A program made the position numbers and the translations under genes. Below are positions 1 to 64,000 of a stretch of 64,000 bases of DNA, piece after piece. The stretch's first letter is position 1. Each line of letters opens with the position of its first letter. The DNA comes from Laspinema olomoucense D3d (lineage in GTDB: Bacteria > Cyanobacteriota > Cyanobacteriia > Cyanobacteriales > Laspinemataceae): NCBI RefSeq assembly GCF_025370715.1, contig NZ_JAMXEY010000002.1. One strand, given 5' to 3'. The notes below the pieces were generated by a model, which made no database searches, was not told the origin of the DNA, and worked only from the letters and a program-made list of their open reading frames with translations.

Positions 1-294
1 ACCTTTGACAATAGTGGGTCTCGAAAAGCGGTAGCGGATTGCTGTGCCACTCAGGCAATTCCCTGTCTTCATGTAGGACTCGCGACAGATTATGCAGAAA
101 TCATTTGGAACGAAGTGTATCGGATTCCTTCCCCAGTTCTCGATGATATTTGTGATTATCCCTTGGCGAGAAATTTAGTCATGCTTACCGTGGCAGTCGC
201 TTGTGAGGTGATCATTGAGTTTGCGATCGCCCAGGCGCGTTCTAGCTATACAGTGACCCTAAGAGATTTTGCCATTAAACCCTTTAAAGCTTGA
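1..294 (+). CDS. 3' end of an upstream CDS (stop TGA at 292-294); product unknown
   Basis: Frame 1 is open from the window edge to TGA at 292-294. It translates to ...CCATQAIPCLHVGLATDYAEIIWNEVYRIP...TVTLRDFAIKPFKA with no internal stop. No family recognised. Confidence 0.3.
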   Translation, partial: TFDNSGSRKAVADCCATQAIPCLHVGLATDYAEIIWNEVYRIPSPVLDDICDYPLARNLVMLTVAVACEVIIEFAIAQARSSYTVTLRDFAIKPFKA

Positions 295-1019
295 ACTCAA
301 GCCGGTTAAAGAGACTGCACCTCCATCCATCGGATAGTCGGGATACCCAATCCCAGAAAAACCGGAAGAACGCCCCCGTTCCCACCCCCACAAGGGCGGG
401 AATATAGGCGTCGTGACCTGCTCGATCCTCACGGTGAAAGGGTGAATGATGCCCATTGACTCACCAATTCATGAGCATTTTTCGTAGCCTAATCCAGATA
501 ACCCATTAACTCCGATTCCTTCGTGGGGTTATTATTTGCGGCGATCGGACGACCCTGAGGGCCCGGGGCTAATTTAGTAATTTGGCTGCCCGGGTTCGTG
601 CTATCCGGAACGCTCTGAGTTTGGGTATCCTTATCCTGCTCTTTAGGCACTTTTAGACTCCTATCTCCATGTAGTTATTAACTATCTTAGGCGATTTTAG
701 ACTATTACGAATAAAAATCGGGTAAACTAAATGACAGAAGTAGAATCGGAATCATGATTTCTAGGGGGGTGAGAGAAAAATCAACCACCTACGGGTTCAT
801 ATTGAATCCTAAGATCATGCCGATGAACAGTTCAGGGGAAACGGATTTAGACAGCTTCAGTGCAGTAGGGCAACTGTGAAGCTCATCAAGGGCCCAATCC
901 CTGATTAATCAGGAATGATTTCTTGAGGACTAAAAAAATTAACCCGGTGGGTTGACCAGGTGAGCAAATTTTCTCCGTTCATGTTTCTTCTTGAGTTCTT
1001 TAGTGTTCTCTAACTGGCT

Positions 1020-4000
1020 ATGGGAGCTATCTTTTCAAGATATCGATTAAGAATCCCCCTGCAAGTCCTCTTAAATGTACCGCTTGTCCTGCTGTTAGTC
1101 TTTACCGTAGGACTGACCAATTCCCTTTTTTTGCATCGCAGTGATCAGGCGCTCAGTCTGATTGCCCACCAGTTAATGGCAAAAGCCGGGGCCCGGGTGG
1201 ATTTGTACCTGGATAACTATATCTCTCTAGCCGAACAGATTAACCGGAGTAATATTAAGGCTGTTGAATTTGACCGCCTAGACCCGCAGAATTTAGATGA
1301 AATAGAACGCCAGTTAATTTGGGAAATTTTCAGCTTCAATCAGATTCCCTATATTCTCTATGCGAATGAACAAGGGGATTTCAGAATTGCCAGTAATATT
1401 GACGGTGAGAGGACTTTGGGGGTGATTAATCATCGCCAGGGTCAGACTCTTAATCAATACAGAATTGATTCTAACGGACAACCTATCCTAGAGCCGAAAG
1501 ACACCAAAATTCTGCCATCGGATTGGGATGTTCGAGAACGTCCCTGGTATCTCGCTGCTAAACAGCAACAAGGGCCTATCTGGACTCCTACCTTTCAACG
1601 ATGGGATAACCAAGAGTTAGCGATTAATGCGAGTTGGCCGATTAGGGACCCGATTACTCAAACCGTGGCGGGAGTTTTTGGGATTAATTTACCCCTGAGC
1701 CAAGTTAATCAGTTTTTACAAAAAATTAAATTAGGAGAGTCGGGGGTTATTTTCATCATAGAACCCGATGGAAAATTAATTGCGAGTTCCACCGGGGAAT
1801 CCCCTCTTATTAAAAGTCATCCGGGAGGTATTCAGCGGAAATGGGCGCAGGAAAGTTCTCATCCTTTGGTGCGCTCTAGCAGTGATTTTTTGCTTTCAAA
1901 TTTTCCGAAAGAAAGTCAAAAAAATTCTCTCCACAAGTGGCATTTTAGGCAGCGAGGTCAAGGTTATTTTGCTCATAGCCTGCCCTATAAAAATGCAGAA
2001 AATGGGCTGAATTGGCAGATTGTAACGGTGGTCCCGGAAGTGGATTTAATGGGACCGTTGCAGGAATCCTTTAAACAGAGCATGGGGTTAGGAGTCTTAG
2101 GGGTCATGGTGGCAGTGGCCCTGGGGACCTGGTTGACTCAGGGCATTGTCCGTCCCCTGGTGATTCTCAGCCAAACTGCTGCCGCCTTAGCACATGGGGA
2201 TTTAGAGCGAAATCTGGATGAAAATTTACCCATTCAAGAACTAGCAGGGATGGCGCGATCGTTCAATCAAATGTCGGCACAATTGCGGGAAGCTTTTGCG
2301 CGTCTCCAGAGCAATTTGCGGGAGTCTGAAGCCCGATATGCCACCATTTTTCGTCATAGTCCCGATATGATTATGATTACCCATGTCCAAAGTAGACACT
2401 TCCTGGATGTTAATAATGCTTTTTTAGAATTATCGGGCTATCAATATGACGAAATTATCAATCGTTCCACGAAAGACATCAATCTAATTGTTAAGCCCGA
2501 GGAAGCTGATATCATCCGGCAACAACTGAAGGAAACCGGGGTAGTTAAAAATCAGGAATTGCACTGGCGGGCGAAATCTGGAGAGATTAAAATTTCCCTG
2601 GTTTCTTGTGAAGTCATCCAACTGGATGGAGAGCCAGTTATTCTTTCTATGCTGAAAGATATTGGTGAACGCAAAGCGATTGAGATAGCCCTAAGGAAAA
2701 GTGAAGAACGATTTCGGGAGATTGTCCAGACGATTGGACAGATGTTTTTCGTGCGATCGGCAACTACGGGAGAATTCATTTATATTAGTCCGGCTTATGA
2801 AGAAATCTGGGGACGAAGCCGTGAAAGTTTGTATCAAGATTATAATTCCTGGATGGAAGCAATTTATCCAGAAGACCGTGCTTTGGTGGAAGCCTCTGTC
2901 GCTGAACAATTTACTGGAAAGCCGCTGCAAAGAGAATATCGGATTCGGCGACCCGATGGGGAAATTCGCTGGATTTTTGCTCAAATTAACCTTCTGAAGG
3001 ATGAAGCGGGGAAGCCCGATCGCTTCATCGGGTTTGGGGAAGACATCACCTCTCGCAAAGCGCTGGAACTTGCACTCGCCGCCTCTGAACAAAAGTTAAA
3101 TGATATTCTCAATAGTTCGATCGCCGCGATCGTGCGAACTAAAATCTTAAATAATCAAGACTGGGATATTGATTATTTATCTGCCGGGTGTGAAACCGTC
3201 TTCGGCTATACCCCCCAAGACTTTTTGCAAGATAAATCCATTTGGATGGGTCGAATCGTCCCCGAGGATCTAGAAAACGTTATTTTACCTTTATTTGGGC
3301 AGATTCTTCAAGAAAAAACCAGCAGTTTTGAGTATCGATTCCAGCACAAATGCGGTAGTATTCGCTACTTATCTACCCGATATACCTCCCGGTTTGCACC
3401 CCATGAGAATTGCTGGTTTGTCACTCAAGTCACCGTTGATATTACCGATCGCAAACAAACAGAAGCAGCCCTCAAACAGAGTGAAGAACAATATCGCCGG
3501 ATTGTGGAAACCGCCAATGAGGGAATTTGGAGCATTGATGCCCAAGACTGTACGAATTTTGTCAACCCCAAAATGGCTGAGCTCCTCGGATATACCCCGG
3601 AAGAAATGCTAGGAAAATCCCTCCTTGATTTTATGGATGAAGGCGGAAAACAAGAGGCCCGAGAAAAATTAGAACAGCGTAAACAAGGAATCCTCGAACA
3701 GCATGACTTCCTGTTTTACGGCAAAAATGGCTCACCCCTTTGGACCCTGCTCTCAGCAGCGCCCATTTTTAATGAAGGGGGAGAGTATATGGGGAGTTTG
3801 GCAATGGTGACTGACATCACCACCCGCAAACAAGCTGAACAGGCCCTAGCACGAAAAACCCAGCAGGAACACCTCTTAAACCAGGTGATTCAAGCGATCC
3901 ATCAATCCCTGGATTTAAGTACCATCTTCTCCACCGCCACCACCGGGATTGCCAAACTGGTGGATTTTGAGCGCGCTTCTATCGTGCGTTATCTCCCGGA

Positions 4001-7000
4001 ACAGGGGGTCTGGACTCATTTATATTCCTATAATCCAGAGTCGGAATTACCGGAAGAAGTCGCTGAAGATATCCCCGATGAAGGCAATCCGTTTGCAGCA
4101 CAACTCAAACAACTGCAAGTGGTGGTGGTGGATACCAATACCATTGACGACCCGATTAATGAAGAAGTGGCCCGCGATCGCCAAGGGGCTTGGCTATTAG
4201 TTCCCCTCGCCGTGAACGGCACGATCTGGGGTTCCCTGAGTTTATGGAGTCCAAAATACCTCCCTTGGCAGAAGGAAGAAATCGAACTGGCTCGTCGAGT
4301 CGTGGAACCCTTGGGCATCGCGATTCATCAAGCAAATCTCTATCAGCAAAGCCAAGAAGCTCAGGCGGCTTTCCGAGACAGTGAATCGCGATTACGGTTA
4401 GCTTTAGAAGTTTCCAATACCATTGCTTGGGAACGAAACCTCACCACCAATCAGATCGTCTTCTCAGCTACAAGTAGTGATTCAGTTCCTCAAGTGATGT
4501 CCTATGAAGAATACCTCGCCTTGGTTCATCCTGAAGATCGAGAAGAATTGCAATGTTTAAATAAAGCAGCAATTTGCCAAAGCGGAGGGTTTAAAACAGA
4601 ATATCGAATTAGTTTTCCCCCCACTTCTCGGGGATGGCGGTGGATTCAGGACCATGCTAAGGTGGTCACCGATGCCACCGGAACTTCCAATCGCATGATC
4701 GGAATGTCCATTGATATGACCGATCGCAAGCAGTCTGAAGAAATCTTAAAAATTACTTTAAATCGCCTCCAAAACCTGGCAAGGGCTGTACCGGGTAACA
4801 TTTATTCTCTGGTTCAACACCCCGATGGGTCCCTGGAATTTGAATACATTAATCAGGCCATTGAAGAAATTTTAGAAATTCCCTTAAAGCAGGTTTTTGA
4901 AAATGTTGAAGCGGCTATTATTAAGTCGATTCATCCGGAAGATAAGGCGGGATATTTTGAAGCAATTCAATCCTCCCTCGAAACCTTAAAAGTGTTTAAA
5001 TATGAATGGCGAGTGATTACACCTTCGGGACAACTGAAATGGGTGCAAGGAAACTCGCAACCCGAGCAACGAGAAAATGGGGATATAGTCTGGCATGGCA
5101 TTATTTTAGATGTTAGCGATCGCAAATTAGTGGAAGAAAAACTCCGCCATAGCCAAAATGCTTTACTCGAAGCCCAACGCATCGCTCATTTCGGTAACTG
5201 GTCGTTTAACCTGCTCACGAAAAAGCTCCTAGGTTCGGAAGAAGCTTTTCGGATTTTCGGATTTGAATCCCCATTCATCGAACCCACTTATCGCGACTTT
5301 TTAGAGCGAATTCACCCCCAAGATTTACCCAAATTTCCCGGTAATTTTAACGAATTGCTTGCCCAAGAGTTCCCCCAGGAACATGAATTTCGGGTTCTTT
5401 TACCCGATGGGACTGTCCGCTATATCCTCGGTAAAGGGCAGCCCATTTTCAATGAATCGGGAGAAAGAGTCGAACTTTTTGGCACAGTCCAAGACATCAC
5501 CCAGGCTAAATTGGCCGAACAGGAATTACGGGAAAGCGAAGAAAAATTCCGACAACTCGCTGAAAATATTCAAGAAGTTTTCTTTATCCTCTCTCAATCC
5601 GGTGAGATGATTTATATCAGTCCCGCTTATGAAGAAATTTGGGGTAGGACTTGCCAGAGCTTATATCAAAATCCTCGGGACTGGTTACAATCGGTTCATC
5701 CAGAGGAGCGTGAGCATATCCAAAGAAGGTTAATGCGCCAAATTAGCGAAGGAACTGATTTTGAGGAAATCTACCGCATCGTGCAACCCCAGGGAGAAAT
5801 TCGCTGGGTTCGAGCGCGGTCCTTTCCCATCCAGAATCCCTCTGGGGAGTCCTACCGCTTTGTCGGAATTGCCGAAGATATCACCGATCGCAAACAGGCG
5901 GAAGAAGCAGTACAGGAGAGCGAATCTACCCTCCGCAGCTTTTTTAACAGTGCCTCGATGCTGATGGGAATTATCGAACTCTATCCCGAGGATATTCTGC
6001 ATTTGGCTGACAATTTAGCCAGTGCCCAATTTTTTGGCACAACCACCGAAGCCATGAAAAATCACTTCGCCACCGAGATGGGTGTTTCCAAAGTGGCTCT
6101 GGAGATGTGGTTGAGTCACTACCGTACAGCCGAACGCACAGGAAAGCCCGTAAAATTTGAGTACAACCATCTAACACCTGGAGGTGAAAAATGGCTCTCG
6201 GCCAGCGTTTGTCCCATTTTCGGAATCATGAGCGCTCACCCGAGATTTTCCTATATTGTCGAGGATATTACCGATCGCAAACAAGCGGAATTCGCCCTCC
6301 AAGAGCGCGAAAGAATTCTCCGAACCCTCGGGGACAATCTTGATAAAGGGCTGATTTATCAGTTGGTCCGCGAACCCGATGGCCGGTATCATTTTACTTA
6401 CATCAGCGCCGGAATTAAGCGGTTAATTGGCATAGACCCGGAAGCCATTATCGCGGACTCCAGCTTATTGCACAGCCGAGTTTTCCCCGAAGATCAACCG
6501 TTGAATGCCCAGCTTACGGAAGAATCTTTTAAAAATGTGTCTCCCTTCCAAATGCAGATGAGGAAGTACAACCAGGACGGTAAAATTCAGTGGTCTCAAC
6601 TGCGTTCAGTGCCGCGCCGGATGCAGGATGGACGCACCATTTGGGATGGAATTGAAATGGATATCACGGAGCTCAAGCAGATCGAAGAGGAACTGCAACA
6701 GGCCAAGGAGAAAGCAGAAGCGGCCAACCAAGCAAAAAGCGAGTTTTTGGCTAATATGAGCCATGAAATTCGGACTCCAATGAATGCTATTTTAGGATTT
6801 TGCGAACTACTCAAAGGGATGATGAATGAGCCACAACAGCAGTCTTATCTTCAGACCATTGCTACAAGTGGACAAACCTTACTGGCTTTAATTAACGATA
6901 TTCTGGATCTGTCTAAAATTGAGTCAGGGAAGCTAGAATTGAACTATGAACCTGTATTAATTCGCCCTTTAGTGGGGGATATTCAGCAAATTTTTTCCCA

Positions 7001-8189
7001 GAAGGCAGAAGCCAAGGGTCTAGGGATATTTATTAATATTAGTGAGACGGTCCCCGAGGGGATTGTATTTGATGAAGTCCGCTTGCGGCAAATCCTATTT
7101 AATGTGGTGGGTAATGCCCTGAAATTCACGGAAATGGGGTCCGTAACGATTCATGTGAATGCTAATTTATCCAGGACTAGCGAGCCGTTCCATGTATGTT
7201 TAGAGTTGGCCGTGTCTGATACCGGGATCGGGATACCATCCCATCGCCAAGAGCAGATTTTTGAGGCGTTTATCCAAAACGATGGTAAAACAACTCGGAA
7301 ATATGGCGGCACAGGGTTGGGGTTAGCCATTACCAAACGACTCACAGAAATGCTGGGAGGAACAATACATTTAAAAAGTGAACTCCATCACGGAAGTACC
7401 TTTACTTTTGTCTTTCCTGATGTAGAAATTGCCAGGACCGAAATTGGCAACATAGAGTCTGCACCTGTGGATGAAAATTTAGAGCAGTTCCAACCCGGAA
7501 CGATTTTAATCGTGGATGATGTCCCCTCAAATTTGGACTTAATTGCGGGCTATTTTGGCAAAACAAAGCACCAACTGCTGTTTGCGCGGGATGGCCGGGA
7601 AGCCATTGAACAGGCGATCGCCTCCCAACCTGATCTGATTTTATTGGATTTGTGGATGCCTGAACTCAACGGCATTGAAGTTGCCCAATTTCTCAAGAAC
7701 AACCCAGAAACCCAGAGTATTCCGATTGTGGTCCTCACCGCTTCTTCGCGATCGAGTGATGAAGCCCTCGTCAAATCGCTATGCGAGGGTTTTCTGCGCA
7801 AACCGCTGAGGCGATCGCAACTGGTTTCCCTGTTAAAAAGTATTTTACCCCGGGAAGAAGGAGAGAAAACCCTGACGGTTTGTTCCCCGATTGAGTCCCG
7901 TTTGGACAATGAAAATCCGGTTAGTGTGGAAGTGTTAGGAAAATTACCGGCATTACTTGAGCAACTGCGTCAGGAAGAAGAAACAACTTGGCCCATGTTG
8001 TCTCAAACCATGAAACGGCGCGACTTAAGAAACTTTAGCGATCGCTTGCACGCTTGGGCGTTAGAATATCAGTGTCAGGCACTCTTAGCCTATGCGACGA
8101 CTCTCCAAAGCCAGATAGCCGCCTTTGACTGGGAACGCCTGCCTAAAACCCTGGAAAATTTCCCCGAGGTTAGACGCTCGTTATTATGA
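1020..8189 (+). CDS. Multi-sensor hybrid histidine kinase, 2389 aa. Two TM helices flank a periplasmic Cache/CHASE-like sensor. Then HAMP, ~10 PAS/PAC modules with one embedded GAF, HisKA, HATPase_c, REC, and a possible Hpt-like C-terminal tail
   Basis: TM1 LNVPLVLLLVFTVGL and TM2 LGVLGVMVAVALGTW bracket a ~320-aa extracytoplasmic region. HAMP follows TM2. Repeated PAC motifs (DITxRKQAEEAL) occur about 10 times. A GAF-like block is at aa ~960-1110. H-box is EFLANMSHEIRTPMNAI. G-boxes are DTGIGIP and GGTGLGLAI. Receiver is ILIVDDVPSNL...LLDLWMPELNG...LRKPL. Confidence 0.9.
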   Translation: MGAIFSRYRLRIPLQVLLNVPLVLLLVFTVGLTNSLFLHRSDQALSLIAHQLMAKAGARVDLYLDNYISLAEQINRSNIKAVEFDRLDPQNLDEIERQLIWEIFSFNQIPYILYANEQGDFRIASNIDGERTLGVINHRQGQTLNQYRIDSNGQPILEPKDTKILPSDWDVRERPWYLAAKQQQGPIWTPTFQRWDNQELAINASWPIRDPITQTVAGVFGINLPLSQVNQFLQKIKLGESGVIFIIEPDGKLIASSTGESPLIKSHPGGIQRKWAQESSHPLVRSSSDFLLSNFPKESQKNSLHKWHFRQRGQGYFAHSLPYKNAENGLNWQIVTVVPEVDLMGPLQESFKQSMGLGVLGVMVAVALGTWLTQGIVRPLVILSQTAAALAHGDLERNLDENLPIQELAGMARSFNQMSAQLREAFARLQSNLRESEARYATIFRHSPDMIMITHVQSRHFLDVNNAFLELSGYQYDEIINRSTKDINLIVKPEEADIIRQQLKETGVVKNQELHWRAKSGEIKISLVSCEVIQLDGEPVILSMLKDIGERKAIEIALRKSEERFREIVQTIGQMFFVRSATTGEFIYISPAYEEIWGRSRESLYQDYNSWMEAIYPEDRALVEASVAEQFTGKPLQREYRIRRPDGEIRWIFAQINLLKDEAGKPDRFIGFGEDITSRKALELALAASEQKLNDILNSSIAAIVRTKILNNQDWDIDYLSAGCETVFGYTPQDFLQDKSIWMGRIVPEDLENVILPLFGQILQEKTSSFEYRFQHKCGSIRYLSTRYTSRFAPHENCWFVTQVTVDITDRKQTEAALKQSEEQYRRIVETANEGIWSIDAQDCTNFVNPKMAELLGYTPEEMLGKSLLDFMDEGGKQEAREKLEQRKQGILEQHDFLFYGKNGSPLWTLLSAAPIFNEGGEYMGSLAMVTDITTRKQAEQALARKTQQEHLLNQVIQAIHQSLDLSTIFSTATTGIAKLVDFERASIVRYLPEQGVWTHLYSYNPESELPEEVAEDIPDEGNPFAAQLKQLQVVVVDTNTIDDPINEEVARDRQGAWLLVPLAVNGTIWGSLSLWSPKYLPWQKEEIELARRVVEPLGIAIHQANLYQQSQEAQAAFRDSESRLRLALEVSNTIAWERNLTTNQIVFSATSSDSVPQVMSYEEYLALVHPEDREELQCLNKAAICQSGGFKTEYRISFPPTSRGWRWIQDHAKVVTDATGTSNRMIGMSIDMTDRKQSEEILKITLNRLQNLARAVPGNIYSLVQHPDGSLEFEYINQAIEEILEIPLKQVFENVEAAIIKSIHPEDKAGYFEAIQSSLETLKVFKYEWRVITPSGQLKWVQGNSQPEQRENGDIVWHGIILDVSDRKLVEEKLRHSQNALLEAQRIAHFGNWSFNLLTKKLLGSEEAFRIFGFESPFIEPTYRDFLERIHPQDLPKFPGNFNELLAQEFPQEHEFRVLLPDGTVRYILGKGQPIFNESGERVELFGTVQDITQAKLAEQELRESEEKFRQLAENIQEVFFILSQSGEMIYISPAYEEIWGRTCQSLYQNPRDWLQSVHPEEREHIQRRLMRQISEGTDFEEIYRIVQPQGEIRWVRARSFPIQNPSGESYRFVGIAEDITDRKQAEEAVQESESTLRSFFNSASMLMGIIELYPEDILHLADNLASAQFFGTTTEAMKNHFATEMGVSKVALEMWLSHYRTAERTGKPVKFEYNHLTPGGEKWLSASVCPIFGIMSAHPRFSYIVEDITDRKQAEFALQERERILRTLGDNLDKGLIYQLVREPDGRYHFTYISAGIKRLIGIDPEAIIADSSLLHSRVFPEDQPLNAQLTEESFKNVSPFQMQMRKYNQDGKIQWSQLRSVPRRMQDGRTIWDGIEMDITELKQIEEELQQAKEKAEAANQAKSEFLANMSHEIRTPMNAILGFCELLKGMMNEPQQQSYLQTIATSGQTLLALINDILDLSKIESGKLELNYEPVLIRPLVGDIQQIFSQKAEAKGLGIFINISETVPEGIVFDEVRLRQILFNVVGNALKFTEMGSVTIHVNANLSRTSEPFHVCLELAVSDTGIGIPSHRQEQIFEAFIQNDGKTTRKYGGTGLGLAITKRLTEMLGGTIHLKSELHHGSTFTFVFPDVEIARTEIGNIESAPVDENLEQFQPGTILIVDDVPSNLDLIAGYFGKTKHQLLFARDGREAIEQAIASQPDLILLDLWMPELNGIEVAQFLKNNPETQSIPIVVLTASSRSSDEALVKSLCEGFLRKPLRRSQLVSLLKSILPREEGEKTLTVCSPIESRLDNENPVSVEVLGKLPALLEQLRQEEETTWPMLSQTMKRRDLRNFSDRLHAWALEYQCQALLAYATTLQSQIAAFDWERLPKTLENFPEVRRSLL

Positions 8190-8441
8190 CTCAATCTTCA
8201 CTGAGGCGAAGGGTTCGGGTTGAGAAAATCTTCTCCAGGGAAGCAGTTCCCCAAGCGTCCCCAGTTCTAGTCCTCCCAACCCAGACCTCATCGAGCCCCT
8301 TGTCCTACCTAAACCAGAACTCCGCTTGTTTAAGGGACTTCAGGGGCAAAGTTCTGTGTAACTTTCTTCGATAGATATGGCACCGATTGGATGAGGGTCT
8401 TGTGCCGCTGTTTAATTCTTACCCGTCAACTCTAAACTTGT

Positions 8442-10544
8442 ATGTTGCTATTTAAACCCGAAGATTGTTTAATTTTAGTCGTAGATGACGTCCGACAAAA
8501 TCTCCAAGTCATTGGAGAAATATTAGAAATAGCAGGCTATGAAACCACCTTTGCGGCTAGTGGTCAACAAGCTTTATCTCGGGTAGAAACAGCCCAGCCG
8601 GATCTAATCCTTCTGGATTTAATGATGCCGGAAATGAGCGGGCTAGAAGTCTGTAAAATTTTAAAGGACGATCCCAGATTCAGCGAAATACCCATTATTT
8701 TCTTAACCGCTAGTAATGATGTTGGAAATTTATTGCAAGCGTTTAAATATGGGGCTAATGATTATATTACTAAACCGTTTCACTCCGAGGAAATATTGGC
8801 CAGAGTTGAAGCCCAGTTAACCAATAAAAAGCTCAAGAAAAAGCTAGAAGAAAAAAATCAGGAACTTGAGACAGAAATCGGGGTGCGGCGACGCACGGAA
8901 GAAGCCCTGCAACAGGCTATAGAGTTAGCAAATGCGGCCAATCGAGCGAAAAGTAGCTTTTTGGCTAACATGAGCCATGAGTTGCGGACTCCTCTGAATG
9001 CGATTCTGGGGTTCACCCAGTTGATGACCCATAGTTCTAACCTAACTCTCGAACAACAAAATAATTTAGGCATCATTCATCGCAGTGGTGAACATCTCCT
9101 CAATTTAATTAATGACATTTTAGATTTATCTAAAATTGAAGCGGATCAAATTGGGATTAATGCGACGGAATTTATCTTAAAAGATATGTTAATCGAACTC
9201 GAAGAAATGTTTCGCCTCAAACTGCGAGAAAAAGGGTTGAAGCTGGACATTATCCTAGAAAATCGGGTCCCCGTCGCCATTGAGAGCGATCGCCTCAAAC
9301 TGCGGCAAATTTTAATCAACCTTTTGAGCAATGCCATTAAATTCACCCCATCGGGAGGAGTTAAACTGCGCGTGAATGCCATCAGGGACCCGGAAAAAAC
9401 CTTTTTAAGTTTTGAAATAACCGATACCGGCAGAGGGATTAGTCCCGAGGAACTCAGCAAGCTATTCCAGCCTTTCGTACAGACTGAAACCGGCATGGCA
9501 GCGGCAGAAGGGACGGGACTTGGGTTAGTGATCTGCCGTAAATATGTGCGTCTTTTAGGGGGCGAAATTACGGTGAGTTCTGAACCCAATGTGGGTACAA
9601 CTTTTAAATTTCAAATTGCCATTAAGCCTGTGGGATCAACCGACTACTGTGGAGGGCAAACCTCGACCCCACGAGTTGTGGCGATCGCCCCCAACCAACC
9701 CCCCTATCGGATTGTGGTGGCTGATGACGAAGCCACTAATCGGCAACTACTCACCACCATGCTCTCAGGGGTAGGATTTGAGGTTAGAGAAGCCATAAAT
9801 GGTCAAGAAGCCCTGGAAATTTCCCGCAGTTTTGAACCCCATTTAATCTGGATGGATGTGCGAATGCCTGTTCTGGATGGATGCGAAGCCACCCAACAAA
9901 TTAAAACCACTTGTACAGGGTTACCCCCCACCATTATCGCGGTGACGGCCAGTGTTTTTGAGGAAGAGAAAGGGGCTATTTTATCCGCTGGATACGATGA
10001 TTTTCTGCTTAAACCCATTCAAGAATCCCTAGTTTTTGAAAAAATGTCTAAGCACTTGGGTGTTTCCTACATTTACGAAGAAATGACCTCTATTTTAAGT
10101 GACCAGGTGCGCTCAAGAGAAAACCAATGGAAAAATTTAAAAAATTTATCTACTTCCCTGATTTGTGATCTGGAATACGCGACTTTAGCCCTTGATGATG
10201 AACGACTCAATCGCCTGGTTTCAGCAATTCCCTCCGAATGTGGCGAACTGGAACAAATTATTCGAGAATGCCTGGAAAATTTTGATTATTATACTATTTT
10301 AGAAGCCATTAAAACAGCTAAAAAGGAACGGTTTGCTCACTCCCATCTCACGGGTGAATGGATTGTGCAGATGACTCAGGCTATCTACAGTGCTGATGCC
10401 AGGGAGATTAAATATTTAATTGCTCAACTCGAACCCGAAAACCGGGAAGTAGCGGAACAGTTAGAATATTATTTATCGAATTTAGATTATCAAAATATCC
10501 TGCGGGCGATCGCGGATCTTGAAGAAACCCCACCTCTAGCTTAA
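8442..10544 (+). CDS. Hybrid response regulator/histidine kinase: REC, coiled coil, HisKA, HATPase_c, REC, then an unknown ~170-aa C-terminal domain with an internal repeat
   Basis: N-terminal receiver ILVVDDVRQNL...LLDLMMPEMSG...ITKPF. H-box SFLANMSHELRTPLNAILGF. G-boxes TDTGRGI and GTGLGLVICRKYV. Second receiver IVVADDEATN...WMDVRMPVLDG...LLKPI. C-terminus has two similar segments, ENFDYYTILEAIKTA and NLDYQNILRAIADLE. Confidence 0.9.
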   Translation: MLLFKPEDCLILVVDDVRQNLQVIGEILEIAGYETTFAASGQQALSRVETAQPDLILLDLMMPEMSGLEVCKILKDDPRFSEIPIIFLTASNDVGNLLQAFKYGANDYITKPFHSEEILARVEAQLTNKKLKKKLEEKNQELETEIGVRRRTEEALQQAIELANAANRAKSSFLANMSHELRTPLNAILGFTQLMTHSSNLTLEQQNNLGIIHRSGEHLLNLINDILDLSKIEADQIGINATEFILKDMLIELEEMFRLKLREKGLKLDIILENRVPVAIESDRLKLRQILINLLSNAIKFTPSGGVKLRVNAIRDPEKTFLSFEITDTGRGISPEELSKLFQPFVQTETGMAAAEGTGLGLVICRKYVRLLGGEITVSSEPNVGTTFKFQIAIKPVGSTDYCGGQTSTPRVVAIAPNQPPYRIVVADDEATNRQLLTTMLSGVGFEVREAINGQEALEISRSFEPHLIWMDVRMPVLDGCEATQQIKTTCTGLPPTIIAVTASVFEEEKGAILSAGYDDFLLKPIQESLVFEKMSKHLGVSYIYEEMTSILSDQVRSRENQWKNLKNLSTSLICDLEYATLALDDERLNRLVSAIPSECGELEQIIRECLENFDYYTILEAIKTAKKERFAHSHLTGEWIVQMTQAIYSADAREIKYLIAQLEPENREVAEQLEYYLSNLDYQNILRAIADLEETPPLA

Positions 10545-10672
10545 TTCCTATCATGATGCTTCCAGCATCCTCTTTCCTCTCCCGTATTCCTTCGTGAATC
10601 TGGGAAAAAATTTACTCTTCAAGCACCCACCCCCCAGACTTGAACCCTTTCGGGCCTCCTAAGCGGGAAATT

Positions 10673-11965
10673 TTAACAGTTGGATTGCTCTACAACTAAA
10701 TTCCTTCCCCCCCAGTTCTCTAGTTCCCAGGTGGTGAGTGAAGGTTGAGTTTGCGCCAGTAATCTGCCTCGTGCTATCACATATCTCACCGGAGGACGAC
10801 GGCGCAAAACCTCAAATTTATTTTCTGCTTCCCAAATGATTAAATTAGCCGCTTTGCCAATCTCTATACCATAATCCTGTTCAATTTGGAGCGTTTTTGC
10901 GCCGTGAGTTGTCACCATATCATAACAGGCATTGATTTCATCCAACCCAGTCATCTGACAAACATGAAGCGCCATATAAGCCACATCGAGCATATTTCCA
11001 GTTCCCAAACTGTACCAGGGGTCCTGAATACAATCCTGTCCTAAAGAGACATTTAAACCGTTTTCCCATAACTCTTTGACTCGGGTGATACCGCGCCGTT
11101 TAGGATAGGTATCGGTGCGTCCTTGGAGGGTAATATTAATTAAGGGATTAGCCACAAAGTTAATCTGCGATCGCCGCAAAAATCCCATCAATTTATGGGC
11201 ATAAGCATTATTATAAGACCCAAAAGCCGTCGTATGAGAGGCAGTAACTCGCTCACCCAGACCACTGCGAATCGCACAAGCGGCCACCACTTCCAGAAAG
11301 CGCGATTGGTCATCATCGATTTCATCGCAGTGAATATCAATCAAGCGGTCATATTGTTCCGCCAGTTCAAAGATGCGATGAACCGATCGCACCCCATCCT
11401 CCCGGGTCAATTCATAGTGGGGAATCCCACCCACCACATCCGCACCCTGTTTTAATGCTTCTTCCAGCAATTCTTCGGTCTGGACCGCTCCATAAATGCC
11501 ATCTTGGGGGAACGCCACCACTTGCAACGTGAGAAAATCTTGAAAATTTTCTCTCACTTCTAACATAGCTTGTAACGCTGTGAGGTCCGGGGTACTCACA
11601 TCCACATGGGTGCGGACGAATAACACCCCCTGGGATGCCAATTGTTTCAAGGTTGCGATCGCCCGTTGCTTGACATCCTCCCGGGTCAATTTGGGCTTGC
11701 GTTCCCCCCAAATTTGAATCCCCTCAAATAACGTGCCGCTTTGATTGAACCGGGGTTCTCCGGCAGTTAAGGCGGAATCTAAATGAATGTGAGATTCCAC
11801 AAAGGGGGGACTCACTAAGTTGCCCTGAACATTCAGTTCCCGAGGAGCCTCCCCGGACAGGTGGGGGGCGATCGCCGCGACTCTCCCCTGTTCCACCTGA
11901 ATATCTACCCGTTCCCCCGTCAGTAAGCGACAGTCCCGCAAGATTAAGCGATCGACCTCTACCAT
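10673..11965 (-). CDS. codA: Cytosine deaminase-like amidohydrolase (CodA family)
   Basis: Collinear with E. coli CodA as I recall it. Shared blocks include HIHLD, NQSGTLFEGIQIWGERK, VRTHVDV, LQVVAFPQ, DVVGGIPHYELTRE, YDRLIDIHCDEIDD, RVTASHTTA, NFVANPL, TYPKRRGITRVKE and DPWYSLGT. Confidence 0.8.
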   Translation of the reverse strand: MVEVDRLILRDCRLLTGERVDIQVEQGRVAAIAPHLSGEAPRELNVQGNLVSPPFVESHIHLDSALTAGEPRFNQSGTLFEGIQIWGERKPKLTREDVKQRAIATLKQLASQGVLFVRTHVDVSTPDLTALQAMLEVRENFQDFLTLQVVAFPQDGIYGAVQTEELLEEALKQGADVVGGIPHYELTREDGVRSVHRIFELAEQYDRLIDIHCDEIDDDQSRFLEVVAACAIRSGLGERVTASHTTAFGSYNNAYAHKLMGFLRRSQINFVANPLINITLQGRTDTYPKRRGITRVKELWENGLNVSLGQDCIQDPWYSLGTGNMLDVAYMALHVCQMTGLDEINACYDMVTTHGAKTLQIEQDYGIEIGKAANLIIWEAENKFEVLRRRPPVRYVIARGRLLAQTQPSLTTWELENWGGRNLVVEQSNC

Positions 11966-12062
11966 GTTTTATCCCTGGATTGGCTAATTTTTCTCTAATG
12001 ATGCGTTAACTCCGGTGAGCATTCTCCCGCCGACAAATCCTTGCTCCCTAAATGCCCCAGGA

Positions 12063-13061
12063 TTAATCATACCAATCTTGCCGAACCATCGGTTCAGTAA
12101 TTAATACTAATAAGCCTAAAATGACAATCACTAAAGCAAAGATTTGTTTGAGATCCAAGAAATCCTGAATCAGGATGGAGCCAAATAGAACAAACAATGC
12201 TGGGACACAGGCGATCGCCGTCGCTCCCCGAGTCACCCCAGCGAGTAAAATTCCATAAGCGGTGAACGCATAACCCACCAAGGCTAAAATCCCTAAGATG
12301 AGACTCCCCACCATCAGACGGGGTAACTCCCACAGTGGCATCGAGATCGCGATACCCGGTAACGGGAGGATTAAACTCAGGGAAGCGAATCCCAGCAGGG
12401 TTCCCAAAGCGATCGCACTAAAGGGGAGTGGATGAAGCGATCGTGTCCCTCGATAAGTCAACAGCAAATAACTGGAAAAAGCAATCCCCCCAACAATTGC
12501 CGCCAAAATTCCCAAGAAACCTTGGATCGCAGTAGCGGCAAAAATAGCCGGAACTTTTAAGGCGAATAAACTGCCAATCGTGACAATTGTCATCGCCGTA
12601 ATCCGGGTTTGATGGGGACGATATCCCCAAAATTTCCAAGCCCCGAGGGTTGTTAAAATGGGGTAAATCAAGAAAAATCCCACCACTACCCCAGCGGGAA
12701 TTAGCCAACAGCCGATTGCGATCGCCTCCCACGCCACAAACAGGGAAAATCCACTCAGCAGGGCAATCTTTAATACCTTGGGATTTTCTCCCGCGAATAT
12801 CTTCTTGATATCTTCTCCCATTTGGGGATAATAAAATTTTGCCAGCATCGGGATACCCGCTACGCAGACAAGGGCCTGTATCCAGAAAATTAACTGCCAA
12901 TTCCCCGGGGTTTGGGGAATCAATCCGCCCCATTTAATCGCCCCCAAGATGAATTTTTCCTGAAACATCATCCCGACGAAAAGGGGAAACAAAGCTAACT
13001 GCACCGCAGCCAGCATCAGCAACCATAAACCGGACTGAATATAAGATAATCGCATAGTCAA
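12063..13061 (-). CDS. Polytopic membrane protein (about 10 TM helices), probably a DMT/EamA-like transporter. It sits directly upstream of codA on the same strand
   Basis: The protein is hydrophobic throughout, with ~10 predicted helices in two roughly 5+5 halves. It is 97 bp upstream of and co-directional with codA. Confidence 0.55.
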   Translation of the reverse strand: MTMRLSYIQSGLWLLMLAAVQLALFPLFVGMMFQEKFILGAIKWGGLIPQTPGNWQLIFWIQALVCVAGIPMLAKFYYPQMGEDIKKIFAGENPKVLKIALLSGFSLFVAWEAIAIGCWLIPAGVVVGFFLIYPILTTLGAWKFWGYRPHQTRITAMTIVTIGSLFALKVPAIFAATAIQGFLGILAAIVGGIAFSSYLLLTYRGTRSLHPLPFSAIALGTLLGFASLSLILPLPGIAISMPLWELPRLMVGSLILGILALVGYAFTAYGILLAGVTRGATAIACVPALFVLFGSILIQDFLDLKQIFALVIVILGLLVLITEPMVRQDWYD

Positions 13062-13406
13062 TTGGCACGATTTGAGTAATTTTTAGGACTTAAATCCGGG
13101 AGATTTAGCCAGGGTTAGCGCGGGTGATCACCTCGGTTTAACGATTAAATTAAACAACCCTAAATTTGCGTTGGGGAGCGGCGTTCCGGTAAAGATCAGA
13201 AAACGGGTTTGTTGATAAGATACGGCCAATTCCCAATCTATCAGGGGGATGAAACCCGGTTTATTGTCCTTTGGAGCAAAAATTGTACCGGCCCTCTCGC
13301 CCTCATTTCTTGCACCGGCTTAAAGATGTTGGAAAGCAACCTCGTTTCTTGTCCCCTTGATGTACTTGATGTAATTTTGTCCCAATAACCTAGTCCCCTG
13401 ACGAGT

Positions 13407-13841
13407 TTATTCTAAGCCTTGACGCCCGACTTGGACGCCACTGCTGCCCTGAAGAAGCGCACCTGTAAAGTCGGTGCCCTTGATATTAGCGCTAACTAAA
13501 ATCGCATCTTGCAAATTCGCCCCGCTGAGATTGGCATAACTGAGATTACTACTAAACAAATTCGTTTCAATCAAAATGGCATTTTGAAGATCAGCGGCGG
13601 TTAAATTGGCAGCCATAAGATTGGCTTTGCTAAGAATAGCATTTCGCAAATTTGCACCCATTAAATCCGCACCCCGTAAATCTAACCCGGTGAGATCGAG
13701 CCCACTGAGGTCACAGTTTCGACATTCATTACCCCTTTGTAACTGCAAGAGATGCTCTGGATTAGCACTAAAGGCACGAGGGGGCAATATCCCCAGTTGA
13801 ATCAATCCGACTGCTGTTGCTACTGTGATTCGTTTTAACAT
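13407..13841 (-). CDS. Secreted pentapeptide-repeat protein
   Basis: Signal peptide MLKRITVATAVGLIQLGILPPRAFSA. A(D/N)LxG/A pentapeptide units run throughout (ADLMGANLRNAILSKANLMAANLTAADLQNAIL...). Confidence 0.8.
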   Translation of the reverse strand: MLKRITVATAVGLIQLGILPPRAFSANPEHLLQLQRGNECRNCDLSGLDLTGLDLRGADLMGANLRNAILSKANLMAANLTAADLQNAILIETNLFSSNLSYANLSGANLQDAILVSANIKGTDFTGALLQGSSGVQVGRQGLE

Positions 13842-13883
13842 TGCTGCACCCTGAATAGGAGGAAAACGAACTGATTTTTCCCT

Positions 13884-15632
13884 CTAAATTAAATCGGTTT
13901 CATTAGGAAAAACCGGCTCTTGTGCGAGTTTTTCATGGAGGCGGTTCCGCTTTTCGATCGCCTCGGTACAGGTGGGGTCAACTTCGAGGGCCACACCGTA
14001 GGATCGCGCCGCTTCGGGATAGCGGTGCAATTTCTCCAAGCATTCTCCTCGGCGCAACCATGCCAGGGAATGGGTCGGTTTCATTTGGATCACCGTATCA
14101 TAAGCCCCGATCGCCTGGAGATATTGACCAATTTTACTCAGAACCCGCCCTCGTTTCATCCAGGGTTCATAATGATTAGGCCAGATAGCGATCGCCTGGT
14201 CATAAGCCACAATTGCATCAATATACCGTTGAGCTAAGGAGAGTAAATCCCCCCGTTTCATCCAGGCTTGAGCATCGTTGGGTTTAACTTCGAGCACTTT
14301 AGCAAAAGCATCGAGAGCTTCTGGATAGCGTTCCAGTTTTTCCAACACTTCGGACCGCTTCACCCAGGACCGATAAAGAAACATCGGTTCTTGGGTAACT
14401 TGTACCACTTTTTCATAAGCAGTCAGGGCTTCTTCATATTTTTGAAGTTGCTCTAAAGCCAGACCTCGGTGATACCAAGCTTCGGGAAAATTCTGCTGAA
14501 TTTGAATGGCATTGCTCAGGGCTTGAATCGCATCTTTATAGCGGCCTAGCCCGTACAAAGCCATACCGCGACCTAACCAAGCCGTGGACAAATTGGGATT
14601 AATTTTAGTAGCTTGGTCAAAGGAGCTTAAAGCAACTTCATACTGACCTGCATCGGAGAGGGCAATGCCTCGATTCATCCAAGCTTCGGGCCAGTTGGGA
14701 TGTAATTCAATGGCTTTATCAAAACAGCCGATCGCCGCTTCTACCCATTGATGTTTGAGGGCGCGACCTTTATAAAACCAAACTAAGGGATTGCTGGGGG
14801 CGAATTGAATCACCCGATCAAAGGAGGCGACGGCTTCGGTATAGCGTTGCAACTTTTCTAAAGTGACGCCGCGATTAAACCAGGATGCGGCATTTTCCGG
14901 GACCAATTGTAGGGTGCGATCGTAAGCGGTGACGGCTTCGGCGTAGCGTTCCAGGCGATCGAGGGCGACCCCTTGATTGAACCAAGCCGCTGGGTTTTGG
15001 GGGTCCAGGGCGACGGCTTGTTCCAAGGATGCTAAAGCCAGTTCTGGGCGATCGAGGGCCAGGAAGGTTAGACCTCGGTAATACCATCCGCTAGAGAGTT
15101 TGGGTTTGAGTTTGATAACTTTATTAAAGGCAGTAACGGCGGCTTTGTATTGTTGGAGTTCTAAGAGCGATCGCCCCCGGAAATACCAGGCTTCATATTG
15201 ATTGCTATTAATTTGAATGCTTTGATCAAAGGATGCCAAGGCTTCCTGATATCGGGTTAAGTGAAAGAGACACCGACCTCGGAAGGTCCAGCCCCAATAG
15301 TCATCGGGGTTGACTTGAATTGCCCCATCATAACCAGCGATCGCCTCTTCATAGCGATGTAAATTCATCAGGGCCGTGCCGCGTTTCAGTAATGCCCGAT
15401 GCATGGTGGGCTTTTTTTGAATCGCTTTGTCATAAAACGCGACAGCCCCGGCATAATTTTTTTGTTCATACAGCCGGTTCCCTCTTTCATAGTCAGAACC
15501 CGCCCCCAGCAAGTGGTTGACCAAGGACCACACCGGGGCAATCGGTCTCGCCGGAGGTGAATTTTCCGGGGGCGATGGAGGTGGGGTTAACCCTTGTGGG
15601 GGTTGCAATTCGTCAAATTGGGTCATAATCAA
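13884..15632 (-). CDS. TPR-repeat protein (about 14 tandem TPR units)
   Basis: A 34-aa periodicity of W-x2-LG-x2-Y/A-x8-A-x3-F/Y-x2-A-x4-P units recurs, e.g. AWYFRGRSLLELQQYKAAVTAFNKVIKLKP. The N-terminal region is proline-rich. Confidence 0.85.
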   Translation of the reverse strand: MIMTQFDELQPPQGLTPPPSPPENSPPARPIAPVWSLVNHLLGAGSDYERGNRLYEQKNYAGAVAFYDKAIQKKPTMHRALLKRGTALMNLHRYEEAIAGYDGAIQVNPDDYWGWTFRGRCLFHLTRYQEALASFDQSIQINSNQYEAWYFRGRSLLELQQYKAAVTAFNKVIKLKPKLSSGWYYRGLTFLALDRPELALASLEQAVALDPQNPAAWFNQGVALDRLERYAEAVTAYDRTLQLVPENAASWFNRGVTLEKLQRYTEAVASFDRVIQFAPSNPLVWFYKGRALKHQWVEAAIGCFDKAIELHPNWPEAWMNRGIALSDAGQYEVALSSFDQATKINPNLSTAWLGRGMALYGLGRYKDAIQALSNAIQIQQNFPEAWYHRGLALEQLQKYEEALTAYEKVVQVTQEPMFLYRSWVKRSEVLEKLERYPEALDAFAKVLEVKPNDAQAWMKRGDLLSLAQRYIDAIVAYDQAIAIWPNHYEPWMKRGRVLSKIGQYLQAIGAYDTVIQMKPTHSLAWLRRGECLEKLHRYPEAARSYGVALEVDPTCTEAIEKRNRLHEKLAQEPVFPNETDLI

Positions 15633-15828
15633 CGAGGGCTAGGTTCTAAAAACAGGACAGGCGATGGGCGATCGCTCACAGACGGATCTAGATATTTTTT
15701 CCCGGCGATCGGCGATTAATCCAGGGTGATGAGCTTGAACGACTGACCAAAGCTTAACCGACTGCTGATCTCTACTTAATTTTGACATATAAAGAACCCT
15801 TCCTCTGCTTTAGGATTCCCGTTCAGTA

Positions 15829-15848
15829 GCCGGAAGAAAAACCGGATT
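15829..15848. repeat. Solo terminal-inverted-repeat fragment of the same element
   Basis: AACCGGATTTGGTATTACTC matches the TIR with no adjacent core. Confidence 0.4.
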
Positions 15849-16027
15849 TGGTATTACTCATTTTTAGGGTCTTCCCGTTACGGTACCGATGCTCTACTTC
15901 CCATCGTTCGCCCTGTAAAAGCCCATAAAAAAATACCCCCCCGATGGGAGATATGGAGATCCGTTAAGTTTTTGAGAATTTATACCTAGCCTCTAGCGGA
16001 CAAGGCTAGGTATGGAATCACTTTCCC

Positions 16028-16351
16028 TTAATGGGCGAGAACAGGGATGCTCTTGAGTTCAGCAGTCAAACGGCTCAACATGGACCGCTGGCGTTTTGCC
16101 CCTTGAACTTGCCGATCCATCATCAGACGGCGAGCTTGTTCCGATGCCGAGGTTTTTGCGGACTGCGGTTCACCAGTGGTCAACGCAACTCCCCGATACT
16201 TCAGTTCCACGGTTGCTTGTTGAACCGGCGCTTTCTTCTGATTGCAAAATTTCCAATCTAACCCGCGATATTTACCGGCGAGTTCGCCTTCGGTAACCTC
16301 AACTGCTGCGGGAGTATATTCGTAAGTGGTGCCACGATATGAAAGTTTCAT
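16028..16351 (-). CDS. DUF4278-like small cyanobacterial protein
   Basis: N-terminus MKLSYRGTTYEYTPAAVEV resembles the MKLxYRGxxYxYxP signature of DUF4278. Confidence 0.55.
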   Translation of the reverse strand: MKLSYRGTTYEYTPAAVEVTEGELAGKYRGLDWKFCNQKKAPVQQATVELKYRGVALTTGEPQSAKTSASEQARRLMMDRQVQGAKRQRSMLSRLTAELKSIPVLAH

Positions 16352-16727
16352 GTTTTTCGCCTCCTAAATAGAGTCTTGTTTGTAGGTTGAGGCGCGTTCC
16401 TTCGGGAGTGACTCCCTACTTCCGTCCCTTGCCAGTTTCATGCCGTTCAGAGATGAACTGGCTTGTTGTGAGGGATGAACGATTTACTTTCTGTATTCAT
16501 TGTTACCGTTTGAAAATCAAATGTCAAGGGTTTTTGGACTTTTTTTGACAAAATACCTCTTAAGGTATAGGTTAAACCCGGCCCAATGAGCCGAAACCGT
16601 TACTGGGTGGGAATTAGGGAGGTTTGGGAGAGCCTTTACCTGCCCCGGTTATTTTTTCAGAGACTCCACCCCCCACGAAACCCTCCCGACTACAACCGGG
16701 TCATCTCCCTTCATCGGGGCATGGGAG

Positions 16728-17564
16728 TTGCAGGGCAAGCCCCTGTTTCGGCTAATCTCAAGCCTTTACATAACTCAACTGAGGAGAAACCTGATCGTGA
16801 CTTATCGAAATACAGCCCGTTATCTGTGGAGTGTTCTAGTGGTGTTGGCCGGGGCTGCATCCCTCACCAGCGGGGCGATCGCACAGCCTGTTATTCAGGA
16901 AGTAGAATCCCATCAAACCGCATTTTTCTGGAGGCGACAGTCCGCCCCCGATCGCCTCGAAGGAGTCTGGGGGATTACGGAGGGTAAAACTCCCAGGGGA
17001 CAAGCTTACACCGGCAGCCTCGATATTACCGCGATCGGGAATACGGACAACCTCTATCAAGTCTCTTGGGAAACCTCCGAAGGCAATTATTCCGGGTTGG
17101 GGTTCTATGAAGAGGGGCGGTTGCTGGTAGGGGCCGGACTGGATGAGGAGATTTATGGCGTGGCCCTGTATAGAATTCAGGACGATGGTACTTTAGATGG
17201 GAAATGGACTCTCAGTAGCGCCGAGGGTGAAGTCGGCACAGAACTAGCTACAGGAGGGCGATCGGGAGAGTTAGCCGGGTCCTACCAAATTAGCAGTACA
17301 GACCCTGGAGAAGAGGATTCTGCCTTCAGTGGAGAATTAACCATTACCCAATCCCGCGATACCTATCAAGTCACCTGGAATGTCGATGACCAAACCTATC
17401 GCGGCATCGGTTTGCGCGTTGATGATTGGCTCGTTGTTGGCTGGGGGACTAGCTCTAACCTCGCCGTGTTGGATTATGAATTTAAGGGCAACGAAGCGAC
17501 TGCACGTTGGGCCCGAACCGGCAGTCGGGAACTGGGGATGGAAAAGATTTCCCTGGAAGATTAG
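16728..17564 (+). CDS. Secreted protein with an internally duplicated ~110-aa domain. The true start is probably GTG at 16796, after GGAG at 16783-16786
   Basis: Signal-like segment YLWSVLVVLAGAASLTSGAIAQP. Two paralogous halves: YQVSWETSEGNYSGLGFYEEGRLLVGAG...DGKWTL and YQVTWNVDDQTYRGIGLRVDDWLVVGWG...ATARWA. Confidence 0.6.
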   Translation: MQGKPLFRLISSLYITQLRRNLIVTYRNTARYLWSVLVVLAGAASLTSGAIAQPVIQEVESHQTAFFWRRQSAPDRLEGVWGITEGKTPRGQAYTGSLDITAIGNTDNLYQVSWETSEGNYSGLGFYEEGRLLVGAGLDEEIYGVALYRIQDDGTLDGKWTLSSAEGEVGTELATGGRSGELAGSYQISSTDPGEEDSAFSGELTITQSRDTYQVTWNVDDQTYRGIGLRVDDWLVVGWGTSSNLAVLDYEFKGNEATARWARTGSRELGMEKISLED

Positions 17565-17654
17565 GCGGCCCTCTAAGTCCTGGAGCCATCCCGGGTCTTC
17601 TCCAGCCCTCAAAAATTTCCTGATTCTCCCTTTCCTTTGAGGGGAAGGTTCGGG

Positions 17655-17783
17655 TCCGATACTGCATCCGGTTGTGACAGCCCTAACAATACTCTTGAGC
17701 CCGCGCAGGCGGGCTTTGTCTGTGTAGACCCACCCTTGAGGGTGCGGGTTTTTATAGACTTTGAGAACCGAATTCCGTATTAT
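17655..17783 (+). repeat. MITE-like small repeat element, copy A, with imperfect 15-bp terminal inverted repeats and two internal hairpins
   Basis: ATACTGCATCCGGTT...AGCCCGCGCAGGCGGGCT...GACCCACCCTTGAGGGTGCGGGTTTTTATAGAC...AACCGAATTCCGTAT. The core is shared with copies at 19.1, 54.6, 58.0 and 60.8 kb. Confidence 0.7.
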
Positions 17784-17862
17784 CCTCCATCCTCCCTGGG
17801 TTCGGGAAAGTCGCCTCTAGGCGATCGCCACCCCCAGATCTCCTCTTTTTGGTAAAAAATAC

Positions 17863-17868
17863 TATAAT
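17863..17868 (+). promoter_or_regulatory. Candidate -10 hexamer (TATAAT) for nadA
   Basis: Perfect TATAAT lies 45 nt upstream of the nadA ATG. No convincing -35 is present. Confidence 0.3.
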
Positions 17869-17913
17869 TAGGAATAACACCCTAAAGAACTGCAAGTTCA
17901 CCCCCTGAAAATT

Positions 17914-18888
17914 GTGTTTACTGCGACTTTATCACCGCGCAATTCTGCCCAAACCTCCGCGATTCCAGACGATTTATTTGCAGCCATTGAATCCTTGAAA
18001 CAGGAACTCAATGCAGTGATCCTCGCCCACTACTATCAAGAACCCGACATTCAGGATATTGCTGACTATATCGGTGACTCTCTCGAACTGGCCCGAAAAG
18101 CTGCCAATACCAACGCCGATGTCATCGTCTTTGCCGGAGTTCACTTCATGGCAGAAACGGCTAAAATCCTGAATCCGAATAAACTGGTTTTGCTTCCCGA
18201 CTTGGATGCCGGTTGTTCCCTGGCCGATAGTTGTCCTCCCGATGCCTTTGGGGAATTTAAAGCCGCTCATCCGAATCATATTGTCATCTCTTACATTAAC
18301 TGCTCGGCGGCCATTAAAGCCATGAGCGACATTATCTGCACCAGTTCTAATGCAGTCAAACTGGTGCGGCAAATCCCCGAAAATCAGCCGATTATTTTTG
18401 CCCCCGATCGCAATTTAGGTCGGTATGTGATGGAGCAAACGGGCCGGGATATGGTGTTGTGGCAAGGCAGTTGCATGGTGCATGAAACTTTTTCAGAAAA
18501 GAAAATTGTTCAGCTCAAAATTCAACATCCTGAAGCTGAAATCATTGCTCATCCCGAATGTGAACCGACGGTGTTGCGCCATGCTAATTATATTGGGTCA
18601 ACCAGTGCGCTGTTAAACTATGCTCAAAATAGTGCCAGCCAGGTGTTTATCGTGGCTACGGAACCGGGAATCATTCATCAAATGCAAAAACAGGCGGGAG
18701 ATAAACAGTTTATTCCCGCGCCACCGCTGAATAGTTGTGCTTGTAATGAATGCCCTCACATGAGGCTGAATACCTTAGAAAAATTATATTTGGCTATGAA
18801 AAATCGCGCCCCGGAGATTACCTTACCGGAGGAAACGCGCAAGGCAGCATTGCGCCCGATGCAACGAATGCTAGAAATGAGCGCATAA
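17914..18888 (+). CDS. nadA: Quinolinate synthase A
   Basis: Motifs [55 protein letters not shown] and WQGSCMVHE, plus the conserved Cys that ligate the 4Fe-4S cluster. Confidence 0.9.
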
Positions 18889-18979
18889 TCATAGTAAATC
18901 CCGCTGTTTCAAGCTCAGGTAGGCGGCGATTGTTTAGATGAACACCTAACGACAGCAAGTCGTTAGGTCATCCGTATAG

Positions 18980-19006
18980 CCCTCTTTGGAGGGTGTTGGT
19001 TTTTGC
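18980..19006 (+). terminator. Second small hairpin plus T-rich tract downstream of nadA
   Basis: CCCTCTTTGGAGGG followed by TGTTGGTTTTTGC. Confidence 0.35.
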
Positions 19007-19017
19007 TAGTTTCAATC

Positions 19018-19051
19018 GAAAAGGGTAGGGCAATGCCGTACCCTTTTTTTA
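19018..19051. terminator. Bidirectional rho-independent terminator between convergent nadA and the TerB-like gene
   Basis: AAAAGGGTAGGGCAATGCCGTACCCTTTTTTT: a 9-bp stem (one mismatch) with a 3-nt loop, flanked by an A-run on one side and a T-run on the other. Confidence 0.6.
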
Positions 19052-19089
19052 TTTTGGGAATCAGGCAATGAATGATTGCCTAACCGAAT

Positions 19090-19214
19090 ATTATACGGAA
19101 TCCGGTTGTAATAGATCCATAAAAACCCGCACCCATGCATGGTGGGTCTACACAGACGAAGCCCGCCTGCGCGGGCTGAAGAGAAAATCGACTTTTAACA
19201 ACCGGATTTGGTAT
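19090..19214 (-). repeat. MITE-like element, copy B (reverse orientation)
   Basis: The reverse complement reads ATACCAAATCCGGTTGTTAAAAGTC...AGCCCGCGCAGGCGGGCT...GACCCACCATGCATGGGTGCGGGTTTTTATGGAT...AACCGGATTCCGTAT. Confidence 0.7.
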
Positions 19215-19744
19215 TATTGATTTAAAAAGGCGTGAAGGTGGGATGCAAGTTTCTCGATGATTCCTTCCTCATTTTGTAAACTTTTTTCAGCTTCGGCTTC
19301 GATGCGCGGGACTACATCCTCGGGCAAATTCAGGAGGGAAACGAGTTTTTTGTAGGCTTGAGCTTCTTCGGCATTAATATTAGGCTCATCGGGGGTTCGG
19401 GAACTGGAGGCGATGACTTCATAGCCGATTTGCAGAACCAGTTCCCGTTCGGGTTGGGTGGCGAGTTTAGGGATTAATTCTTCCAGCGGGATGTTTTGCA
19501 TCATATAGTCCCGCAGTTCTTCTTTGAGTTTGTCTTGTTGTTGGGGACTGACGGAAAATAAGCGACTAAAGCGATCGAGCATGATCTCGACTTCTTCGGC
19601 CCCGAGTTCACCATCCGCCCATGCCATTGCTGTTACAACTCGTAACAGGTTCATCTGACGCGGGGTGATGGAGGGTGGGGGTGGGGGTTGGATTGCCATT
19701 GTTTTTTCCTCAAAATATGGGAAGTTGTGGCCAAACCTTATCAT
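19214..19744 (-). CDS. TerB-like (tellurite-resistance TerB family) domain protein. The true start may be the internal Met (MAIQPPPP)
   Basis: LLRVVTAMAWADGELGAEEVEIMLDRF matches the TerB-type helical ADG...E motif. The C-terminus is acidic. Confidence 0.45.
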   Translation of the reverse strand: MIRFGHNFPYFEEKTMAIQPPPPPSITPRQMNLLRVVTAMAWADGELGAEEVEIMLDRFSRLFSVSPQQQDKLKEELRDYMMQNIPLEELIPKLATQPERELVLQIGYEVIASSSRTPDEPNINAEEAQAYKKLVSLLNLPEDVVPRIEAEAEKSLQNEEGIIEKLASHLHAFLNQ

Positions 19745-19843
19745 GCGATCGCCGGGTTGGGCTTCTATCGTAAGGTTATCTTAGGGAATGGGTTGCCAGA
19801 AGAGGAAGAGACGCCTGAAGGCGTCTCTTCCTCTTCCGCCTAT

Positions 19844-21637
19844 TTACCCTTTAAGTTGACTCACCGAACTCCCTAACCAGCCTTTGAGATTATTCTGTTG
19901 AGTCGCGGTAGGATTCTGAATGGGGACGATATTGTAAGTGGTGGGACGGGGTTGGGCGAGAACCGTCTCAACGGTTCGTAATTGTTCTTGATGGAAAACC
20001 GTAATTTGGATTTTGGACCCGGTTTGATAGTCTTTCAGGCGATCGCCCAAATCTTCGGCAGTAACGCGCATTCCATCGATCGCCAGTAACTCATCATCGG
20101 CATCGATTCCCGCCCGTTGCGCGGGTGAACCCATTTCTACAAATTTAATCGCCGCTTTACCATTTTCTGTCTTAACTGTCAAGCCCAAAAACGGTGCTGC
20201 ATCATTATTTTCCACGGGTTGCACTTTTAACCCAAAGGGTTGCAGATACTCATCCAGAGGTAATTCGGCAGTCCCGTGGATGTAGTCGTTAAAGAAGTCC
20301 GTTAAATCTTCTTCGGCAACGGATTCAATAATCTCTTTGAGTTCCTCATCGGTAAAGCCAATTTCTTGGGGTCCAAACCGCTGCCACATTTGCTGCATCA
20401 CCTGATCCAGCGATCGCGCGTTGCCGGAGTTTGCCCGAATTCGCAAATCTAACAACAGGGAGACTAATTCTCCTTTCAAATAATAGGAAATTTGGGAATT
20501 ATCGCTATTGGCATCTCGGCGATACAGTTTAATCCAAGCATCCCAACTCGATTCACTCAGGGGTTGATAACGACGTCCCGGAAGGGTTTGTAAGCGGGTA
20601 ATATCTTTACTCAACCCTTGTAAGGCAATTTTTGCATCATAAATGCCCGCCCACAGAGGCAGCACGATATCATAATAACTGGTGGTTCCTTCACAAAACC
20701 ATAGAGAATTCGTGTAGGTTTCCCCTTCATAGTTAAACACTTCTAGGGGTTTGGGACGAATGCGCTTGACATTCCACAAGTGGAAGAACTCGTGGGCGAC
20801 TAATTGAATGAAGCGGTTGTATTTTTCGGGATTTCTAAATCCAAAGCGGGGATAGTTCAAAGAACAGCTATTTTTATGTTCCAATCCGCCATAGCCTTGG
20901 GAGGAGAGATGGAGAATAAATAAGTAGCGATCGTAAGGTAACCCTCCGAATAGCCGACTTTCAGTTTCAATGATTTTTTCAATATCAGAAATCAGCCGTT
21001 CAGCTTGGATATTTCCTTGGCCCCAAATAGCTAATTCATGGGGTTTATGTTCCACTTCAAAATAATAGGATTGGTGCGTACCAATTTCAAAGGGGCTATC
21101 CACCAACGTATCGAAATCCGGGGCGGTAAAAGTGTGGGGACGTCCCGATTTGGAAGGTAGTGAAGTGGTAACCCGCCATTCCGGTTTTGGGGGGATAATT
21201 TGAAGGGAAATCGGGCTTTTTTCAAAGCCGGGGATATAGAAGAAGAGGGCGGCCCCGTTAAAATAGCCATGAGTGCTATCTAAGTGATTAGTTCGGACCG
21301 AGAGTTCGTTGGCATAGATGCGATAGCGAACGATAATTTCAGAGAGTCCTGGGGTTTCGATTTGCCAGTGATTTTTGCTCACTTTACGCCAAGGTAGGGC
21401 GATTTCGTTGGCGTCTTCAGCAGAGAATTCCTGGAGATGTTTGGCATACTCCCGGACTAAATAGGAACCAGGAGTCCAAACGGGCATTTTCAAATCCAGG
21501 ACCGATGCTCGCCATCCCCGCACTTTTAACATCACGTCAAATAGATGAGATTCTGGCTCATACATCGCCACCTGATAGTAAACATCGGGAGCGATTCGAG
21601 GCAGAGTATTCGGTGGAATTTTTGTTGCTTCAGTCAT
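19844..21637 (-). CDS. M61-family glycyl aminopeptidase with a C-terminal PDZ domain
   Basis: Zinc motif HEFFHLWNVKR (HExxH). Length and order match M61. PDZ-like GLTVKTENGKAAIKFVEMGSPAQRAGIDADDELLAIDGMRV. Confidence 0.85.
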   Translation of the reverse strand: MTEATKIPPNTLPRIAPDVYYQVAMYEPESHLFDVMLKVRGWRASVLDLKMPVWTPGSYLVREYAKHLQEFSAEDANEIALPWRKVSKNHWQIETPGLSEIIVRYRIYANELSVRTNHLDSTHGYFNGAALFFYIPGFEKSPISLQIIPPKPEWRVTTSLPSKSGRPHTFTAPDFDTLVDSPFEIGTHQSYYFEVEHKPHELAIWGQGNIQAERLISDIEKIIETESRLFGGLPYDRYLFILHLSSQGYGGLEHKNSCSLNYPRFGFRNPEKYNRFIQLVAHEFFHLWNVKRIRPKPLEVFNYEGETYTNSLWFCEGTTSYYDIVLPLWAGIYDAKIALQGLSKDITRLQTLPGRRYQPLSESSWDAWIKLYRRDANSDNSQISYYLKGELVSLLLDLRIRANSGNARSLDQVMQQMWQRFGPQEIGFTDEELKEIIESVAEEDLTDFFNDYIHGTAELPLDEYLQPFGLKVQPVENNDAAPFLGLTVKTENGKAAIKFVEMGSPAQRAGIDADDELLAIDGMRVTAEDLGDRLKDYQTGSKIQITVFHQEQLRTVETVLAQPRPTTYNIVPIQNPTATQQNNLKGWLGSSVSQLKG

Positions 21638-21811
21638 GGGTATTTTTTGTTAGGTTATCGGCTAATCTAGACTCGGTTAGGGGCAGTATTTTAGACTGTC
21701 GATTCACCATGTTTGACTGTATGGTGGTGAGTGCTTCAGGCGCGATCGCCTTAATCCCCTTCCCTGCGGTTTAGAATGCCCCTAACCTTGGATATTGTCG
21801 CTGAAGATGGC

Positions 21812-22495
21812 TCAAACGTGGCCCGCTAAGTGAGTCAACTGTTTGAGATTGACCAAATAAAGAGATTCAGCAGCTTCATCAATTTTAATCCAGCCTTTGG
21901 CGTTCAATTTTTCCATGATTTTGCTGGCTTCTTCGACGCCAATATCGGTGACATCTGCTAAGTCTTTATAGGGAATATTGTAGATTTCTGTCCCTTTTTC
22001 GGTAGATTGTCCATAGTTTTCCGCCAGAGAAACTAAGGTATTGGCAAGTTTGACCGCTGGGGGACGGTTCCGCAGTTGAAAGCGTAGATTTGTTTGTCGG
22101 AGTCGTCGCACCATGAGTTGGAGCATCCGATGATGGAGTTGAGCGTCTTTAAACAGGGTTTGGATAAACCGCTGGGCAGAAACGCTCAGGAGTTGTACGG
22201 TTGAGAGGGCGATCACATCAGTGGAACGGGGTGATTCATCAAGAATTGCCATTTCCCCAAAGAAGTCACCTCGCCCGAGAATCGCCAGAGTTACTACATT
22301 GTCTCCATATAGGCGTCGGACTTTGACCCAACCCGTGACGATAAAGTAAACGGCATTGCCCCAGGCATCTTCCATTAAGACTGCTCTGCCTGAGGGATAT
22401 TCGTGCTCAACCGCAACGGACAAAAGCCATTCCAGGGTTTCTGGATTGGCGGCACTAAATAGCGGGAAAAGCTCACTAAAGGCTTCGGTCTGCAT
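21812..22495 (-). CDS. Crp/Fnr-family transcriptional regulator
   Basis: cNMP-binding fold GDFFGEMAIL...RSTDVIAL. C-terminal HTH IPYKDLADVTDIGVEEASKIMEKL. It is not NtcA: the recognition helix differs from what I recall for NtcA. Confidence 0.85.
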   Translation of the reverse strand: MQTEAFSELFPLFSAANPETLEWLLSVAVEHEYPSGRAVLMEDAWGNAVYFIVTGWVKVRRLYGDNVVTLAILGRGDFFGEMAILDESPRSTDVIALSTVQLLSVSAQRFIQTLFKDAQLHHRMLQLMVRRLRQTNLRFQLRNRPPAVKLANTLVSLAENYGQSTEKGTEIYNIPYKDLADVTDIGVEEASKIMEKLNAKGWIKIDEAAESLYLVNLKQLTHLAGHV

Positions 22496-23784
22496 GAAAG
22501 ATATTTAAGATAGGGAATGAGGATAAGTAATAGCGCAGAGTCGGGAATTTGAGATTGTTAAAACCGGCAACAGGAGACCTATTTTCCAGGGCTGACCCTT
22601 GAGGGCAAATCCTTTGAGGAATGCTGATTTGGGGTCGGCTTCTGAATTAAACACGCTTCTTTGTTGCTCCGGATTAACAATGACTACAAAAAAGACTCTC
22701 CGATGGGAGTGTCTGGCTCCTGGGAATGGATACTGTACCGATTGTACCTGCCATCAGACGATTTGGCAGCAATCCTGGGAAAGCCGGAAGGGCGATCGCC
22801 TCCGGTGTTTTCAAAAGGACTGAATCCTGTTGTTGCCCTATTTGTCCGGTTTATTTGGACTCGGGATTAGAACCCCTAGAGAACTCAGGGACAGGCCAAC
22901 TCAAGCGGGTTGTGGTTATTCTATAGACCTAGGATTATATTTTCTCATGTTTGGGGTGGCTTTGCCGGATTGAAACAGATTTGCGATCGCCCGGAAAGCC
23001 AGAGTCTAGGATCCACTGCTGACTAGGCTCGGGGCCGGAGTCATTTGGCTTAGAGGGCCCAAGAGTAGCCGCCTCCCCAGGAATTTTCCACCCCTTCAGG
23101 CCCCTCTCGCGGTGCGGGTTCCCTTTTATCCTCCCTGAGTTTTCCTAAAACCCATCCCCCTCAAAGGTGGAGCTTTTGCGGATGAACCCCCGGACCCAGG
23201 CAAAAGAGAAACCAGGCTTTATTTTGGTTTAAAGAGCCATTACACCGAAATCATTCACCCTGCTGTTTACTCTGAGTTGACCCCTTCCAACAATCTCTCA
23301 GACAGGTTAATTCAAAGGTTATCTACACCTTAATCTCAATTAAGATTCTGTAACCTTTTCATCAGGCTTAGGATACTCTAATTTTCAATTAATCTCCTCC
23401 CTCTGTAGATGTAATTCTGTTGCGCAATTCCTCTTTTTTAGAGCATCAAACCGAAAGAGAAGGGGAATTCCCTTCCTCGCCCGTATCTGGGGATACCGAT
23501 GGGATGCCTAAGCCTTGAGTCGAAACTAACTTCATGGGCTTAATTAGATAATGGTGAGTTAACGGCAAAAGATTTGGATTGGAGTAGAGCAAGTAGACAA
23601 TTTATGAATCAGGTTCATCCCTGGGGTAGAAACTGAAGGATAGCTCAGTCGCTAACCTGGTTATTTAGGTGAGGAGGATTGACCTAAAAACTTAACCTGC
23701 GGGTTATTTTTTCATTGAATCATAAGGTCCAATCAAAAATTGCCCTCCTCCTAAAGAAGTAGAATTTTATCCCAAGGAAATCAA

Positions 23785-24765
23785 ATGTTTTATCACGTCA
23801 AAGAATTACAATTTAATGCCCGTGTGTCCAAGCCCGATCCCCGCTTTGCAACCTTACTGCTAGAACAGTTTGGCGGTCCTAACGGAGAACTGAAGGCAGC
23901 CATGCAGTATTTTGTCCAGGCGTTTGGAGCGCGGCAAGCCTACCCGGAAAAATACGACCTGTTGATGGATGTGGCCACGGAAGAATTTAGCCATTTGGAA
24001 ATCGTTGGTGCATTGATTACCATGTTGTTAGATGGCATCAATGGGGATCTCAAGAACGCCGCAGAAAACAGCGAGATTATGCAGTTTCTGAGTGGAAAAA
24101 AAGCGGGCCAGGAAGAACTCATCCATCAAATTGCTATGACGGGACCGCAACTATTAGCAGTATCTGGGGGTGGTCCAACGGTCACGAATAGCCAAGGTGT
24201 GCCTTGGTCAGGGACTTATGTGAATGCGAATGGAGATTTGACCGTTGATTTGCGATCGGATCTGGCTGCCGAGTCTCGGGCGAAAATTGTCTATGAATAT
24301 TTGCTGCAATTTACCGATGATCCGGATGTAAAAGACACTCTGCGCTTCTTAATGACGCGGGAAGTTTCTCACTACAAAATGTTTGCCGCTGCCCTGGAAA
24401 CTATCGAACCGAATTTCCCCCCGGGAGTGCTACAAGCTGACCCGCGCTACAGTCATTTGTACTTTAATATGTCCAATGGCACCAGCGCTCGCGGACCTTG
24501 GAATGAAGGTCAAGGGACTTGGCCTGCGGGAGAAAATTGGGTGTATGTAGAGGATCCTCTCGATTATGTCATCAAGACGGAAGGGATGACCCGCAATCAG
24601 ACGAGTGAAGGGACGAAGCTGACGGAAGAACAGGTCTTCAAAAAGGAACAAGAGCTGAGCATGAAGCGTTCTGCGGAGGTGAAATCGGCTACTCCTCCAG
24701 GGCCGAATCAGTGGTCTTCCTACCCGCAAACTGAGCTGAGTAGTCCGAAATCGCCGATGAAATAA
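23785..24765 (+). CDS. Manganese-containing (non-heme) catalase
   Basis: N-terminal MFYHVKELQF...ELKAAMQYFVQAF...EEFSHLEIVGALI matches the di-Mn ferritin-like catalase family. Second ligand block TREVSHYKMF. Confidence 0.85.
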   Translation: MFYHVKELQFNARVSKPDPRFATLLLEQFGGPNGELKAAMQYFVQAFGARQAYPEKYDLLMDVATEEFSHLEIVGALITMLLDGINGDLKNAAENSEIMQFLSGKKAGQEELIHQIAMTGPQLLAVSGGGPTVTNSQGVPWSGTYVNANGDLTVDLRSDLAAESRAKIVYEYLLQFTDDPDVKDTLRFLMTREVSHYKMFAAALETIEPNFPPGVLQADPRYSHLYFNMSNGTSARGPWNEGQGTWPAGENWVYVEDPLDYVIKTEGMTRNQTSEGTKLTEEQVFKKEQELSMKRSAEVKSATPPGPNQWSSYPQTELSSPKSPMK

Positions 24766-25156
24766 GAAAATCCCAACCCTCAAGGACTCTGTTGGCGAAT
24801 CAAGTAAAGAGACCTCTCCCCAAACCCCTCCCCTCTTAGGGAAGGGGTTGGGGGGGTTAGGTCTCCCTTTAGCCAACAGAATCCTCAAGGGTCGGGTTCT
24901 ACAGACGAAGCCAGAAAAGCGCGGGTTTATTCACAGGGGGGAGTGGGGATTTAAGGCGATCGCAGCCATCGCCGTTGAATCTGATCCCACCCTGAAGGCT
25001 TAACCCCAAGCGAGATGAAATTCCCCTTTCCCCTGAAGAAAGGGGAATTGTCATGGTGTCAGGTTCAAGACAATCTGGGCTAACCTGGCGATCGCCTGTT
25101 TCAGAAATGATTAAAATCCCGATCGCCACCCCTATTTATAATAAAGGTCATTAATC

Positions 25157-26065
25157 ATGCAAACTTATCCCCCGATCGCCTCCTTGGAGAAATCACCGGA
25201 CCCCCAAACCCTGGGCCAAAACTCGCCTCCTGGGGCACCTCTTGAAATCATCTACTATACCGACCCCCTCTGTTCCTGGAGTTGGGCGGTAGAACCCCAG
25301 TGGCGACGCTTGCGCTACGAGTTTGGCGATCGCCTGGTCTATCGCTATTCAATGGGGGGACTCCTTCGGGATTGGGAGCAGTTTAGCGACCCTCTCAACG
25401 ATATTTCCCGACCCGTGCAGATGGGTCCAGTTTGGATTCAGGTGCGACATCTCACGGGAATGCCCATTAACGAAGGAATCTGGGTGAAAAACCCTCCTAC
25501 CTCTTCTTATCCCGCCTGTATTGCCGTGAAAGCTGCCTCACAACAAGGCCCCGATATTGGAGAGTCCTATTTGCGGCGACTGCGCGAGGCGGTGATGTTG
25601 GAGGGCCGCAATATTGCCCAAAGGGAGGTTCTGCTGGAACTGGGGGCGGAATTGAACCCGGAACTCGGCTTTGATGGCGATCGCTTTGAGAGGGATTTGG
25701 ACCATCCCGATTCTATGGAGGCATTCCGCCAGGATCTCAAAGAAATGCGCTATTGCGGGATCGCGCGGTTTCCCAGCATCATGCTGCGCCCGAACTCGGG
25801 GCGATCGCTGCTGATGATGGGATATCGGCCCTATTCGGTTCTAAGAGAGGCCATCACCCACATTGCGCCGGATCTCGAACCTCAGCGCTCAATCACCGAT
25901 GCGATCGCATATCTCACCCACTGGGAAACCATCACAGTGCCCGAGGTTGCCGTTGCTCTGAATCTCAATATAGAAGCAACAACCATCCTGCTGGATGAAG
26001 CAGTCAACCGGGGACACGTGGAAAAAGCCGGGTTCCTGTATCGCAAAACCGGGGGAGGGACTTAA
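25157..26065 (+). CDS. DsbA-like thioredoxin-fold protein with a CxxS active-site variant and a ~65-aa winged-helix-like C-terminal extension
   Basis: IIYYTDPLCSWSWAVEP at the DsbA-like N-terminus has CSWS instead of CxxC. Tail ITDAIAYLTHWETITVPEVAVALNLNIEATTILLDEAVNRGHVEK resembles a wHTH. Confidence 0.65.
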   Translation: MQTYPPIASLEKSPDPQTLGQNSPPGAPLEIIYYTDPLCSWSWAVEPQWRRLRYEFGDRLVYRYSMGGLLRDWEQFSDPLNDISRPVQMGPVWIQVRHLTGMPINEGIWVKNPPTSSYPACIAVKAASQQGPDIGESYLRRLREAVMLEGRNIAQREVLLELGAELNPELGFDGDRFERDLDHPDSMEAFRQDLKEMRYCGIARFPSIMLRPNSGRSLLMMGYRPYSVLREAITHIAPDLEPQRSITDAIAYLTHWETITVPEVAVALNLNIEATTILLDEAVNRGHVEKAGFLYRKTGGGT

Positions 26066-27627
26066 ATTACAAACGCTTCCCCCTGGCGATCGTGCCATTT
26101 ATGGTGAGTTCGTTCGGAAATCAGGGGTTGTATCCGCAACTTGGGGGGAGACCCATCGAGGACATCAACGCGCAAAAAGGAGTAGGGGCGCTGCTTATCA
26201 AAACCCCGACCTTTGCGCCCGACAAACAATTTCGAGCGGGCCACCAGGCGCTCCTCCTCACTTTCAGGAAATATCTCCTTTAAGTCCGGACCCTCTTCTC
26301 GCTGACGGCGCAAACTATATCCGCTACCGCCACAGACAATCCAATGGATATGGGAGTCCGCGTGTCCGGTATCTCCGGTTTGTAAATACTCCAGACAGTG
26401 GGCGTGACCCGTGAGAACCAGGTCCAAAAGGGGCCGCCCTTGGGTTTGGTCGCCCACCTCCTGCGCCACCTGATCTAAAACCCACCGGAGTTGACGGCGA
26501 ATGGCAAGGGTCTGACCTTGATCCCACTTCGTTGCCTCAGTCACATAGGGGGGATGGTGGAAATATACGATTCGTCCCCGGACTTCCGGGGTATTCCAAG
26601 AGTGAATCAGTCGTTGTTTGAACCAATCCAGTTGTTCAATATCGGTTACGGTGTTTTCATCGGATTGCAGTTGTTTCTCAATATCCAGTTGCATTTCTTC
26701 GAGCTGCTCTAACTTAGTTTCAAGCTCATCGAGTTGCTCGGCATGATGGGGATTATCGGGGTTGAATTCTTTGGATCTCTCGGTGAGTTCGACCTCCTGA
26801 CGTTCCAACTCATCCCGACGCTTTTCCAGCCAGCGCCGGTATTGGTGTCCTTCTTTGGTGTCGGGAAGGGGGGGTGGTTCATTAAAGGTATTAGAGTCTA
26901 GGGCAAAAAAGTCGATGCCACCATAGCGAAAGGTATAATAGCGATTCGGTAATCGGGTAAACTTTCGGGGTTGATAGCGTAAACAGCGTCCGGTGTCCGT
27001 CTGGGCAGTGTAATAGCGATCGAAATGAGCGCCGAGTTGGAACTCGGGAATGTCCTTGAGGTAGTCGAGAAAGGCTCGGGCGTATGCTTTCCCTTGCTCA
27101 GAACCATGCCATCCCACATCGAGATTGAAGTGACCCCGTAAGAGATGGCGCAAGGGTTGGGCAGCTTGGGCGAGTGCCCCGTACAACAGGTGGATGTCAT
27201 AGTAATCGTGGTTACCCGGGACGGGGAGAATCGGCAGTTTGAACACCATTTTGTTGTAGGGAATGCGATGGGGATGTTCTCCACCCATGATAAATTCCCG
27301 ATAGGGTTCGATGAAGTTTTGGGTGTAATATTCGCTAGAACCTACCAGATAAATGACATCGCCGGTATGCAGAATAAATCGGCAATTGTCCTGGTGTTGG
27401 AGCATTTGTTTGGCGAGTTGGCGTTGCGGGTTGTTTTTGATGTGGCGTCCGGATCCGCTATCCCCAATGACCAAAAAGGAAAACTCGCGATCGCCTGATT
27501 TCCCATCATCCAGCTCAAACCGGGTGCGATCGATCCCTTTAGACCGTAGCAGGGGATGTTGCGATCGTAATCGGGTTTTCATTTTCTCGATTTTAACCGC
27601 ACTCGGTGGATCCGATACGAATTTCAT
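26062..27627 (-). CDS. Calcineurin-like metallophosphoesterase with an inserted coiled-coil segment
   Basis: Motifs FLVIGDSGSG, HTGDVIYL, VPGNHDY, YFHHPPY and LTGHAHCLE. A heptad-rich insert ELERQEVELTERSKEF...LDELETKLEQLEEMQLDIEKQLQ lies between motifs. Confidence 0.8.
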   Translation of the reverse strand: MKFVSDPPSAVKIEKMKTRLRSQHPLLRSKGIDRTRFELDDGKSGDREFSFLVIGDSGSGRHIKNNPQRQLAKQMLQHQDNCRFILHTGDVIYLVGSSEYYTQNFIEPYREFIMGGEHPHRIPYNKMVFKLPILPVPGNHDYYDIHLLYGALAQAAQPLRHLLRGHFNLDVGWHGSEQGKAYARAFLDYLKDIPEFQLGAHFDRYYTAQTDTGRCLRYQPRKFTRLPNRYYTFRYGGIDFFALDSNTFNEPPPLPDTKEGHQYRRWLEKRRDELERQEVELTERSKEFNPDNPHHAEQLDELETKLEQLEEMQLDIEKQLQSDENTVTDIEQLDWFKQRLIHSWNTPEVRGRIVYFHHPPYVTEATKWDQGQTLAIRRQLRWVLDQVAQEVGDQTQGRPLLDLVLTGHAHCLEYLQTGDTGHADSHIHWIVCGGSGYSLRRQREEGPDLKEIFPESEEERLVARSKLFVGRKGRGFDKQRPYSFLRVDVLDGSPPKLRIQPLISERTHHKWHDRQGEAFVI

Positions 27628-29751
27628 AACTCCTTATTCCTGTGTATTTATATTTTTCTGCAGTTTCGATCGTAGTCCCAGGAACCCCCAAAGCACCTCT
27701 ACCAAAATATAGAAGCAGGCATCCTCTGACCTCCGTTCCTCCTTTCCCCAAGCAACCCCGAATCCCCCTTAACGAGGGCATAAATCTGGCTCACAATGAG
27801 CCGTGTTAGTAACCTAGACCCGGGAGCAAGATAGGATGCAAGTCAGTACACCCCTCAAACTGACTCCCTCCGCCTTGGGGGGCCATCGGTCCTGACCGAG
27901 AGCCCGTACCCTTTTCTATTTCTTGAGAGGCTTGACAGGACTTGAAAGTCCGGGATACCCGTATGACAAAGTTATTTTAACCCAAAATGAGCAAGCAAAT
28001 ATCCGAGTGTTCTCTTCCTTTTTTCGGCAAATGTTTGTGCAGATTTGTTACTCACTAATTTTTGGGCCACTGGTTCCAATCTCTTAATTACCCGAGAAGC
28101 GATCGCCTCCCTGGGAGAGTCGGACTCTACTTTTACCCACTGATCAGACTACGCCCATTATCTGTCTTTCAATTGTTCCCTTGCTCCTCTTCCGGGCCTA
28201 TCTCTTCCCCAGTAGATGATATCGAACAGGAACTCTTAAAGATGTTTGATCCATATTTTACCACGATTTCTCCCGGGAAATATTATCGCCTCCAGCCTCA
28301 AAGTTTAGCATCGGGGTATCAATCGACCTCTTGCAAAATTCTTTAAAGCCTCCCTTAATAAGGGGGGGAAAGGGAGATCAATCCTTTTTTTTGCAAGAGG
28401 TGTATTATGCTTACAAAGGCTTGTAATATGTAGGCGATCGCACCGATGTCAATAAAACAATCCAGAAATTAATAACCAAAGCAATTCCCCTGCATCCCCG
28501 GCTTTTTTCAATGACTATAGGCGATCGCTCCTCCGATGCTTGGTTCCCATTTCCCCGCCTCCCCAACCGTCAACTTGATCCTAAATTCCGGACCCGACCC
28601 ATCAACAGCCTATCCTAACCCGATATAGGGAGGGTGGCCTACCATTTGTACCCACATTTTTAGCCTTTCAACCTGTGTAGAACTAATACAGGGCTGGTCG
28701 GTATATCTGCTTTTTGTATCAAAATGATATACTCTAGGAGGAAAATCAGACCGCTCATCAACCGGGATAGCGTTCCAGTGGCTCCCACATCTCCTGGGAT
28801 GGAAAATTGATGTAGGTTTTTTCATAAGGGTGAGAGCTGAAACCCTTGGGGGTAAAGGTTTTCACCCAATATAACTGCTCTGAGAAGCAAAGCGTGTTTT
28901 ACCCCCTTTACTTTTTCTTTACTTGCTGTTAAAGTTATCGCAGATTCTTATAAAAGCTAACGCCCCATATCGGGGAAGCAGCAGGGATTAAGCACAATTT
29001 TAAAGGGCAGTGCTTGACCCAGAAGAGTGAAGGGATAAAGGGCCTAACTCCGGTGATCGTAAAATAGATAAGGGAAGAGTAACTCCCAGGTAGGTTGCCT
29101 ACCACAGGGTTTCCGAGCAAGGGCCTTGGCCTGGGGCGGATGGCCTAGAAAGTGAGTTTGGCAAAAATGCTTGAGTTTCAACAACTTTAGGGCGTACAGT
29201 TTCTGAATGTCAGATTGATATTGGAGCTGTCCTAGGGTAGGGAAAGAATTCAGGTTTACACTTTAAGTGTCGGAATTCATCCAGAGATGTCAAGACGAGC
29301 AAACTTTATCAAAAATTTAAGAACTGTTGATAAAGTTTCCTTGGTAAGTCGGATAGGGTTGTAAAGTACGTGACAAATATGGGGCGAGTTATCTTTAGGT
29401 GTTATTACAGTGAATGCTGTTGAATCCAAAAATGACGCTCCTTGTGTTCTCAGAAAAGACAACGGCGATTAGTGTTCATCAAGCTTAATAGTTGAACAAA
29501 TTTTTTTCCTCGCGTAGGGACCGAGGAGAGAGGGGGAAATAAGGGCTTTCTCCTGTTAAAGGGAATCTGTCATAAACACTTAGGGTGGTACATCCTGATG
29601 CGATGATTCTCCAGAATTTTCTGGGAATGCCTCAAGGGATTGACCATTTAGGGATGATGCTTGTCAACCCCTAGATTGATCTAGGGAAACAGTGAACCGA
29701 GATCTTCAGGTAACTGAGGGTAATCATCCTATGAGTTACAGCATTCCAAAA

Positions 29752-29757
29752 AGGAGG
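29752..29757 (+). promoter_or_regulatory. Shine-Dalgarno AGGAGG for the first glycosyltransferase of the polysaccharide island
   Basis: AGGAGG sits 16 nt upstream of ATG 29774. Confidence 0.5.
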
Positions 29758-29773
29758 GAGTTTCGACTAAGGC

Positions 29774-31000
29774 ATGAGCAAGCCAGTTCTGACAATTTTT
29801 TATCAATTTAATCCGTGGGATAGCAGTATTGGTGGTATTCAGACGGTTATTCGTTCTTTTATTAAATATGCTCCCGATGAATTTGTGGTAAGGGTAGTAG
29901 GGACCGGAGCGCCGGGATCTGCCTTGGGGGTATGGAAATGGACGGAATATGCCGGAAAAGCGATTCAATTCATGCCGGTGATTGCAGTAGGCGAGGATAA
30001 TGTCCGGAAGTTGATTCCGACGACTATTGCCTACGGAGCCTCCTTAATGCGGCATAATTTTGCCTCAGATTTTATGCACTTTCATAGAATAGAACCCACT
30101 TTAGCCAGTCTAAATTGGGCGGGAGATAAAACCCTTTTTATTCACAACGATATTCGCAAGCAAATGGATCGCAACTTGGGGGGGAAAGCGATTCTATGGC
30201 AACAGTTTCCGAAAGTATATTTTGCGTTAGAAAAGTTACTGATTAGCCAATTCGAGCAGGTGTATTCCTGTAATAGCGAGTCCGCGCAGCATTATCGGGA
30301 AGCCTATCCGGAATTAGCGCCAAGGGTGGCTTTCTTAAAAAATGGATTTGATCCCGAGAGTTTCTATCCCGATAAGCGGGAAGAACGGGAAATCAAACGC
30401 CGGGAACTGGCTCAAGAGCTGGGGTTACCCGAAACGGTGCGATTCCTATTATTTGCGGGACGATTGCATCCGCAAAAAGACCCGGTATTAGGGATTCAGG
30501 CGATCGCCGCCTTAGCGGATCCCCAGGTCCATTTGCTAATTGCTGGAGCCGGAGAGTTAGAGGAACAGGTACGACGTGAGATCCAAGCGTTGAACTTGGG
30601 CGATCGCGTCACCCTCTTGGGTGCTGTCAACTCGGACCGATTGGCTCAACTGTATCGCGCAGCCAGTGCCTTTTTGCTCAGTAGTGTTTATGAAGGCTTA
30701 CCCGTCACCGTTCTCGAAGCTCTTGCCTGCGGCACTCCTGTGGTGACAACAGACTGTGGTGAAACTCCTAAACTGCTCTCACCCGATAGTGGGGTAGTCT
30801 GCAAAGAAAGAACAGCAGAGGCGATCGCCGATGCCTTGCGGCGAGTCCTGGCGAATCCGGACCTGTATTCTTCAGAAGCTTGTGTACGAACCGTTCAACC
30901 CTATAGCGCACCCAGTATAGTCCAGGAAGTCTATCGCCAAATGCTGCACCGTTGGCAGTACCGCAAGGCGATCGCCATCTCTTCCCCCTACCCCAGTTGA
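29774..31000 (+). CDS. Family-1 (GT4-type) glycosyltransferase
   Basis: C-terminal GT-B motifs FLLFAGRLHPQKDP and EGLPVTVLEALACGTPVVTTD (E-x7-E). Confidence 0.85.
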   Translation: MSKPVLTIFYQFNPWDSSIGGIQTVIRSFIKYAPDEFVVRVVGTGAPGSALGVWKWTEYAGKAIQFMPVIAVGEDNVRKLIPTTIAYGASLMRHNFASDFMHFHRIEPTLASLNWAGDKTLFIHNDIRKQMDRNLGGKAILWQQFPKVYFALEKLLISQFEQVYSCNSESAQHYREAYPELAPRVAFLKNGFDPESFYPDKREEREIKRRELAQELGLPETVRFLLFAGRLHPQKDPVLGIQAIAALADPQVHLLIAGAGELEEQVRREIQALNLGDRVTLLGAVNSDRLAQLYRAASAFLLSSVYEGLPVTVLEALACGTPVVTTDCGETPKLLSPDSGVVCKERTAEAIADALRRVLANPDLYSSEACVRTVQPYSAPSIVQEVYRQMLHRWQYRKAIAISSPYPS

Positions 31001-31147
31001 TATCAAAACCAACTCCCAAACGGCAATTGTCAGCGTAATTCTAAGGGATTAGCACTGCATTTTATTTCAGTGCTAAAGCTCGGTGCAATTTACGCAAAAT
31101 TTTTCAGCCTCCAACTCACTTCATTTACTCCTCAACGATTGAAACCC

Positions 31148-32455
31148 ATGAAAATAGCTGTTGTTGGTGCAAAAGGTTTACCCGCCCTTCAAGGTGGCAT
31201 TGAGCGTTACTGCGAAGAAATGTATCCGGGAATGGTTGAGCAAGGTCATACGGTAGATTTGTTCGCTCGCCAGAGCTATACCCAAGGAGCCAAGTTTGAA
31301 ACCTATTACCATAAGGGAGTGCGTGTGATTTCCTTGCCATCCATTCCCTTAAAAGGAGTGGATGCCTTCTTTGCTTCTGGATTGGGGGCGATCGCCTCCA
31401 TCCTGAACACTTATGATGTAGTGCATTTTCACGCCCTCGGCCCTGCCATTTTTTGCTGGCTGCCCAAACTGACCCGATCGGCAAAAGTTGTAGTCACCTG
31501 TCACGGACTGGACTGGCAGCGCAGGAAGTGGGGCAAACTTTCTAGTGAGATTATCTATCGCGGGGAAAGAGCCGCCGTCAGTTTTGCTGATGAAATCGTG
31601 GTGGTTTCCAAAGAACTGCAAACTTACTTTTGGAAAACCTATGGCATCGAAACCAGCTACATTCCCACGGCTCCGGCCACCTATCACGAATCTGACCCCA
31701 CCTTACCCTATTTGACCACCTTGGGCTTAGAACCCCAGCGTTACATTTTGTTCCTAGGCCGGTTGGTTCCGGAAAAGCGTCCGGATCTCCTCCTCAAAGC
31801 CTTTACCAAACTGCAACCCCCGGGATGGAAGCTCGTCTTAGCCGGGGGAGCCAGCGATACCCCTGGCTTTCGGGAGGAGTTAGTCCAAATTAGCCAGGGA
31901 AATCCCCAGATTACCTTTACCGGGGAAATTCACGGTGAGTCTGTAGCTCAGATTGTTCGCGGTGCCGGACTGTTTGTACTCCCCTCCGATGTGGAAGGCT
32001 TGCCCCTGGTGATGCTAGAAGCCATGCGGGAAAAAATTCCCGTCCTAGCGAGTAACATCCCCCCCCATCGGCAACTGATTGGAGAGGACCGGGGATTACT
32101 GTTTGAAGCGGGCGATCTGGAATCCTGCATCCAAAGGCTCAATCAGGCCCTCTCCCAACGGGAACAACTCACCGAAATGGCTTCGCGGGCGCATGACTAC
32201 GTTAAACAGAACCATAGCTGGGATCGGATTGGCTTCGAGAATTTATCCCTGTATGCGAAGATTAGCAAGAAACTCAGAACAATGGAGCCGTTAAAGAGAG
32301 TGCCGGTAGCAAACGGAACAGAGCAACTGGCTCAGAAGCCCAAATGGAATGGAGTTGAGCTGCTCAAAGATCTGCCATTAACGAAGGTAACCGCCGAAGT
32401 GCCTCCCCTGTCTACCCGTCGTGAAGAGGGAGTGCTTGCATCACATCCGGACTGA
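31148..32455 (+). CDS. Family-1 (GT4-type) glycosyltransferase. The ORF track starts at 31070, but ATG 31148 (MKIAVVGAKGLP) is the likelier start
   Basis: N-terminus MKIAVVG...GGIERY. C-terminal motifs ILFLGRLVPEKRPD and EGLPLVMLEAMREKIPVLASN. Confidence 0.85.
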   Translation: MKIAVVGAKGLPALQGGIERYCEEMYPGMVEQGHTVDLFARQSYTQGAKFETYYHKGVRVISLPSIPLKGVDAFFASGLGAIASILNTYDVVHFHALGPAIFCWLPKLTRSAKVVVTCHGLDWQRRKWGKLSSEIIYRGERAAVSFADEIVVVSKELQTYFWKTYGIETSYIPTAPATYHESDPTLPYLTTLGLEPQRYILFLGRLVPEKRPDLLLKAFTKLQPPGWKLVLAGGASDTPGFREELVQISQGNPQITFTGEIHGESVAQIVRGAGLFVLPSDVEGLPLVMLEAMREKIPVLASNIPPHRQLIGEDRGLLFEAGDLESCIQRLNQALSQREQLTEMASRAHDYVKQNHSWDRIGFENLSLYAKISKKLRTMEPLKRVPVANGTEQLAQKPKWNGVELLKDLPLTKVTAEVPPLSTRREEGVLASHPD

Positions 32456-33016
32456 CCCCCGGAGACTGGAAGCAGGGGTAACCCTTTGGCAAGCTCATGG
32501 GGTACAGCCAGAGGATTGCCCCTCCATAACCCTCAATCACGGATATTGTAGGTAAAGTCTATAAAAATTGGGCCTTTTTATAAGGGTGGATTGGCCCAGG
32601 GACGGAAAAAACCCGACAATCTAGGGTCAAACGCCCCGGGGAGGGAACACCATCGGTAAACCCTGATTATGTCCCAGGGTTGAGTACCCCTAGGTCAGGA
32701 GATTAGACTCACTGTATGAATTTTTAATAAAGAACTAAAAAAACAAAACATAAAGCTTATAATGAGGAGGATTCAGTCCTCAAATGAACCGGGTCTATTT
32801 TGAGGTAAACTTAGTTTTTGCCCGATGATTTGTTTAAGCCTTGGCGTGAGTTTTCTGGATCAGGTTTGCTCACTACAGGAGGGGCCGGTGTCCGGGGTCA
32901 AATACTAGCAGTCAATAGAGTGTTTAATGATTAGATGGATAGGTAAAGCAGATAGAGTCACAGAGTGCCCAGCTCGACAGCAAGGTCGAGGGAAATAATT
33001 ATAATGACTCGATAGA

Positions 33017-33586
33017 ATGACTGGAAATAATGACTCGGTAAATTTGGGTGTCATGGACAAAAGCCTTACAATGTTACTGTCAGTTTTGCGGCGACGGAGT
33101 GTACCGGCATTAGCAACCTTGGTGTCGGCGATCGCCGTGGCGATCGCTTATTTAGTGTTGACCCCCCCGGTTTATGAAGTCAAAGGACGCTTGATTTTAG
33201 ATGAAAAACAGGTGAGTCTTTCCGAACTAGGCCGTAACCTTTCCCAGCTTTCCAGTCATACTCCTGGAGGATCAAGCCCCCTAGCCACTCAATCGGAACT
33301 GATTAAATCTCCGGGATGGCTCACGGCTGCCCTAGAGCGGGTCAAATTAGAACATAATCTGGAAAATGTCGAAGCGTTACCCCCCTTAACCCTATTTAAA
33401 AAAGGCTTAAAAATTAAACTAATTCCAGCAACGAATATCCTGGAACTCAGCTATCAAGATGAGGACCCGGAAATCGCGATGAATCTGGTTATGCCAGTTG
33501 GGATTGAGACGAGAAGCGATCGCCAACTTCCTTACTTGCCAGTCCGACTCTTCCCCCCCAACCCTCATCCCGTTTATTTTTCCTAG
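33017..33586 (+). pseudogene. Truncated Wzz/PCP (polysaccharide co-polymerase) N-terminal fragment, likely a gene remnant
   Basis: TM LATLVSAIAVAIAYLVL, then the Wzz N-domain signature LTPPVYEVKGRLIL...ELIKSPGWLTAALERVKLE. It stops after 189 aa with no periplasmic coiled coil or second TM. The next gene starts 13 bp downstream. Confidence 0.5.
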
Positions 33587-33598
33587 GAGACCATCCTC

Positions 33599-34564
33599 AT
33601 GCCTAAAGTATCGGTGATTATTCCCGCTTATAATTCCATGACTTATCTGCCGGAAACCCTCAATAGTCTCCTGGTTCAGACCTATTCCGATTTTGAGGCG
33701 ATTATCATTAATGATGGCAGTAGCGATCGCACGGAAGAATGGGTTTCTCAACAAACCGACCCTCGGATTAAACTGATTTCTCAAGTTAATAAAGGCTTGT
33801 CCGGAGCCCGAAATACAGGAATTGAAGCGGCAACGGGAGAATACTTAGCCTTTTTAGATGCAGATGATTTATGGCATCCTGCTAAACTTGAAAAACAGGT
33901 AGAATGTCTTGAGAAAAATCAAAATATTGGGTTAGTTTATACCTGGGTTGCCCTCATCAATGAACAGGGTATTCCTACGGGAAGACTGTTTAAAAATTCC
34001 CAGGAAGGCGATGTTTGGGAGCATCTAATCCTGCAAAATATTGTCGAGAGTGGCAGTGGAGCAATGGTGCGCCGCCAGTGTTTTGAAACCTGTGGCGTAT
34101 TCGATGTTAATTTACGCTCCTTTGTAGAAGACTGGGATATGTGGCTGAGAATTGCTTTACACTATCCCTTTAAAGCTATATCCGAACCCCTAGTTTATTA
34201 CCGGCAACATTCCCAGAGCGCTTCCCGAAATTGGGCCGCAATGGAACAGAGTTATTGCCTGGTGATTGAAAAAGCCTTTGCTGCTGCCCCTAGCCGTTAC
34301 CAATATCTTAAGGGATCCAGCTATGCCCGAGCCCATCTTTGTTTGGCGTGGAAACCCTTACAAAGCGTTCAAAAAGATTACAAAAAAGCCCTGGAGTTTG
34401 CCGCTCAAGCGGTCACCCAAGACCCTAAAGTGCGGTGGGAGCGCGAGTATCTGCGTCTGCGGATTGCGATCGCCTTAATGGCTGGACTAGGGCCGGAAAA
34501 CTACAACAAATTTTTGCGTTTCTTTCATACCCTGCGTCGTCGCGTAACGCTGCAATCAAACTAA
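33599..34564 (+). CDS. Family-2 glycosyltransferase (GT-A)
   Basis: VSVIIPAYNS...IIINDGSSD...FLDADDLW are the DxD/GT2 motifs. Confidence 0.85.
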   Translation: MPKVSVIIPAYNSMTYLPETLNSLLVQTYSDFEAIIINDGSSDRTEEWVSQQTDPRIKLISQVNKGLSGARNTGIEAATGEYLAFLDADDLWHPAKLEKQVECLEKNQNIGLVYTWVALINEQGIPTGRLFKNSQEGDVWEHLILQNIVESGSGAMVRRQCFETCGVFDVNLRSFVEDWDMWLRIALHYPFKAISEPLVYYRQHSQSASRNWAAMEQSYCLVIEKAFAAAPSRYQYLKGSSYARAHLCLAWKPLQSVQKDYKKALEFAAQAVTQDPKVRWEREYLRLRIAIALMAGLGPENYNKFLRFFHTLRRRVTLQSN

Positions 34565-34705
34565 CCCCAAATCAGGTTTTTAGGCTTTTCCATCCTGCGG
34601 TTATTTGTTTATTGTCTGGTGAAAAAAAGTTAGCTAATAACTTCTCAAAACTGCGATTTTAGGAAGTATTAATATTAATTAATCACCAGATTTTGAAAAG
34701 TAGGG

Positions 34706-35263
34706 ATGAACCAAAAAAGGCAAATTAGTTATTTAATAATCATGCTGCTGGTGGCAACTGTGACGAGCGGAACTCTCCTCTTTGCAAATAGTAACGGCTG
34801 CGGTCCCGGTAGGCCCCGACATAAAAACCAGGGGCCCTTTTCCTGCGATAGCATTTGGAATCGGCCAATTGGGTCCAAAGCTGAATATATTCCAGCCGAA
34901 ATCAGTCCATCGCCCTGGGTTTCAGCAGAAGTGAACTACTACATCCTCACCACCGATAGCGATCCCATTGTTCCATTGTTGGAGGCCCTTCAAGAGTATG
35001 GGGGTTATATTCTAGACGCTCCCGCTATTGACACCCATAATATCGCCATCGAAAACGGTATTAAAGAAGAATTTCTGACTACTTACGGATATAAATTTAG
35101 CGGCACTTCGGGGGATTTCTTCGATGATGTAAATCAGTTATTTCAAGCCCTGGCGAGCGTGCAAAATAATTCCCCCAGTAGCATCGGGGGTGGGGGAACC
35201 CCGCGTCGTCCGTTAGCCCCTCCTTTAGGGGAACCGACGGCTTGCAGGGTTTGCGGATCCTAA
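34706..35263 (+). CDS. Hypothetical signal-anchored/secreted protein
   Basis: N-terminal hydrophobic helix YLIIMLLVATVTSGTLLFA. No recognisable domain. The C-terminus is Gly/Pro-rich. Confidence 0.4.
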   Translation: MNQKRQISYLIIMLLVATVTSGTLLFANSNGCGPGRPRHKNQGPFSCDSIWNRPIGSKAEYIPAEISPSPWVSAEVNYYILTTDSDPIVPLLEALQEYGGYILDAPAIDTHNIAIENGIKEEFLTTYGYKFSGTSGDFFDDVNQLFQALASVQNNSPSSIGGGGTPRRPLAPPLGEPTACRVCGS

Positions 35264-35331
35264 ACTCTCAATGATTACTCCTCCTGGGTAATAAGCCTCA
35301 AGCCATTAGAAAATAAACTCAACTAACCATC

Positions 35332-36759
35332 GTGAATATACCATCCTCCGAACCCTTAGAATCTCATGGAAAGCCTACGATCGCCTTACTTCCTTACGCC
35401 GACTTAATTGATGACTTTTTACACAGTCTCAATATTTCTTTAGAAACCTTTTGTCAAGAATTTGTCGGAAGTTGGATGTTTGGTTATGTGGATGCCCTGA
35501 ACCGGGTGGGAGTCCGAACTATCTTATTTTGTATTTCCGCTCAAGTTGAGAAACCCTGTCGCTTTATTCACCAGCCCACCGGGACTCAAATCTGTGTCTT
35601 ACCCCCTTGGCCGATTTATAATGTTTATCGCCGGATCCGCTTAAAATTGTTGCGAGGCTATGGGGTTCAAGAGGGGGAAACCTTTAAAAATTTTCAGGAT
35701 AGCAATTCTGTGCGGAAGTCCTTCGTGAGCGTTTTGAAAAATTTGGTACAAAGCGGAGGCAGTTATCTATCTACCCCCCTGGATTTGCTGGCGAAAGAAT
35801 TACGCAAGGAGAATTGTCAAGCTATTTTATGCCAAGAGTATGAGTATGCCCGGTTTGATAGTTCGGTGTTGTTAGGAAAGTGGATGGGGTTGCCGACTTA
35901 TGCCACCTTCCAGGGGAGCGATCGCACGAAGAGTTTGATAGAAGTTCCGGGACGATATCTGGCGTTACATAGCTGTGCCGGTGTGATTGTTGCCAGCCAA
36001 ACGGAAGCGGCGCGGATTCGTCATCAGTATGGCATTTCTGCATCCAAAATTGCCCGAATTTTTAACCCTTTAAATGTCGCCGCATGGCAACGCCAAGATC
36101 AAACGGCAGCGCGAAATAGCTTGGGGATTCCGGTGAATGCTGAGGTAGTCGTCTGGCATGGACGAATAGACATACAGGACAAAGGATTAGATATTTTGTT
36201 AGAGGCGTGGCAACAAATCTGTTGCGATCGCCCGGATCGGGATTTACGCCTGCTGATCGTCGGTACGGGTACAGAGGCAGACGTTTTTCAGGAACGGATT
36301 GAAGGGATGTCACTACGGGGAATCCAGTGGTTAAACCAGTTTGTCTGCGATCGCACAGTGATTCAACGATACCTGTCTGCCGCGAATATTTATGCCTTCC
36401 CCTCCCGTCAAGAAGGCTTTCCTGTTGCTCCCATTGAGGCAATGGCTTGTAGCCTTCCCCTCGTTGCTGCGGATGCGTCAGGGATTGCGGATATTTTGGA
36501 AGGAGGGGAAGACTCCGGCGGCATAATTGTGCCTCGCGGGGATGCTGCGGCATTGGCGATCGCCCTGGGACGGTTGTTAGATGATCCCGCATGGAGTCGA
36601 GAGTTAGGCGATCGCGCTCGCCGTCGCGTAGAGCGTTGTTTTTCACCGGAAGTCATTGGCAAGCAACTCCGAGAGGCTCTTCTACCCAATGTTGTAAGCC
36701 CCCCGGCTGTTCCAGAAATCAAAGTCGGACAACCGGAGCAATCTTCTCTCTTGTTCTGA
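35332..36759 (+). CDS. Family-1 (GT4-type) glycosyltransferase
   Basis: VVWHGRIDIQDKGLD and QEGFPVAPIEAMACSLPLVAADASG. Confidence 0.85.
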   Translation: MNIPSSEPLESHGKPTIALLPYADLIDDFLHSLNISLETFCQEFVGSWMFGYVDALNRVGVRTILFCISAQVEKPCRFIHQPTGTQICVLPPWPIYNVYRRIRLKLLRGYGVQEGETFKNFQDSNSVRKSFVSVLKNLVQSGGSYLSTPLDLLAKELRKENCQAILCQEYEYARFDSSVLLGKWMGLPTYATFQGSDRTKSLIEVPGRYLALHSCAGVIVASQTEAARIRHQYGISASKIARIFNPLNVAAWQRQDQTAARNSLGIPVNAEVVVWHGRIDIQDKGLDILLEAWQQICCDRPDRDLRLLIVGTGTEADVFQERIEGMSLRGIQWLNQFVCDRTVIQRYLSAANIYAFPSRQEGFPVAPIEAMACSLPLVAADASGIADILEGGEDSGGIIVPRGDAAALAIALGRLLDDPAWSRELGDRARRRVERCFSPEVIGKQLREALLPNVVSPPAVPEIKVGQPEQSSLLF

Positions 36760-36883
36760 GGGAAACTTTCTCTACACGGCGGTGCATCCGACCGTTTAGC
36801 AGCCCTCATCCCCTTTGCCCCTTTTCCGAAGAGAAGGGGAGCCAGATTCCAAGTCCCTATTCTATCGATTGAGAGGTTAACTG

Positions 36884-37885
36884 ATGCCTAAAATTTCTGT
36901 AATTATCCCCGCCTACAATGCCGAAGCCACGATTTTAGAGACAATTGATTCAGTTTTAAAGCAAACATTTACAGACTTTGAACTGTTAGTCATTAATGAT
37001 GGATCTCAGGATAATACTCAAACCGTCGTGGAGAGCATTTCTGATTCCCGGGTCCGGGTAATCAGCTATCCTAACGGCGGAGTTTGTGTTGCCCGTAATC
37101 GGGGAATTTTCCTAGCAAAAGGAGAATTGATTGCGTTTCTGGATGCGGATGATTTATGGACATTAGATAAGTTAGAGAAACAATATACTGCCCTCCAGGA
37201 GCATCCAGAGGCAGGAGTTGCTTATAGTTGGACTTGTTTTATGGATATAACTGATAGCCAGACCCCTCCCACCTTTCTTCCTTCCTTGGAATATCAATGG
37301 ACGGGAAACGTTTATAAAAATTTATTAGTTCAGGATTTTATTCATAGTGGATCTAATACCTTAATGCGGCGAGAAGCTATCGCATCGGTGGGTGAATTTG
37401 ACCAAACCTGTGCGGGTTGTGCCGATTGGGACTATTGGCTCAGATTGGCCGCTAAATGGCCTTTTGTGGTTGTTAAAAAATGCCAAATTTTTTATCGGCG
37501 GATGCCTGGATCGATGTCATCTAAGGTTGAAGTGATGGAACGAGAAGCGTTAATTGCTATGGAGAAAGCTTATAAAGCTGCACCGCCAGAATTGCAACAT
37601 CTCAAAACGCTGACTTTCACCAATTTTCATAAATATTGTGCTGAACTTTACTTACAACGCAGTCAAGATAGGGATGCGATGGTGAAAGCCCAAAAACACG
37701 TGAAAGCTGCGATCGCCTTGCAACCCAGCCTGATTATTGGCGATCGGACTTTCCAAAAAATATTGGTCAAATTATTGATTAAAAAACTCTTGCCTAAACC
37801 CCTGGCTAATTATCTGTTTCACTCCATCCGAAAAAGCCTCTCTATCCCAGATCCCCGGTTACAGCCTGGGAATAAACCTTCATGA
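36884..37885 (+). CDS. Family-2 glycosyltransferase (GT-A)
   Basis: ISVIIPAYNAEATI...LVINDGSQD...FLDADDLW. Confidence 0.85.
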   Translation: MPKISVIIPAYNAEATILETIDSVLKQTFTDFELLVINDGSQDNTQTVVESISDSRVRVISYPNGGVCVARNRGIFLAKGELIAFLDADDLWTLDKLEKQYTALQEHPEAGVAYSWTCFMDITDSQTPPTFLPSLEYQWTGNVYKNLLVQDFIHSGSNTLMRREAIASVGEFDQTCAGCADWDYWLRLAAKWPFVVVKKCQIFYRRMPGSMSSKVEVMEREALIAMEKAYKAAPPELQHLKTLTFTNFHKYCAELYLQRSQDRDAMVKAQKHVKAAIALQPSLIIGDRTFQKILVKLLIKKLLPKPLANYLFHSIRKSLSIPDPRLQPGNKPS

Positions 37886-37956
37886 ATCGGCATTAAAATG
37901 AGATGATTTTCTAGCTGCCAACTCAGTCAAAGCGTACCCAAAGAATTAATGTTGTT

Positions 37957-39228
37957 ATGTTAACTCAGAAAATCAAGCAGATCTTTTCCGGCCAATTTAT
38001 TCAAAATGTTGGCTGGATGGGGGGTGCAGAATTATTTAATCGCATCTTTCGATTAGCGACCACGGTCACCCTGGCCCGCACCTTTACTGCCACCGAGTAC
38101 GGACTGACCGCCGTGATTTTTACGGTTGTTGAATTCGCCAATGTATTCACCCTGAGAAAGGGAATCGGGGCGAAAATTATTCAGGCACAAGAGGGGGAAC
38201 TCTTGGTAATTAGCAATACCTCTTATTGGCTGAACTGGATGTTATGCTTGGGCATTTTTGTTTTACTACTCATGTTAGCGTTTCCGATTAGCGTATTTTA
38301 CGGAAGCCCCGAACTGGTTTGGCCAATTTGTGCCTCAGCTTTAATTTACTTGATGATGCCTTTTTACCTGATTAATGGCGCATTAATTCAACGAGAAAAT
38401 CGCCTCAAAGTTACCGCCTTATGTCAGGTCTTACAATCCCTGGTTGCCAACGCCATCACTGTCATATTAGCCCTATTAGGGATGGGAGTCTGGGCCGTAG
38501 TTTGGCCCATGATTCTAACGACTCCCATCTGGATTATCGTTCTTTGGCGATATCACCCCTGGCGGCCCCCGCAAGCCTTCAGCCTACATCGATGGAAAGA
38601 AATTGTTCATTTTGGCGGAAACTTACTGGGGGTAAGTTTATTACAGCAGGTCCGGAATAATATCGATTACTTAATTATTGGCCGGGGGTTGGGAATGGAT
38701 GCCTTGGGCTTATATTATTTTGCTTTTAATGCCGGATTTGGAATTAGTCGCAATGTGATTAATGCCTTCACCACTGCCTTGTTTCCCTACTTGTGTCAAG
38801 TTAAGCATGATATCCAGCAGCTAAAAGTTAGATATTTCAGCAGCCTGAAAAAGACCTTTTCGATTATCATCCCATTTATTGCATTGCAGGCCGGTTTAGC
38901 ACCATTTTACGTCCCATTGGTATTTGGGGAAAAATGGACAGAAGGAATTCCCATCTTAATTTTGATTTGCCTTTCGGTCCTGCCTTTTTCTTTTTCTATC
39001 TTTACCAATGACCTCCTCAATACCGTCGGAAAAACTAAAATTACCCTTTACTTTAATCTGATTTATACCTGCATTTTTGGTCTGACGTTATTGATTTGCG
39101 TCCGTTGGGGAATCCTGGCGGTAGCGGCAGGTGTTCTTTTGTCTCAGTTGGTGGTTTTACCAATCTTTGGAATCTGGGCGATCGCCAAAGTCTTTAAAAA
39201 AGATTCCCTATCCGTTGCCCTCAAATAA
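37957..39228 (+). CDS. wzx: Wzx-type oligosaccharide flippase (MOP/PST family polysaccharide biosynthesis protein)
   Basis: About 12 predicted TM helices. Typical length, N-terminal region and cluster context for PST family. Confidence 0.75.
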   Translation: MLTQKIKQIFSGQFIQNVGWMGGAELFNRIFRLATTVTLARTFTATEYGLTAVIFTVVEFANVFTLRKGIGAKIIQAQEGELLVISNTSYWLNWMLCLGIFVLLLMLAFPISVFYGSPELVWPICASALIYLMMPFYLINGALIQRENRLKVTALCQVLQSLVANAITVILALLGMGVWAVVWPMILTTPIWIIVLWRYHPWRPPQAFSLHRWKEIVHFGGNLLGVSLLQQVRNNIDYLIIGRGLGMDALGLYYFAFNAGFGISRNVINAFTTALFPYLCQVKHDIQQLKVRYFSSLKKTFSIIIPFIALQAGLAPFYVPLVFGEKWTEGIPILILICLSVLPFSFSIFTNDLLNTVGKTKITLYFNLIYTCIFGLTLLICVRWGILAVAAGVLLSQLVVLPIFGIWAIAKVFKKDSLSVALK

Positions 39229-39247
39229 TCCTTACCCATATAGCACG

Positions 39248-40753
39248 ATGAAGCGCTCTTATTCTCTTTCGCCCAAGTCCCAAAAAATTGTCGGCCCAGA
39301 AGTCACTCAGAAGCTGACTATACTGGCACTTAGACATACTAAAATTCACGATGAAAATATCGTAGCCATCGTTGACCCCAAAGAACTCATTAATTATTAC
39401 CGGTTTGATTTAATGGCTAAGTATATCTATGCTAAATATCGCGAGTTGGGCATAGAGTCCGATTGGGCCTTGAAACTCTACTGTAACAATGTTAAGACCA
39501 TGAATGGATATAAAGAACCAGATGGATCAGGTAAAGAAGGAAAAACCGCATTTATTGAAGAGTTTAACCGGGTTTTAGATTCGATTAAAGAGTCCGGGTT
39601 TGATACCATAAATGGTTTGGTCCCTATGGTGAATGATTATCTGGTGGATGGCGGGCATCGCACAGTGGCTTGCCTGTTATATAATTGCGAGATAGCAGCC
39701 TTATTAACCACAGAAATTGACGAAAATAATCCTCCGATACCCCTGGATTATCGCCACTTTGAAGACCGAGGATTTAAGGGAATATTTTCCGATGCAATGG
39801 CTTTAGAATATTGTCGGTTAAAGCCCAATACTTATTTGGTTATTATAGAACCTTCATTTCTGGGCAAATATCAAGAAGTTGAAGATATTTTGAAGGCCCA
39901 GGGCCGAATTTATTATCAAAAAGATGTTTTCTTATGGAAGTCAGGAATGGCTCATTTCAAGCATCATTTGGCTCTCATCACTGGGTCACAAAAAAAGAAA
40001 CCCCCGCGTTCAGGAATTACCCGAGTTTATGTGTTTGAATCGGAAACGTTAGAGGAGGCGATCGCAGCAAAACAGAAGCTCAATGCCTTATGGGATTACA
40101 AAACTGAGTCCGTGTACCTAACCCAAACCCATGAGCAGACCCTAGAATTGGCTGAACTGTTGTTAAACGAAAACAGTATCAGGTTTTTAAATAGGACTCA
40201 ATTGAATCCCTCTTCCCGCTTTCACGAGCAATTAAGCCAGTATCGCCAAGAGTTAGAAGAAAATCAGATTGATTCGGAGTGGGTTTGTTTGAGCGATCGC
40301 CCTGTACTTGCGGCATACGGGATCCGAGATTGCGATCAGTTAGATGTTCTGCACAAAGGATTTGATCAGATTACTCAACTAGCGATCGCCTCCAGTCACA
40401 ACTCCCAACTTCCCGCCAATGGACTACAAAAAGACGATATCATTTTCAATCCAGAACATTACTTCTACTACGCCGGTTTAAAATTTGCTTCCCTAGACAC
40501 GGTAATTGCGCTCAAGCAAGCACGCAAAACCCCACAGGACCTAAAAGACCTCCAAGCGATTTCGACCTTTCTAAAGGCTCAAAAATCGAGGTACTCTCAG
40601 TTAGCTTATGCGGTCCAACTCGCCTTCAGCCCTTGGGGCATTTATTGGCTCAAAAAGCATGGAACTATCTTCTTTAAAAGGCTCGGCAGAGCATTATTCT
40701 GGCGGTCCCAAACCCTGTTGGCTAAAGTGAACCCCAAGAGTCGGATCGGGTAA
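39248..40753 (+). CDS. Hypothetical 501-aa soluble protein inside the polysaccharide cluster, with a DGxHR (ParB/Srx/DndB-like) motif. The ORF track starts at 39131, overlapping wzx; ATG 39248 is preferred
   Basis: No TM segments. Motif GLVPMVNDYLVDGGHRTVACLLYNC resembles the DG(Q/H)HR signature of the ParB-nuclease/DUF262/DndB superfamily. No glycosyltransferase, sulfotransferase or methyltransferase motifs seen. Confidence 0.55.
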   Translation: MKRSYSLSPKSQKIVGPEVTQKLTILALRHTKIHDENIVAIVDPKELINYYRFDLMAKYIYAKYRELGIESDWALKLYCNNVKTMNGYKEPDGSGKEGKTAFIEEFNRVLDSIKESGFDTINGLVPMVNDYLVDGGHRTVACLLYNCEIAALLTTEIDENNPPIPLDYRHFEDRGFKGIFSDAMALEYCRLKPNTYLVIIEPSFLGKYQEVEDILKAQGRIYYQKDVFLWKSGMAHFKHHLALITGSQKKKPPRSGITRVYVFESETLEEAIAAKQKLNALWDYKTESVYLTQTHEQTLELAELLLNENSIRFLNRTQLNPSSRFHEQLSQYRQELEENQIDSEWVCLSDRPVLAAYGIRDCDQLDVLHKGFDQITQLAIASSHNSQLPANGLQKDDIIFNPEHYFYYAGLKFASLDTVIALKQARKTPQDLKDLQAISTFLKAQKSRYSQLAYAVQLAFSPWGIYWLKKHGTIFFKRLGRALFWRSQTLLAKVNPKSRIG

Positions 40754-41221
40754 GTCTGGGTGAAAAAACCGGGTTTCTCATTTCACTCATCCGGAATCCT
40801 GGGACTAGGTTTAAAGGGGGAAAATGCCAGAGAATTCGTTTCTGGCGGGTTAAAACTCCATTTGAACCTGGGTCCTTGAGAGCATCTGTGCTTAATCGGT
40901 CAACATAGGTGGGTTTGGCCGACGGCGACGAATTAAACTCGCGATCGAGCATGGCGGAGGTAATCTGTAATTTCTGGTGCGCTCGCTAGTGCAGGGGGTT
41001 CTGGCTCCTCCCACAGAGACTTCTTGGATTTGCACTTAATTTTCCCCCGGGACTTGGAGAGAAAAAACTTTAAGAAATATTTAAAATGGATAGGCTAAAA
41101 TTTAATTAAATCCGGTTATAATCAGAGGACAGAGGGACTGATTGTAAGCGGATTGATTCTACTGGCTTCTACAGCAGCTCAAAATGCTAGGTTAACTTAA
41201 TTGAAAAATGTTTAACTCCCT

Positions 41222-43513
41222 ATGGATACACGAGTAAAATCCCGAATGGATAAAGAACCTAGACGGGCAAAAAAACATGAAGTCAAACCCGACTTGGACT
41301 GGCTCAAATTCATCCATAACCGGGGAATCCAAATCCGTACAGAGCATCTGCTTCGATATCCTCGCCGCTATTTGGGTGGGGGAGCGATGATATTACTCAC
41401 TGCAACCCTCGTTCAGTTCCTCTGGATCGGGAATGGGAATGGAAAAAACCTGAAATTAAGCCAAACCGTTGCACCCACAAACTTTACCCCAGAATGGGAG
41501 AATGTCAGTATTGGGGGAGGGGGTTATGTAACGGGAATAGTCATACACCCTCAAGATAGTAACGTAGTATATATTAAAACCGATAATGGCGGTAGTTATC
41601 GCTGGGACGAGAGTGATCTGCGTTGGATTCCCTTGAACGATGAGTTTGACGTCGAGGAGAGTCATTACTATGGTGTGGAAGCCATTGCCCTGGACCCGAT
41701 GAACCCCAATGTTGTTTATATAGCGGCTGGAAAATATCTGCTTGGAGATCCAGGGACTCTCTTCAAATCCACCGATCGCGGTGAAACTTGGGTCAAATCG
41801 AACCTCCAGGTGGAAATGGGTGCGGACGAACAGAAGCGGTGGGCGGGTCAGCGCATTGCGGTCAATCCCTTTGAACCCAACCACTTATTCTTTGGTTCTC
41901 GTCAACAGGGTTTATGGAAATCCGGGGATGGGGGAATCACCTGGCAGCAGCATCAGGGCCTATCGGCAAACCTAAATCCTAAAATTGGCATCTTAGCAAT
42001 CGCCTTTGATCCGCAGACCCCGAACCAAGTCTATTTGAGTGCATACGGCGATGGAGTTTACCAGTCCCAGGATGGGGGCCTATCGTGGAGCAAAATTCCC
42101 GGGAGTCCCTCCACCGCGATGAATCTGGCGATTGCCAGCGATCGCACCCTCTATGTCACCAGCGATCAATCTCCGGGTGTGAGCAAATATATAGAAGGTG
42201 AGTGGCAAGATATCACCCCCAACTCCTGGAAGAAGCAAATTTTTAATGGATTGAGTGTGCACCCCCACCACCCTCAAACCCTATTGGTGATGGAAGGGGA
42301 AAAAGGGTCTGCCAAAATCTATCAGACCCAAGATGGCGGGCGCTCCTGGGTCCAGAATCAGTCCCAGATCCAGAATACCGTTCCCTGGTGGCCGGATAAC
42401 TTTTTCAGTGATCATCCCTCGGCGATCCAATTTGATTACCACAGCCCGAATCGGGCCTGGTTGACGGACTGGTTTGGAATCTGGCGCACAGAAGATATTA
42501 ATGCAAATCCCACAGTCTGGAGGAATTATCAAAGCGGACATGAACAACTGGTTACCTTTACCGTTGTTGCTCCCCCGGAAGGGGCATTACTCTTAAGTGG
42601 CGTTGCCGATGTCGAGGGATTTTATCACAGTCAGGTAGATACTTATCCCCTGCAACGCCTGGGTTACGTCAATCCAGTGGGTTATGGGATGGACTACTTT
42701 CAAGATACTTATAGTATTGCCTATAGCGCCGGTTACCCCTTGGAAATGGTTCGGGTCGGAGGCAGGCGATGGAATTCGACTTATACCGGGGCGCTCTCCC
42801 AAGATGGGGGTCAAACTTGGCGACGTTTTCGTAATTTCCCCGAGGAAAAAATACCCCTCCGGGTTGCTGTTTCTGCCACTGATCCGAAGAAATTTCTGGT
42901 AACCTTTAGCGAAGAACAGCCCCTGCATACCAAAGATGGCGGTGCATCCTGGCAAGCGGTGCAAGGGCTTCCGGATGGATTTAAAGGACCCTGGAATTGG
43001 GCCCAACCCTTAGCTGCCGATGGAGTGAATGGCGCTCGGTTTTACTACTACAGCGATCGCACCATTTATCGCAGTCAAGATGGGGGTTTATCCTTTGCGC
43101 CAGTGCATGATTCTTTACCCGCAGCCGAACGGTATATCCTAAAAACAATGCCGGAGGTTGAGGGAGAAGTCTGGGTGAGTTTAGAGGCAGGCGGACTTCA
43201 TCGGTCTAAGAATGGGGGCGCAACTTTCAATCCCATTTCTACGGTTGAGCGCTCAGATTTATTCTCTTTTGGGAAACCGCCAGACCAGAGCAAGATTCCG
43301 GCATTATATCTGTATGGAAGGTTAACCGATGGCCGCGAAGGCATCTTTTTATCCTTAGATTTAGGAGAAACCTGGCGTAATATCGATGATCCTAACCGAC
43401 CGATTGGCAGTCTAGCAAATAGCATGGACGCCAGTAAACAGCAGTTTGGTTTAGTTTTTGTGGGGACGAATGGTAGAGGAATTTATTATCAAACCCTTCA
43501 ACCCGATAATTAA
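41222..43513 (+). CDS. Membrane-anchored BNR/Asp-box repeat beta-propeller protein (GH74/sialidase/sortilin-like); putative polysaccharide-processing glycosidase
   Basis: At least 9 S-x-D-x-G-x-T-W Asp-box units: STDRGETW, SGDGGITW, SQDGGLSW, TQDGGRSW, SQDGGQTW, TKDGGASW, SQDGGLSF, SKNGGATF, LDLGETW. N-terminal basic cytoplasmic tail and TM GGGAMILLTATLVQFLWIG. Confidence 0.8.
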   Translation: MDTRVKSRMDKEPRRAKKHEVKPDLDWLKFIHNRGIQIRTEHLLRYPRRYLGGGAMILLTATLVQFLWIGNGNGKNLKLSQTVAPTNFTPEWENVSIGGGGYVTGIVIHPQDSNVVYIKTDNGGSYRWDESDLRWIPLNDEFDVEESHYYGVEAIALDPMNPNVVYIAAGKYLLGDPGTLFKSTDRGETWVKSNLQVEMGADEQKRWAGQRIAVNPFEPNHLFFGSRQQGLWKSGDGGITWQQHQGLSANLNPKIGILAIAFDPQTPNQVYLSAYGDGVYQSQDGGLSWSKIPGSPSTAMNLAIASDRTLYVTSDQSPGVSKYIEGEWQDITPNSWKKQIFNGLSVHPHHPQTLLVMEGEKGSAKIYQTQDGGRSWVQNQSQIQNTVPWWPDNFFSDHPSAIQFDYHSPNRAWLTDWFGIWRTEDINANPTVWRNYQSGHEQLVTFTVVAPPEGALLLSGVADVEGFYHSQVDTYPLQRLGYVNPVGYGMDYFQDTYSIAYSAGYPLEMVRVGGRRWNSTYTGALSQDGGQTWRRFRNFPEEKIPLRVAVSATDPKKFLVTFSEEQPLHTKDGGASWQAVQGLPDGFKGPWNWAQPLAADGVNGARFYYYSDRTIYRSQDGGLSFAPVHDSLPAAERYILKTMPEVEGEVWVSLEAGGLHRSKNGGATFNPISTVERSDLFSFGKPPDQSKIPALYLYGRLTDGREGIFLSLDLGETWRNIDDPNRPIGSLANSMDASKQQFGLVFVGTNGRGIYYQTLQPDN

Positions 43514-43772
43514 ACCGCTGCTGCGCTCCCGGAACTTCCCCTTGTGAACAGAGAGGGAGGGACCAATATCTGATGAATTCTCCCAGGAGCTTCGGCTTCA
43601 TCAACACTACTTTTTAAGGCAGGGACGGTTGCTTATGAAATTCATGAACATCAATGAGGAAACAACATTATTTTCAGGTGCGCTATCGAACCCAAGTATC
43701 TAGTTTTAAATCAGAAATTAACGCTGAGCTTTATCTTATTCTCATTGTTATGAATCTCATAAAGGTGTCATC

Positions 43773-45212
43773 ATGAATATATTTTCAACCCTTCTGAAAC
43801 CCCAAAACATTCATTCTTTGGCTATCCCTCAAAAAAATTCCAATTTAACCCTTGATCGGAATCAGCATAAATGGTTGATTTATGTAATATTTGGATTGAT
43901 AGGAAATGTCGGGATTTGGAGTGCTGCAATTTTTTATACAAAACAGGTCGCGCCGAGCTATCAGAGTGAGTGGACCATTTCCATTCCCGGTTCCAAATTA
44001 TCGGCAAATGTTAATTTACCTGGAATCGGACAAGCCACTTCCAACGTGGAATCCCCCTATAATAGTAGTGCCTCGGACCCCCGAGAAAACTACAAATTCA
44101 TCGCCCGGACTGATGAGGTAATTGAGATAGCAGCCCGTCAAATCAATTTGCCTCCAAAACAATTTGGCAAACCTCGGGTAGAGATATTACTCAACACTAC
44201 CCTCATTGAGTTTAAAATGGAGTCAGATAGTCCTGAATCAGCCCAGAAAAAGGCGATCGCTCTCCAAAATGCGCTAGAGTTAAGGGTACAAGAACTCAGG
44301 CAGCAAGAAATTGATCAACAAAAGAGTAATTTAAGTTCCACCCTTAACTTTGCGGAACATAAATTGCACCTGGCACAGGAGCGGGTATCTGACTACAAAC
44401 GGGAATCGAAGTTGCTCGAAAATGACCAACTTCGAGAGGTATCCGTTAATTTAGAGCATTTAAGGCGACTCCGGTCTGAAAAAATGGCTGAACTAGAACA
44501 AATGCAAGGGCGGTTACAACAGCTTTCCTTAGATATGGGAATTTCTGTTGAAGAAGCAAGGGACGCATTTATTTTGCAATCCGATCCGATATTTCAACAA
44601 TATTTAATAGCCTACAGTCAAGCCAGTACAGATCGGTTGCAATTAAGTGTTCAGTTTCGTCCTGACCATCCTGCTGTAATTGCCAAAACTGAGGAATGGG
44701 AGGCAACGCAATCAGCCGTTCTGCAACGCAGTGAGTTCTTACTAGGACGTCCCGTCCAGGTTGGAAAATTAGAACAATTAAATATACAGGGGAGTAATTC
44801 AGACGGATCCGAACGGAGTAAATTGTTGCAAGAGTTGATTTTCCTTCAGAGCCAACACCAGGGACTCGAAGCGCAAGTGAAGGAGATGGACCAACAGATT
44901 ATTGAGAGCCAAACTCGTCTGTCTATGCTCTCCGTCGAAAAAACTCAGTTAGATAATATTCAAAGGGATGTCCAAATTGCAGAAGCTGTTTTTTCCTCCA
45001 TGTTAACTCGGCTTGACCTAAGTCAGTCGAATATTTCGGCATCCTATCCCCCCATGTTACTACTCACGGAGCCAAATTTACCGTCTAAACCCACTGCACC
45101 TCAGAAATTGCTGCTATTAGCTACGGCAATGGGGTCTATTTTTTTAACATCCGGCCTTTTCGGGTTATGGTATCGCGATCGCCGGATTCACCCCAACCCC
45201 CCCTCTTCCTAA
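43773..45212 (+). CDS. Wzz/GumC-like polysaccharide co-polymerase (PCP) without a BY-kinase domain
   Basis: TM LIYVIFGLIGNVGIWSAAIFY, then periplasmic domain SYQSEWTISIPG with an extended coiled coil (QELRQQEIDQQKSNL...). C-terminal TM LLLLATAMGSIFLTSGLFGLW. No Walker A/B. Confidence 0.75.
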   Translation: MNIFSTLLKPQNIHSLAIPQKNSNLTLDRNQHKWLIYVIFGLIGNVGIWSAAIFYTKQVAPSYQSEWTISIPGSKLSANVNLPGIGQATSNVESPYNSSASDPRENYKFIARTDEVIEIAARQINLPPKQFGKPRVEILLNTTLIEFKMESDSPESAQKKAIALQNALELRVQELRQQEIDQQKSNLSSTLNFAEHKLHLAQERVSDYKRESKLLENDQLREVSVNLEHLRRLRSEKMAELEQMQGRLQQLSLDMGISVEEARDAFILQSDPIFQQYLIAYSQASTDRLQLSVQFRPDHPAVIAKTEEWEATQSAVLQRSEFLLGRPVQVGKLEQLNIQGSNSDGSERSKLLQELIFLQSQHQGLEAQVKEMDQQIIESQTRLSMLSVEKTQLDNIQRDVQIAEAVFSSMLTRLDLSQSNISASYPPMLLLTEPNLPSKPTAPQKLLLLATAMGSIFLTSGLFGLWYRDRRIHPNPPSS

Positions 45213-45254
45213 ACCCCACTACCCCATTCCCATTGTTTCTTTAAATTTGTCTTT

Positions 45255-46514
45255 ATGAAGCATTCCCCGATTCATCCTGAAAATTTACCCGAGACGCTGA
45301 TTTGGTATTATATTATTTCTACTTACCTTCTGTACTTACTCGGGGCTCAGTATGTAGCAGCTACCCTCCTGGGAACTTATTTAGCCTATTGTGTCCTAAA
45401 ACAATGGTGGGAAGAAACTGACAAAACTCCCCCAGAGGACAAAATTGTATTGGCTCCGTTAAATTGGGTATGGATTGCGGCGGTATTGGTCATAGAATTT
45501 TCCTTAATTATCGGACATTTTGATAATAATTTAGGAATAGGGCAACTCATTAAATCTACCATATTCTGGTATAGAGGCTGGGGGCTTTTTGTGTTGTTTC
45601 CCCTAGCGGGTCATTTAAAAATTAGACCTGAAATTATTTATCGAGCAGCCTGTATTCTGTGTTTGCAAACCCTAATACTTACGCCTATTTTCCGTTTTGC
45701 GGCGCTCGTCAATCTTCCTCAACTGGCTTATGTCTCTCCATTTAAACTCTTGGGTGGGGGTGCGCTTCCTTCTGCTGTTAATCTCTTCTATATCATAGAT
45801 ATAGATGAAATTCGATTAGTATTATTTGCCCCTTGGGCACCGGCTTTAGGGCTAGTTGGGAACATTTATTTATGGTTGGTCATGGCAGAACAGGATAGAA
45901 AATGGCGCTTTCTGGGAATCATGGGTGCAGTGGCAATGATTCTCGCCTCTGTCTCACGCATGGCTATGATGGCTTTACCTTTTGTCCCAATTTGTATCTG
46001 GGGCTTAACTCATTGTTTTCGCCCCTGGTTTCAAATCAGCGCCGGATTTTTAACCCCCTTGTTCGTGATGATTTTACCCTGGGTGCGCAATCTCCTAAGC
46101 ACCCTAAAAGAGCGGTTTTATAATGCTCGTCCTGGGTCTTCTAGAGTCCGAAAAGCATTGAAAGAAATGGCTAGACAGAAATGGGAACAGGATGCTCCCC
46201 TGTGGGGGCATGGGATTATGCAAACGAAAGGTCCTAGGGTCACTGGAGGAATGCCAATCGGCTCTCATCACACCTGGCTGGGCATTCTTTATTTGCAGGG
46301 AATATTTGCTTTTATGGCTTTAGGTACTGCGTTTTTTTTGAGTGGTATTGATTTAGGCATTAAAGCCTTTACTCATGAGAATGCGAGAATTGGATTGGCA
46401 ATGATGATAATTTTATTTTTGTTTTCTTTAGGGGAAAATATTGATACGTTAGCCTATTTGTATTGGCCTGGACTGATTTTAGTCGGGCAAGGGTTTAAGG
46501 AAAAATGGACCTGA
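45255..46514 (+). CDS. Wzy-like polysaccharide polymerase / O-antigen ligase family membrane protein
   Basis: About 10-12 TM helices with a large loop containing R-rich motifs (SRMAMMALPF...RPW). Sits with wzx and wzz. Confidence 0.65.
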   Translation: MKHSPIHPENLPETLIWYYIISTYLLYLLGAQYVAATLLGTYLAYCVLKQWWEETDKTPPEDKIVLAPLNWVWIAAVLVIEFSLIIGHFDNNLGIGQLIKSTIFWYRGWGLFVLFPLAGHLKIRPEIIYRAACILCLQTLILTPIFRFAALVNLPQLAYVSPFKLLGGGALPSAVNLFYIIDIDEIRLVLFAPWAPALGLVGNIYLWLVMAEQDRKWRFLGIMGAVAMILASVSRMAMMALPFVPICIWGLTHCFRPWFQISAGFLTPLFVMILPWVRNLLSTLKERFYNARPGSSRVRKALKEMARQKWEQDAPLWGHGIMQTKGPRVTGGMPIGSHHTWLGILYLQGIFAFMALGTAFFLSGIDLGIKAFTHENARIGLAMMIILFLFSLGENIDTLAYLYWPGLILVGQGFKEKWT

Positions 46515-46554
46515 TTTTTATATAGTCTCCCACCTGCTGAACTCTCATCCCGGG

Positions 46555-48777
46555 CTAAAACTCCACCCTGGCACAGATGAAGACGATCGCACTTTCCCAT
46601 TGCACTGTTTGATGGAGGAGATGGCGTTGGAATGCCTCCGCTACTGCCTGAACCTCCGTCAGCGAGAGACTCTGTGCCAATCTGTCCCCATAGCTGGGTT
46701 TTTCCGATTTCGAGGGAGTAAACCAGCGATCGAGCATAGCGGAGGTGATCTGTAATTCCTGGTGCGATCGCTCGATTTGCAACTCGACCCGAAACCCCAC
46801 GGATTCTAAACACTGTTGCAAATCCGCTGCATCCCAATTCACCAGCGGATCCGTAGAGTCTTGATAAATCGCCTCTTCTGCTGCCATCAGGCGATCGCCT
46901 AAATTCCCCGAGAGTCCTTTCCCCCCTAACAACTGATACAAGCGCTGAGTATAACGCGGCAGGGTTTCCCCTAATACTAACCATCCCGACTCTGACAGCA
47001 GAGGCGCTAAACTCCCGGCGATCGCCATTTTATCTGCTTCCCGAACCAGGGCATTTCTCCCCAGAATGCGGTCAAATTTGACTCCAGGGGCTTGTTTGTC
47101 CACGGTTTGCCGGATGTGAGATAAAGAGGATGCCATCACCCTCGGACGCATTAATTCTGGCAGGGATGCAGACTGTTCCATTAAAGCTCTCACTTCGGTT
47201 CCCGGATGGGCGATCGCATACACTCCCCCTTCTGGGACGCGGCGAACTGCCTCCCAAGTGAGTAACCCACTTTGGGCGTTCAAATCCAAAATCAGATGAT
47301 GCCGCTGGGGTTGCGCCATCTCAAATAGTCGATCGCGCACCTCTCCGAGGCGATCACCGACTTGTCCTAAAGTGCGCTGCAACCAGCGATCGGCACTGCG
47401 ATCGGTAGGACCATAAGTGAGAACCTCTGCCGGGGCCACCCCGACCCCTTCCACCATTGCTGCTAACTGCGCTTCCCGCCGTCGCGCCACCTGGGTGGCA
47501 ATTTCTCCCTCCTTCCCCTGAGTAGACGGTTGATAAAACACCTGTCCCTGCAAACTTTGGGGTAAATATTGCTGTTCCACCCAATGATCGCGATAGGCGT
47601 GAGGATACAAATATCCCGCACCATGTCCGAACCCCTTTTTATCCCGATTCGCATCTTTCAAATGGCTGGGAACCTCTGCCTCCCGTTCTTTTTCAACGGT
47701 GGCTAAGGCATCAAAAAAGCCCATAATACTGTTAGATTTAGCGGCAGTAGCTAAGTATAACGCAGCTTGGGCTAAATGATACCGTCCTTCGGGCATTCCC
47801 ACGCGATCGAAGCTTTCCGCACAAGCATTTACAATCACCACGGCATGGGGGTCCGCCAGTCCAATATCCTCACTGGCTAAAATCAACATCCGCCGGAAGA
47901 TAAAACGCGGATCTTCCCCGGCATAAACCATTTTGGCTAACCAGTACAGGGCAGCATCTGGATCGGAACCGCGTAAACTTTTAATAAAGGCACTGATGGT
48001 ATCAAAGTGAGCATCGCCTTCTTTGTCATATAAAACCGCCCGTTTTTGGATGGATTCTTCCGCTACTTCCAAGGTGATGTGAATTTTGCCAGTGTCATCG
48101 GGGGGTGTGGTTTCCACTGCCAATTCTAAGGCATTCAACAGCGATCGCGCGTCCCCATTGGCAACATCAACGAGATGAGCCATTGCCTCAGCATCCAGAT
48201 GGACCTTAAGATGTCCATATCCGCGATCGCTATCTTTTAAAGTTTGCTCACAAATGTGCTGTAAATCCCTGGGAGTTAAAGGAGTCAGTTGAAAAATGCG
48301 CGATCGACTGACTAAGGCTTTATTCACTTCAAAATAGGGATTTTCGGTGGTGGCGCCAATCAGAATAACCGTGCCATTTTCCACCCAAGGTAAGAGAGCA
48401 TCCTGTTGGGATTTATTAAACCGATGGACTTCATCTACAAATAAAATCGTCCGTTGATCAGATTCCTGCCGATGCTGTTGAGCCGAGGCGATCGCCTCCC
48501 GAATTTCCTTCACCCCAGAAAGCACGGCATTAATAGCAATAAACTGAGCTTGGGTACTATTGGCAATTACCCGCGCTAAGGTGGTTTTTCCCGTCCCGGG
48601 AGGACCATAAAAAATCAAAGAGGAGAGTTGATCCGCCTGAATTGCCCGACGCAACAACCGGCCCTCTCCTAAAATATGGTCCTGTCCTATAAATTCGTCC
48701 AAAACCCGGGGCCGCATCCGCGCCGCCAATGGTGCATCTTTATCAAGATTGGGTTGTGTTTTTGTCTTATATTTCAT
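46555..48777 (-). CDS. rarA: RarA/MgsA-type AAA+ ATPase (replication-associated recombination protein A) fused to a ~300-aa class-I methyltransferase-like C-terminal extension
   Basis: N-terminal 440 aa: [20 protein letters not shown], Walker [17 protein letters not shown], Walker [21 protein letters not shown], sensor 2 and MgsA C-domain through [18 protein letters not shown]. The extension has a motif-I-like block [18 protein letters not shown]. Confidence 0.85.
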
Positions 48778-49013
48778 TATCCCGATTAAAACTAATAAAA
48801 CCTAAATTTCAGTCTTTTCTTAAGTCGGTAGTAACGATTTCAGTCGTTTTCTTAAGTTCACCATCCCGACTTGCTGTCGTTCTCTTGCAAAATACCAGTT
48901 TGGTCACTCCAACCCCCTTAAGTCAGGTTGTAGAAACCGATCGCCCTCCCCAAGACATAGAGGAGGGAACCGGATGTGCTCAGACGGAGATTTTCAACTC
49001 AAACCCTGATGCT

Positions 49014-49472
49014 TCATCGGGCACAAACTTCTAACCGTTGAGGGGCGATCGCCGGAAAGTAGTCCTCAGTTAGTCCCCAGACTTTGCATTCAAAACTGGC
49101 ATTAACGCGCTTTCCACTTTTGCGCACGATCGCCCAGTCACAATGGGGTAAAACTTGCTCTAAAAATGTTTCCGCACTCTTGAGAGAGGGGAAGCCAAAA
49201 TAGTCTACCCAGGGTTGTCCGTCAGCGAGTAAAGAGACCCGGCGATCGCCCCTCTCCACGGTTTCCCAATGACTGGTTTTAGGGCAGGACTCTAACAGAT
49301 GATGCCAAGCCTCTAAAACTTGGATGAGTTCGTCTTTTTTGAGGCTTCTCCAAGATTGGGGAGTTCCCAAAATTTTCCCAATGATTCCCGGAGAAAATAC
49401 GGTACTTTTTTGACGGCGATCGATGAGTGCTATCTCGTGGAGCAACTGTTCTTTGTTCAGAGTGATAGCCAT
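49014..49472 (-). CDS. Hypothetical protein
   Basis: Clean 152-aa ORF between real genes. No recognisable motif. Confidence 0.45.
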   Translation of the reverse strand: MAITLNKEQLLHEIALIDRRQKSTVFSPGIIGKILGTPQSWRSLKKDELIQVLEAWHHLLESCPKTSHWETVERGDRRVSLLADGQPWVDYFGFPSLKSAETFLEQVLPHCDWAIVRKSGKRVNASFECKVWGLTEDYFPAIAPQRLEVCAR

Positions 49473-49560
49473 AATAGTTCAGGGGTGGATTTCATCTTAT
49501 CCCTGTACTTATTTTAGCATAAAAATCTGGTAAATCCCCAATCCTCACCCCTAAACCGCC

Positions 49561-50493
49561 TTAGCGCTTGAGATAAATAGATGACCCTTGATTTTCATCA
49601 TCAGCCCCTAAAATTTGGCCTCCCGAAAGGCCAGGTAAAAATTCTAAGGCTTCTATTTTATGACCATTAACCCGATAGAGAGGAACCAGAGAAGAAGCCG
49701 GACGAAATTCCACCTGATCGCCCTTCATTGAGAACAGTCCAGCAGCATAAACTGCCGAATCAAAAGGCCCATCATCTCCGGGGTCGCGAGAGGAAGTGAT
49801 ATAGAGAATGCCAGCATTGCTAATTTTTATATCACTAATGTGACGAACATCTTCCTGCGGCCAAGGAACGGTAATCACTGCCGATCCTTGACCCGAGATT
49901 TGGTATCGGTTCCAGTCAAACCAGCCCCAATAAAGTACCCCTGAATCATCGGGACTACCGCGATGACCCCAAACACCTAGCAATTTTCCATCAATGAGGT
50001 GTAAATCAAAGCCTTCTAAATTAGTATTGTCGGGCAAATTGGGAAGAGAAAAGATTTGGCGCAGTTGAATCGTTCCGGTAGAATCGAGGGTGAAATAATA
50101 GACGCGACCTAAACTGGTGACTGCCATAAAAGCCGAGTCTTCAGTACCTGGGACAAGGGCGATCGCCTCTAAATCGATAGGCCATTCTTCGCCATCAGGC
50201 CACTGGAGGGGTAAATAATTTAAAGAATTTTGTCCCTGAACCGATAAAATAGCAATACGACCGTCTCCCTCTTTTTTATTGTCATGGACGATGACAAAAC
50301 AAGTGGCTGGGGGACATCCCATCTCATCAAGAGAGTGTTCAACTAAGGCGATGCCACTAATACCAAAAAGAATGCCCGTTTTAACGGGACGCCACTGTGC
50401 CGAGGCGGACACCAGTGCCATTAAAAAAATTAGAACTGTAGTGGCAGCAGCGAGGAATAAGGGTGGAACTTTACGCATTTGAGACCTCTCCAA
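49561..50493 (-). CDS. Secreted hypothetical protein, possibly of the phytase-like esterase / beta-propeller type
   Basis: Signal peptide MRKVPPLFLAAATTVLIFLMALVSASA. Blocks NLEGFDL...GKLLGVW and KIEALEFLPG...LGADDEN resemble the esterase-like-activity-of-phytase family (weak). Confidence 0.5.
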   Translation of the reverse strand: MERSQMRKVPPLFLAAATTVLIFLMALVSASAQWRPVKTGILFGISGIALVEHSLDEMGCPPATCFVIVHDNKKEGDGRIAILSVQGQNSLNYLPLQWPDGEEWPIDLEAIALVPGTEDSAFMAVTSLGRVYYFTLDSTGTIQLRQIFSLPNLPDNTNLEGFDLHLIDGKLLGVWGHRGSPDDSGVLYWGWFDWNRYQISGQGSAVITVPWPQEDVRHISDIKISNAGILYITSSRDPGDDGPFDSAVYAAGLFSMKGDQVEFRPASSLVPLYRVNGHKIEALEFLPGLSGGQILGADDENQGSSIYLKR

Positions 50494-50866
50494 CGATAGT
50501 ATCTCCCGTGACGGGTGGTTAAGATGAAGGCGATCGCCGATTGCACCCGAGGAAAATCCCAGAGTTGGAGCTCTCCCGGGTGGGATGAACGACCCGGGAT
50601 AGTGGTATCCGGCGGGAAATTTACCGCATCAAGGGCTTGAGCTTTCAGGGACTAGACTCTATAAACAGACCTAGAGTTCGGATTATTCAACCAACAACAT
50701 GACAGCCCTAGGGCAGAAAGGTACCTCTGGAGTAATACAATATCACTAGAGAATTAAGAGATTAGACCTCAATTTTCGTAAGCCTTCCCAAACAACCAAG
50801 GATAAATCAAGATAAACCCTGCAATTGAGGAAGACACTGCGCCGAATTATTAAATGCCTTTAATTT

Positions 50867-53329
50867 ATGCTTGAAAGTACCGCCTTTTCTGTACATTTAG
50901 CCATTGACCGCCATCCGTTAACCGTCACGCCAGATACTCCAGTTAGCGAGGCGATCGTGCTGATGAGCCAGATAAAATCGAGCTGCGCGATCGTGGTCGA
51001 AGCCGATAAAATATTGGGTATATTTACGGAACGGGATGTGGTGAAATTGACGGCACAGAGTGGCGATCGCGAAATAGAGCCATTCACCCAAGCGTTTAGT
51101 CAACAACCGATTTCTGCATTAATGACCCCTAGGCCGTTTATCCTACAAGAGGCCCATCTTCCGAATCTCGTCAACCTCCTGGATTTGTTGCGGCAGAAAC
51201 AGATTCGCCATTTGCCCATCGTGGATCCTGATGAGAAATTACTCGGGACGATTACTTACCAAAGCATTCGGGAAATTATCCAACCCGCCGATTGGATGCG
51301 CTTGAGGCGAGTCGTTGAAGTGATGAACCCCAAAGTTATTACAGCATCCCCCTCGGCATCGGTGTTTGAATTAGCCACCTTAATGAACATCCATCGGGTC
51401 AGTTGCGTGGCGATCGCCCAGAATCGCCCCAGGGACGACGCAAAGCGAACCTCAGAACTACCGCCCCTACCTATCCCCATCGGAATCGTCACAGAACGGG
51501 ATATCCTCCAGCTACAGGCATTAGAACTCAATCTGAGAAAACTGACTGCTGCCGATGTCATGAGTTCGCCCCTGTTGCTGGTGCAACCGACAGATTGTCT
51601 ATGGACTGCTCATCGGTTAATGCGCGAGTATCGAGTCCGACGATTGATCGTTGCCGATGAGGGGGATGCGTTACAGGGAATCATCACCCAAACCAGTTTA
51701 CTGCAAGGATGTACACCGATTGAGATAGATGCAGCGATCGCCGCCTTGCAGGGGTTAGTCGAAGAACGCACAACCGAACTGCAACAGGCGAATGAGCAAT
51801 TACGACGGGAAATTTTAGAACGCCAACATACAGAAGCGGCCCTGCGCCTGTCTCAAGCGCGTTTGGCAGGGGTTCTTGATAGTGCCGACGATGCGATTAT
51901 TTCCATTGATGAAACTCACCGGATTCAACTGTTTAACCAAGGGGCCGAGAAAATCTTTGGTTATAGTGCAGCAGAGGTGATGGGACAACCCCTAGATCTG
52001 CTGTTACCGGAAAATCTGCGTCAGAAGCATCGCCAGTATATTGAAAATTTCCGCTACACCCCGGAAGTATCCCGGACAATGGGGACGCGATCGCACGTCT
52101 TCGGACGCCGCAAAGATGGCAGCCAATTTCCCGCAGAAGCCTCTATTTCCAAATTAGAAGTAGGTTCCGAACGACTGTTTACCGTCATTTTACGGGATAT
52201 TACCACCCGAGTTGAGGCCCAAGAAGCCTTGCAATTGCAACTAGAACGGGAACGAGTCATGTCTGCCATGCGCGATCGCATTCGTTCTTCTCTCAATCTG
52301 CAAGAAATTCTCAACACCACCGTTGCCGAAGTGCGACAATTTTTAAATACCGATCGCGTGATTATTTATCGCTTTTACCCAGATTGGAGTGGCAAAATTG
52401 TCGTAGAATCCTGTAGCAATGGAGCCCGAGAAATTCTCAACCTCACCATACTCGACCCTTGCTTTGGGGAAACTCATGCCCAACTCTATAAAAAAGGGCG
52501 GCTGAAAGCAACTGCGGATATTTATACCGAACCCATCAGTCCCTGTCATCGGAATTTACTCACCCAGTTTCAAGTTAAAGCCAATTTAGTCGTCCCCATT
52601 TTATTAAATGAAGATCTTCAAGCCCACTCTGAGGAGGACTGGGTAGAAAATTCCTCCGGGAATAACAACCAACTCTGGGGATTGCTGATTGCTCATCACT
52701 GCCAAGGTCCAAGGCAGTGGCAGAATTGGGAAACGGAGTTTCTTCAACAATTAGCCACCCAGGTGGCGATCGCCATCCAACAATCCACCCTCTTTGAACA
52801 ATTGCAAGCCGCTAATCAAGAATTACACCGCCTTGCCTCTCTCGATGGCTTAACTCAAGTCGCCAACCGCCGTTGTTTTGATGAATTTTTCAATCACGAG
52901 TGGCGACGAGAGGCACAAGATCCCCTCTCCCTCATTTTGTGCGATATCGACTACTTCAAACCCTATAACGATACCTACGGACATCAAGCCGGTGATGAGT
53001 GCCTCCAACGAGTGGCAGCAGCCCTGCGTGAATGTATCAACCCCAAAATCGAACTAATCGCCCGATATGGCGGAGAGGAATTTGCTGCTGTTTTGCCCAA
53101 TACGGACCTTAAAAACGCCTTAGAACTCGCCGAACGAATTCGGACTCAAGTCGCTGCCTTACAGATTCCCCATACTAAATCCCCAGTGAGTCCTTACATC
53201 ACCATGAGTGTAGGAGTTGCCACCCTAATTCCCACTCCTGAAACCACTCCCGCTCAACTGATTGCCAATGCCGACGAAGCCCTCTATGTGGCAAAAGCTG
53301 GAGGGCGCAATCGAGTCGTTTGTGCTTAA
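50867..53329 (+). CDS. Diguanylate cyclase with CBS, PAS, GAF and GGDEF domains
   Basis: Four CBS-like units in the first 290 aa. PAS: AGVLDSADDAIISIDETHRIQLFNQGAEKIFGYSAAEVMGQ. GAF: IYRFYPDWSGKIVVES...LLIAHHCQ. GGDEF: LDGLTQVANRR...RYGGEEFAAVLPNT (A-site GGEEF; I-site RxxD present in CDIDYFK context). Confidence 0.9.
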   Translation: MLESTAFSVHLAIDRHPLTVTPDTPVSEAIVLMSQIKSSCAIVVEADKILGIFTERDVVKLTAQSGDREIEPFTQAFSQQPISALMTPRPFILQEAHLPNLVNLLDLLRQKQIRHLPIVDPDEKLLGTITYQSIREIIQPADWMRLRRVVEVMNPKVITASPSASVFELATLMNIHRVSCVAIAQNRPRDDAKRTSELPPLPIPIGIVTERDILQLQALELNLRKLTAADVMSSPLLLVQPTDCLWTAHRLMREYRVRRLIVADEGDALQGIITQTSLLQGCTPIEIDAAIAALQGLVEERTTELQQANEQLRREILERQHTEAALRLSQARLAGVLDSADDAIISIDETHRIQLFNQGAEKIFGYSAAEVMGQPLDLLLPENLRQKHRQYIENFRYTPEVSRTMGTRSHVFGRRKDGSQFPAEASISKLEVGSERLFTVILRDITTRVEAQEALQLQLERERVMSAMRDRIRSSLNLQEILNTTVAEVRQFLNTDRVIIYRFYPDWSGKIVVESCSNGAREILNLTILDPCFGETHAQLYKKGRLKATADIYTEPISPCHRNLLTQFQVKANLVVPILLNEDLQAHSEEDWVENSSGNNNQLWGLLIAHHCQGPRQWQNWETEFLQQLATQVAIAIQQSTLFEQLQAANQELHRLASLDGLTQVANRRCFDEFFNHEWRREAQDPLSLILCDIDYFKPYNDTYGHQAGDECLQRVAAALRECINPKIELIARYGGEEFAAVLPNTDLKNALELAERIRTQVAALQIPHTKSPVSPYITMSVGVATLIPTPETTPAQLIANADEALYVAKAGGRNRVVCA

Positions 53330-53716
53330 TCAGGGATGTTCTTGCTCAAATCGCACCCCCCACTCGTGCATCGTATCTAAAATCGGTTTGAGAGTCATCC
53401 CAAATTCTGTTAAAGAATACTCCACTTTCGGCGGAACCTGAGCATAAACCATCCGGTTAATCATCCCATCCCGTTCTAGTTCCCGCAATTGCTGAGTCAG
53501 CATTTTTTGAGTAATTCCATCTAACGCCCGATGCAGTTCTCCAAATCGTTTTACCCCCGAAAATAGCTCTTGCAAAATCAAGACTTTCCATCGTCCCCCA
53601 ATAATCGCTAAAGTGGTTTCCACCGGACATCCCACTTGTTTTTTGCCTTCCGCTTTTGCTTCCATTGTTACTTTTTGGGTACTAACCCACTTAAAAGTGC
53701 ATACTTTACAAATCAA
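53330..53716 (-). CDS. HxlR-family winged-helix transcriptional regulator. The likely true start is the internal Met (MEAKAEG)
   Basis: CPVETTLAIIGGRWKVLILQELFSG...RFGEL...GITQKMLTQQLRELERDGMI matches the HxlR signature. Confidence 0.85.
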   Translation of the reverse strand: MICKVCTFKWVSTQKVTMEAKAEGKKQVGCPVETTLAIIGGRWKVLILQELFSGVKRFGELHRALDGITQKMLTQQLRELERDGMINRMVYAQVPPKVEYSLTEFGMTLKPILDTMHEWGVRFEQEHP

Positions 53717-53782
53717 CTTTACCCATTCTAAAGTAAGTAATAACTAAAGCATCTAAATTCCATAAAACCTGTCGCGATCGCA

Positions 53783-54493
53783 TTGGAGGAACCCATGTTA
53801 ACCCTACGCAAAGCAGAAGAACGGGGACAAGGCAATTATGGCTGGCTCAAAACCAACTATAGCTTTTCCTTTGCCAACTATTACGACCCTCAGTACATGG
53901 GATTTCGTGCGCTGCGGGTGATTAACCAGGACTGGGTGAGTGGCGGAGGTGGCTTTCCCACCCATTCTCACCGGGATATGGAAATCGTCACCTATATACT
54001 AGAAGGGGCGTTAGAACATAAAGATAGCATGGGAAACACTTCCGTTATTCTTCCCGGGGAAGTTCAACGGATGAGTGCGGGAACCGGAGTCGCACATAGT
54101 GAGTTCAATCATTCCCGAACCGAATCCGTGCATCTGCTGCAAATTTGGATGTTACCGGGCCAACAAGGACGAGTCCCCTCCTATGAACAAAAACACTATT
54201 CCGAGGCAGAAAAACGCGGCCAATTGCGGTTAATCGGGTCCTCAGATGGTCGGGAGGGTTCCGTCACCATTCATCAGGATTTGAACCTGTATGCCACCAT
54301 CCTGCACAAAGGCGATCGCGTGGTGTATGACATTCCCCCCAACCGTCATGCTTGGGTACAAGTCGCCCGGGGTACGCTGACCCTCAATGACCTCCCCTTG
54401 AAAACTGGGGATGGAGTCGCCTGTTCCGCGCCAGAAACCCTTACCCTAGTAGGGTCTGAAGAAGCAGAAGTGCTATTGTTTGACTTGGCTTAA
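53783..54493 (+). CDS. Pirin-family cupin protein
   Basis: RKAEERGQGNYGWLKTNYSFSFANYY, GFPTHSHRDMEIVTYILEG and two cupin halves. Confidence 0.9.
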   Translation: MEEPMLTLRKAEERGQGNYGWLKTNYSFSFANYYDPQYMGFRALRVINQDWVSGGGGFPTHSHRDMEIVTYILEGALEHKDSMGNTSVILPGEVQRMSAGTGVAHSEFNHSRTESVHLLQIWMLPGQQGRVPSYEQKHYSEAEKRGQLRLIGSSDGREGSVTIHQDLNLYATILHKGDRVVYDIPPNRHAWVQVARGTLTLNDLPLKTGDGVACSAPETLTLVGSEEAEVLLFDLA

Positions 54494-54574
54494 GCGCCTC
54501 TGTGAGAGACTGGAGGCAGAGCCTCATGGAGAGCGTGACTGGGTAGAACCCAGTCACGAGGAAAGGGGGTTTTA

Positions 54575-54655
54575 GCCTGCGTAGGCAGGCTTTGTCCGTA
54601 TAGCCCCAGGCTTGAGCCTGGGGGTTTTTACTATCAGTACCGGATTTGGTATTAA
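54575..54655 (+). repeat. MITE-like element, copy C (5'-truncated; core plus right TIR)
   Basis: TAGCCTGCGTAGGCAGGCTTTGTCCGTATAGCCCCAGGCTTGAGCCTGGGGGTTTTTAC...ACCGGATTTGGTAT. Confidence 0.6.
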
Positions 54656-57600
54656 ACCCCCGGTTCAGGACCGCGCCAGTCCACCCCAGAAGGAGATGGC
54701 ACATTGTCCAAATCGGGAGACTCCTGGAACACCGTTTCCAGTTGATCCGGACTTAAAGGCGGACGTCGGCCCCCGAAGATGTCATGAAGCAAGGTATAAA
54801 AACAGGGAATAATAAACAACGTTAGAACCGTCGCTAAGGATAACCCAGAGAACACCACCACCCCCAAGGGTTGTAAAAATTCCCCCCCTTCCCCCATGCC
54901 TAACGCCAGAGGCAACATTCCCAACACCGTGGTGATGGTTGTCATCAAAATCGGTCGCAAGCGTTGGGGGGCTGCTTTCAAGATAGCTTGCCGTCGGTTA
55001 ATTCCTTCTTCTTTATATATTTGGTTTGCAAACTCTACCATAAGAATGGCATTATTTACCACAATCCCCACTAACAGAATCGCCCCGACTAATACCGTTG
55101 CCCCCACCGGAGTTTCGGTGACATAAAGTCCGACAATTCCCCCCGCTAATGCTAAAGGAACCGTTAGCATAATAACTAATGGATCAATGAGGGAATTGTA
55201 CTGGACCGCCATCACCACAAAGACTAGAAAGGAGGCTAATCCTCCTAACAGCTTGAGAGAGTCTTGTAACTCTTGATTGGTTTGCGCCGAAGAAGAAGGA
55301 ACCACACTCACCCCTGGAGGAAAATCGATGCCTGCTAGGACTTCAGCAATCTCGGCATTTGCCTCTCCCAGGGTTGCACCTTCGGTCAAAGAACCGCCAA
55401 TAATAAACACCTGACGCTGATTAATCCGTTGAATTTCTCCCGGTGCCTGTCCGCGTTCTACCGTGGCGATATCCTGCAAGCGAATTGACCGATTATTGCC
55501 CACTAACAGGGGTAATTGTTCTAACTGAGAGACCCGTTGGACCATATTATCGGGTAAGGTAACGCGAATATCAACCAGGCGATCGCCCCGTTGGAGTTGA
55601 GTGGGAACTGCCCCTTGAATTGCCGTTTGAATCGCTGCCCCAATGTCATTTACCGACAACCCATATTCGGAGGCCCGCACCCAATCTGGACGAATTTGTA
55701 ATTCAGTTTGTTGAGAGTCCGCATCGGGACGAAAACTTGCTAAAGTAGCTTGTTCATCTAATGCCGCTAAAACTTCTTTCCCCGCTTGTTCCAAAGCCTG
55801 AACATCCGTACCTTGTAACGTAACATCCAACTCAGCACGAACTGGGGAATTTGTCAGAATAATCCCCCGGACACTTTCGGGACTCATTCGCAGGCGAGCA
55901 TCCACCAGATTCAGCTTTTCAAATTCCGCACTGGCGCGGGTAATAAAAGCGTCAATATCTGTACCCGGTTTCAAGGTAACGGTACTGGAACCCCGCAGAG
56001 GATTCGGGGAGACACTGGTACCAAAAAGAAAGCCCCCAGCGGTGGTAAAGGCATTTAGAGTTTCCGGTTGAGCCAGTAAAATCTCATCAACCTTTGCCAT
56101 AATTTTCAGGTTTTGAGCCAATGTCGTATTCGGAGGGAACTGGGCAAATAAGCGAGCTTGGCCCGTATTAATCTCCGGTAAAATTTCCTGGGGAAGTCCT
56201 CCAGCTAACCAAAAACTCCCGCTTCCTAAAACGATGATAGCCAGGGCAATCACTATCACTCGCAGCCGTAAAACCCATTTTAAAATCCATTGATAAAGGC
56301 GAGTAAATCCATTAAATCCGGCATTAAATGCCCGGAGTAGAAAAAATTGACTTAATCCGCTGGTATAGGGAATGGCTAATAAGCGCGAGGTCAACATCGG
56401 AACCACGGTTAAGGCAACCAGTAAGGAGGAGGCAACAGCAAAACTAATGGTTAAAATGAGTTCGCTAAATAAGAGCGAAAATAGGCCACCAATGAGTAAG
56501 AAGGGTAAGACGGAGACGAGGTTAGTGGTGGTTGAGGCGAGTAAGGCAGACTCGATAGACCGACTGCTGGCTTCCGCTTGGGCGATCGCCTTGGAGGAGG
56601 TCAGCCGTTGATTTTGCTGAGTTTTCCCCGGTGTCATCCCCACCCCTTCGGCGATGGTTTCCAACATGACGATCGCATTGTCTACCACAATCCCCACCCC
56701 CAGGGCCAATCCCCCTAAACTAAACACGTTCAGGGAGAGACCAAACATTTGCATTAAGGCAATGGAACTCAGGGTCGCCAAGGGAATGGATAAGACAATA
56801 ATCACCGTTTGGCGAATCGAACCTAAAAACAGTAACACCGCCAGGGCCGCGAGTCCCGCGCCGGTCAACCCGGAAACCACCACATTAGAAATGGAATTTC
56901 TAATAAAAACCGACTCATCTAAAGTGGGATAAATATCCATATCGGGGGGAATTACCCCGGACTGCCGCAACTGTTCTAGTCGCTGTTTGACCCCCTCTAC
57001 TGCCGTAATCGTATTGGCATCCGGTTGTTTTTGAATGCTCACTTTGATGGCGGGTTCGCCATTCAAGGTGACCCGCACCAGCCGTTCGGCAGTACCATCG
57101 ATGATATCCGCAAAGTCCCGGAGATAGACGCGGCCTTGATTGGGAATTTCAAACGAAAGATTAGCAATTTCCTCAACGGATTCAAATCGGCCCCGGGCGC
57201 GAGTCAGGGGTTCTTCACTCCCGCCGGATAACCGACCCCCAGCCACATCAATATTGCGATCGCGCAACTCATTTAAAACCTGCGTTAACCCCAGTCCATA
57301 CGATTGCAATCGCACTGGGTCAATGCGAACCTGAATCTCTTCGGTGATTCCCCCAGAAACATCCACCGCTGCCACACCGGGCACCACCCCTAATTCTCGG
57401 GCTAACTCCTCATCGGCAAAGACCCGCAAATCCACATCTTGTAGGGACGCCGACTGTAACGCAAACTCATAAACCGGAGACTGAGAGGGGTCTACCTTAA
57501 ATAATCGGGGGGAGTCCACCACCTCCGGGAGACGTCCTTGGGCGCGGTTAAAGGCAGCAGTGGCCTCATTCAAGGCGAGATCCACATTTCCTCCGGGTTC

Positions 57601-57894
57601 AAAGAATAAATCGACACTGACTCGACCTTCCCGGGTTTGGGAATAAACCTGCACCACCCCTTCGGTGGTACTCAGGGCCTCTTCTAAGGGTTTAGTAATT
57701 TCTTCGATCGCCACTTCAGGGGAGATTCCCGGCGCATCCAGGCGCAGTCCAATCCGAGGATAGGTAATGGCGGGAAGCAGATCCACTTGAATCGAAGTGA
57801 GAAAGAATACCCCCAGGACGATCGCCGTGGTGGTAAGGGCTAAGGTGCCAATATGCTGGCGAATTGCGGTTGCACTGATGCTGAATCCATTCAT
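54652..57894 (-). CDS. RND-superfamily efflux transporter (AcrB/HAE1-like, 12 TM)
   Basis: 1080 aa with two large periplasmic loops. Conserved RND blocks: GLALGVGIVVDNAIVMLE and GAILLVGIVVNNAILMVEF. Confidence 0.9.
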   Translation of the reverse strand: MNGFSISATAIRQHIGTLALTTTAIVLGVFFLTSIQVDLLPAITYPRIGLRLDAPGISPEVAIEEITKPLEEALSTTEGVVQVYSQTREGRVSVDLFFEPGGNVDLALNEATAAFNRAQGRLPEVVDSPRLFKVDPSQSPVYEFALQSASLQDVDLRVFADEELARELGVVPGVAAVDVSGGITEEIQVRIDPVRLQSYGLGLTQVLNELRDRNIDVAGGRLSGGSEEPLTRARGRFESVEEIANLSFEIPNQGRVYLRDFADIIDGTAERLVRVTLNGEPAIKVSIQKQPDANTITAVEGVKQRLEQLRQSGVIPPDMDIYPTLDESVFIRNSISNVVVSGLTGAGLAALAVLLFLGSIRQTVIIVLSIPLATLSSIALMQMFGLSLNVFSLGGLALGVGIVVDNAIVMLETIAEGVGMTPGKTQQNQRLTSSKAIAQAEASSRSIESALLASTTTNLVSVLPFLLIGGLFSLLFSELILTISFAVASSLLVALTVVPMLTSRLLAIPYTSGLSQFFLLRAFNAGFNGFTRLYQWILKWVLRLRVIVIALAIIVLGSGSFWLAGGLPQEILPEINTGQARLFAQFPPNTTLAQNLKIMAKVDEILLAQPETLNAFTTAGGFLFGTSVSPNPLRGSSTVTLKPGTDIDAFITRASAEFEKLNLVDARLRMSPESVRGIILTNSPVRAELDVTLQGTDVQALEQAGKEVLAALDEQATLASFRPDADSQQTELQIRPDWVRASEYGLSVNDIGAAIQTAIQGAVPTQLQRGDRLVDIRVTLPDNMVQRVSQLEQLPLLVGNNRSIRLQDIATVERGQAPGEIQRINQRQVFIIGGSLTEGATLGEANAEIAEVLAGIDFPPGVSVVPSSSAQTNQELQDSLKLLGGLASFLVFVVMAVQYNSLIDPLVIMLTVPLALAGGIVGLYVTETPVGATVLVGAILLVGIVVNNAILMVEFANQIYKEEGINRRQAILKAAPQRLRPILMTTITTVLGMLPLALGMGEGGEFLQPLGVVVFSGLSLATVLTLFIIPCFYTLLHDIFGGRRPPLSPDQLETVFQESPDLDNVPSPSGVDWRGPEPGV

Positions 57895-58007
57895 ATATTG
57901 CGGGTTCTAACGGTGGACATTTAGCCCCTGGGGGAGGGATTCACGGACAATTGATGATTTAAAAGTAGGATGAATCCTGATGGCAGCAAATTCCAGGCGA
58001 TCGCCTC

Positions 58008-58107
58008 ATACCAAATCCGGCTGGTAAAAGTCTATATTTCTAGGTGAGCCTGCGTAGGCAGGCTTTGTTCGTATAGACCCACCCTTGAGGGTGTGGATTT
58101 TTATAGA
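58008..58107 (+). repeat. MITE-like element, copy D (left TIR plus core; right end degenerate)
   Basis: ATACCAAATCCGGCTGGTAAAAGTC...GAGCCTGCGTAGGCAGGCTTTGTTCGTATAGACCCACCCTTGAGGGTGTGGATTTTTATAGAC. Confidence 0.65.
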
Positions 58108-58166
58108 CCAGGAGCAACCAAATTCCGCCTCAATTCCCCAGCATTATGAGGAAACCAAAGCCCCAA

Positions 58167-59423
58167 TTATGATTCTGACAAGGCACTCAAGCGCACCTCA
58201 TCCCCGCTGGACAGGGGCCGACTGCTGCGGGTCACATAACGTTCGCCCGGTCCAAGTCCCGAGAGAATTTCCACTTGATTATTCAGGCGTTCCCCAATTT
58301 GGACCGTTCGTGCTTCCACTGTGGGGGTCCCCTCTCCCTCCTGAAGCACAAACACGGTGTTTTTATCTTCCCCTTGTAAAGCGTTTTCTGGGATAACAAC
58401 TCGTTCCGTAGTTTGGGTGTCAAAGGTCACCCTGGCAAGCAACCCACTCCCAATCCGACCATCGGGGTTAGGAATCGTTACCTCTACCGGAATTTGGCGC
58501 GTTTCCACATTCGAGACAGGAGAAATGCGGCTAACTCGACCTTCAAGCACTTCCCCGCCCAAGGCATCTAAACTAACGGTAACGGCTTGTCCTACGCGAA
58601 TCTCAGCTAAGGCCAGTTCCGCCACGGGAACGATCGCCTTAACCTGACTAAAATCGCCAAGTTTTAAAACATCCCCCCCCGGTTGCACTAGATTTCCCGG
58701 TTCCGTCAGGCGATCGAGCACAACGCCGGTAATCGGGGACCGGATAAAGGCATAAGACCGACGTTCCCGGGCTTGGGCCACTACCGACCGTTGGGCCTTC
58801 ACCAGTTGTTCAGCGCTACGCACCGATTCTTGTTCAATCAGAATCTGTTCTCGGGCCGATCGCACGGTTTGCGCTGCCACTTCGGCTGCGGTTTGGGCGA
58901 GTTCTCCCTGTTGACGAGAAACGGCCCCTTCAGCGGCTAAATTGAGGAACCGTTCTGCATCTTTTTGAGCTTGTTGGAGTTCCACCAGGGCTTGATCTAC
59001 CTGAATTTGGGCATTTCTGACCTCATTGCGGGCGCGGACCACATCGGATTCCCGGGCGGCTAATTCGGCTTCGGCTTCTCCAAGGGAGATTTCTAGGAGA
59101 GTGCCATCGAGTTGGGCGAGGATTTCTCCTTCCTCAACGCGATCGCCTAGGTCTACGGTCATATCCAGTAAGCGTCCTTCGGTTTGGGCGCGCACAGAAA
59201 CCTCTCGAAAGGGTTCTGTATTGCCGCTATAAACTAGAGGTTCGCCTAAGGTCTCTGTGCGGGCGACTGCCACCTCGACGCTGGGGGTACTGGGTCCCCG
59301 TTGTCGTTCTCTGGACCCACCCGGGGTGGCGGGTTGACCTTCCGCCTCTCGGTTAAAAATACTGGGACACCCGAATAATCCCACCGCGATCGCCATGCAG
59401 AAGAACAACCGCCCGGTTTTCAT
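58167..59423 (-). CDS. RND efflux periplasmic adaptor (membrane fusion protein, HlyD family). Likely start ATG at 59423 (lipoprotein-like MKTGRLFFCMAIAVGLFGC); the ORF track extends to 59522
   Basis: Lipobox LFGC, coiled-coil hairpin (ARESDVVRARNEVRNAQIQVDQALVELQQAQKDAER), beta-barrel and MP domains. Immediately upstream of the RND pump on the same strand. Confidence 0.85.
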   Translation of the reverse strand: MKTGRLFFCMAIAVGLFGCPSIFNREAEGQPATPGGSRERQRGPSTPSVEVAVARTETLGEPLVYSGNTEPFREVSVRAQTEGRLLDMTVDLGDRVEEGEILAQLDGTLLEISLGEAEAELAARESDVVRARNEVRNAQIQVDQALVELQQAQKDAERFLNLAAEGAVSRQQGELAQTAAEVAAQTVRSAREQILIEQESVRSAEQLVKAQRSVVAQARERRSYAFIRSPITGVVLDRLTEPGNLVQPGGDVLKLGDFSQVKAIVPVAELALAEIRVGQAVTVSLDALGGEVLEGRVSRISPVSNVETRQIPVEVTIPNPDGRIGSGLLARVTFDTQTTERVVIPENALQGEDKNTVFVLQEGEGTPTVEARTVQIGERLNNQVEILSGLGPGERYVTRSSRPLSSGDEVRLSALSES

Positions 59424-59825
59424 GGAGTTCCCCAGCGATCGGCATCGGGGGTCATGGGGAATTGGACTATCCCGCTGCTGCTGGGACCCTTGACGAATGG
59501 AGGGGGGAGATTGAGACAGCATAATGAGCGCTTAGCAGACCGTAATTGTTTAAGCAGAAGTTAATTCCACTATTTTAAGGATTAAGGAGATGGATAAAAA
59601 TCTACTCTTTCGACAAGGATGACGGACTCCTTATAGTTTTGACAAGGTTCAGCGAAAAACGGTTCAATCTCCCCACCTTATATGTTGCTACACTATAGAG
59701 GAGGACTCCCAATTTAACGAGAATCCGTTATAGTCTGAGCCGGGGGGCAGCTCCATGTCATCCGACTGAAGGCTTAAAATAAATCAATTTACCGTTGTAG
59801 TACCGCTTTATCTTACATAACCACT

Positions 59826-60641
59826 ATGTTGCAGACACCGCTTTGCAGAATGATCGGGGTGACTTATCTGGTGTCGTTTTTAATCTTAGGGGCTTCTCAA
59901 TTGGCCACCCCAGCGATCGCCACCGAATCGCGTGGATGGATTTTCCCCCAAAGGGTTACTCAAAGTCCCCCAGAGGCAGAAATGAATAGCTGTAACCCCG
60001 AGGCGATCGCAACGGATACCTCATTCAGGGCATTACTACCCCCCAATCAGAATCAGATTTCAACCCTAAAAGGACTTCCCTCTTTCTTCTTTTACCTCCC
60101 CGAAACTTCGGCTCAAAATGCTGAATTTATCTTATCAAATGAGAGTGATCTCGTCCTTTATAAGCTGCGATTTGCCCTAAGCGGAAATCCCGGGATAATT
60201 CGCCTACAACTCCCCCTTTTTATCAACCTAGAACCCCTGGAAATTCAAAAAATCTATAGCTGGTCATTTTCAATTATTTGTAATCCGGCCTTTGTGTCCC
60301 AGAATTTAACCCTGAGTGGAACAGTTCAGCGCCTCCCCCTCTCCGGTAATCTGGCAACTCAGTTACAAACTGCCTTCCCCAGCAGTCATCCTCAAATTTA
60401 TGCGGAAGCGGGACTATGGATGGATGCCTTCAGCAGCTTAGCCGACCTGAGTCAACTCCCTCTTGATGATCCATCTAATCAAGAAGAATGGGAAACCCTA
60501 TTGCAATTGATGGGATTAGAAGCCTTGGACGCCTTGGAATCGGGGGGGAGACCGCCAATCGAGATAGGGGAGACCGCCAATCGAGACCGCCAATCGAGAC
60601 CGCCAATCGAGACCGCCAATCGAGACCGCCAAGCGAGATAG
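59826..60641 (+). CDS. Secreted hypothetical protein (possibly DUF928-like) whose 3' end is built from a 13-bp tandem DNA repeat
   Basis: Signal peptide MIGVTYLVSFLILGASQLATPAIA. C-terminus reads RPPIEIGETANRDRQSRPPIETANRDRQAR, encoded by a GACCGCCAATCGA array. Confidence 0.55.
   Translation: MLQTPLCRMIGVTYLVSFLILGASQLATPAIATESRGWIFPQRVTQSPPEAEMNSCNPEAIATDTSFRALLPPNQNQISTLKGLPSFFFYLPETSAQNAEFILSNESDLVLYKLRFALSGNPGIIRLQLPLFINLEPLEIQKIYSWSFSIICNPAFVSQNLTLSGTVQRLPLSGNLATQLQTAFPSSHPQIYAEAGLWMDAFSSLADLSQLPLDDPSNQEEWETLLQLMGLEALDALESGGRPPIEIGETANRDRQSRPPIETANRDRQAR
60572..60636 (+). repeat. 13-bp tandem repeat (GACCGCCAATCGA, about 5 units) inside the 3' end of the CDS
   Basis: Direct reading: gaccgccaatcga repeated five times, the last with a G substitution. 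The unit length is not a multiple of 3, so three units encode one 13-aa peptide repeat. Confidence 0.8.
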
Positions 60642-60749
60642 GGGAGATAGATAGCAATCCTAAATGATTTGTACCTCATCCCAGTCCCCTCTCCCCTTCT
60701 GGGCCGCCAACGAGAAAGGGGCCGCCGACGTCTTCCACAACGGCACGTC

Positions 60750-60852
60750 ATACCAAATCCGGTTGGTAAAAGTCGGTTTTCGCTTTTAGCCCGCGCAGGA
60801 GAGGCTCGGTCCTGTGAGGCTCCACCCTTGAGGGTATGGGTTTTTATAGACC
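60750..60852 (+). repeat. MITE-like element, copy E (left TIR plus core)
   Basis: ATACCAAATCCGGTTGGTAAAAGTCGG...AGCCCGCGCAGGAGAGGCTCGGTCCTGTGAGGCTCCACCCTTGAGGGTATGGGTTTTTATAGAC. Confidence 0.65.
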
Positions 60853-60864
60853 TTTAACAACCGA

Positions 60865-61095
60865 ATGGAGTATCAGGACTGCTATATGCAGCCAATTTCC
60901 CAGTCGTATCCGCAACAGCAAAAGTTTACGGCAAATGCTGCCTATGAATTGCGATCGCCTCTAGCAAGTCTGTTAGCGACGGTAGAGATAATTTTACGAT
61001 TACCCCCCTCAAATCAGTGGGACATTCTCCTGCTGCTGCAAACCGTGGAGAGGCAGGGACGTCGCTTGAGTCATCTAATTTCTGATTTACTCTAG
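60865..61095 (+). pseudogene. Remnant of a histidine kinase (HisKA H-box fragment only)
   Basis: Translation ...FTANAAYELRSPLASLLATVEIIL...LISDLL* is a dimerisation/H-box region with no upstream sensor or downstream ATPase. The downstream frame shows a partial duplicate (LISDLTEFLELALIAQLH) and then stops. A MITE copy lies immediately upstream. Confidence 0.5.
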
Positions 61096-61413
61096 TTAAC
61101 CAGTTTAAAGCAAAATTCATCCCCAACCCCTTTTAAATCCTGCTGTTTAAATAATTTAATCAGTGATTTGACGGAATTTTTAGAGTTAGCGCTGATTGCT
61201 CAACTGCATCGGGTGAGTCATATTCCCGAGGCTGAAATTTATGTGTTAGGACATCACAGAAGGCAAGAGGGGGGAGAGATGTCCCCTTGTGGTCGCCCTC
61301 TTGGGCTAATCGTATCAATGGCTACTTTTTTTCTACTATTTAATGCATCCTTTTCACACAGATGCAAGTTACGCATGACTTAAATGCATAAATCAAAAAA
61401 AAGTCTAAAAATT

Positions 61414-61427
61414 GTAATTTCCGATAC
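61414..61427 (+). promoter_or_regulatory. Candidate NtcA-binding site (GTA-N8-TAC) upstream of the ABC-transporter operon
   Basis: GTAATTTCCGATAC is an exact GTAN8TAC. A -10-like hexamer (ATATTC/CATATT) sits about 17-22 bp downstream, the spacing of NtcA-activated promoters. It is ~120 bp upstream of ATG 61550. Confidence 0.5.
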
Positions 61428-61549
61428 ATAAACCCCTTGTCATATTCCTTAACTTGTGTGCACAACGTCAAACAAACCCTCTGCTCTCTCTCACCACTTA
61501 TCCCCCGCAATTAAATACTCAAACCCCACTGTTAATTCCTAACTGAAAA

Positions 61550-62848
61550 ATGCCCCGATTTAACCGTCGCCAATTCCTGATTACAGCCGTTGCAGCAACG
61601 GCGGGAACTTTGTTCCTGCATAGCTGCGGACAGAATAATGACCAAGCCCAAGTTGAGGTTGAAATTGACCCCGCTGATGCCCCAGAAACCCCAACAGTAC
61701 GACTAGGATTTATTGCCCTAACGGACTCCGCCCCCCTAATTATTGCCAAGGAAAAAGGCTTTTTTACTAAGTATGGGATGACAGAGGTCTCCCTTGAAAA
61801 ACAAGCCTCCTGGGGAACAACCCGTGACAATTTAGTCCTCGGTTCTAAGGGGGGAGGCATTGATGGTGCCCACATTCTCACCCCCATGCCTTACCTATTA
61901 TCGGAAGGAATTGTCACCGATGGACGTCCGGTGCCGATGTATATTTTGGCGCGTCTGAATGTGAACGGTCAGGGGATTTGTCTCTCCAAGGACTACCTCG
62001 ATTTAGAGGTGGGAGTGGACAGTAGCCCCCTCAAAGAACGATTTGCTGAACGACGGGCCGCCGGTGCAGACTTACGGGCCGCCATGACCTTTCCCGGGGG
62101 AACCCATGACTGCTGGATTCGCTACTGGCTAGCAGCGGGAGGCATTGACCCCGACCAAGATATCTCAACCATTGTCGTCCCACCCCCGCAGATGGTGGCG
62201 AATATGCGGGTGGGCAACATGGATGCTTTCTGTGTCGGGGAACCCTGGCCCCTGCAATTGGTGAACCAAGAGATTGGCTACAACGCCTTAACCACAGGGC
62301 AACTCTGGCAAGACCATCCCGAGAAGTCTTTCGGAATGCGGGCAGATTGGGTTGACCAAAATCCCAAAGCGGCCCGGGCCCTTTTGATGGCAACCCTAGA
62401 GGCCCAAATCTGGTGTAGCCAACCGGAGAATGTGGAGGAGATGTGTCAGATTCTCTCCCGCAGGTCTTGGTTTAATGTCCCCTTTGAGGACATTATCGAT
62501 CGCTCTCGGGGCATCTACAACGATGGCATCCGTGAGCCGAAAGAACAGCCGCAGTTGATGCAGAAATATTGGCTGGATAATGCCTCCTATCCCTTCAAGA
62601 GTCATGAACTCTGGTTCCTCACGGAAAATATCCGGTGGGGTTATCTCCCACCAGATGCGGATATTCAGGGCATGGTGAACCGAGTCAATCGGGACGACCT
62701 CTGGCAAGAAGCGGCAGATGCTATTGGTCAGGGAAGCATGATTCCTAAAAGTTCTTCCCGTGGACCTGAAACCTTCTTTGATGGCAAAGTCTTTGACCCA
62801 GAAAAACCCCTAGATTACCTCAAGAGTTTAGAGATTACCCGAATTTAG
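61550..62848 (+). CDS. nrtA: Periplasmic substrate-binding lipoprotein of a nitrate/bicarbonate/cyanate (NrtA/CmpA/CynA-family) ABC transporter, with a Tat signal
   Basis: Tat/lipobox MPRFNRRQFLITAVAATAGTLFLHSCG. NrtA-family blocks VRLGFIALTDSAPLIIAKEKGFF and GGIDGAHILTPMPYL. Followed by a cognate permease and ATPase. The symbol is tentative: cmpA or cynA cannot be excluded. Confidence 0.8.
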   Translation: MPRFNRRQFLITAVAATAGTLFLHSCGQNNDQAQVEVEIDPADAPETPTVRLGFIALTDSAPLIIAKEKGFFTKYGMTEVSLEKQASWGTTRDNLVLGSKGGGIDGAHILTPMPYLLSEGIVTDGRPVPMYILARLNVNGQGICLSKDYLDLEVGVDSSPLKERFAERRAAGADLRAAMTFPGGTHDCWIRYWLAAGGIDPDQDISTIVVPPPQMVANMRVGNMDAFCVGEPWPLQLVNQEIGYNALTTGQLWQDHPEKSFGMRADWVDQNPKAARALLMATLEAQIWCSQPENVEEMCQILSRRSWFNVPFEDIIDRSRGIYNDGIREPKEQPQLMQKYWLDNASYPFKSHELWFLTENIRWGYLPPDADIQGMVNRVNRDDLWQEAADAIGQGSMIPKSSSRGPETFFDGKVFDPEKPLDYLKSLEITRI

Positions 62849-62874
62849 GTTCAGCCCCACAAGAGGGCGCGCCA

Positions 62875-62940
62875 CTTCCCCATCTTCCCCATCTTCCCCA
62901 TCTTCCCCATCTCCCCCATCTTCCCTATTCCCTTCTCCCC
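62875..62940 (+). repeat. 10-bp tandem repeat (CCCCATCTTC-like, about 6 units) in the nrtA-nrtB intergenic spacer
   Basis: ttccccatcttccccatcttccccatcttccccatctcccccatcttccctattcccttctcccc. Confidence 0.75.
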
Positions 62941-62950
62941 CATAAAAACC

Positions 62951-63787
62951 ATGACTTCACCAACCTATCCCCGACGCAAAAAGTTCCGATTTATACCCCA
63001 ACAGTGGTTTAAAGCCGCTCTCAAGAAGGGGAAAGAGCTTATCCCTTCTACGGTTGCTATTCTGATTTTTCTAGTCATTTGGCAGGCGTTTACATCGGTT
63101 TCGGATTCGACTCTGCCTGGTCCGATTCGCACTGTCTCAGAAACCTGGGAATTGATTATTAACCCGTTCTTTGATCATGGTGGAATCGACAAAGGTCTAT
63201 TTTGGCAAATTTTGACCAGTTTACAACGGGTTGCATTAGGATTCTCCCTGGCGGTCATTGTAGGGGTTTCTTTAGGAATTTTAGTGGGGACAAACCGATT
63301 GATGTATCGGGCATTAGACCCCATTTTTCAAATCCTGAGAACCATTCCCCCGTTGGCTTGGCTGCCGATTTCCCTGGCGGGTTTTGAACGGGCGAATCCT
63401 TCTGCGATTTTTGTAATTTTTATTACAGCAATTTGGCCGATTATTATCAATACTACGGAGGGAGTGCTGCAAATTCCTCAAGATTATAATAATGTGTCGC
63501 GAGTGCTACGACTCGATCGCAAAACCTACTTCTTCAAAATCCTCTTTCCGGCAACGGTTCCCTATATCTTTACCGGGCTAAAAATTGGCATTGGTCTATC
63601 TTGGCTAGCAATTATTGCAGCAGAAATGTTGATTGGCGGTGTGGGGATTGGCTTCTTTATCTGGGATGCCTGGAATAGTTCCCGCATGAGTGACATTATC
63701 CTGGCCGTAATTTGTGTAGGAATTGTGGGACTACTTCTGGATAAGTTGATTAGTTTCTTGGCGAGTTTGGTCGTGTCTGAAGACTAG
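62951..63787 (+). CDS. nrtB: ABC transporter permease (NrtB/CmpB/CynB family)
   Basis: Six TM helices. The EAA-like loop motif AAEMLIGGVGIGFFIWDA and ILRTIPPLAWLPISLAGFE match NrtB-type permeases. Confidence 0.85.
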   Translation: MTSPTYPRRKKFRFIPQQWFKAALKKGKELIPSTVAILIFLVIWQAFTSVSDSTLPGPIRTVSETWELIINPFFDHGGIDKGLFWQILTSLQRVALGFSLAVIVGVSLGILVGTNRLMYRALDPIFQILRTIPPLAWLPISLAGFERANPSAIFVIFITAIWPIIINTTEGVLQIPQDYNNVSRVLRLDRKTYFFKILFPATVPYIFTGLKIGIGLSWLAIIAAEMLIGGVGIGFFIWDAWNSSRMSDIILAVICVGIVGLLLDKLISFLASLVVSED

Positions 63788-63847
63788 GCTCAGTAATGGG
63801 GGGTCTTCTTTTCTTCTTTTGTTGTCCTCTACTCCTGCTTAACGTCC

Positions 63848-64000
63848 ATGTCTATTTTTGCTGAAGTTGACCATATCGAACGAGTCTTTAATCTCCCCAA
63901 TGGAGGCACTTATGTTGCTCTGAGTAACATTGAACTCAAGATTCGTAAAGGTGAATTTATCTCCTTAGTGGGTCATTCGGGCTGTGGTAAATCAACCCTC
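63848..64000 (+). CDS. ABC transporter ATP-binding subunit (NrtD/CmpD-like), 5' partial at the window edge
   Basis: MSIFAEVDHIERVFNLPNGGTYVALSNIELKIRKGEFISLVGHSGCGKSTL contains the Walker A GHSGCGKST. Confidence 0.8.
   Translation, partial: MSIFAEVDHIERVFNLPNGGTYVALSNIELKIRKGEFISLVGHSGCGKSTL

Follow-up and report, generated by a model that had tools for sequence, protein, structure and literature searches.

The window analysed here is a stretch of 64,000 nucleotides from Laspinema olomoucense D3d in which a short repeat with two hairpins recurs between genes. The questions are whether these repeats are copies of a mobile element, what moves them, and what the hairpins are for. The first-pass annotation had described a MITE-like family with conserved ends, in at least five copies of about 125 bp, and suggested its domestication as a transcription terminator or small-RNA scaffold.

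Copies in the window and their mobility

Four copies in the window are full (120-122 bp) and a fifth, at 54.57 kb, is chimeric; a solo end and several decayed relatives are also present (Table 1). A profile built from five copies and run on the window with nhmmer returned four full-length matches and one partial match. Allowing up to three mismatches, a motif search placed hairpin 1 (AGCCCGCGCAGGCGGGCT) at 17698, 19160 (minus strand), 54574 and 58047, four matches compared with 0.03 expected; the string of hairpin 2 and its T-run was found at 17727 and 58076. The 15-nt end gave 12 matches against 2.2 expected, among them both ends of copies and the solo end already noted at 15.83 kb. The inverted repeats proved longer than the 15 bp first described: the shell ends TACCAAATCCGGTTGTTAAAAGTC and TACGGAATCCGGTTGTCAAAGGTC are inverted over 24 bp, with 20 of 24 consensus positions matching, and repeat detection also picked up this inverted repeat (I6). 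The modal length is 120 bp. No ORF was identified within the window copies.

Table 1. Copies, fragments and associated repeats in the window, with the corresponding nhmmer matches.
Feature	Coordinates	Strand	nhmmer match	E value	Flanks or context
Solo inverted-repeat end ATACCAAATCCGGTT, no adjoining core	15840..15854	-			
Full copy c17, 120 bp	17660..17779	+	17657-17783 (+)	1e-35 to 1e-37	TAC...GTA; between 278-aa ORF and nadA
Divergent relative (family D15 in repeat listing)	18892..19005	+			directly 3' of nadA stop codon
Full copy c19, 120 bp	19094..19213	-	19090-19216 (-)	1e-35 to 1e-37	TAA duplication, 19091-19093 and 19214-19216
Weak core-like fragment, hairpin 2 type, CTCCACCTTTGAGGGGGATGGGTTTT	23146..23219	-	23146-23219 (-), weak	1e-3	
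Decayed core fragment	24879..24914	-	24881-24914 (-), weak	5e-3	
Unrelated palindromic doublet GGAGGCAGAGCCTC ... CGTGACTGGGTAGAACCCAGTCACGAGG	54512..54560	+			in place of left end of c54
Chimeric copy c54 (core, T-run, right end only)	54568..54651	+	54568-54656 (+), 3' part only	9e-23	
Full copy c58	58009..58129	+	58005-58133 (+)	1e-35 to 1e-37	TCA flanks, 58006-58008 and 58130-58132
Full copy c60	60751..60872	+	60747-60875 (+)	1e-35 to 1e-37	TCA flanks, 60748-60750 and 60873-60875

Evidence for mobility comes from the flanks and from related genomes. Among the matches listed for the window and related genomes, the 3-bp flanks could be scored for 29 full copies and are identical in 23, always as TNA (TTA 10, TGA 7, TAA 3, TCA 3), and the middle base of the flank is equal in 25 of the 29. 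The site of c19 is precisely empty (ATATTAT^TGATT) in an orthologous contig of about 90 % identity (L090). The matches listed include 33 full copies from the window and genome loci, 31 of which are intergenic, and more than 30 full copies occur in other genomes at unrelated loci. The shell ends also enclose other cargo at two loci (L085 and L026). We confirm that the repeats are genuine copies of a mobile element, 120 bp long and non-coding, that belongs to filamentous cyanobacteria.

The copies differ in their state of preservation. The left end of c17 is degenerate (TACTGCATCCGG) and its duplication is not intact, because the flanks are CGA and TTA; the copy is missing from the ortholog L090, where the junction is not clean. 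In c19, the flank triplet at 19214-19216 is the stop codon of a TerB-domain gene. Copies had been placed on both sides of the RND efflux operon, but c58, the right end of which is degenerate, sits within the operon, between the HlyD and AcrB genes and antisense to it. Hairpin 1 of c60 is decayed, and the decayed histidine-kinase gene noted earlier was found beside this copy as a HisKA remnant ORF that starts 11 nt past it, carries Y in place of H and stops prematurely.

One of the copies first listed, c54, is chimeric rather than simply truncated, with its left end replaced by another palindromic repeat; the junction with this doublet is also present in L009. On its right, c54 is flanked by TTA (54652-54654), which read on the minus strand is the stop codon of acrB, and its hairpin 2 bears compensatory changes (CCCCAGGC/GCCTGGGG). 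The degenerate core reported near 24.9 kb was recovered as a decayed fragment; the orthologous intergenic region in L090 carries a full copy, with different junctions. The relative at 18.89 kb was not among the copies recognized at first. Its left end (TAGTAAATCCCGCTG) is related, its hairpin 1 (CCTAACGAC/GTCGTTAGG) is different, and the linker CATCCGTATAG leads to hairpin 2 with its T-run; the right end is lacking.

The two-hairpin core and a Y1 transposase-like gene

The core is 51 nt long and comprises hairpin 1 (AGCCYGC-GYAG-GCRGGCT), a conserved single-stranded linker of 12 nt (TTYGTYYGTRTAG) that ends in RTAG, and hairpin 2, whose stem has 8 bp and a bulged base. That RTAG stands directly 5' of hairpin 2 in every core follows from the search pattern, whereas hairpin 2 itself and its bulge were no part of that pattern. 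At least 120 genome loci in Oscillatoriales, Nostocales and Chroococcales carry the pattern. Some cores stand by themselves, others form tandem arrays, and others lie within a second MITE family whose ends differ. The loops of both hairpins can hold inserts of about 21-23 nt. Of 143 distinct cores, 115 retain 7 or more of the 8 pairs of hairpin 2, compared with 48 (maximum 61) when partners are shuffled. A set of 42 distinct cores shows pairing in 93.7 % of cells (83.1 % in shuffles) and a double change in 56 cells (16.3 in shuffles); the covariation score is 0.271, against 0.092 shuffled (reached in 0 of 500 shuffles) and at most 0.107 in slid controls. The two-hairpin core described earlier is present in the copies, but it is neither specific to this MITE nor its product, being instead a REP-like unit with a wide distribution in cyanobacteria and a link to a conserved Y1 gene.

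The core was also considered as a CRISPR repeat and rejected: Rfam CRISPR-DR28 scores 32.4 bits, below the gathering score of 35, the copies are dispersed, and core arrays elsewhere repeat the whole unit, as opposed to CRISPR repeats with unique spacers.

The Y1 gene matches Pfam Y1_Tnp (E = 4e-23) and has homologues 66-90 % identical across cyanobacteria. Cores lie on both sides of it in all nine fetched loci, from nine genomes, and cluster there in inverted orientation. We counted 34 cores in 7.2 kb of Y1-gene flank, whereas the window has 5 in 64 kb; the density up to 400 bp from the gene is 4.7 per kb, against a baseline of 0.08 per kb that is the window itself rather than matched random genes from the nine genomes. 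Hairpin-2 variants are lineage-specific, and those flanking the Y1 gene match the rest of the same genome. Most Y1 clusters at 90 % identity occur on one to three contigs, and the gene is located after an XFP gene in Laspinema and Crinalium alike. Two further Y1-like ORFs in the loci have different palindromes as flanks, and doublets resembling that at 54.5 kb flank a different Y1-like ORF in L110. The inverted ends of the shell were not found beside the Y1 genes in the loci fetched.

The Y1 protein is of IS200 type (NCBIfam transpos_IS200, 73 bits; cut-off 55), and its closest solved structures are only the TnpA proteins of IS200, IS608 and ISDra2. A RAYT (TnpA_REP class) was rejected, with 24.9 bits for NCBIfam REP_Tyr_transpos against a cut-off of 80. 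By these comparisons, the Y1/core system appears REPtron-like in its working but not a member of the REPtrons by protein family. Because cores cluster in inverted orientation around the Y1 gene, we infer that the hairpins are most likely single-stranded-DNA recognition structures for the Y1 protein.

Proposed explanation and alternatives

We favor, at a probability of about 0.7, a DDE-type MITE shell that is mobilized in trans and carries one REP-like unit. Each copy would be a composite transposable element, non-autonomous and about 120 bp long, with a shell that inserts at TNA and leaves a 3-bp duplication of this target. The shell would be acted on in trans by a DDE transposase, either of the IS5 (IS1031-group) or of the PIF/Harbinger type. 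The cargo at the center of the shell would be a single 51-nt core, an independent REP-like unit with hairpins probably recognized as single-stranded DNA by the Y1 (HuH) protein. A cognate transposase with matching ends had been proposed as a search target; no autonomous element with the shell ends was found in the 120 genome loci listed, the plasmid collection or two metagenome scans, and the DDE assignment therefore draws on two features, the TNA duplication and the inverted ends. Three further points count against the proposed composite: the Y1 protein scores as IS200-type and not as a RAYT, its subclass is recorded as lacking REP, and two other Y1-like ORFs have different palindromes beside them.

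A broader reading is possible, but we hold it somewhat short of even odds. Here, a second line of Y1 transposases (IS200-type, subclass 1.2), domesticated independently, would have the core as its substrate and keep a REP-like population across cyanobacteria, the units of which insert into hairpin loops or centers of other palindromic mobile DNA and then ride on DDE-type MITE shells. If true, there would be two nested layers of parasitism, with core units on MITE shells, and a REP-like population would be kept by a subclass recorded in the literature as lacking REP; the Y1 protein belongs to subclass 1.2, which is listed without REP (Quentin et al., 2018; PMC6006769).

The strongest competitor is the domesticated terminator or small-RNA scaffold, in which the family is kept because hairpin 2 and its T-run end upstream transcription or form a stable small RNA. 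Hairpin 2 is predicted to be terminator-like in c17, c19, c54 and c58 (T5 run) and in the 18.89-kb relative (18979-18994). The folding that had been proposed as a check gave RNA structures far more stable than shuffles in three copies (c17, -45.5 kcal/mol, z -3.7; c19, -47.6 kcal/mol, z -5.0; c54, z -5.0) and in the 18.89-kb relative (z -4.0); the values for c58 and c60 are z -1.6 and z -0.95. Four window copies and the 18.89-kb relative lie in sense orientation downstream of a gene. Among the matches listed, flanks facing gene 3' ends exceed those facing 5' ends (30 vs 17 for full copies, 104 vs 67 for all matches), but purifying selection against harmful insertions would also yield this location. 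Orientation relative to the neighboring gene 3' end, scored with crude gene calls (longest ORF first) among the matches listed, is 14 sense to 16 antisense among the 33 full copies; over all copies that have a T-run the two counts are 31 and 31. Thus, domestication as a terminator across the family is not supported, since orientation at gene 3' ends is random.

The distribution of the T-run also argues against this alternative. Only 44 of the 115 cores have it overall, and it is confined to this lineage: Hormoscilla (0 of 16 cores) and Oscillatoria PCC 10802 (0 of 12) lack it after the same core, yet the hairpins and linker are conserved in both. In addition, c58 is antisense within an operon, and the element has no Rfam match at the gathering score. 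We consider selection for termination or small-RNA function unlikely. Sense-transcribed copies of this lineage should nevertheless also work as intrinsic terminators, because a T-run comes after hairpin 2, and termination there looks like a by-product rather than the reason for the family to exist.

Less probable still is a scheme with no DDE transposase, in which the Y1 (HuH) protein moves the element together with its inverted ends by way of single-stranded DNA, in the manner of a 'TIRtron'. Transposition by Y1 enzymes of the IS200/IS605 type makes no target duplication, which conflicts with the matched TNA flanks; the lack of inverted ends beside the Y1 genes of the fetched loci and the unrelated cargo within the same ends also speak against it. 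In its favor are the tight linkage of the core to the Y1 gene, the failure to find a DDE partner in the loci, plasmids and metagenomes searched, and two precedents: dispersed families of the long inverted repeats that flank tyrosine-transposase genes, and GTAG repeats, as REP dimers, inside long palindromes of Anabaena variabilis (Di Nocera et al., 2013; PMC3733652).

The reading of the copies as fragments of one duplicated region, or as chance GC-rich palindromes, draws only on the fact that they lie close together in two groups (17-19 kb and 54-61 kb) and is refuted by the empty site and the target duplications, along with unrelated flanks, sharp element boundaries, the full copies at unrelated loci of other genomes and shuffles that yield about zero matches.

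Relation to known systems

The core of the proposed composite most resembles the REP/REPIN-RAYT systems (Di Nocera et al., 2013, PMC3733652; Bertels & Rainey, 2011, PMC3116915). Shared are a GC-rich hairpin that is short, imperfect and preceded by a (G/A)TAG tag on its 5' side, many extragenic copies with lineage-specific stem variants, and inverted pairs and arrays on either side of a conserved and apparently low-copy Y1 (HuH) gene. GTAG-tagged REP families are known from Anabaena, Nostoc and Cyanothece, and we liken the core to GTAG-12, -15 and -16 by description rather than by consensus sequence; the A. variabilis REP dimers in palindromes are the same kind of composite as a core in a MITE shell (PMC3733652). 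Unlike these systems, the core has two unlike hairpins and a conserved 12-nt linker instead of one palindrome, and the Y1 protein is IS200-type, of subclass 1.2 (PMC6006769), not a RAYT.

The shell is comparable, by description rather than sequence, to named bacterial MITE families, such as Correia/NEMIS of Neisseria, ERIC, RUP, and Nezha and MaeMITE of cyanobacteria (Delihas, 2011; PMC3184786), which are likewise non-coding, intergenic elements of about 100-170 bp with inverted ends, target duplication and stable folds, show empty/filled polymorphism between relatives and can affect transcripts. The interior differs, as it is a separately spreading REP-like unit and not the remnant of a deleted IS. 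A 3-bp TNA/TWA target duplication is typical of IS5 (IS1031 group) and PIF/Harbinger-Tourist elements, with which the shell also shares short inverted ends; its ends, however, start with TACC, not with the GA/GG typical of the IS5 family.

Very short hairpin-forming repeats of Nostoc are reportedly nested in larger MITE-like cyanobacterial repeats, and the inserts in the hairpin loops are like these small dispersed repeats by description.

Structure and mobility of the 120-bp element

The element is a composite, in which a shell of inverted ends, probably of DDE type, carries a REP-like two-hairpin core, and this core is part of a system that extends across cyanobacteria and has an IS200-type tyrosine (HuH) transposase-like gene (Y1 gene) at its centre. 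We consider this composite nature to be the most informative result of the analysis.

The existence of the repeat family, proposed in the first-pass annotation, is confirmed. Motif searches of the window returned 4 matches to hairpin 1 (0.03 expected), 12 to the 15-nt end (2.2 expected) and 2 to the string of hairpin 2 plus T-run (0 expected), and a profile built from the five window copies (c17, c19, c54, c58 and c60, named for their positions in kb) identifies four full copies and a partial fifth. The solo end near 15.8 kb and a decayed histidine-kinase gene beside a copy were likewise borne out, the HisKA remnant starting 11 nt after c60. A Laspinema MAG (L060) retains the coding sequence of this remnant from its ATG on. 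Alignment of the 24.9-kb fragment with a full copy in L090, a cyanobacterial MAG, did not give clean orthology. The left end of c54 has been lost to a different palindromic doublet, and the identical junction is present in another locus (L009). Doublets related to it lie either side of another Y1-like ORF, in Oscillatoria PCC 10802 (L110), and appear to form a second REP-like family.

Features of the window and of compared loci (L numbers)
Feature	Sequence	Position	Strand	Evidence or remark
Full MITE copy c17	window	17657-17783	+	profile search, full-length, E = 1e-35 to 1e-37
Full MITE copy c19	window	19090-19216	-	profile search, full-length, E = 1e-35 to 1e-37
Full MITE copy c58	window	58005-58133	+	profile search, full-length, E = 1e-35 to 1e-37
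Full MITE copy c60	window	60747-60875	+	profile search, full-length, E = 1e-35 to 1e-37
Copy c54, 3' two-thirds	window	54568-54656		profile search, E = 9e-23
Weak fragment	window	23146-23219		profile search
Weak fragment	window	24881-24914		profile search
Solo end, exact	window	15840-15854		motif search
Doublet replacing c54 left end	window	54512-54560		GGAGGCAGAGCCTC ... GTGACTGGGTAGAACCCAGTCAC
HisKA domain remnant, histidine kinase	window	60886-61095		FTANAAYELRSPL...; phospho-accepting H now Y; premature stop
Glutamine riboswitch	window	16391-16483	-	52.9 bits, E = 9e-9; upstream of DUF4278 gene
DUF4278 gene	window	16028-16351	-	
Hairpin 1 likeness to Rfam CRISPR-DR28	window	17697-17720	-	32 bits (gathering 35)
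Hairpin 1 likeness to Rfam CRISPR-DR28	window	19155-19178	+	32 bits (gathering 35)
13-bp tandem repeat	window	60548-60651		GAGACCGCCAATC, ~7 copies; DUF928 gene 3' end
9-bp tandem repeat	window	62866-62928		CTTCCCCAT, about 5-7 copies; after NMT1_2 gene
2389-aa ORF	window	1020-8189		internal repeats, period ~380-390 bp (families D1, D5, D9, D11)
Two full MITE copies, head to tail	L043	2985-3232		single TTA common to both
Second MITE family, same core	L006, L029, L030, L031, L098, L104			Oscillatoria sp. HE19RPO
Y1_Tnp ORF with palindrome arrays	L014	4000-5400		NHYH ... YIHLNP, RAYT-like; GAAACCCGGTTTC either side
Y1-like ORF with doublets	L110	3900-5050		GAGGCAGAGCCTC + GTTCCCAGCCTCAGGCTGGGAAC
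~23-nt insert, hairpin 2 loop	L005	about 3465-3530	-	TCCTTACGGAACGCTACGCGAAC
~23-nt insert, hairpin 2 loop	L087, L096, L101			TCCTTACGGAACGCTACGCGAAC
~23-nt insert, hairpin 2 loop	L121	1655-2570		TCCTTACGGAACGCTACGCGAAC
~21-nt insert, hairpin 1 loop	L074	2470-2660		TTAGCGAAGCGTGCCGAAGGC
XFP phosphoketolase gene before Y1 gene	L121, L122	1-1800		Laspinema, Crinalium
Uma2-family gene after Y1 gene	L121	2792-3403		
Uma2-family gene after Y1 gene	L125	2117-2605		
Uma2-family gene after Y1 gene	L127	2180-2797		

Reading of the sequence and of 33 full copies (window and related genomes) gives an element of 120 bp, from TAC to GTA. The left end (TACCAAATCCGGTTGTTAAAAGTC) is followed by a spacer of ~13 nt, hairpin 1 (AGCCYGC-GYAG-GCRGGCT), a linker (TTYGTYYGTRTAG), hairpin 2 (8-bp stem, bulged base on the 3' arm, TTNA loop), a five-T run and the right end, which is the inverted complement of TACGGAATCCGGTTGTCAAAGGTC. 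The terminal repeats are inverted as first described; their length is about 24 bp (20 of 24 positions match), not 15 bp. The left and right variants keep a constant orientation relative to the core.

The reading of the family as a MITE is supported by direct evidence for mobility. L090, a locus from the genome scan with the core pattern, is ~90 % identical to window 17396-25641, and its c19 site is empty, reading ATATTAT^TGATT; in the window, these flanks enclose the 120-bp element plus one additional TAA. c19 and L090 are thus a precise filled/empty pair. Copy c17 is also missing from L090, with a less clean junction. Automatic scoring of both ends was possible for 29 full copies, of which 23 have identical 3-bp flanks, in every case TNA. 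c58 and c60, left out of this scoring because their right ends are degenerate, show TCA at each side when read by eye. The head-to-tail pair in L043 shares one TTA, so that the second copy apparently inserted into the triplet duplicated by the first.

In c19, the duplicated TAA serves as stop codon of a TerB-domain gene, and the TTA adjoining c54 corresponds, on the opposite strand, to the stop codon of acrB. Stop codons as a favoured target were rejected; with 3 of 30 full copies on one, such insertion is occasional rather than a rule. The intergenic region from nadA to the TerB gene contains, in the window, a divergent relative, then an ordinary hairpin terminator of the bidirectional kind, and c19; L090 has a different, minus-strand copy at the position of the divergent relative. 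Thus, this region has been hit repeatedly.

Inverted ends with a 3-bp TNA duplication are the product of IS5-family (IS1031 group) and PIF/Harbinger transposases, and an enzyme of either type would make such insertions. Assignment of the shell to such a transposase draws on established knowledge of these families and is inferred, as no partner element was found. A cognate transposase with matching ends was not identified in the 120 genome loci, short contigs, plasmids or metagenomes searched. Inverted end pairs 400-4000 bp apart in the genome loci bracket only host genes between two MITEs, and no IS was found among the repeated ORFs of these loci. Neither a DDE transposase in the short contigs inspected nor a BLAST match in plasmids was found. 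The 25-nt end pattern had 0 metagenome matches; the 15-nt pattern had at least 120, nearly all due to chance, with no long element among those listed.

The two-hairpin core and its Y1 gene

A scan with the pattern of hairpin 1 and linker (one genome per species) returned at least 120 loci, almost all from a cyanobacterium or cyanobacterial MAG (a few are labelled only 'uncultured bacterium' and one is binned as Anaerolineae). The named genera (Oscillatoria, Laspinema, Hormoscilla, Microseira, Potamolinea, Calothrix, Scytonema, Tolypothrix, Chlorogloeopsis and Aphanothece) represent several orders. The core was absent from the viral contigs searched, and the hairpin and end strings were not found in the literature searched. 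Cores occur between window-type ends, between quite different 28-bp ends, alone, and in tandem arrays that repeat every 54-181 bp. The 28-bp ends define a second MITE family (ends ~28-bp inverted, GGGAACTCCAAAAAATAAAAT... / GGGAACTCCAAAAAATAAAATMTCCAAA; flanks TAA/TTA, i.e., TWA), and window-type ends enclose unrelated interiors in two loci (L085 and L026). The two-hairpin core is not specific to the MITE of the window. Many independent cores, including those beside the Y1 gene, have a ~23-nt insert in the hairpin 2 loop, and a different ~21-nt insert lies in a hairpin 1 loop; still smaller repeats thus appear to insert preferentially into the hairpin loops.

Hairpin 2 provides an unbiased test of structure because it was absent from the search pattern. 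Of 143 distinct cores, 115 retain 7 or more of the 8 pairs, compared with a mean of 48 and maximum of 61 when 3' halves were swapped between sequences. In a gap-free alignment of 42 distinct cores, 93.7 % of cells are paired (83.1 % shuffled), 56 are double changes (16.3 shuffled) and the covariation score is 0.271 (0.092 shuffled); 0 of 500 shuffles reached the observed value for any of the three, and sliding the partner columns gave scores of at most 0.107. The stem variants are lineage-specific: CCCCACCC and CCCCAGGC in the Laspinema / Oscillatoria HE19RPO clade, CCGGRCCC in Hormoscilla and CCGCGATT in Oscillatoria PCC 10802.

Screening of loci by regex for HuH and catalytic-tyrosine motifs gave two Y1-like ORFs (L014 and L110), both rejected as owners of the core since other palindromes flank them; the L014 locus is another REPtron-like locus (a REPtron being a REP-associated tyrosine transposase, RAYT, and its REPs) with a different repeat. 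Inspection of short contigs identified a third Y1 gene (L055), with a core abutting the start codon and an inverted core pair past the stop, an arrangement shared by the syntenic L074. The protein (135 aa; Pfam Y1_Tnp, E = 4e-23) has 601 homologues at E ≤ 1e-10. The best 120 of these are 66-90 % identical and 129-164 aa long, and JGI often labels them 'REP element-mobilizing transposase RayT'; the organism names given are all cyanobacterial, though many entries are unnamed metagenome proteins. With seven extra contexts, each from a different genus (Laspinema, Crinalium, a Trichormus-like contig, Oscillatoria PCC 10802, Gloeothece, a Rivularia-like contig and Phormidium), cores flank the gene on both sides in 9 of 9 loci, mostly as inverted pairs in which hairpin 1 faces inward and RTAG-hairpin 2 faces outward. 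Core density is 4.7 per kb in the flanks of these nine loci (34 cores, 7.2 kb), compared with 0.08 per kb in the window (5 cores, 64 kb). The same phosphoketolase gene precedes the Y1 gene in Laspinema and Crinalium, which suggests vertical inheritance. A Uma2-family gene follows it in three distant genera.

Terminator, small-RNA and CRISPR readings

The first-pass annotation proposed that the element was domesticated as a terminator or small-RNA scaffold. Hairpin 2 and its T-run fit a simple terminator pattern in c17, c19, c54, c58 and the 18.98-kb relative, and the units fold far better than shuffles (z = -3.7, -5.0 and -5.0 for c17, c19 and c54). Copy c60, in which hairpin 1 has decayed, has z = -0.95. 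However, orientation is unbiased by crude ORF-based gene calls: flanks facing gene 3' ends have full copies 14 sense and 16 antisense, and T-run copies at gene 3' ends are 31 sense and 31 antisense. A T-run follows 44 of 115 cores overall and none in Hormoscilla or PCC 10802, where hairpins and linker are still conserved, and c58 is in antisense orientation where it separates the HlyD gene from the AcrB gene. Retention of the family for such a role is therefore not supported, and no selection for it is apparent across the family. By the same gene calls, 3' ends exceed 5' ends (30 vs 17 for full copies, 104 vs 67 for all matches). A preference for gene 3' ends is reported for REPs in general, and tolerance of insertions at such sites would suffice to account for the excess. 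Single copies may matter locally (on the TerB and acrB stop codons and between HlyD and AcrB).

At the gathering score, the sole Rfam match in the window is a glutamine riboswitch away from the copies; at an E-value threshold, only a sub-threshold CRISPR-DR28 likeness of hairpin 1 was added, and CRISPR identity was rejected because regular spacing is absent. The window has no CRISPR array. Tandem core arrays in other genomes could pass for CRISPR. The 120-bp units and cores are abundant in filamentous cyanobacteria, where they break assemblies, make spurious ORFs and risk being mistaken for CRISPR repeats or terminators. Other repeats in the window include the abundant palindrome GCGATCGC (repeat listing), two short tandem repeats and those within the 2389-aa ORF, apparently a multi-domain sensor protein. 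The window is of cyanobacterial origin; the palindrome and the glutamine riboswitch were noted in this connection.

Comparison with known systems

In REPtrons, a low-copy tyrosine-transposase gene is surrounded by GTAG-tagged repeats of its own (Di Nocera 2013, PMC3733652; Bertels 2017, PMC5581495). The Y1 loci described here have this architecture, but the protein is an IS200-type transposase by sequence rather than a RAYT: it scores 73 bits with NCBIfam transpos_IS200 (cut-off 55) and 24.9 bits with REP_Tyr_transpos (cut-off 80), and the nearest solved structures are Sulfolobus, IS608 and ISDra2 TnpA. Its motifs (DHIH, WQ, YIRNQATHH) fit subclass 1.2, described as low-copy, confined to Cyanobacteria and Bacteroidetes, and without REPs (Quentin et al. 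2018, PMC6006769). 'IS200 Group 3', which is unduplicated but has abundant 16-mers in its flanks (Bertels et al. 2017, PMC5581495), may be the same group.

The window provides a clean case, with empty site and target duplication, of a REP-like unit inside a MITE shell. From it came a further, testable association, that of a two-hairpin repeat with a conserved IS200-type Y1 gene. Cyanobacteria are already known to contain MITEs, REPs and palindromes with REP dimers inside them; the link of this Y1 subclass to a repeat may be the new part.
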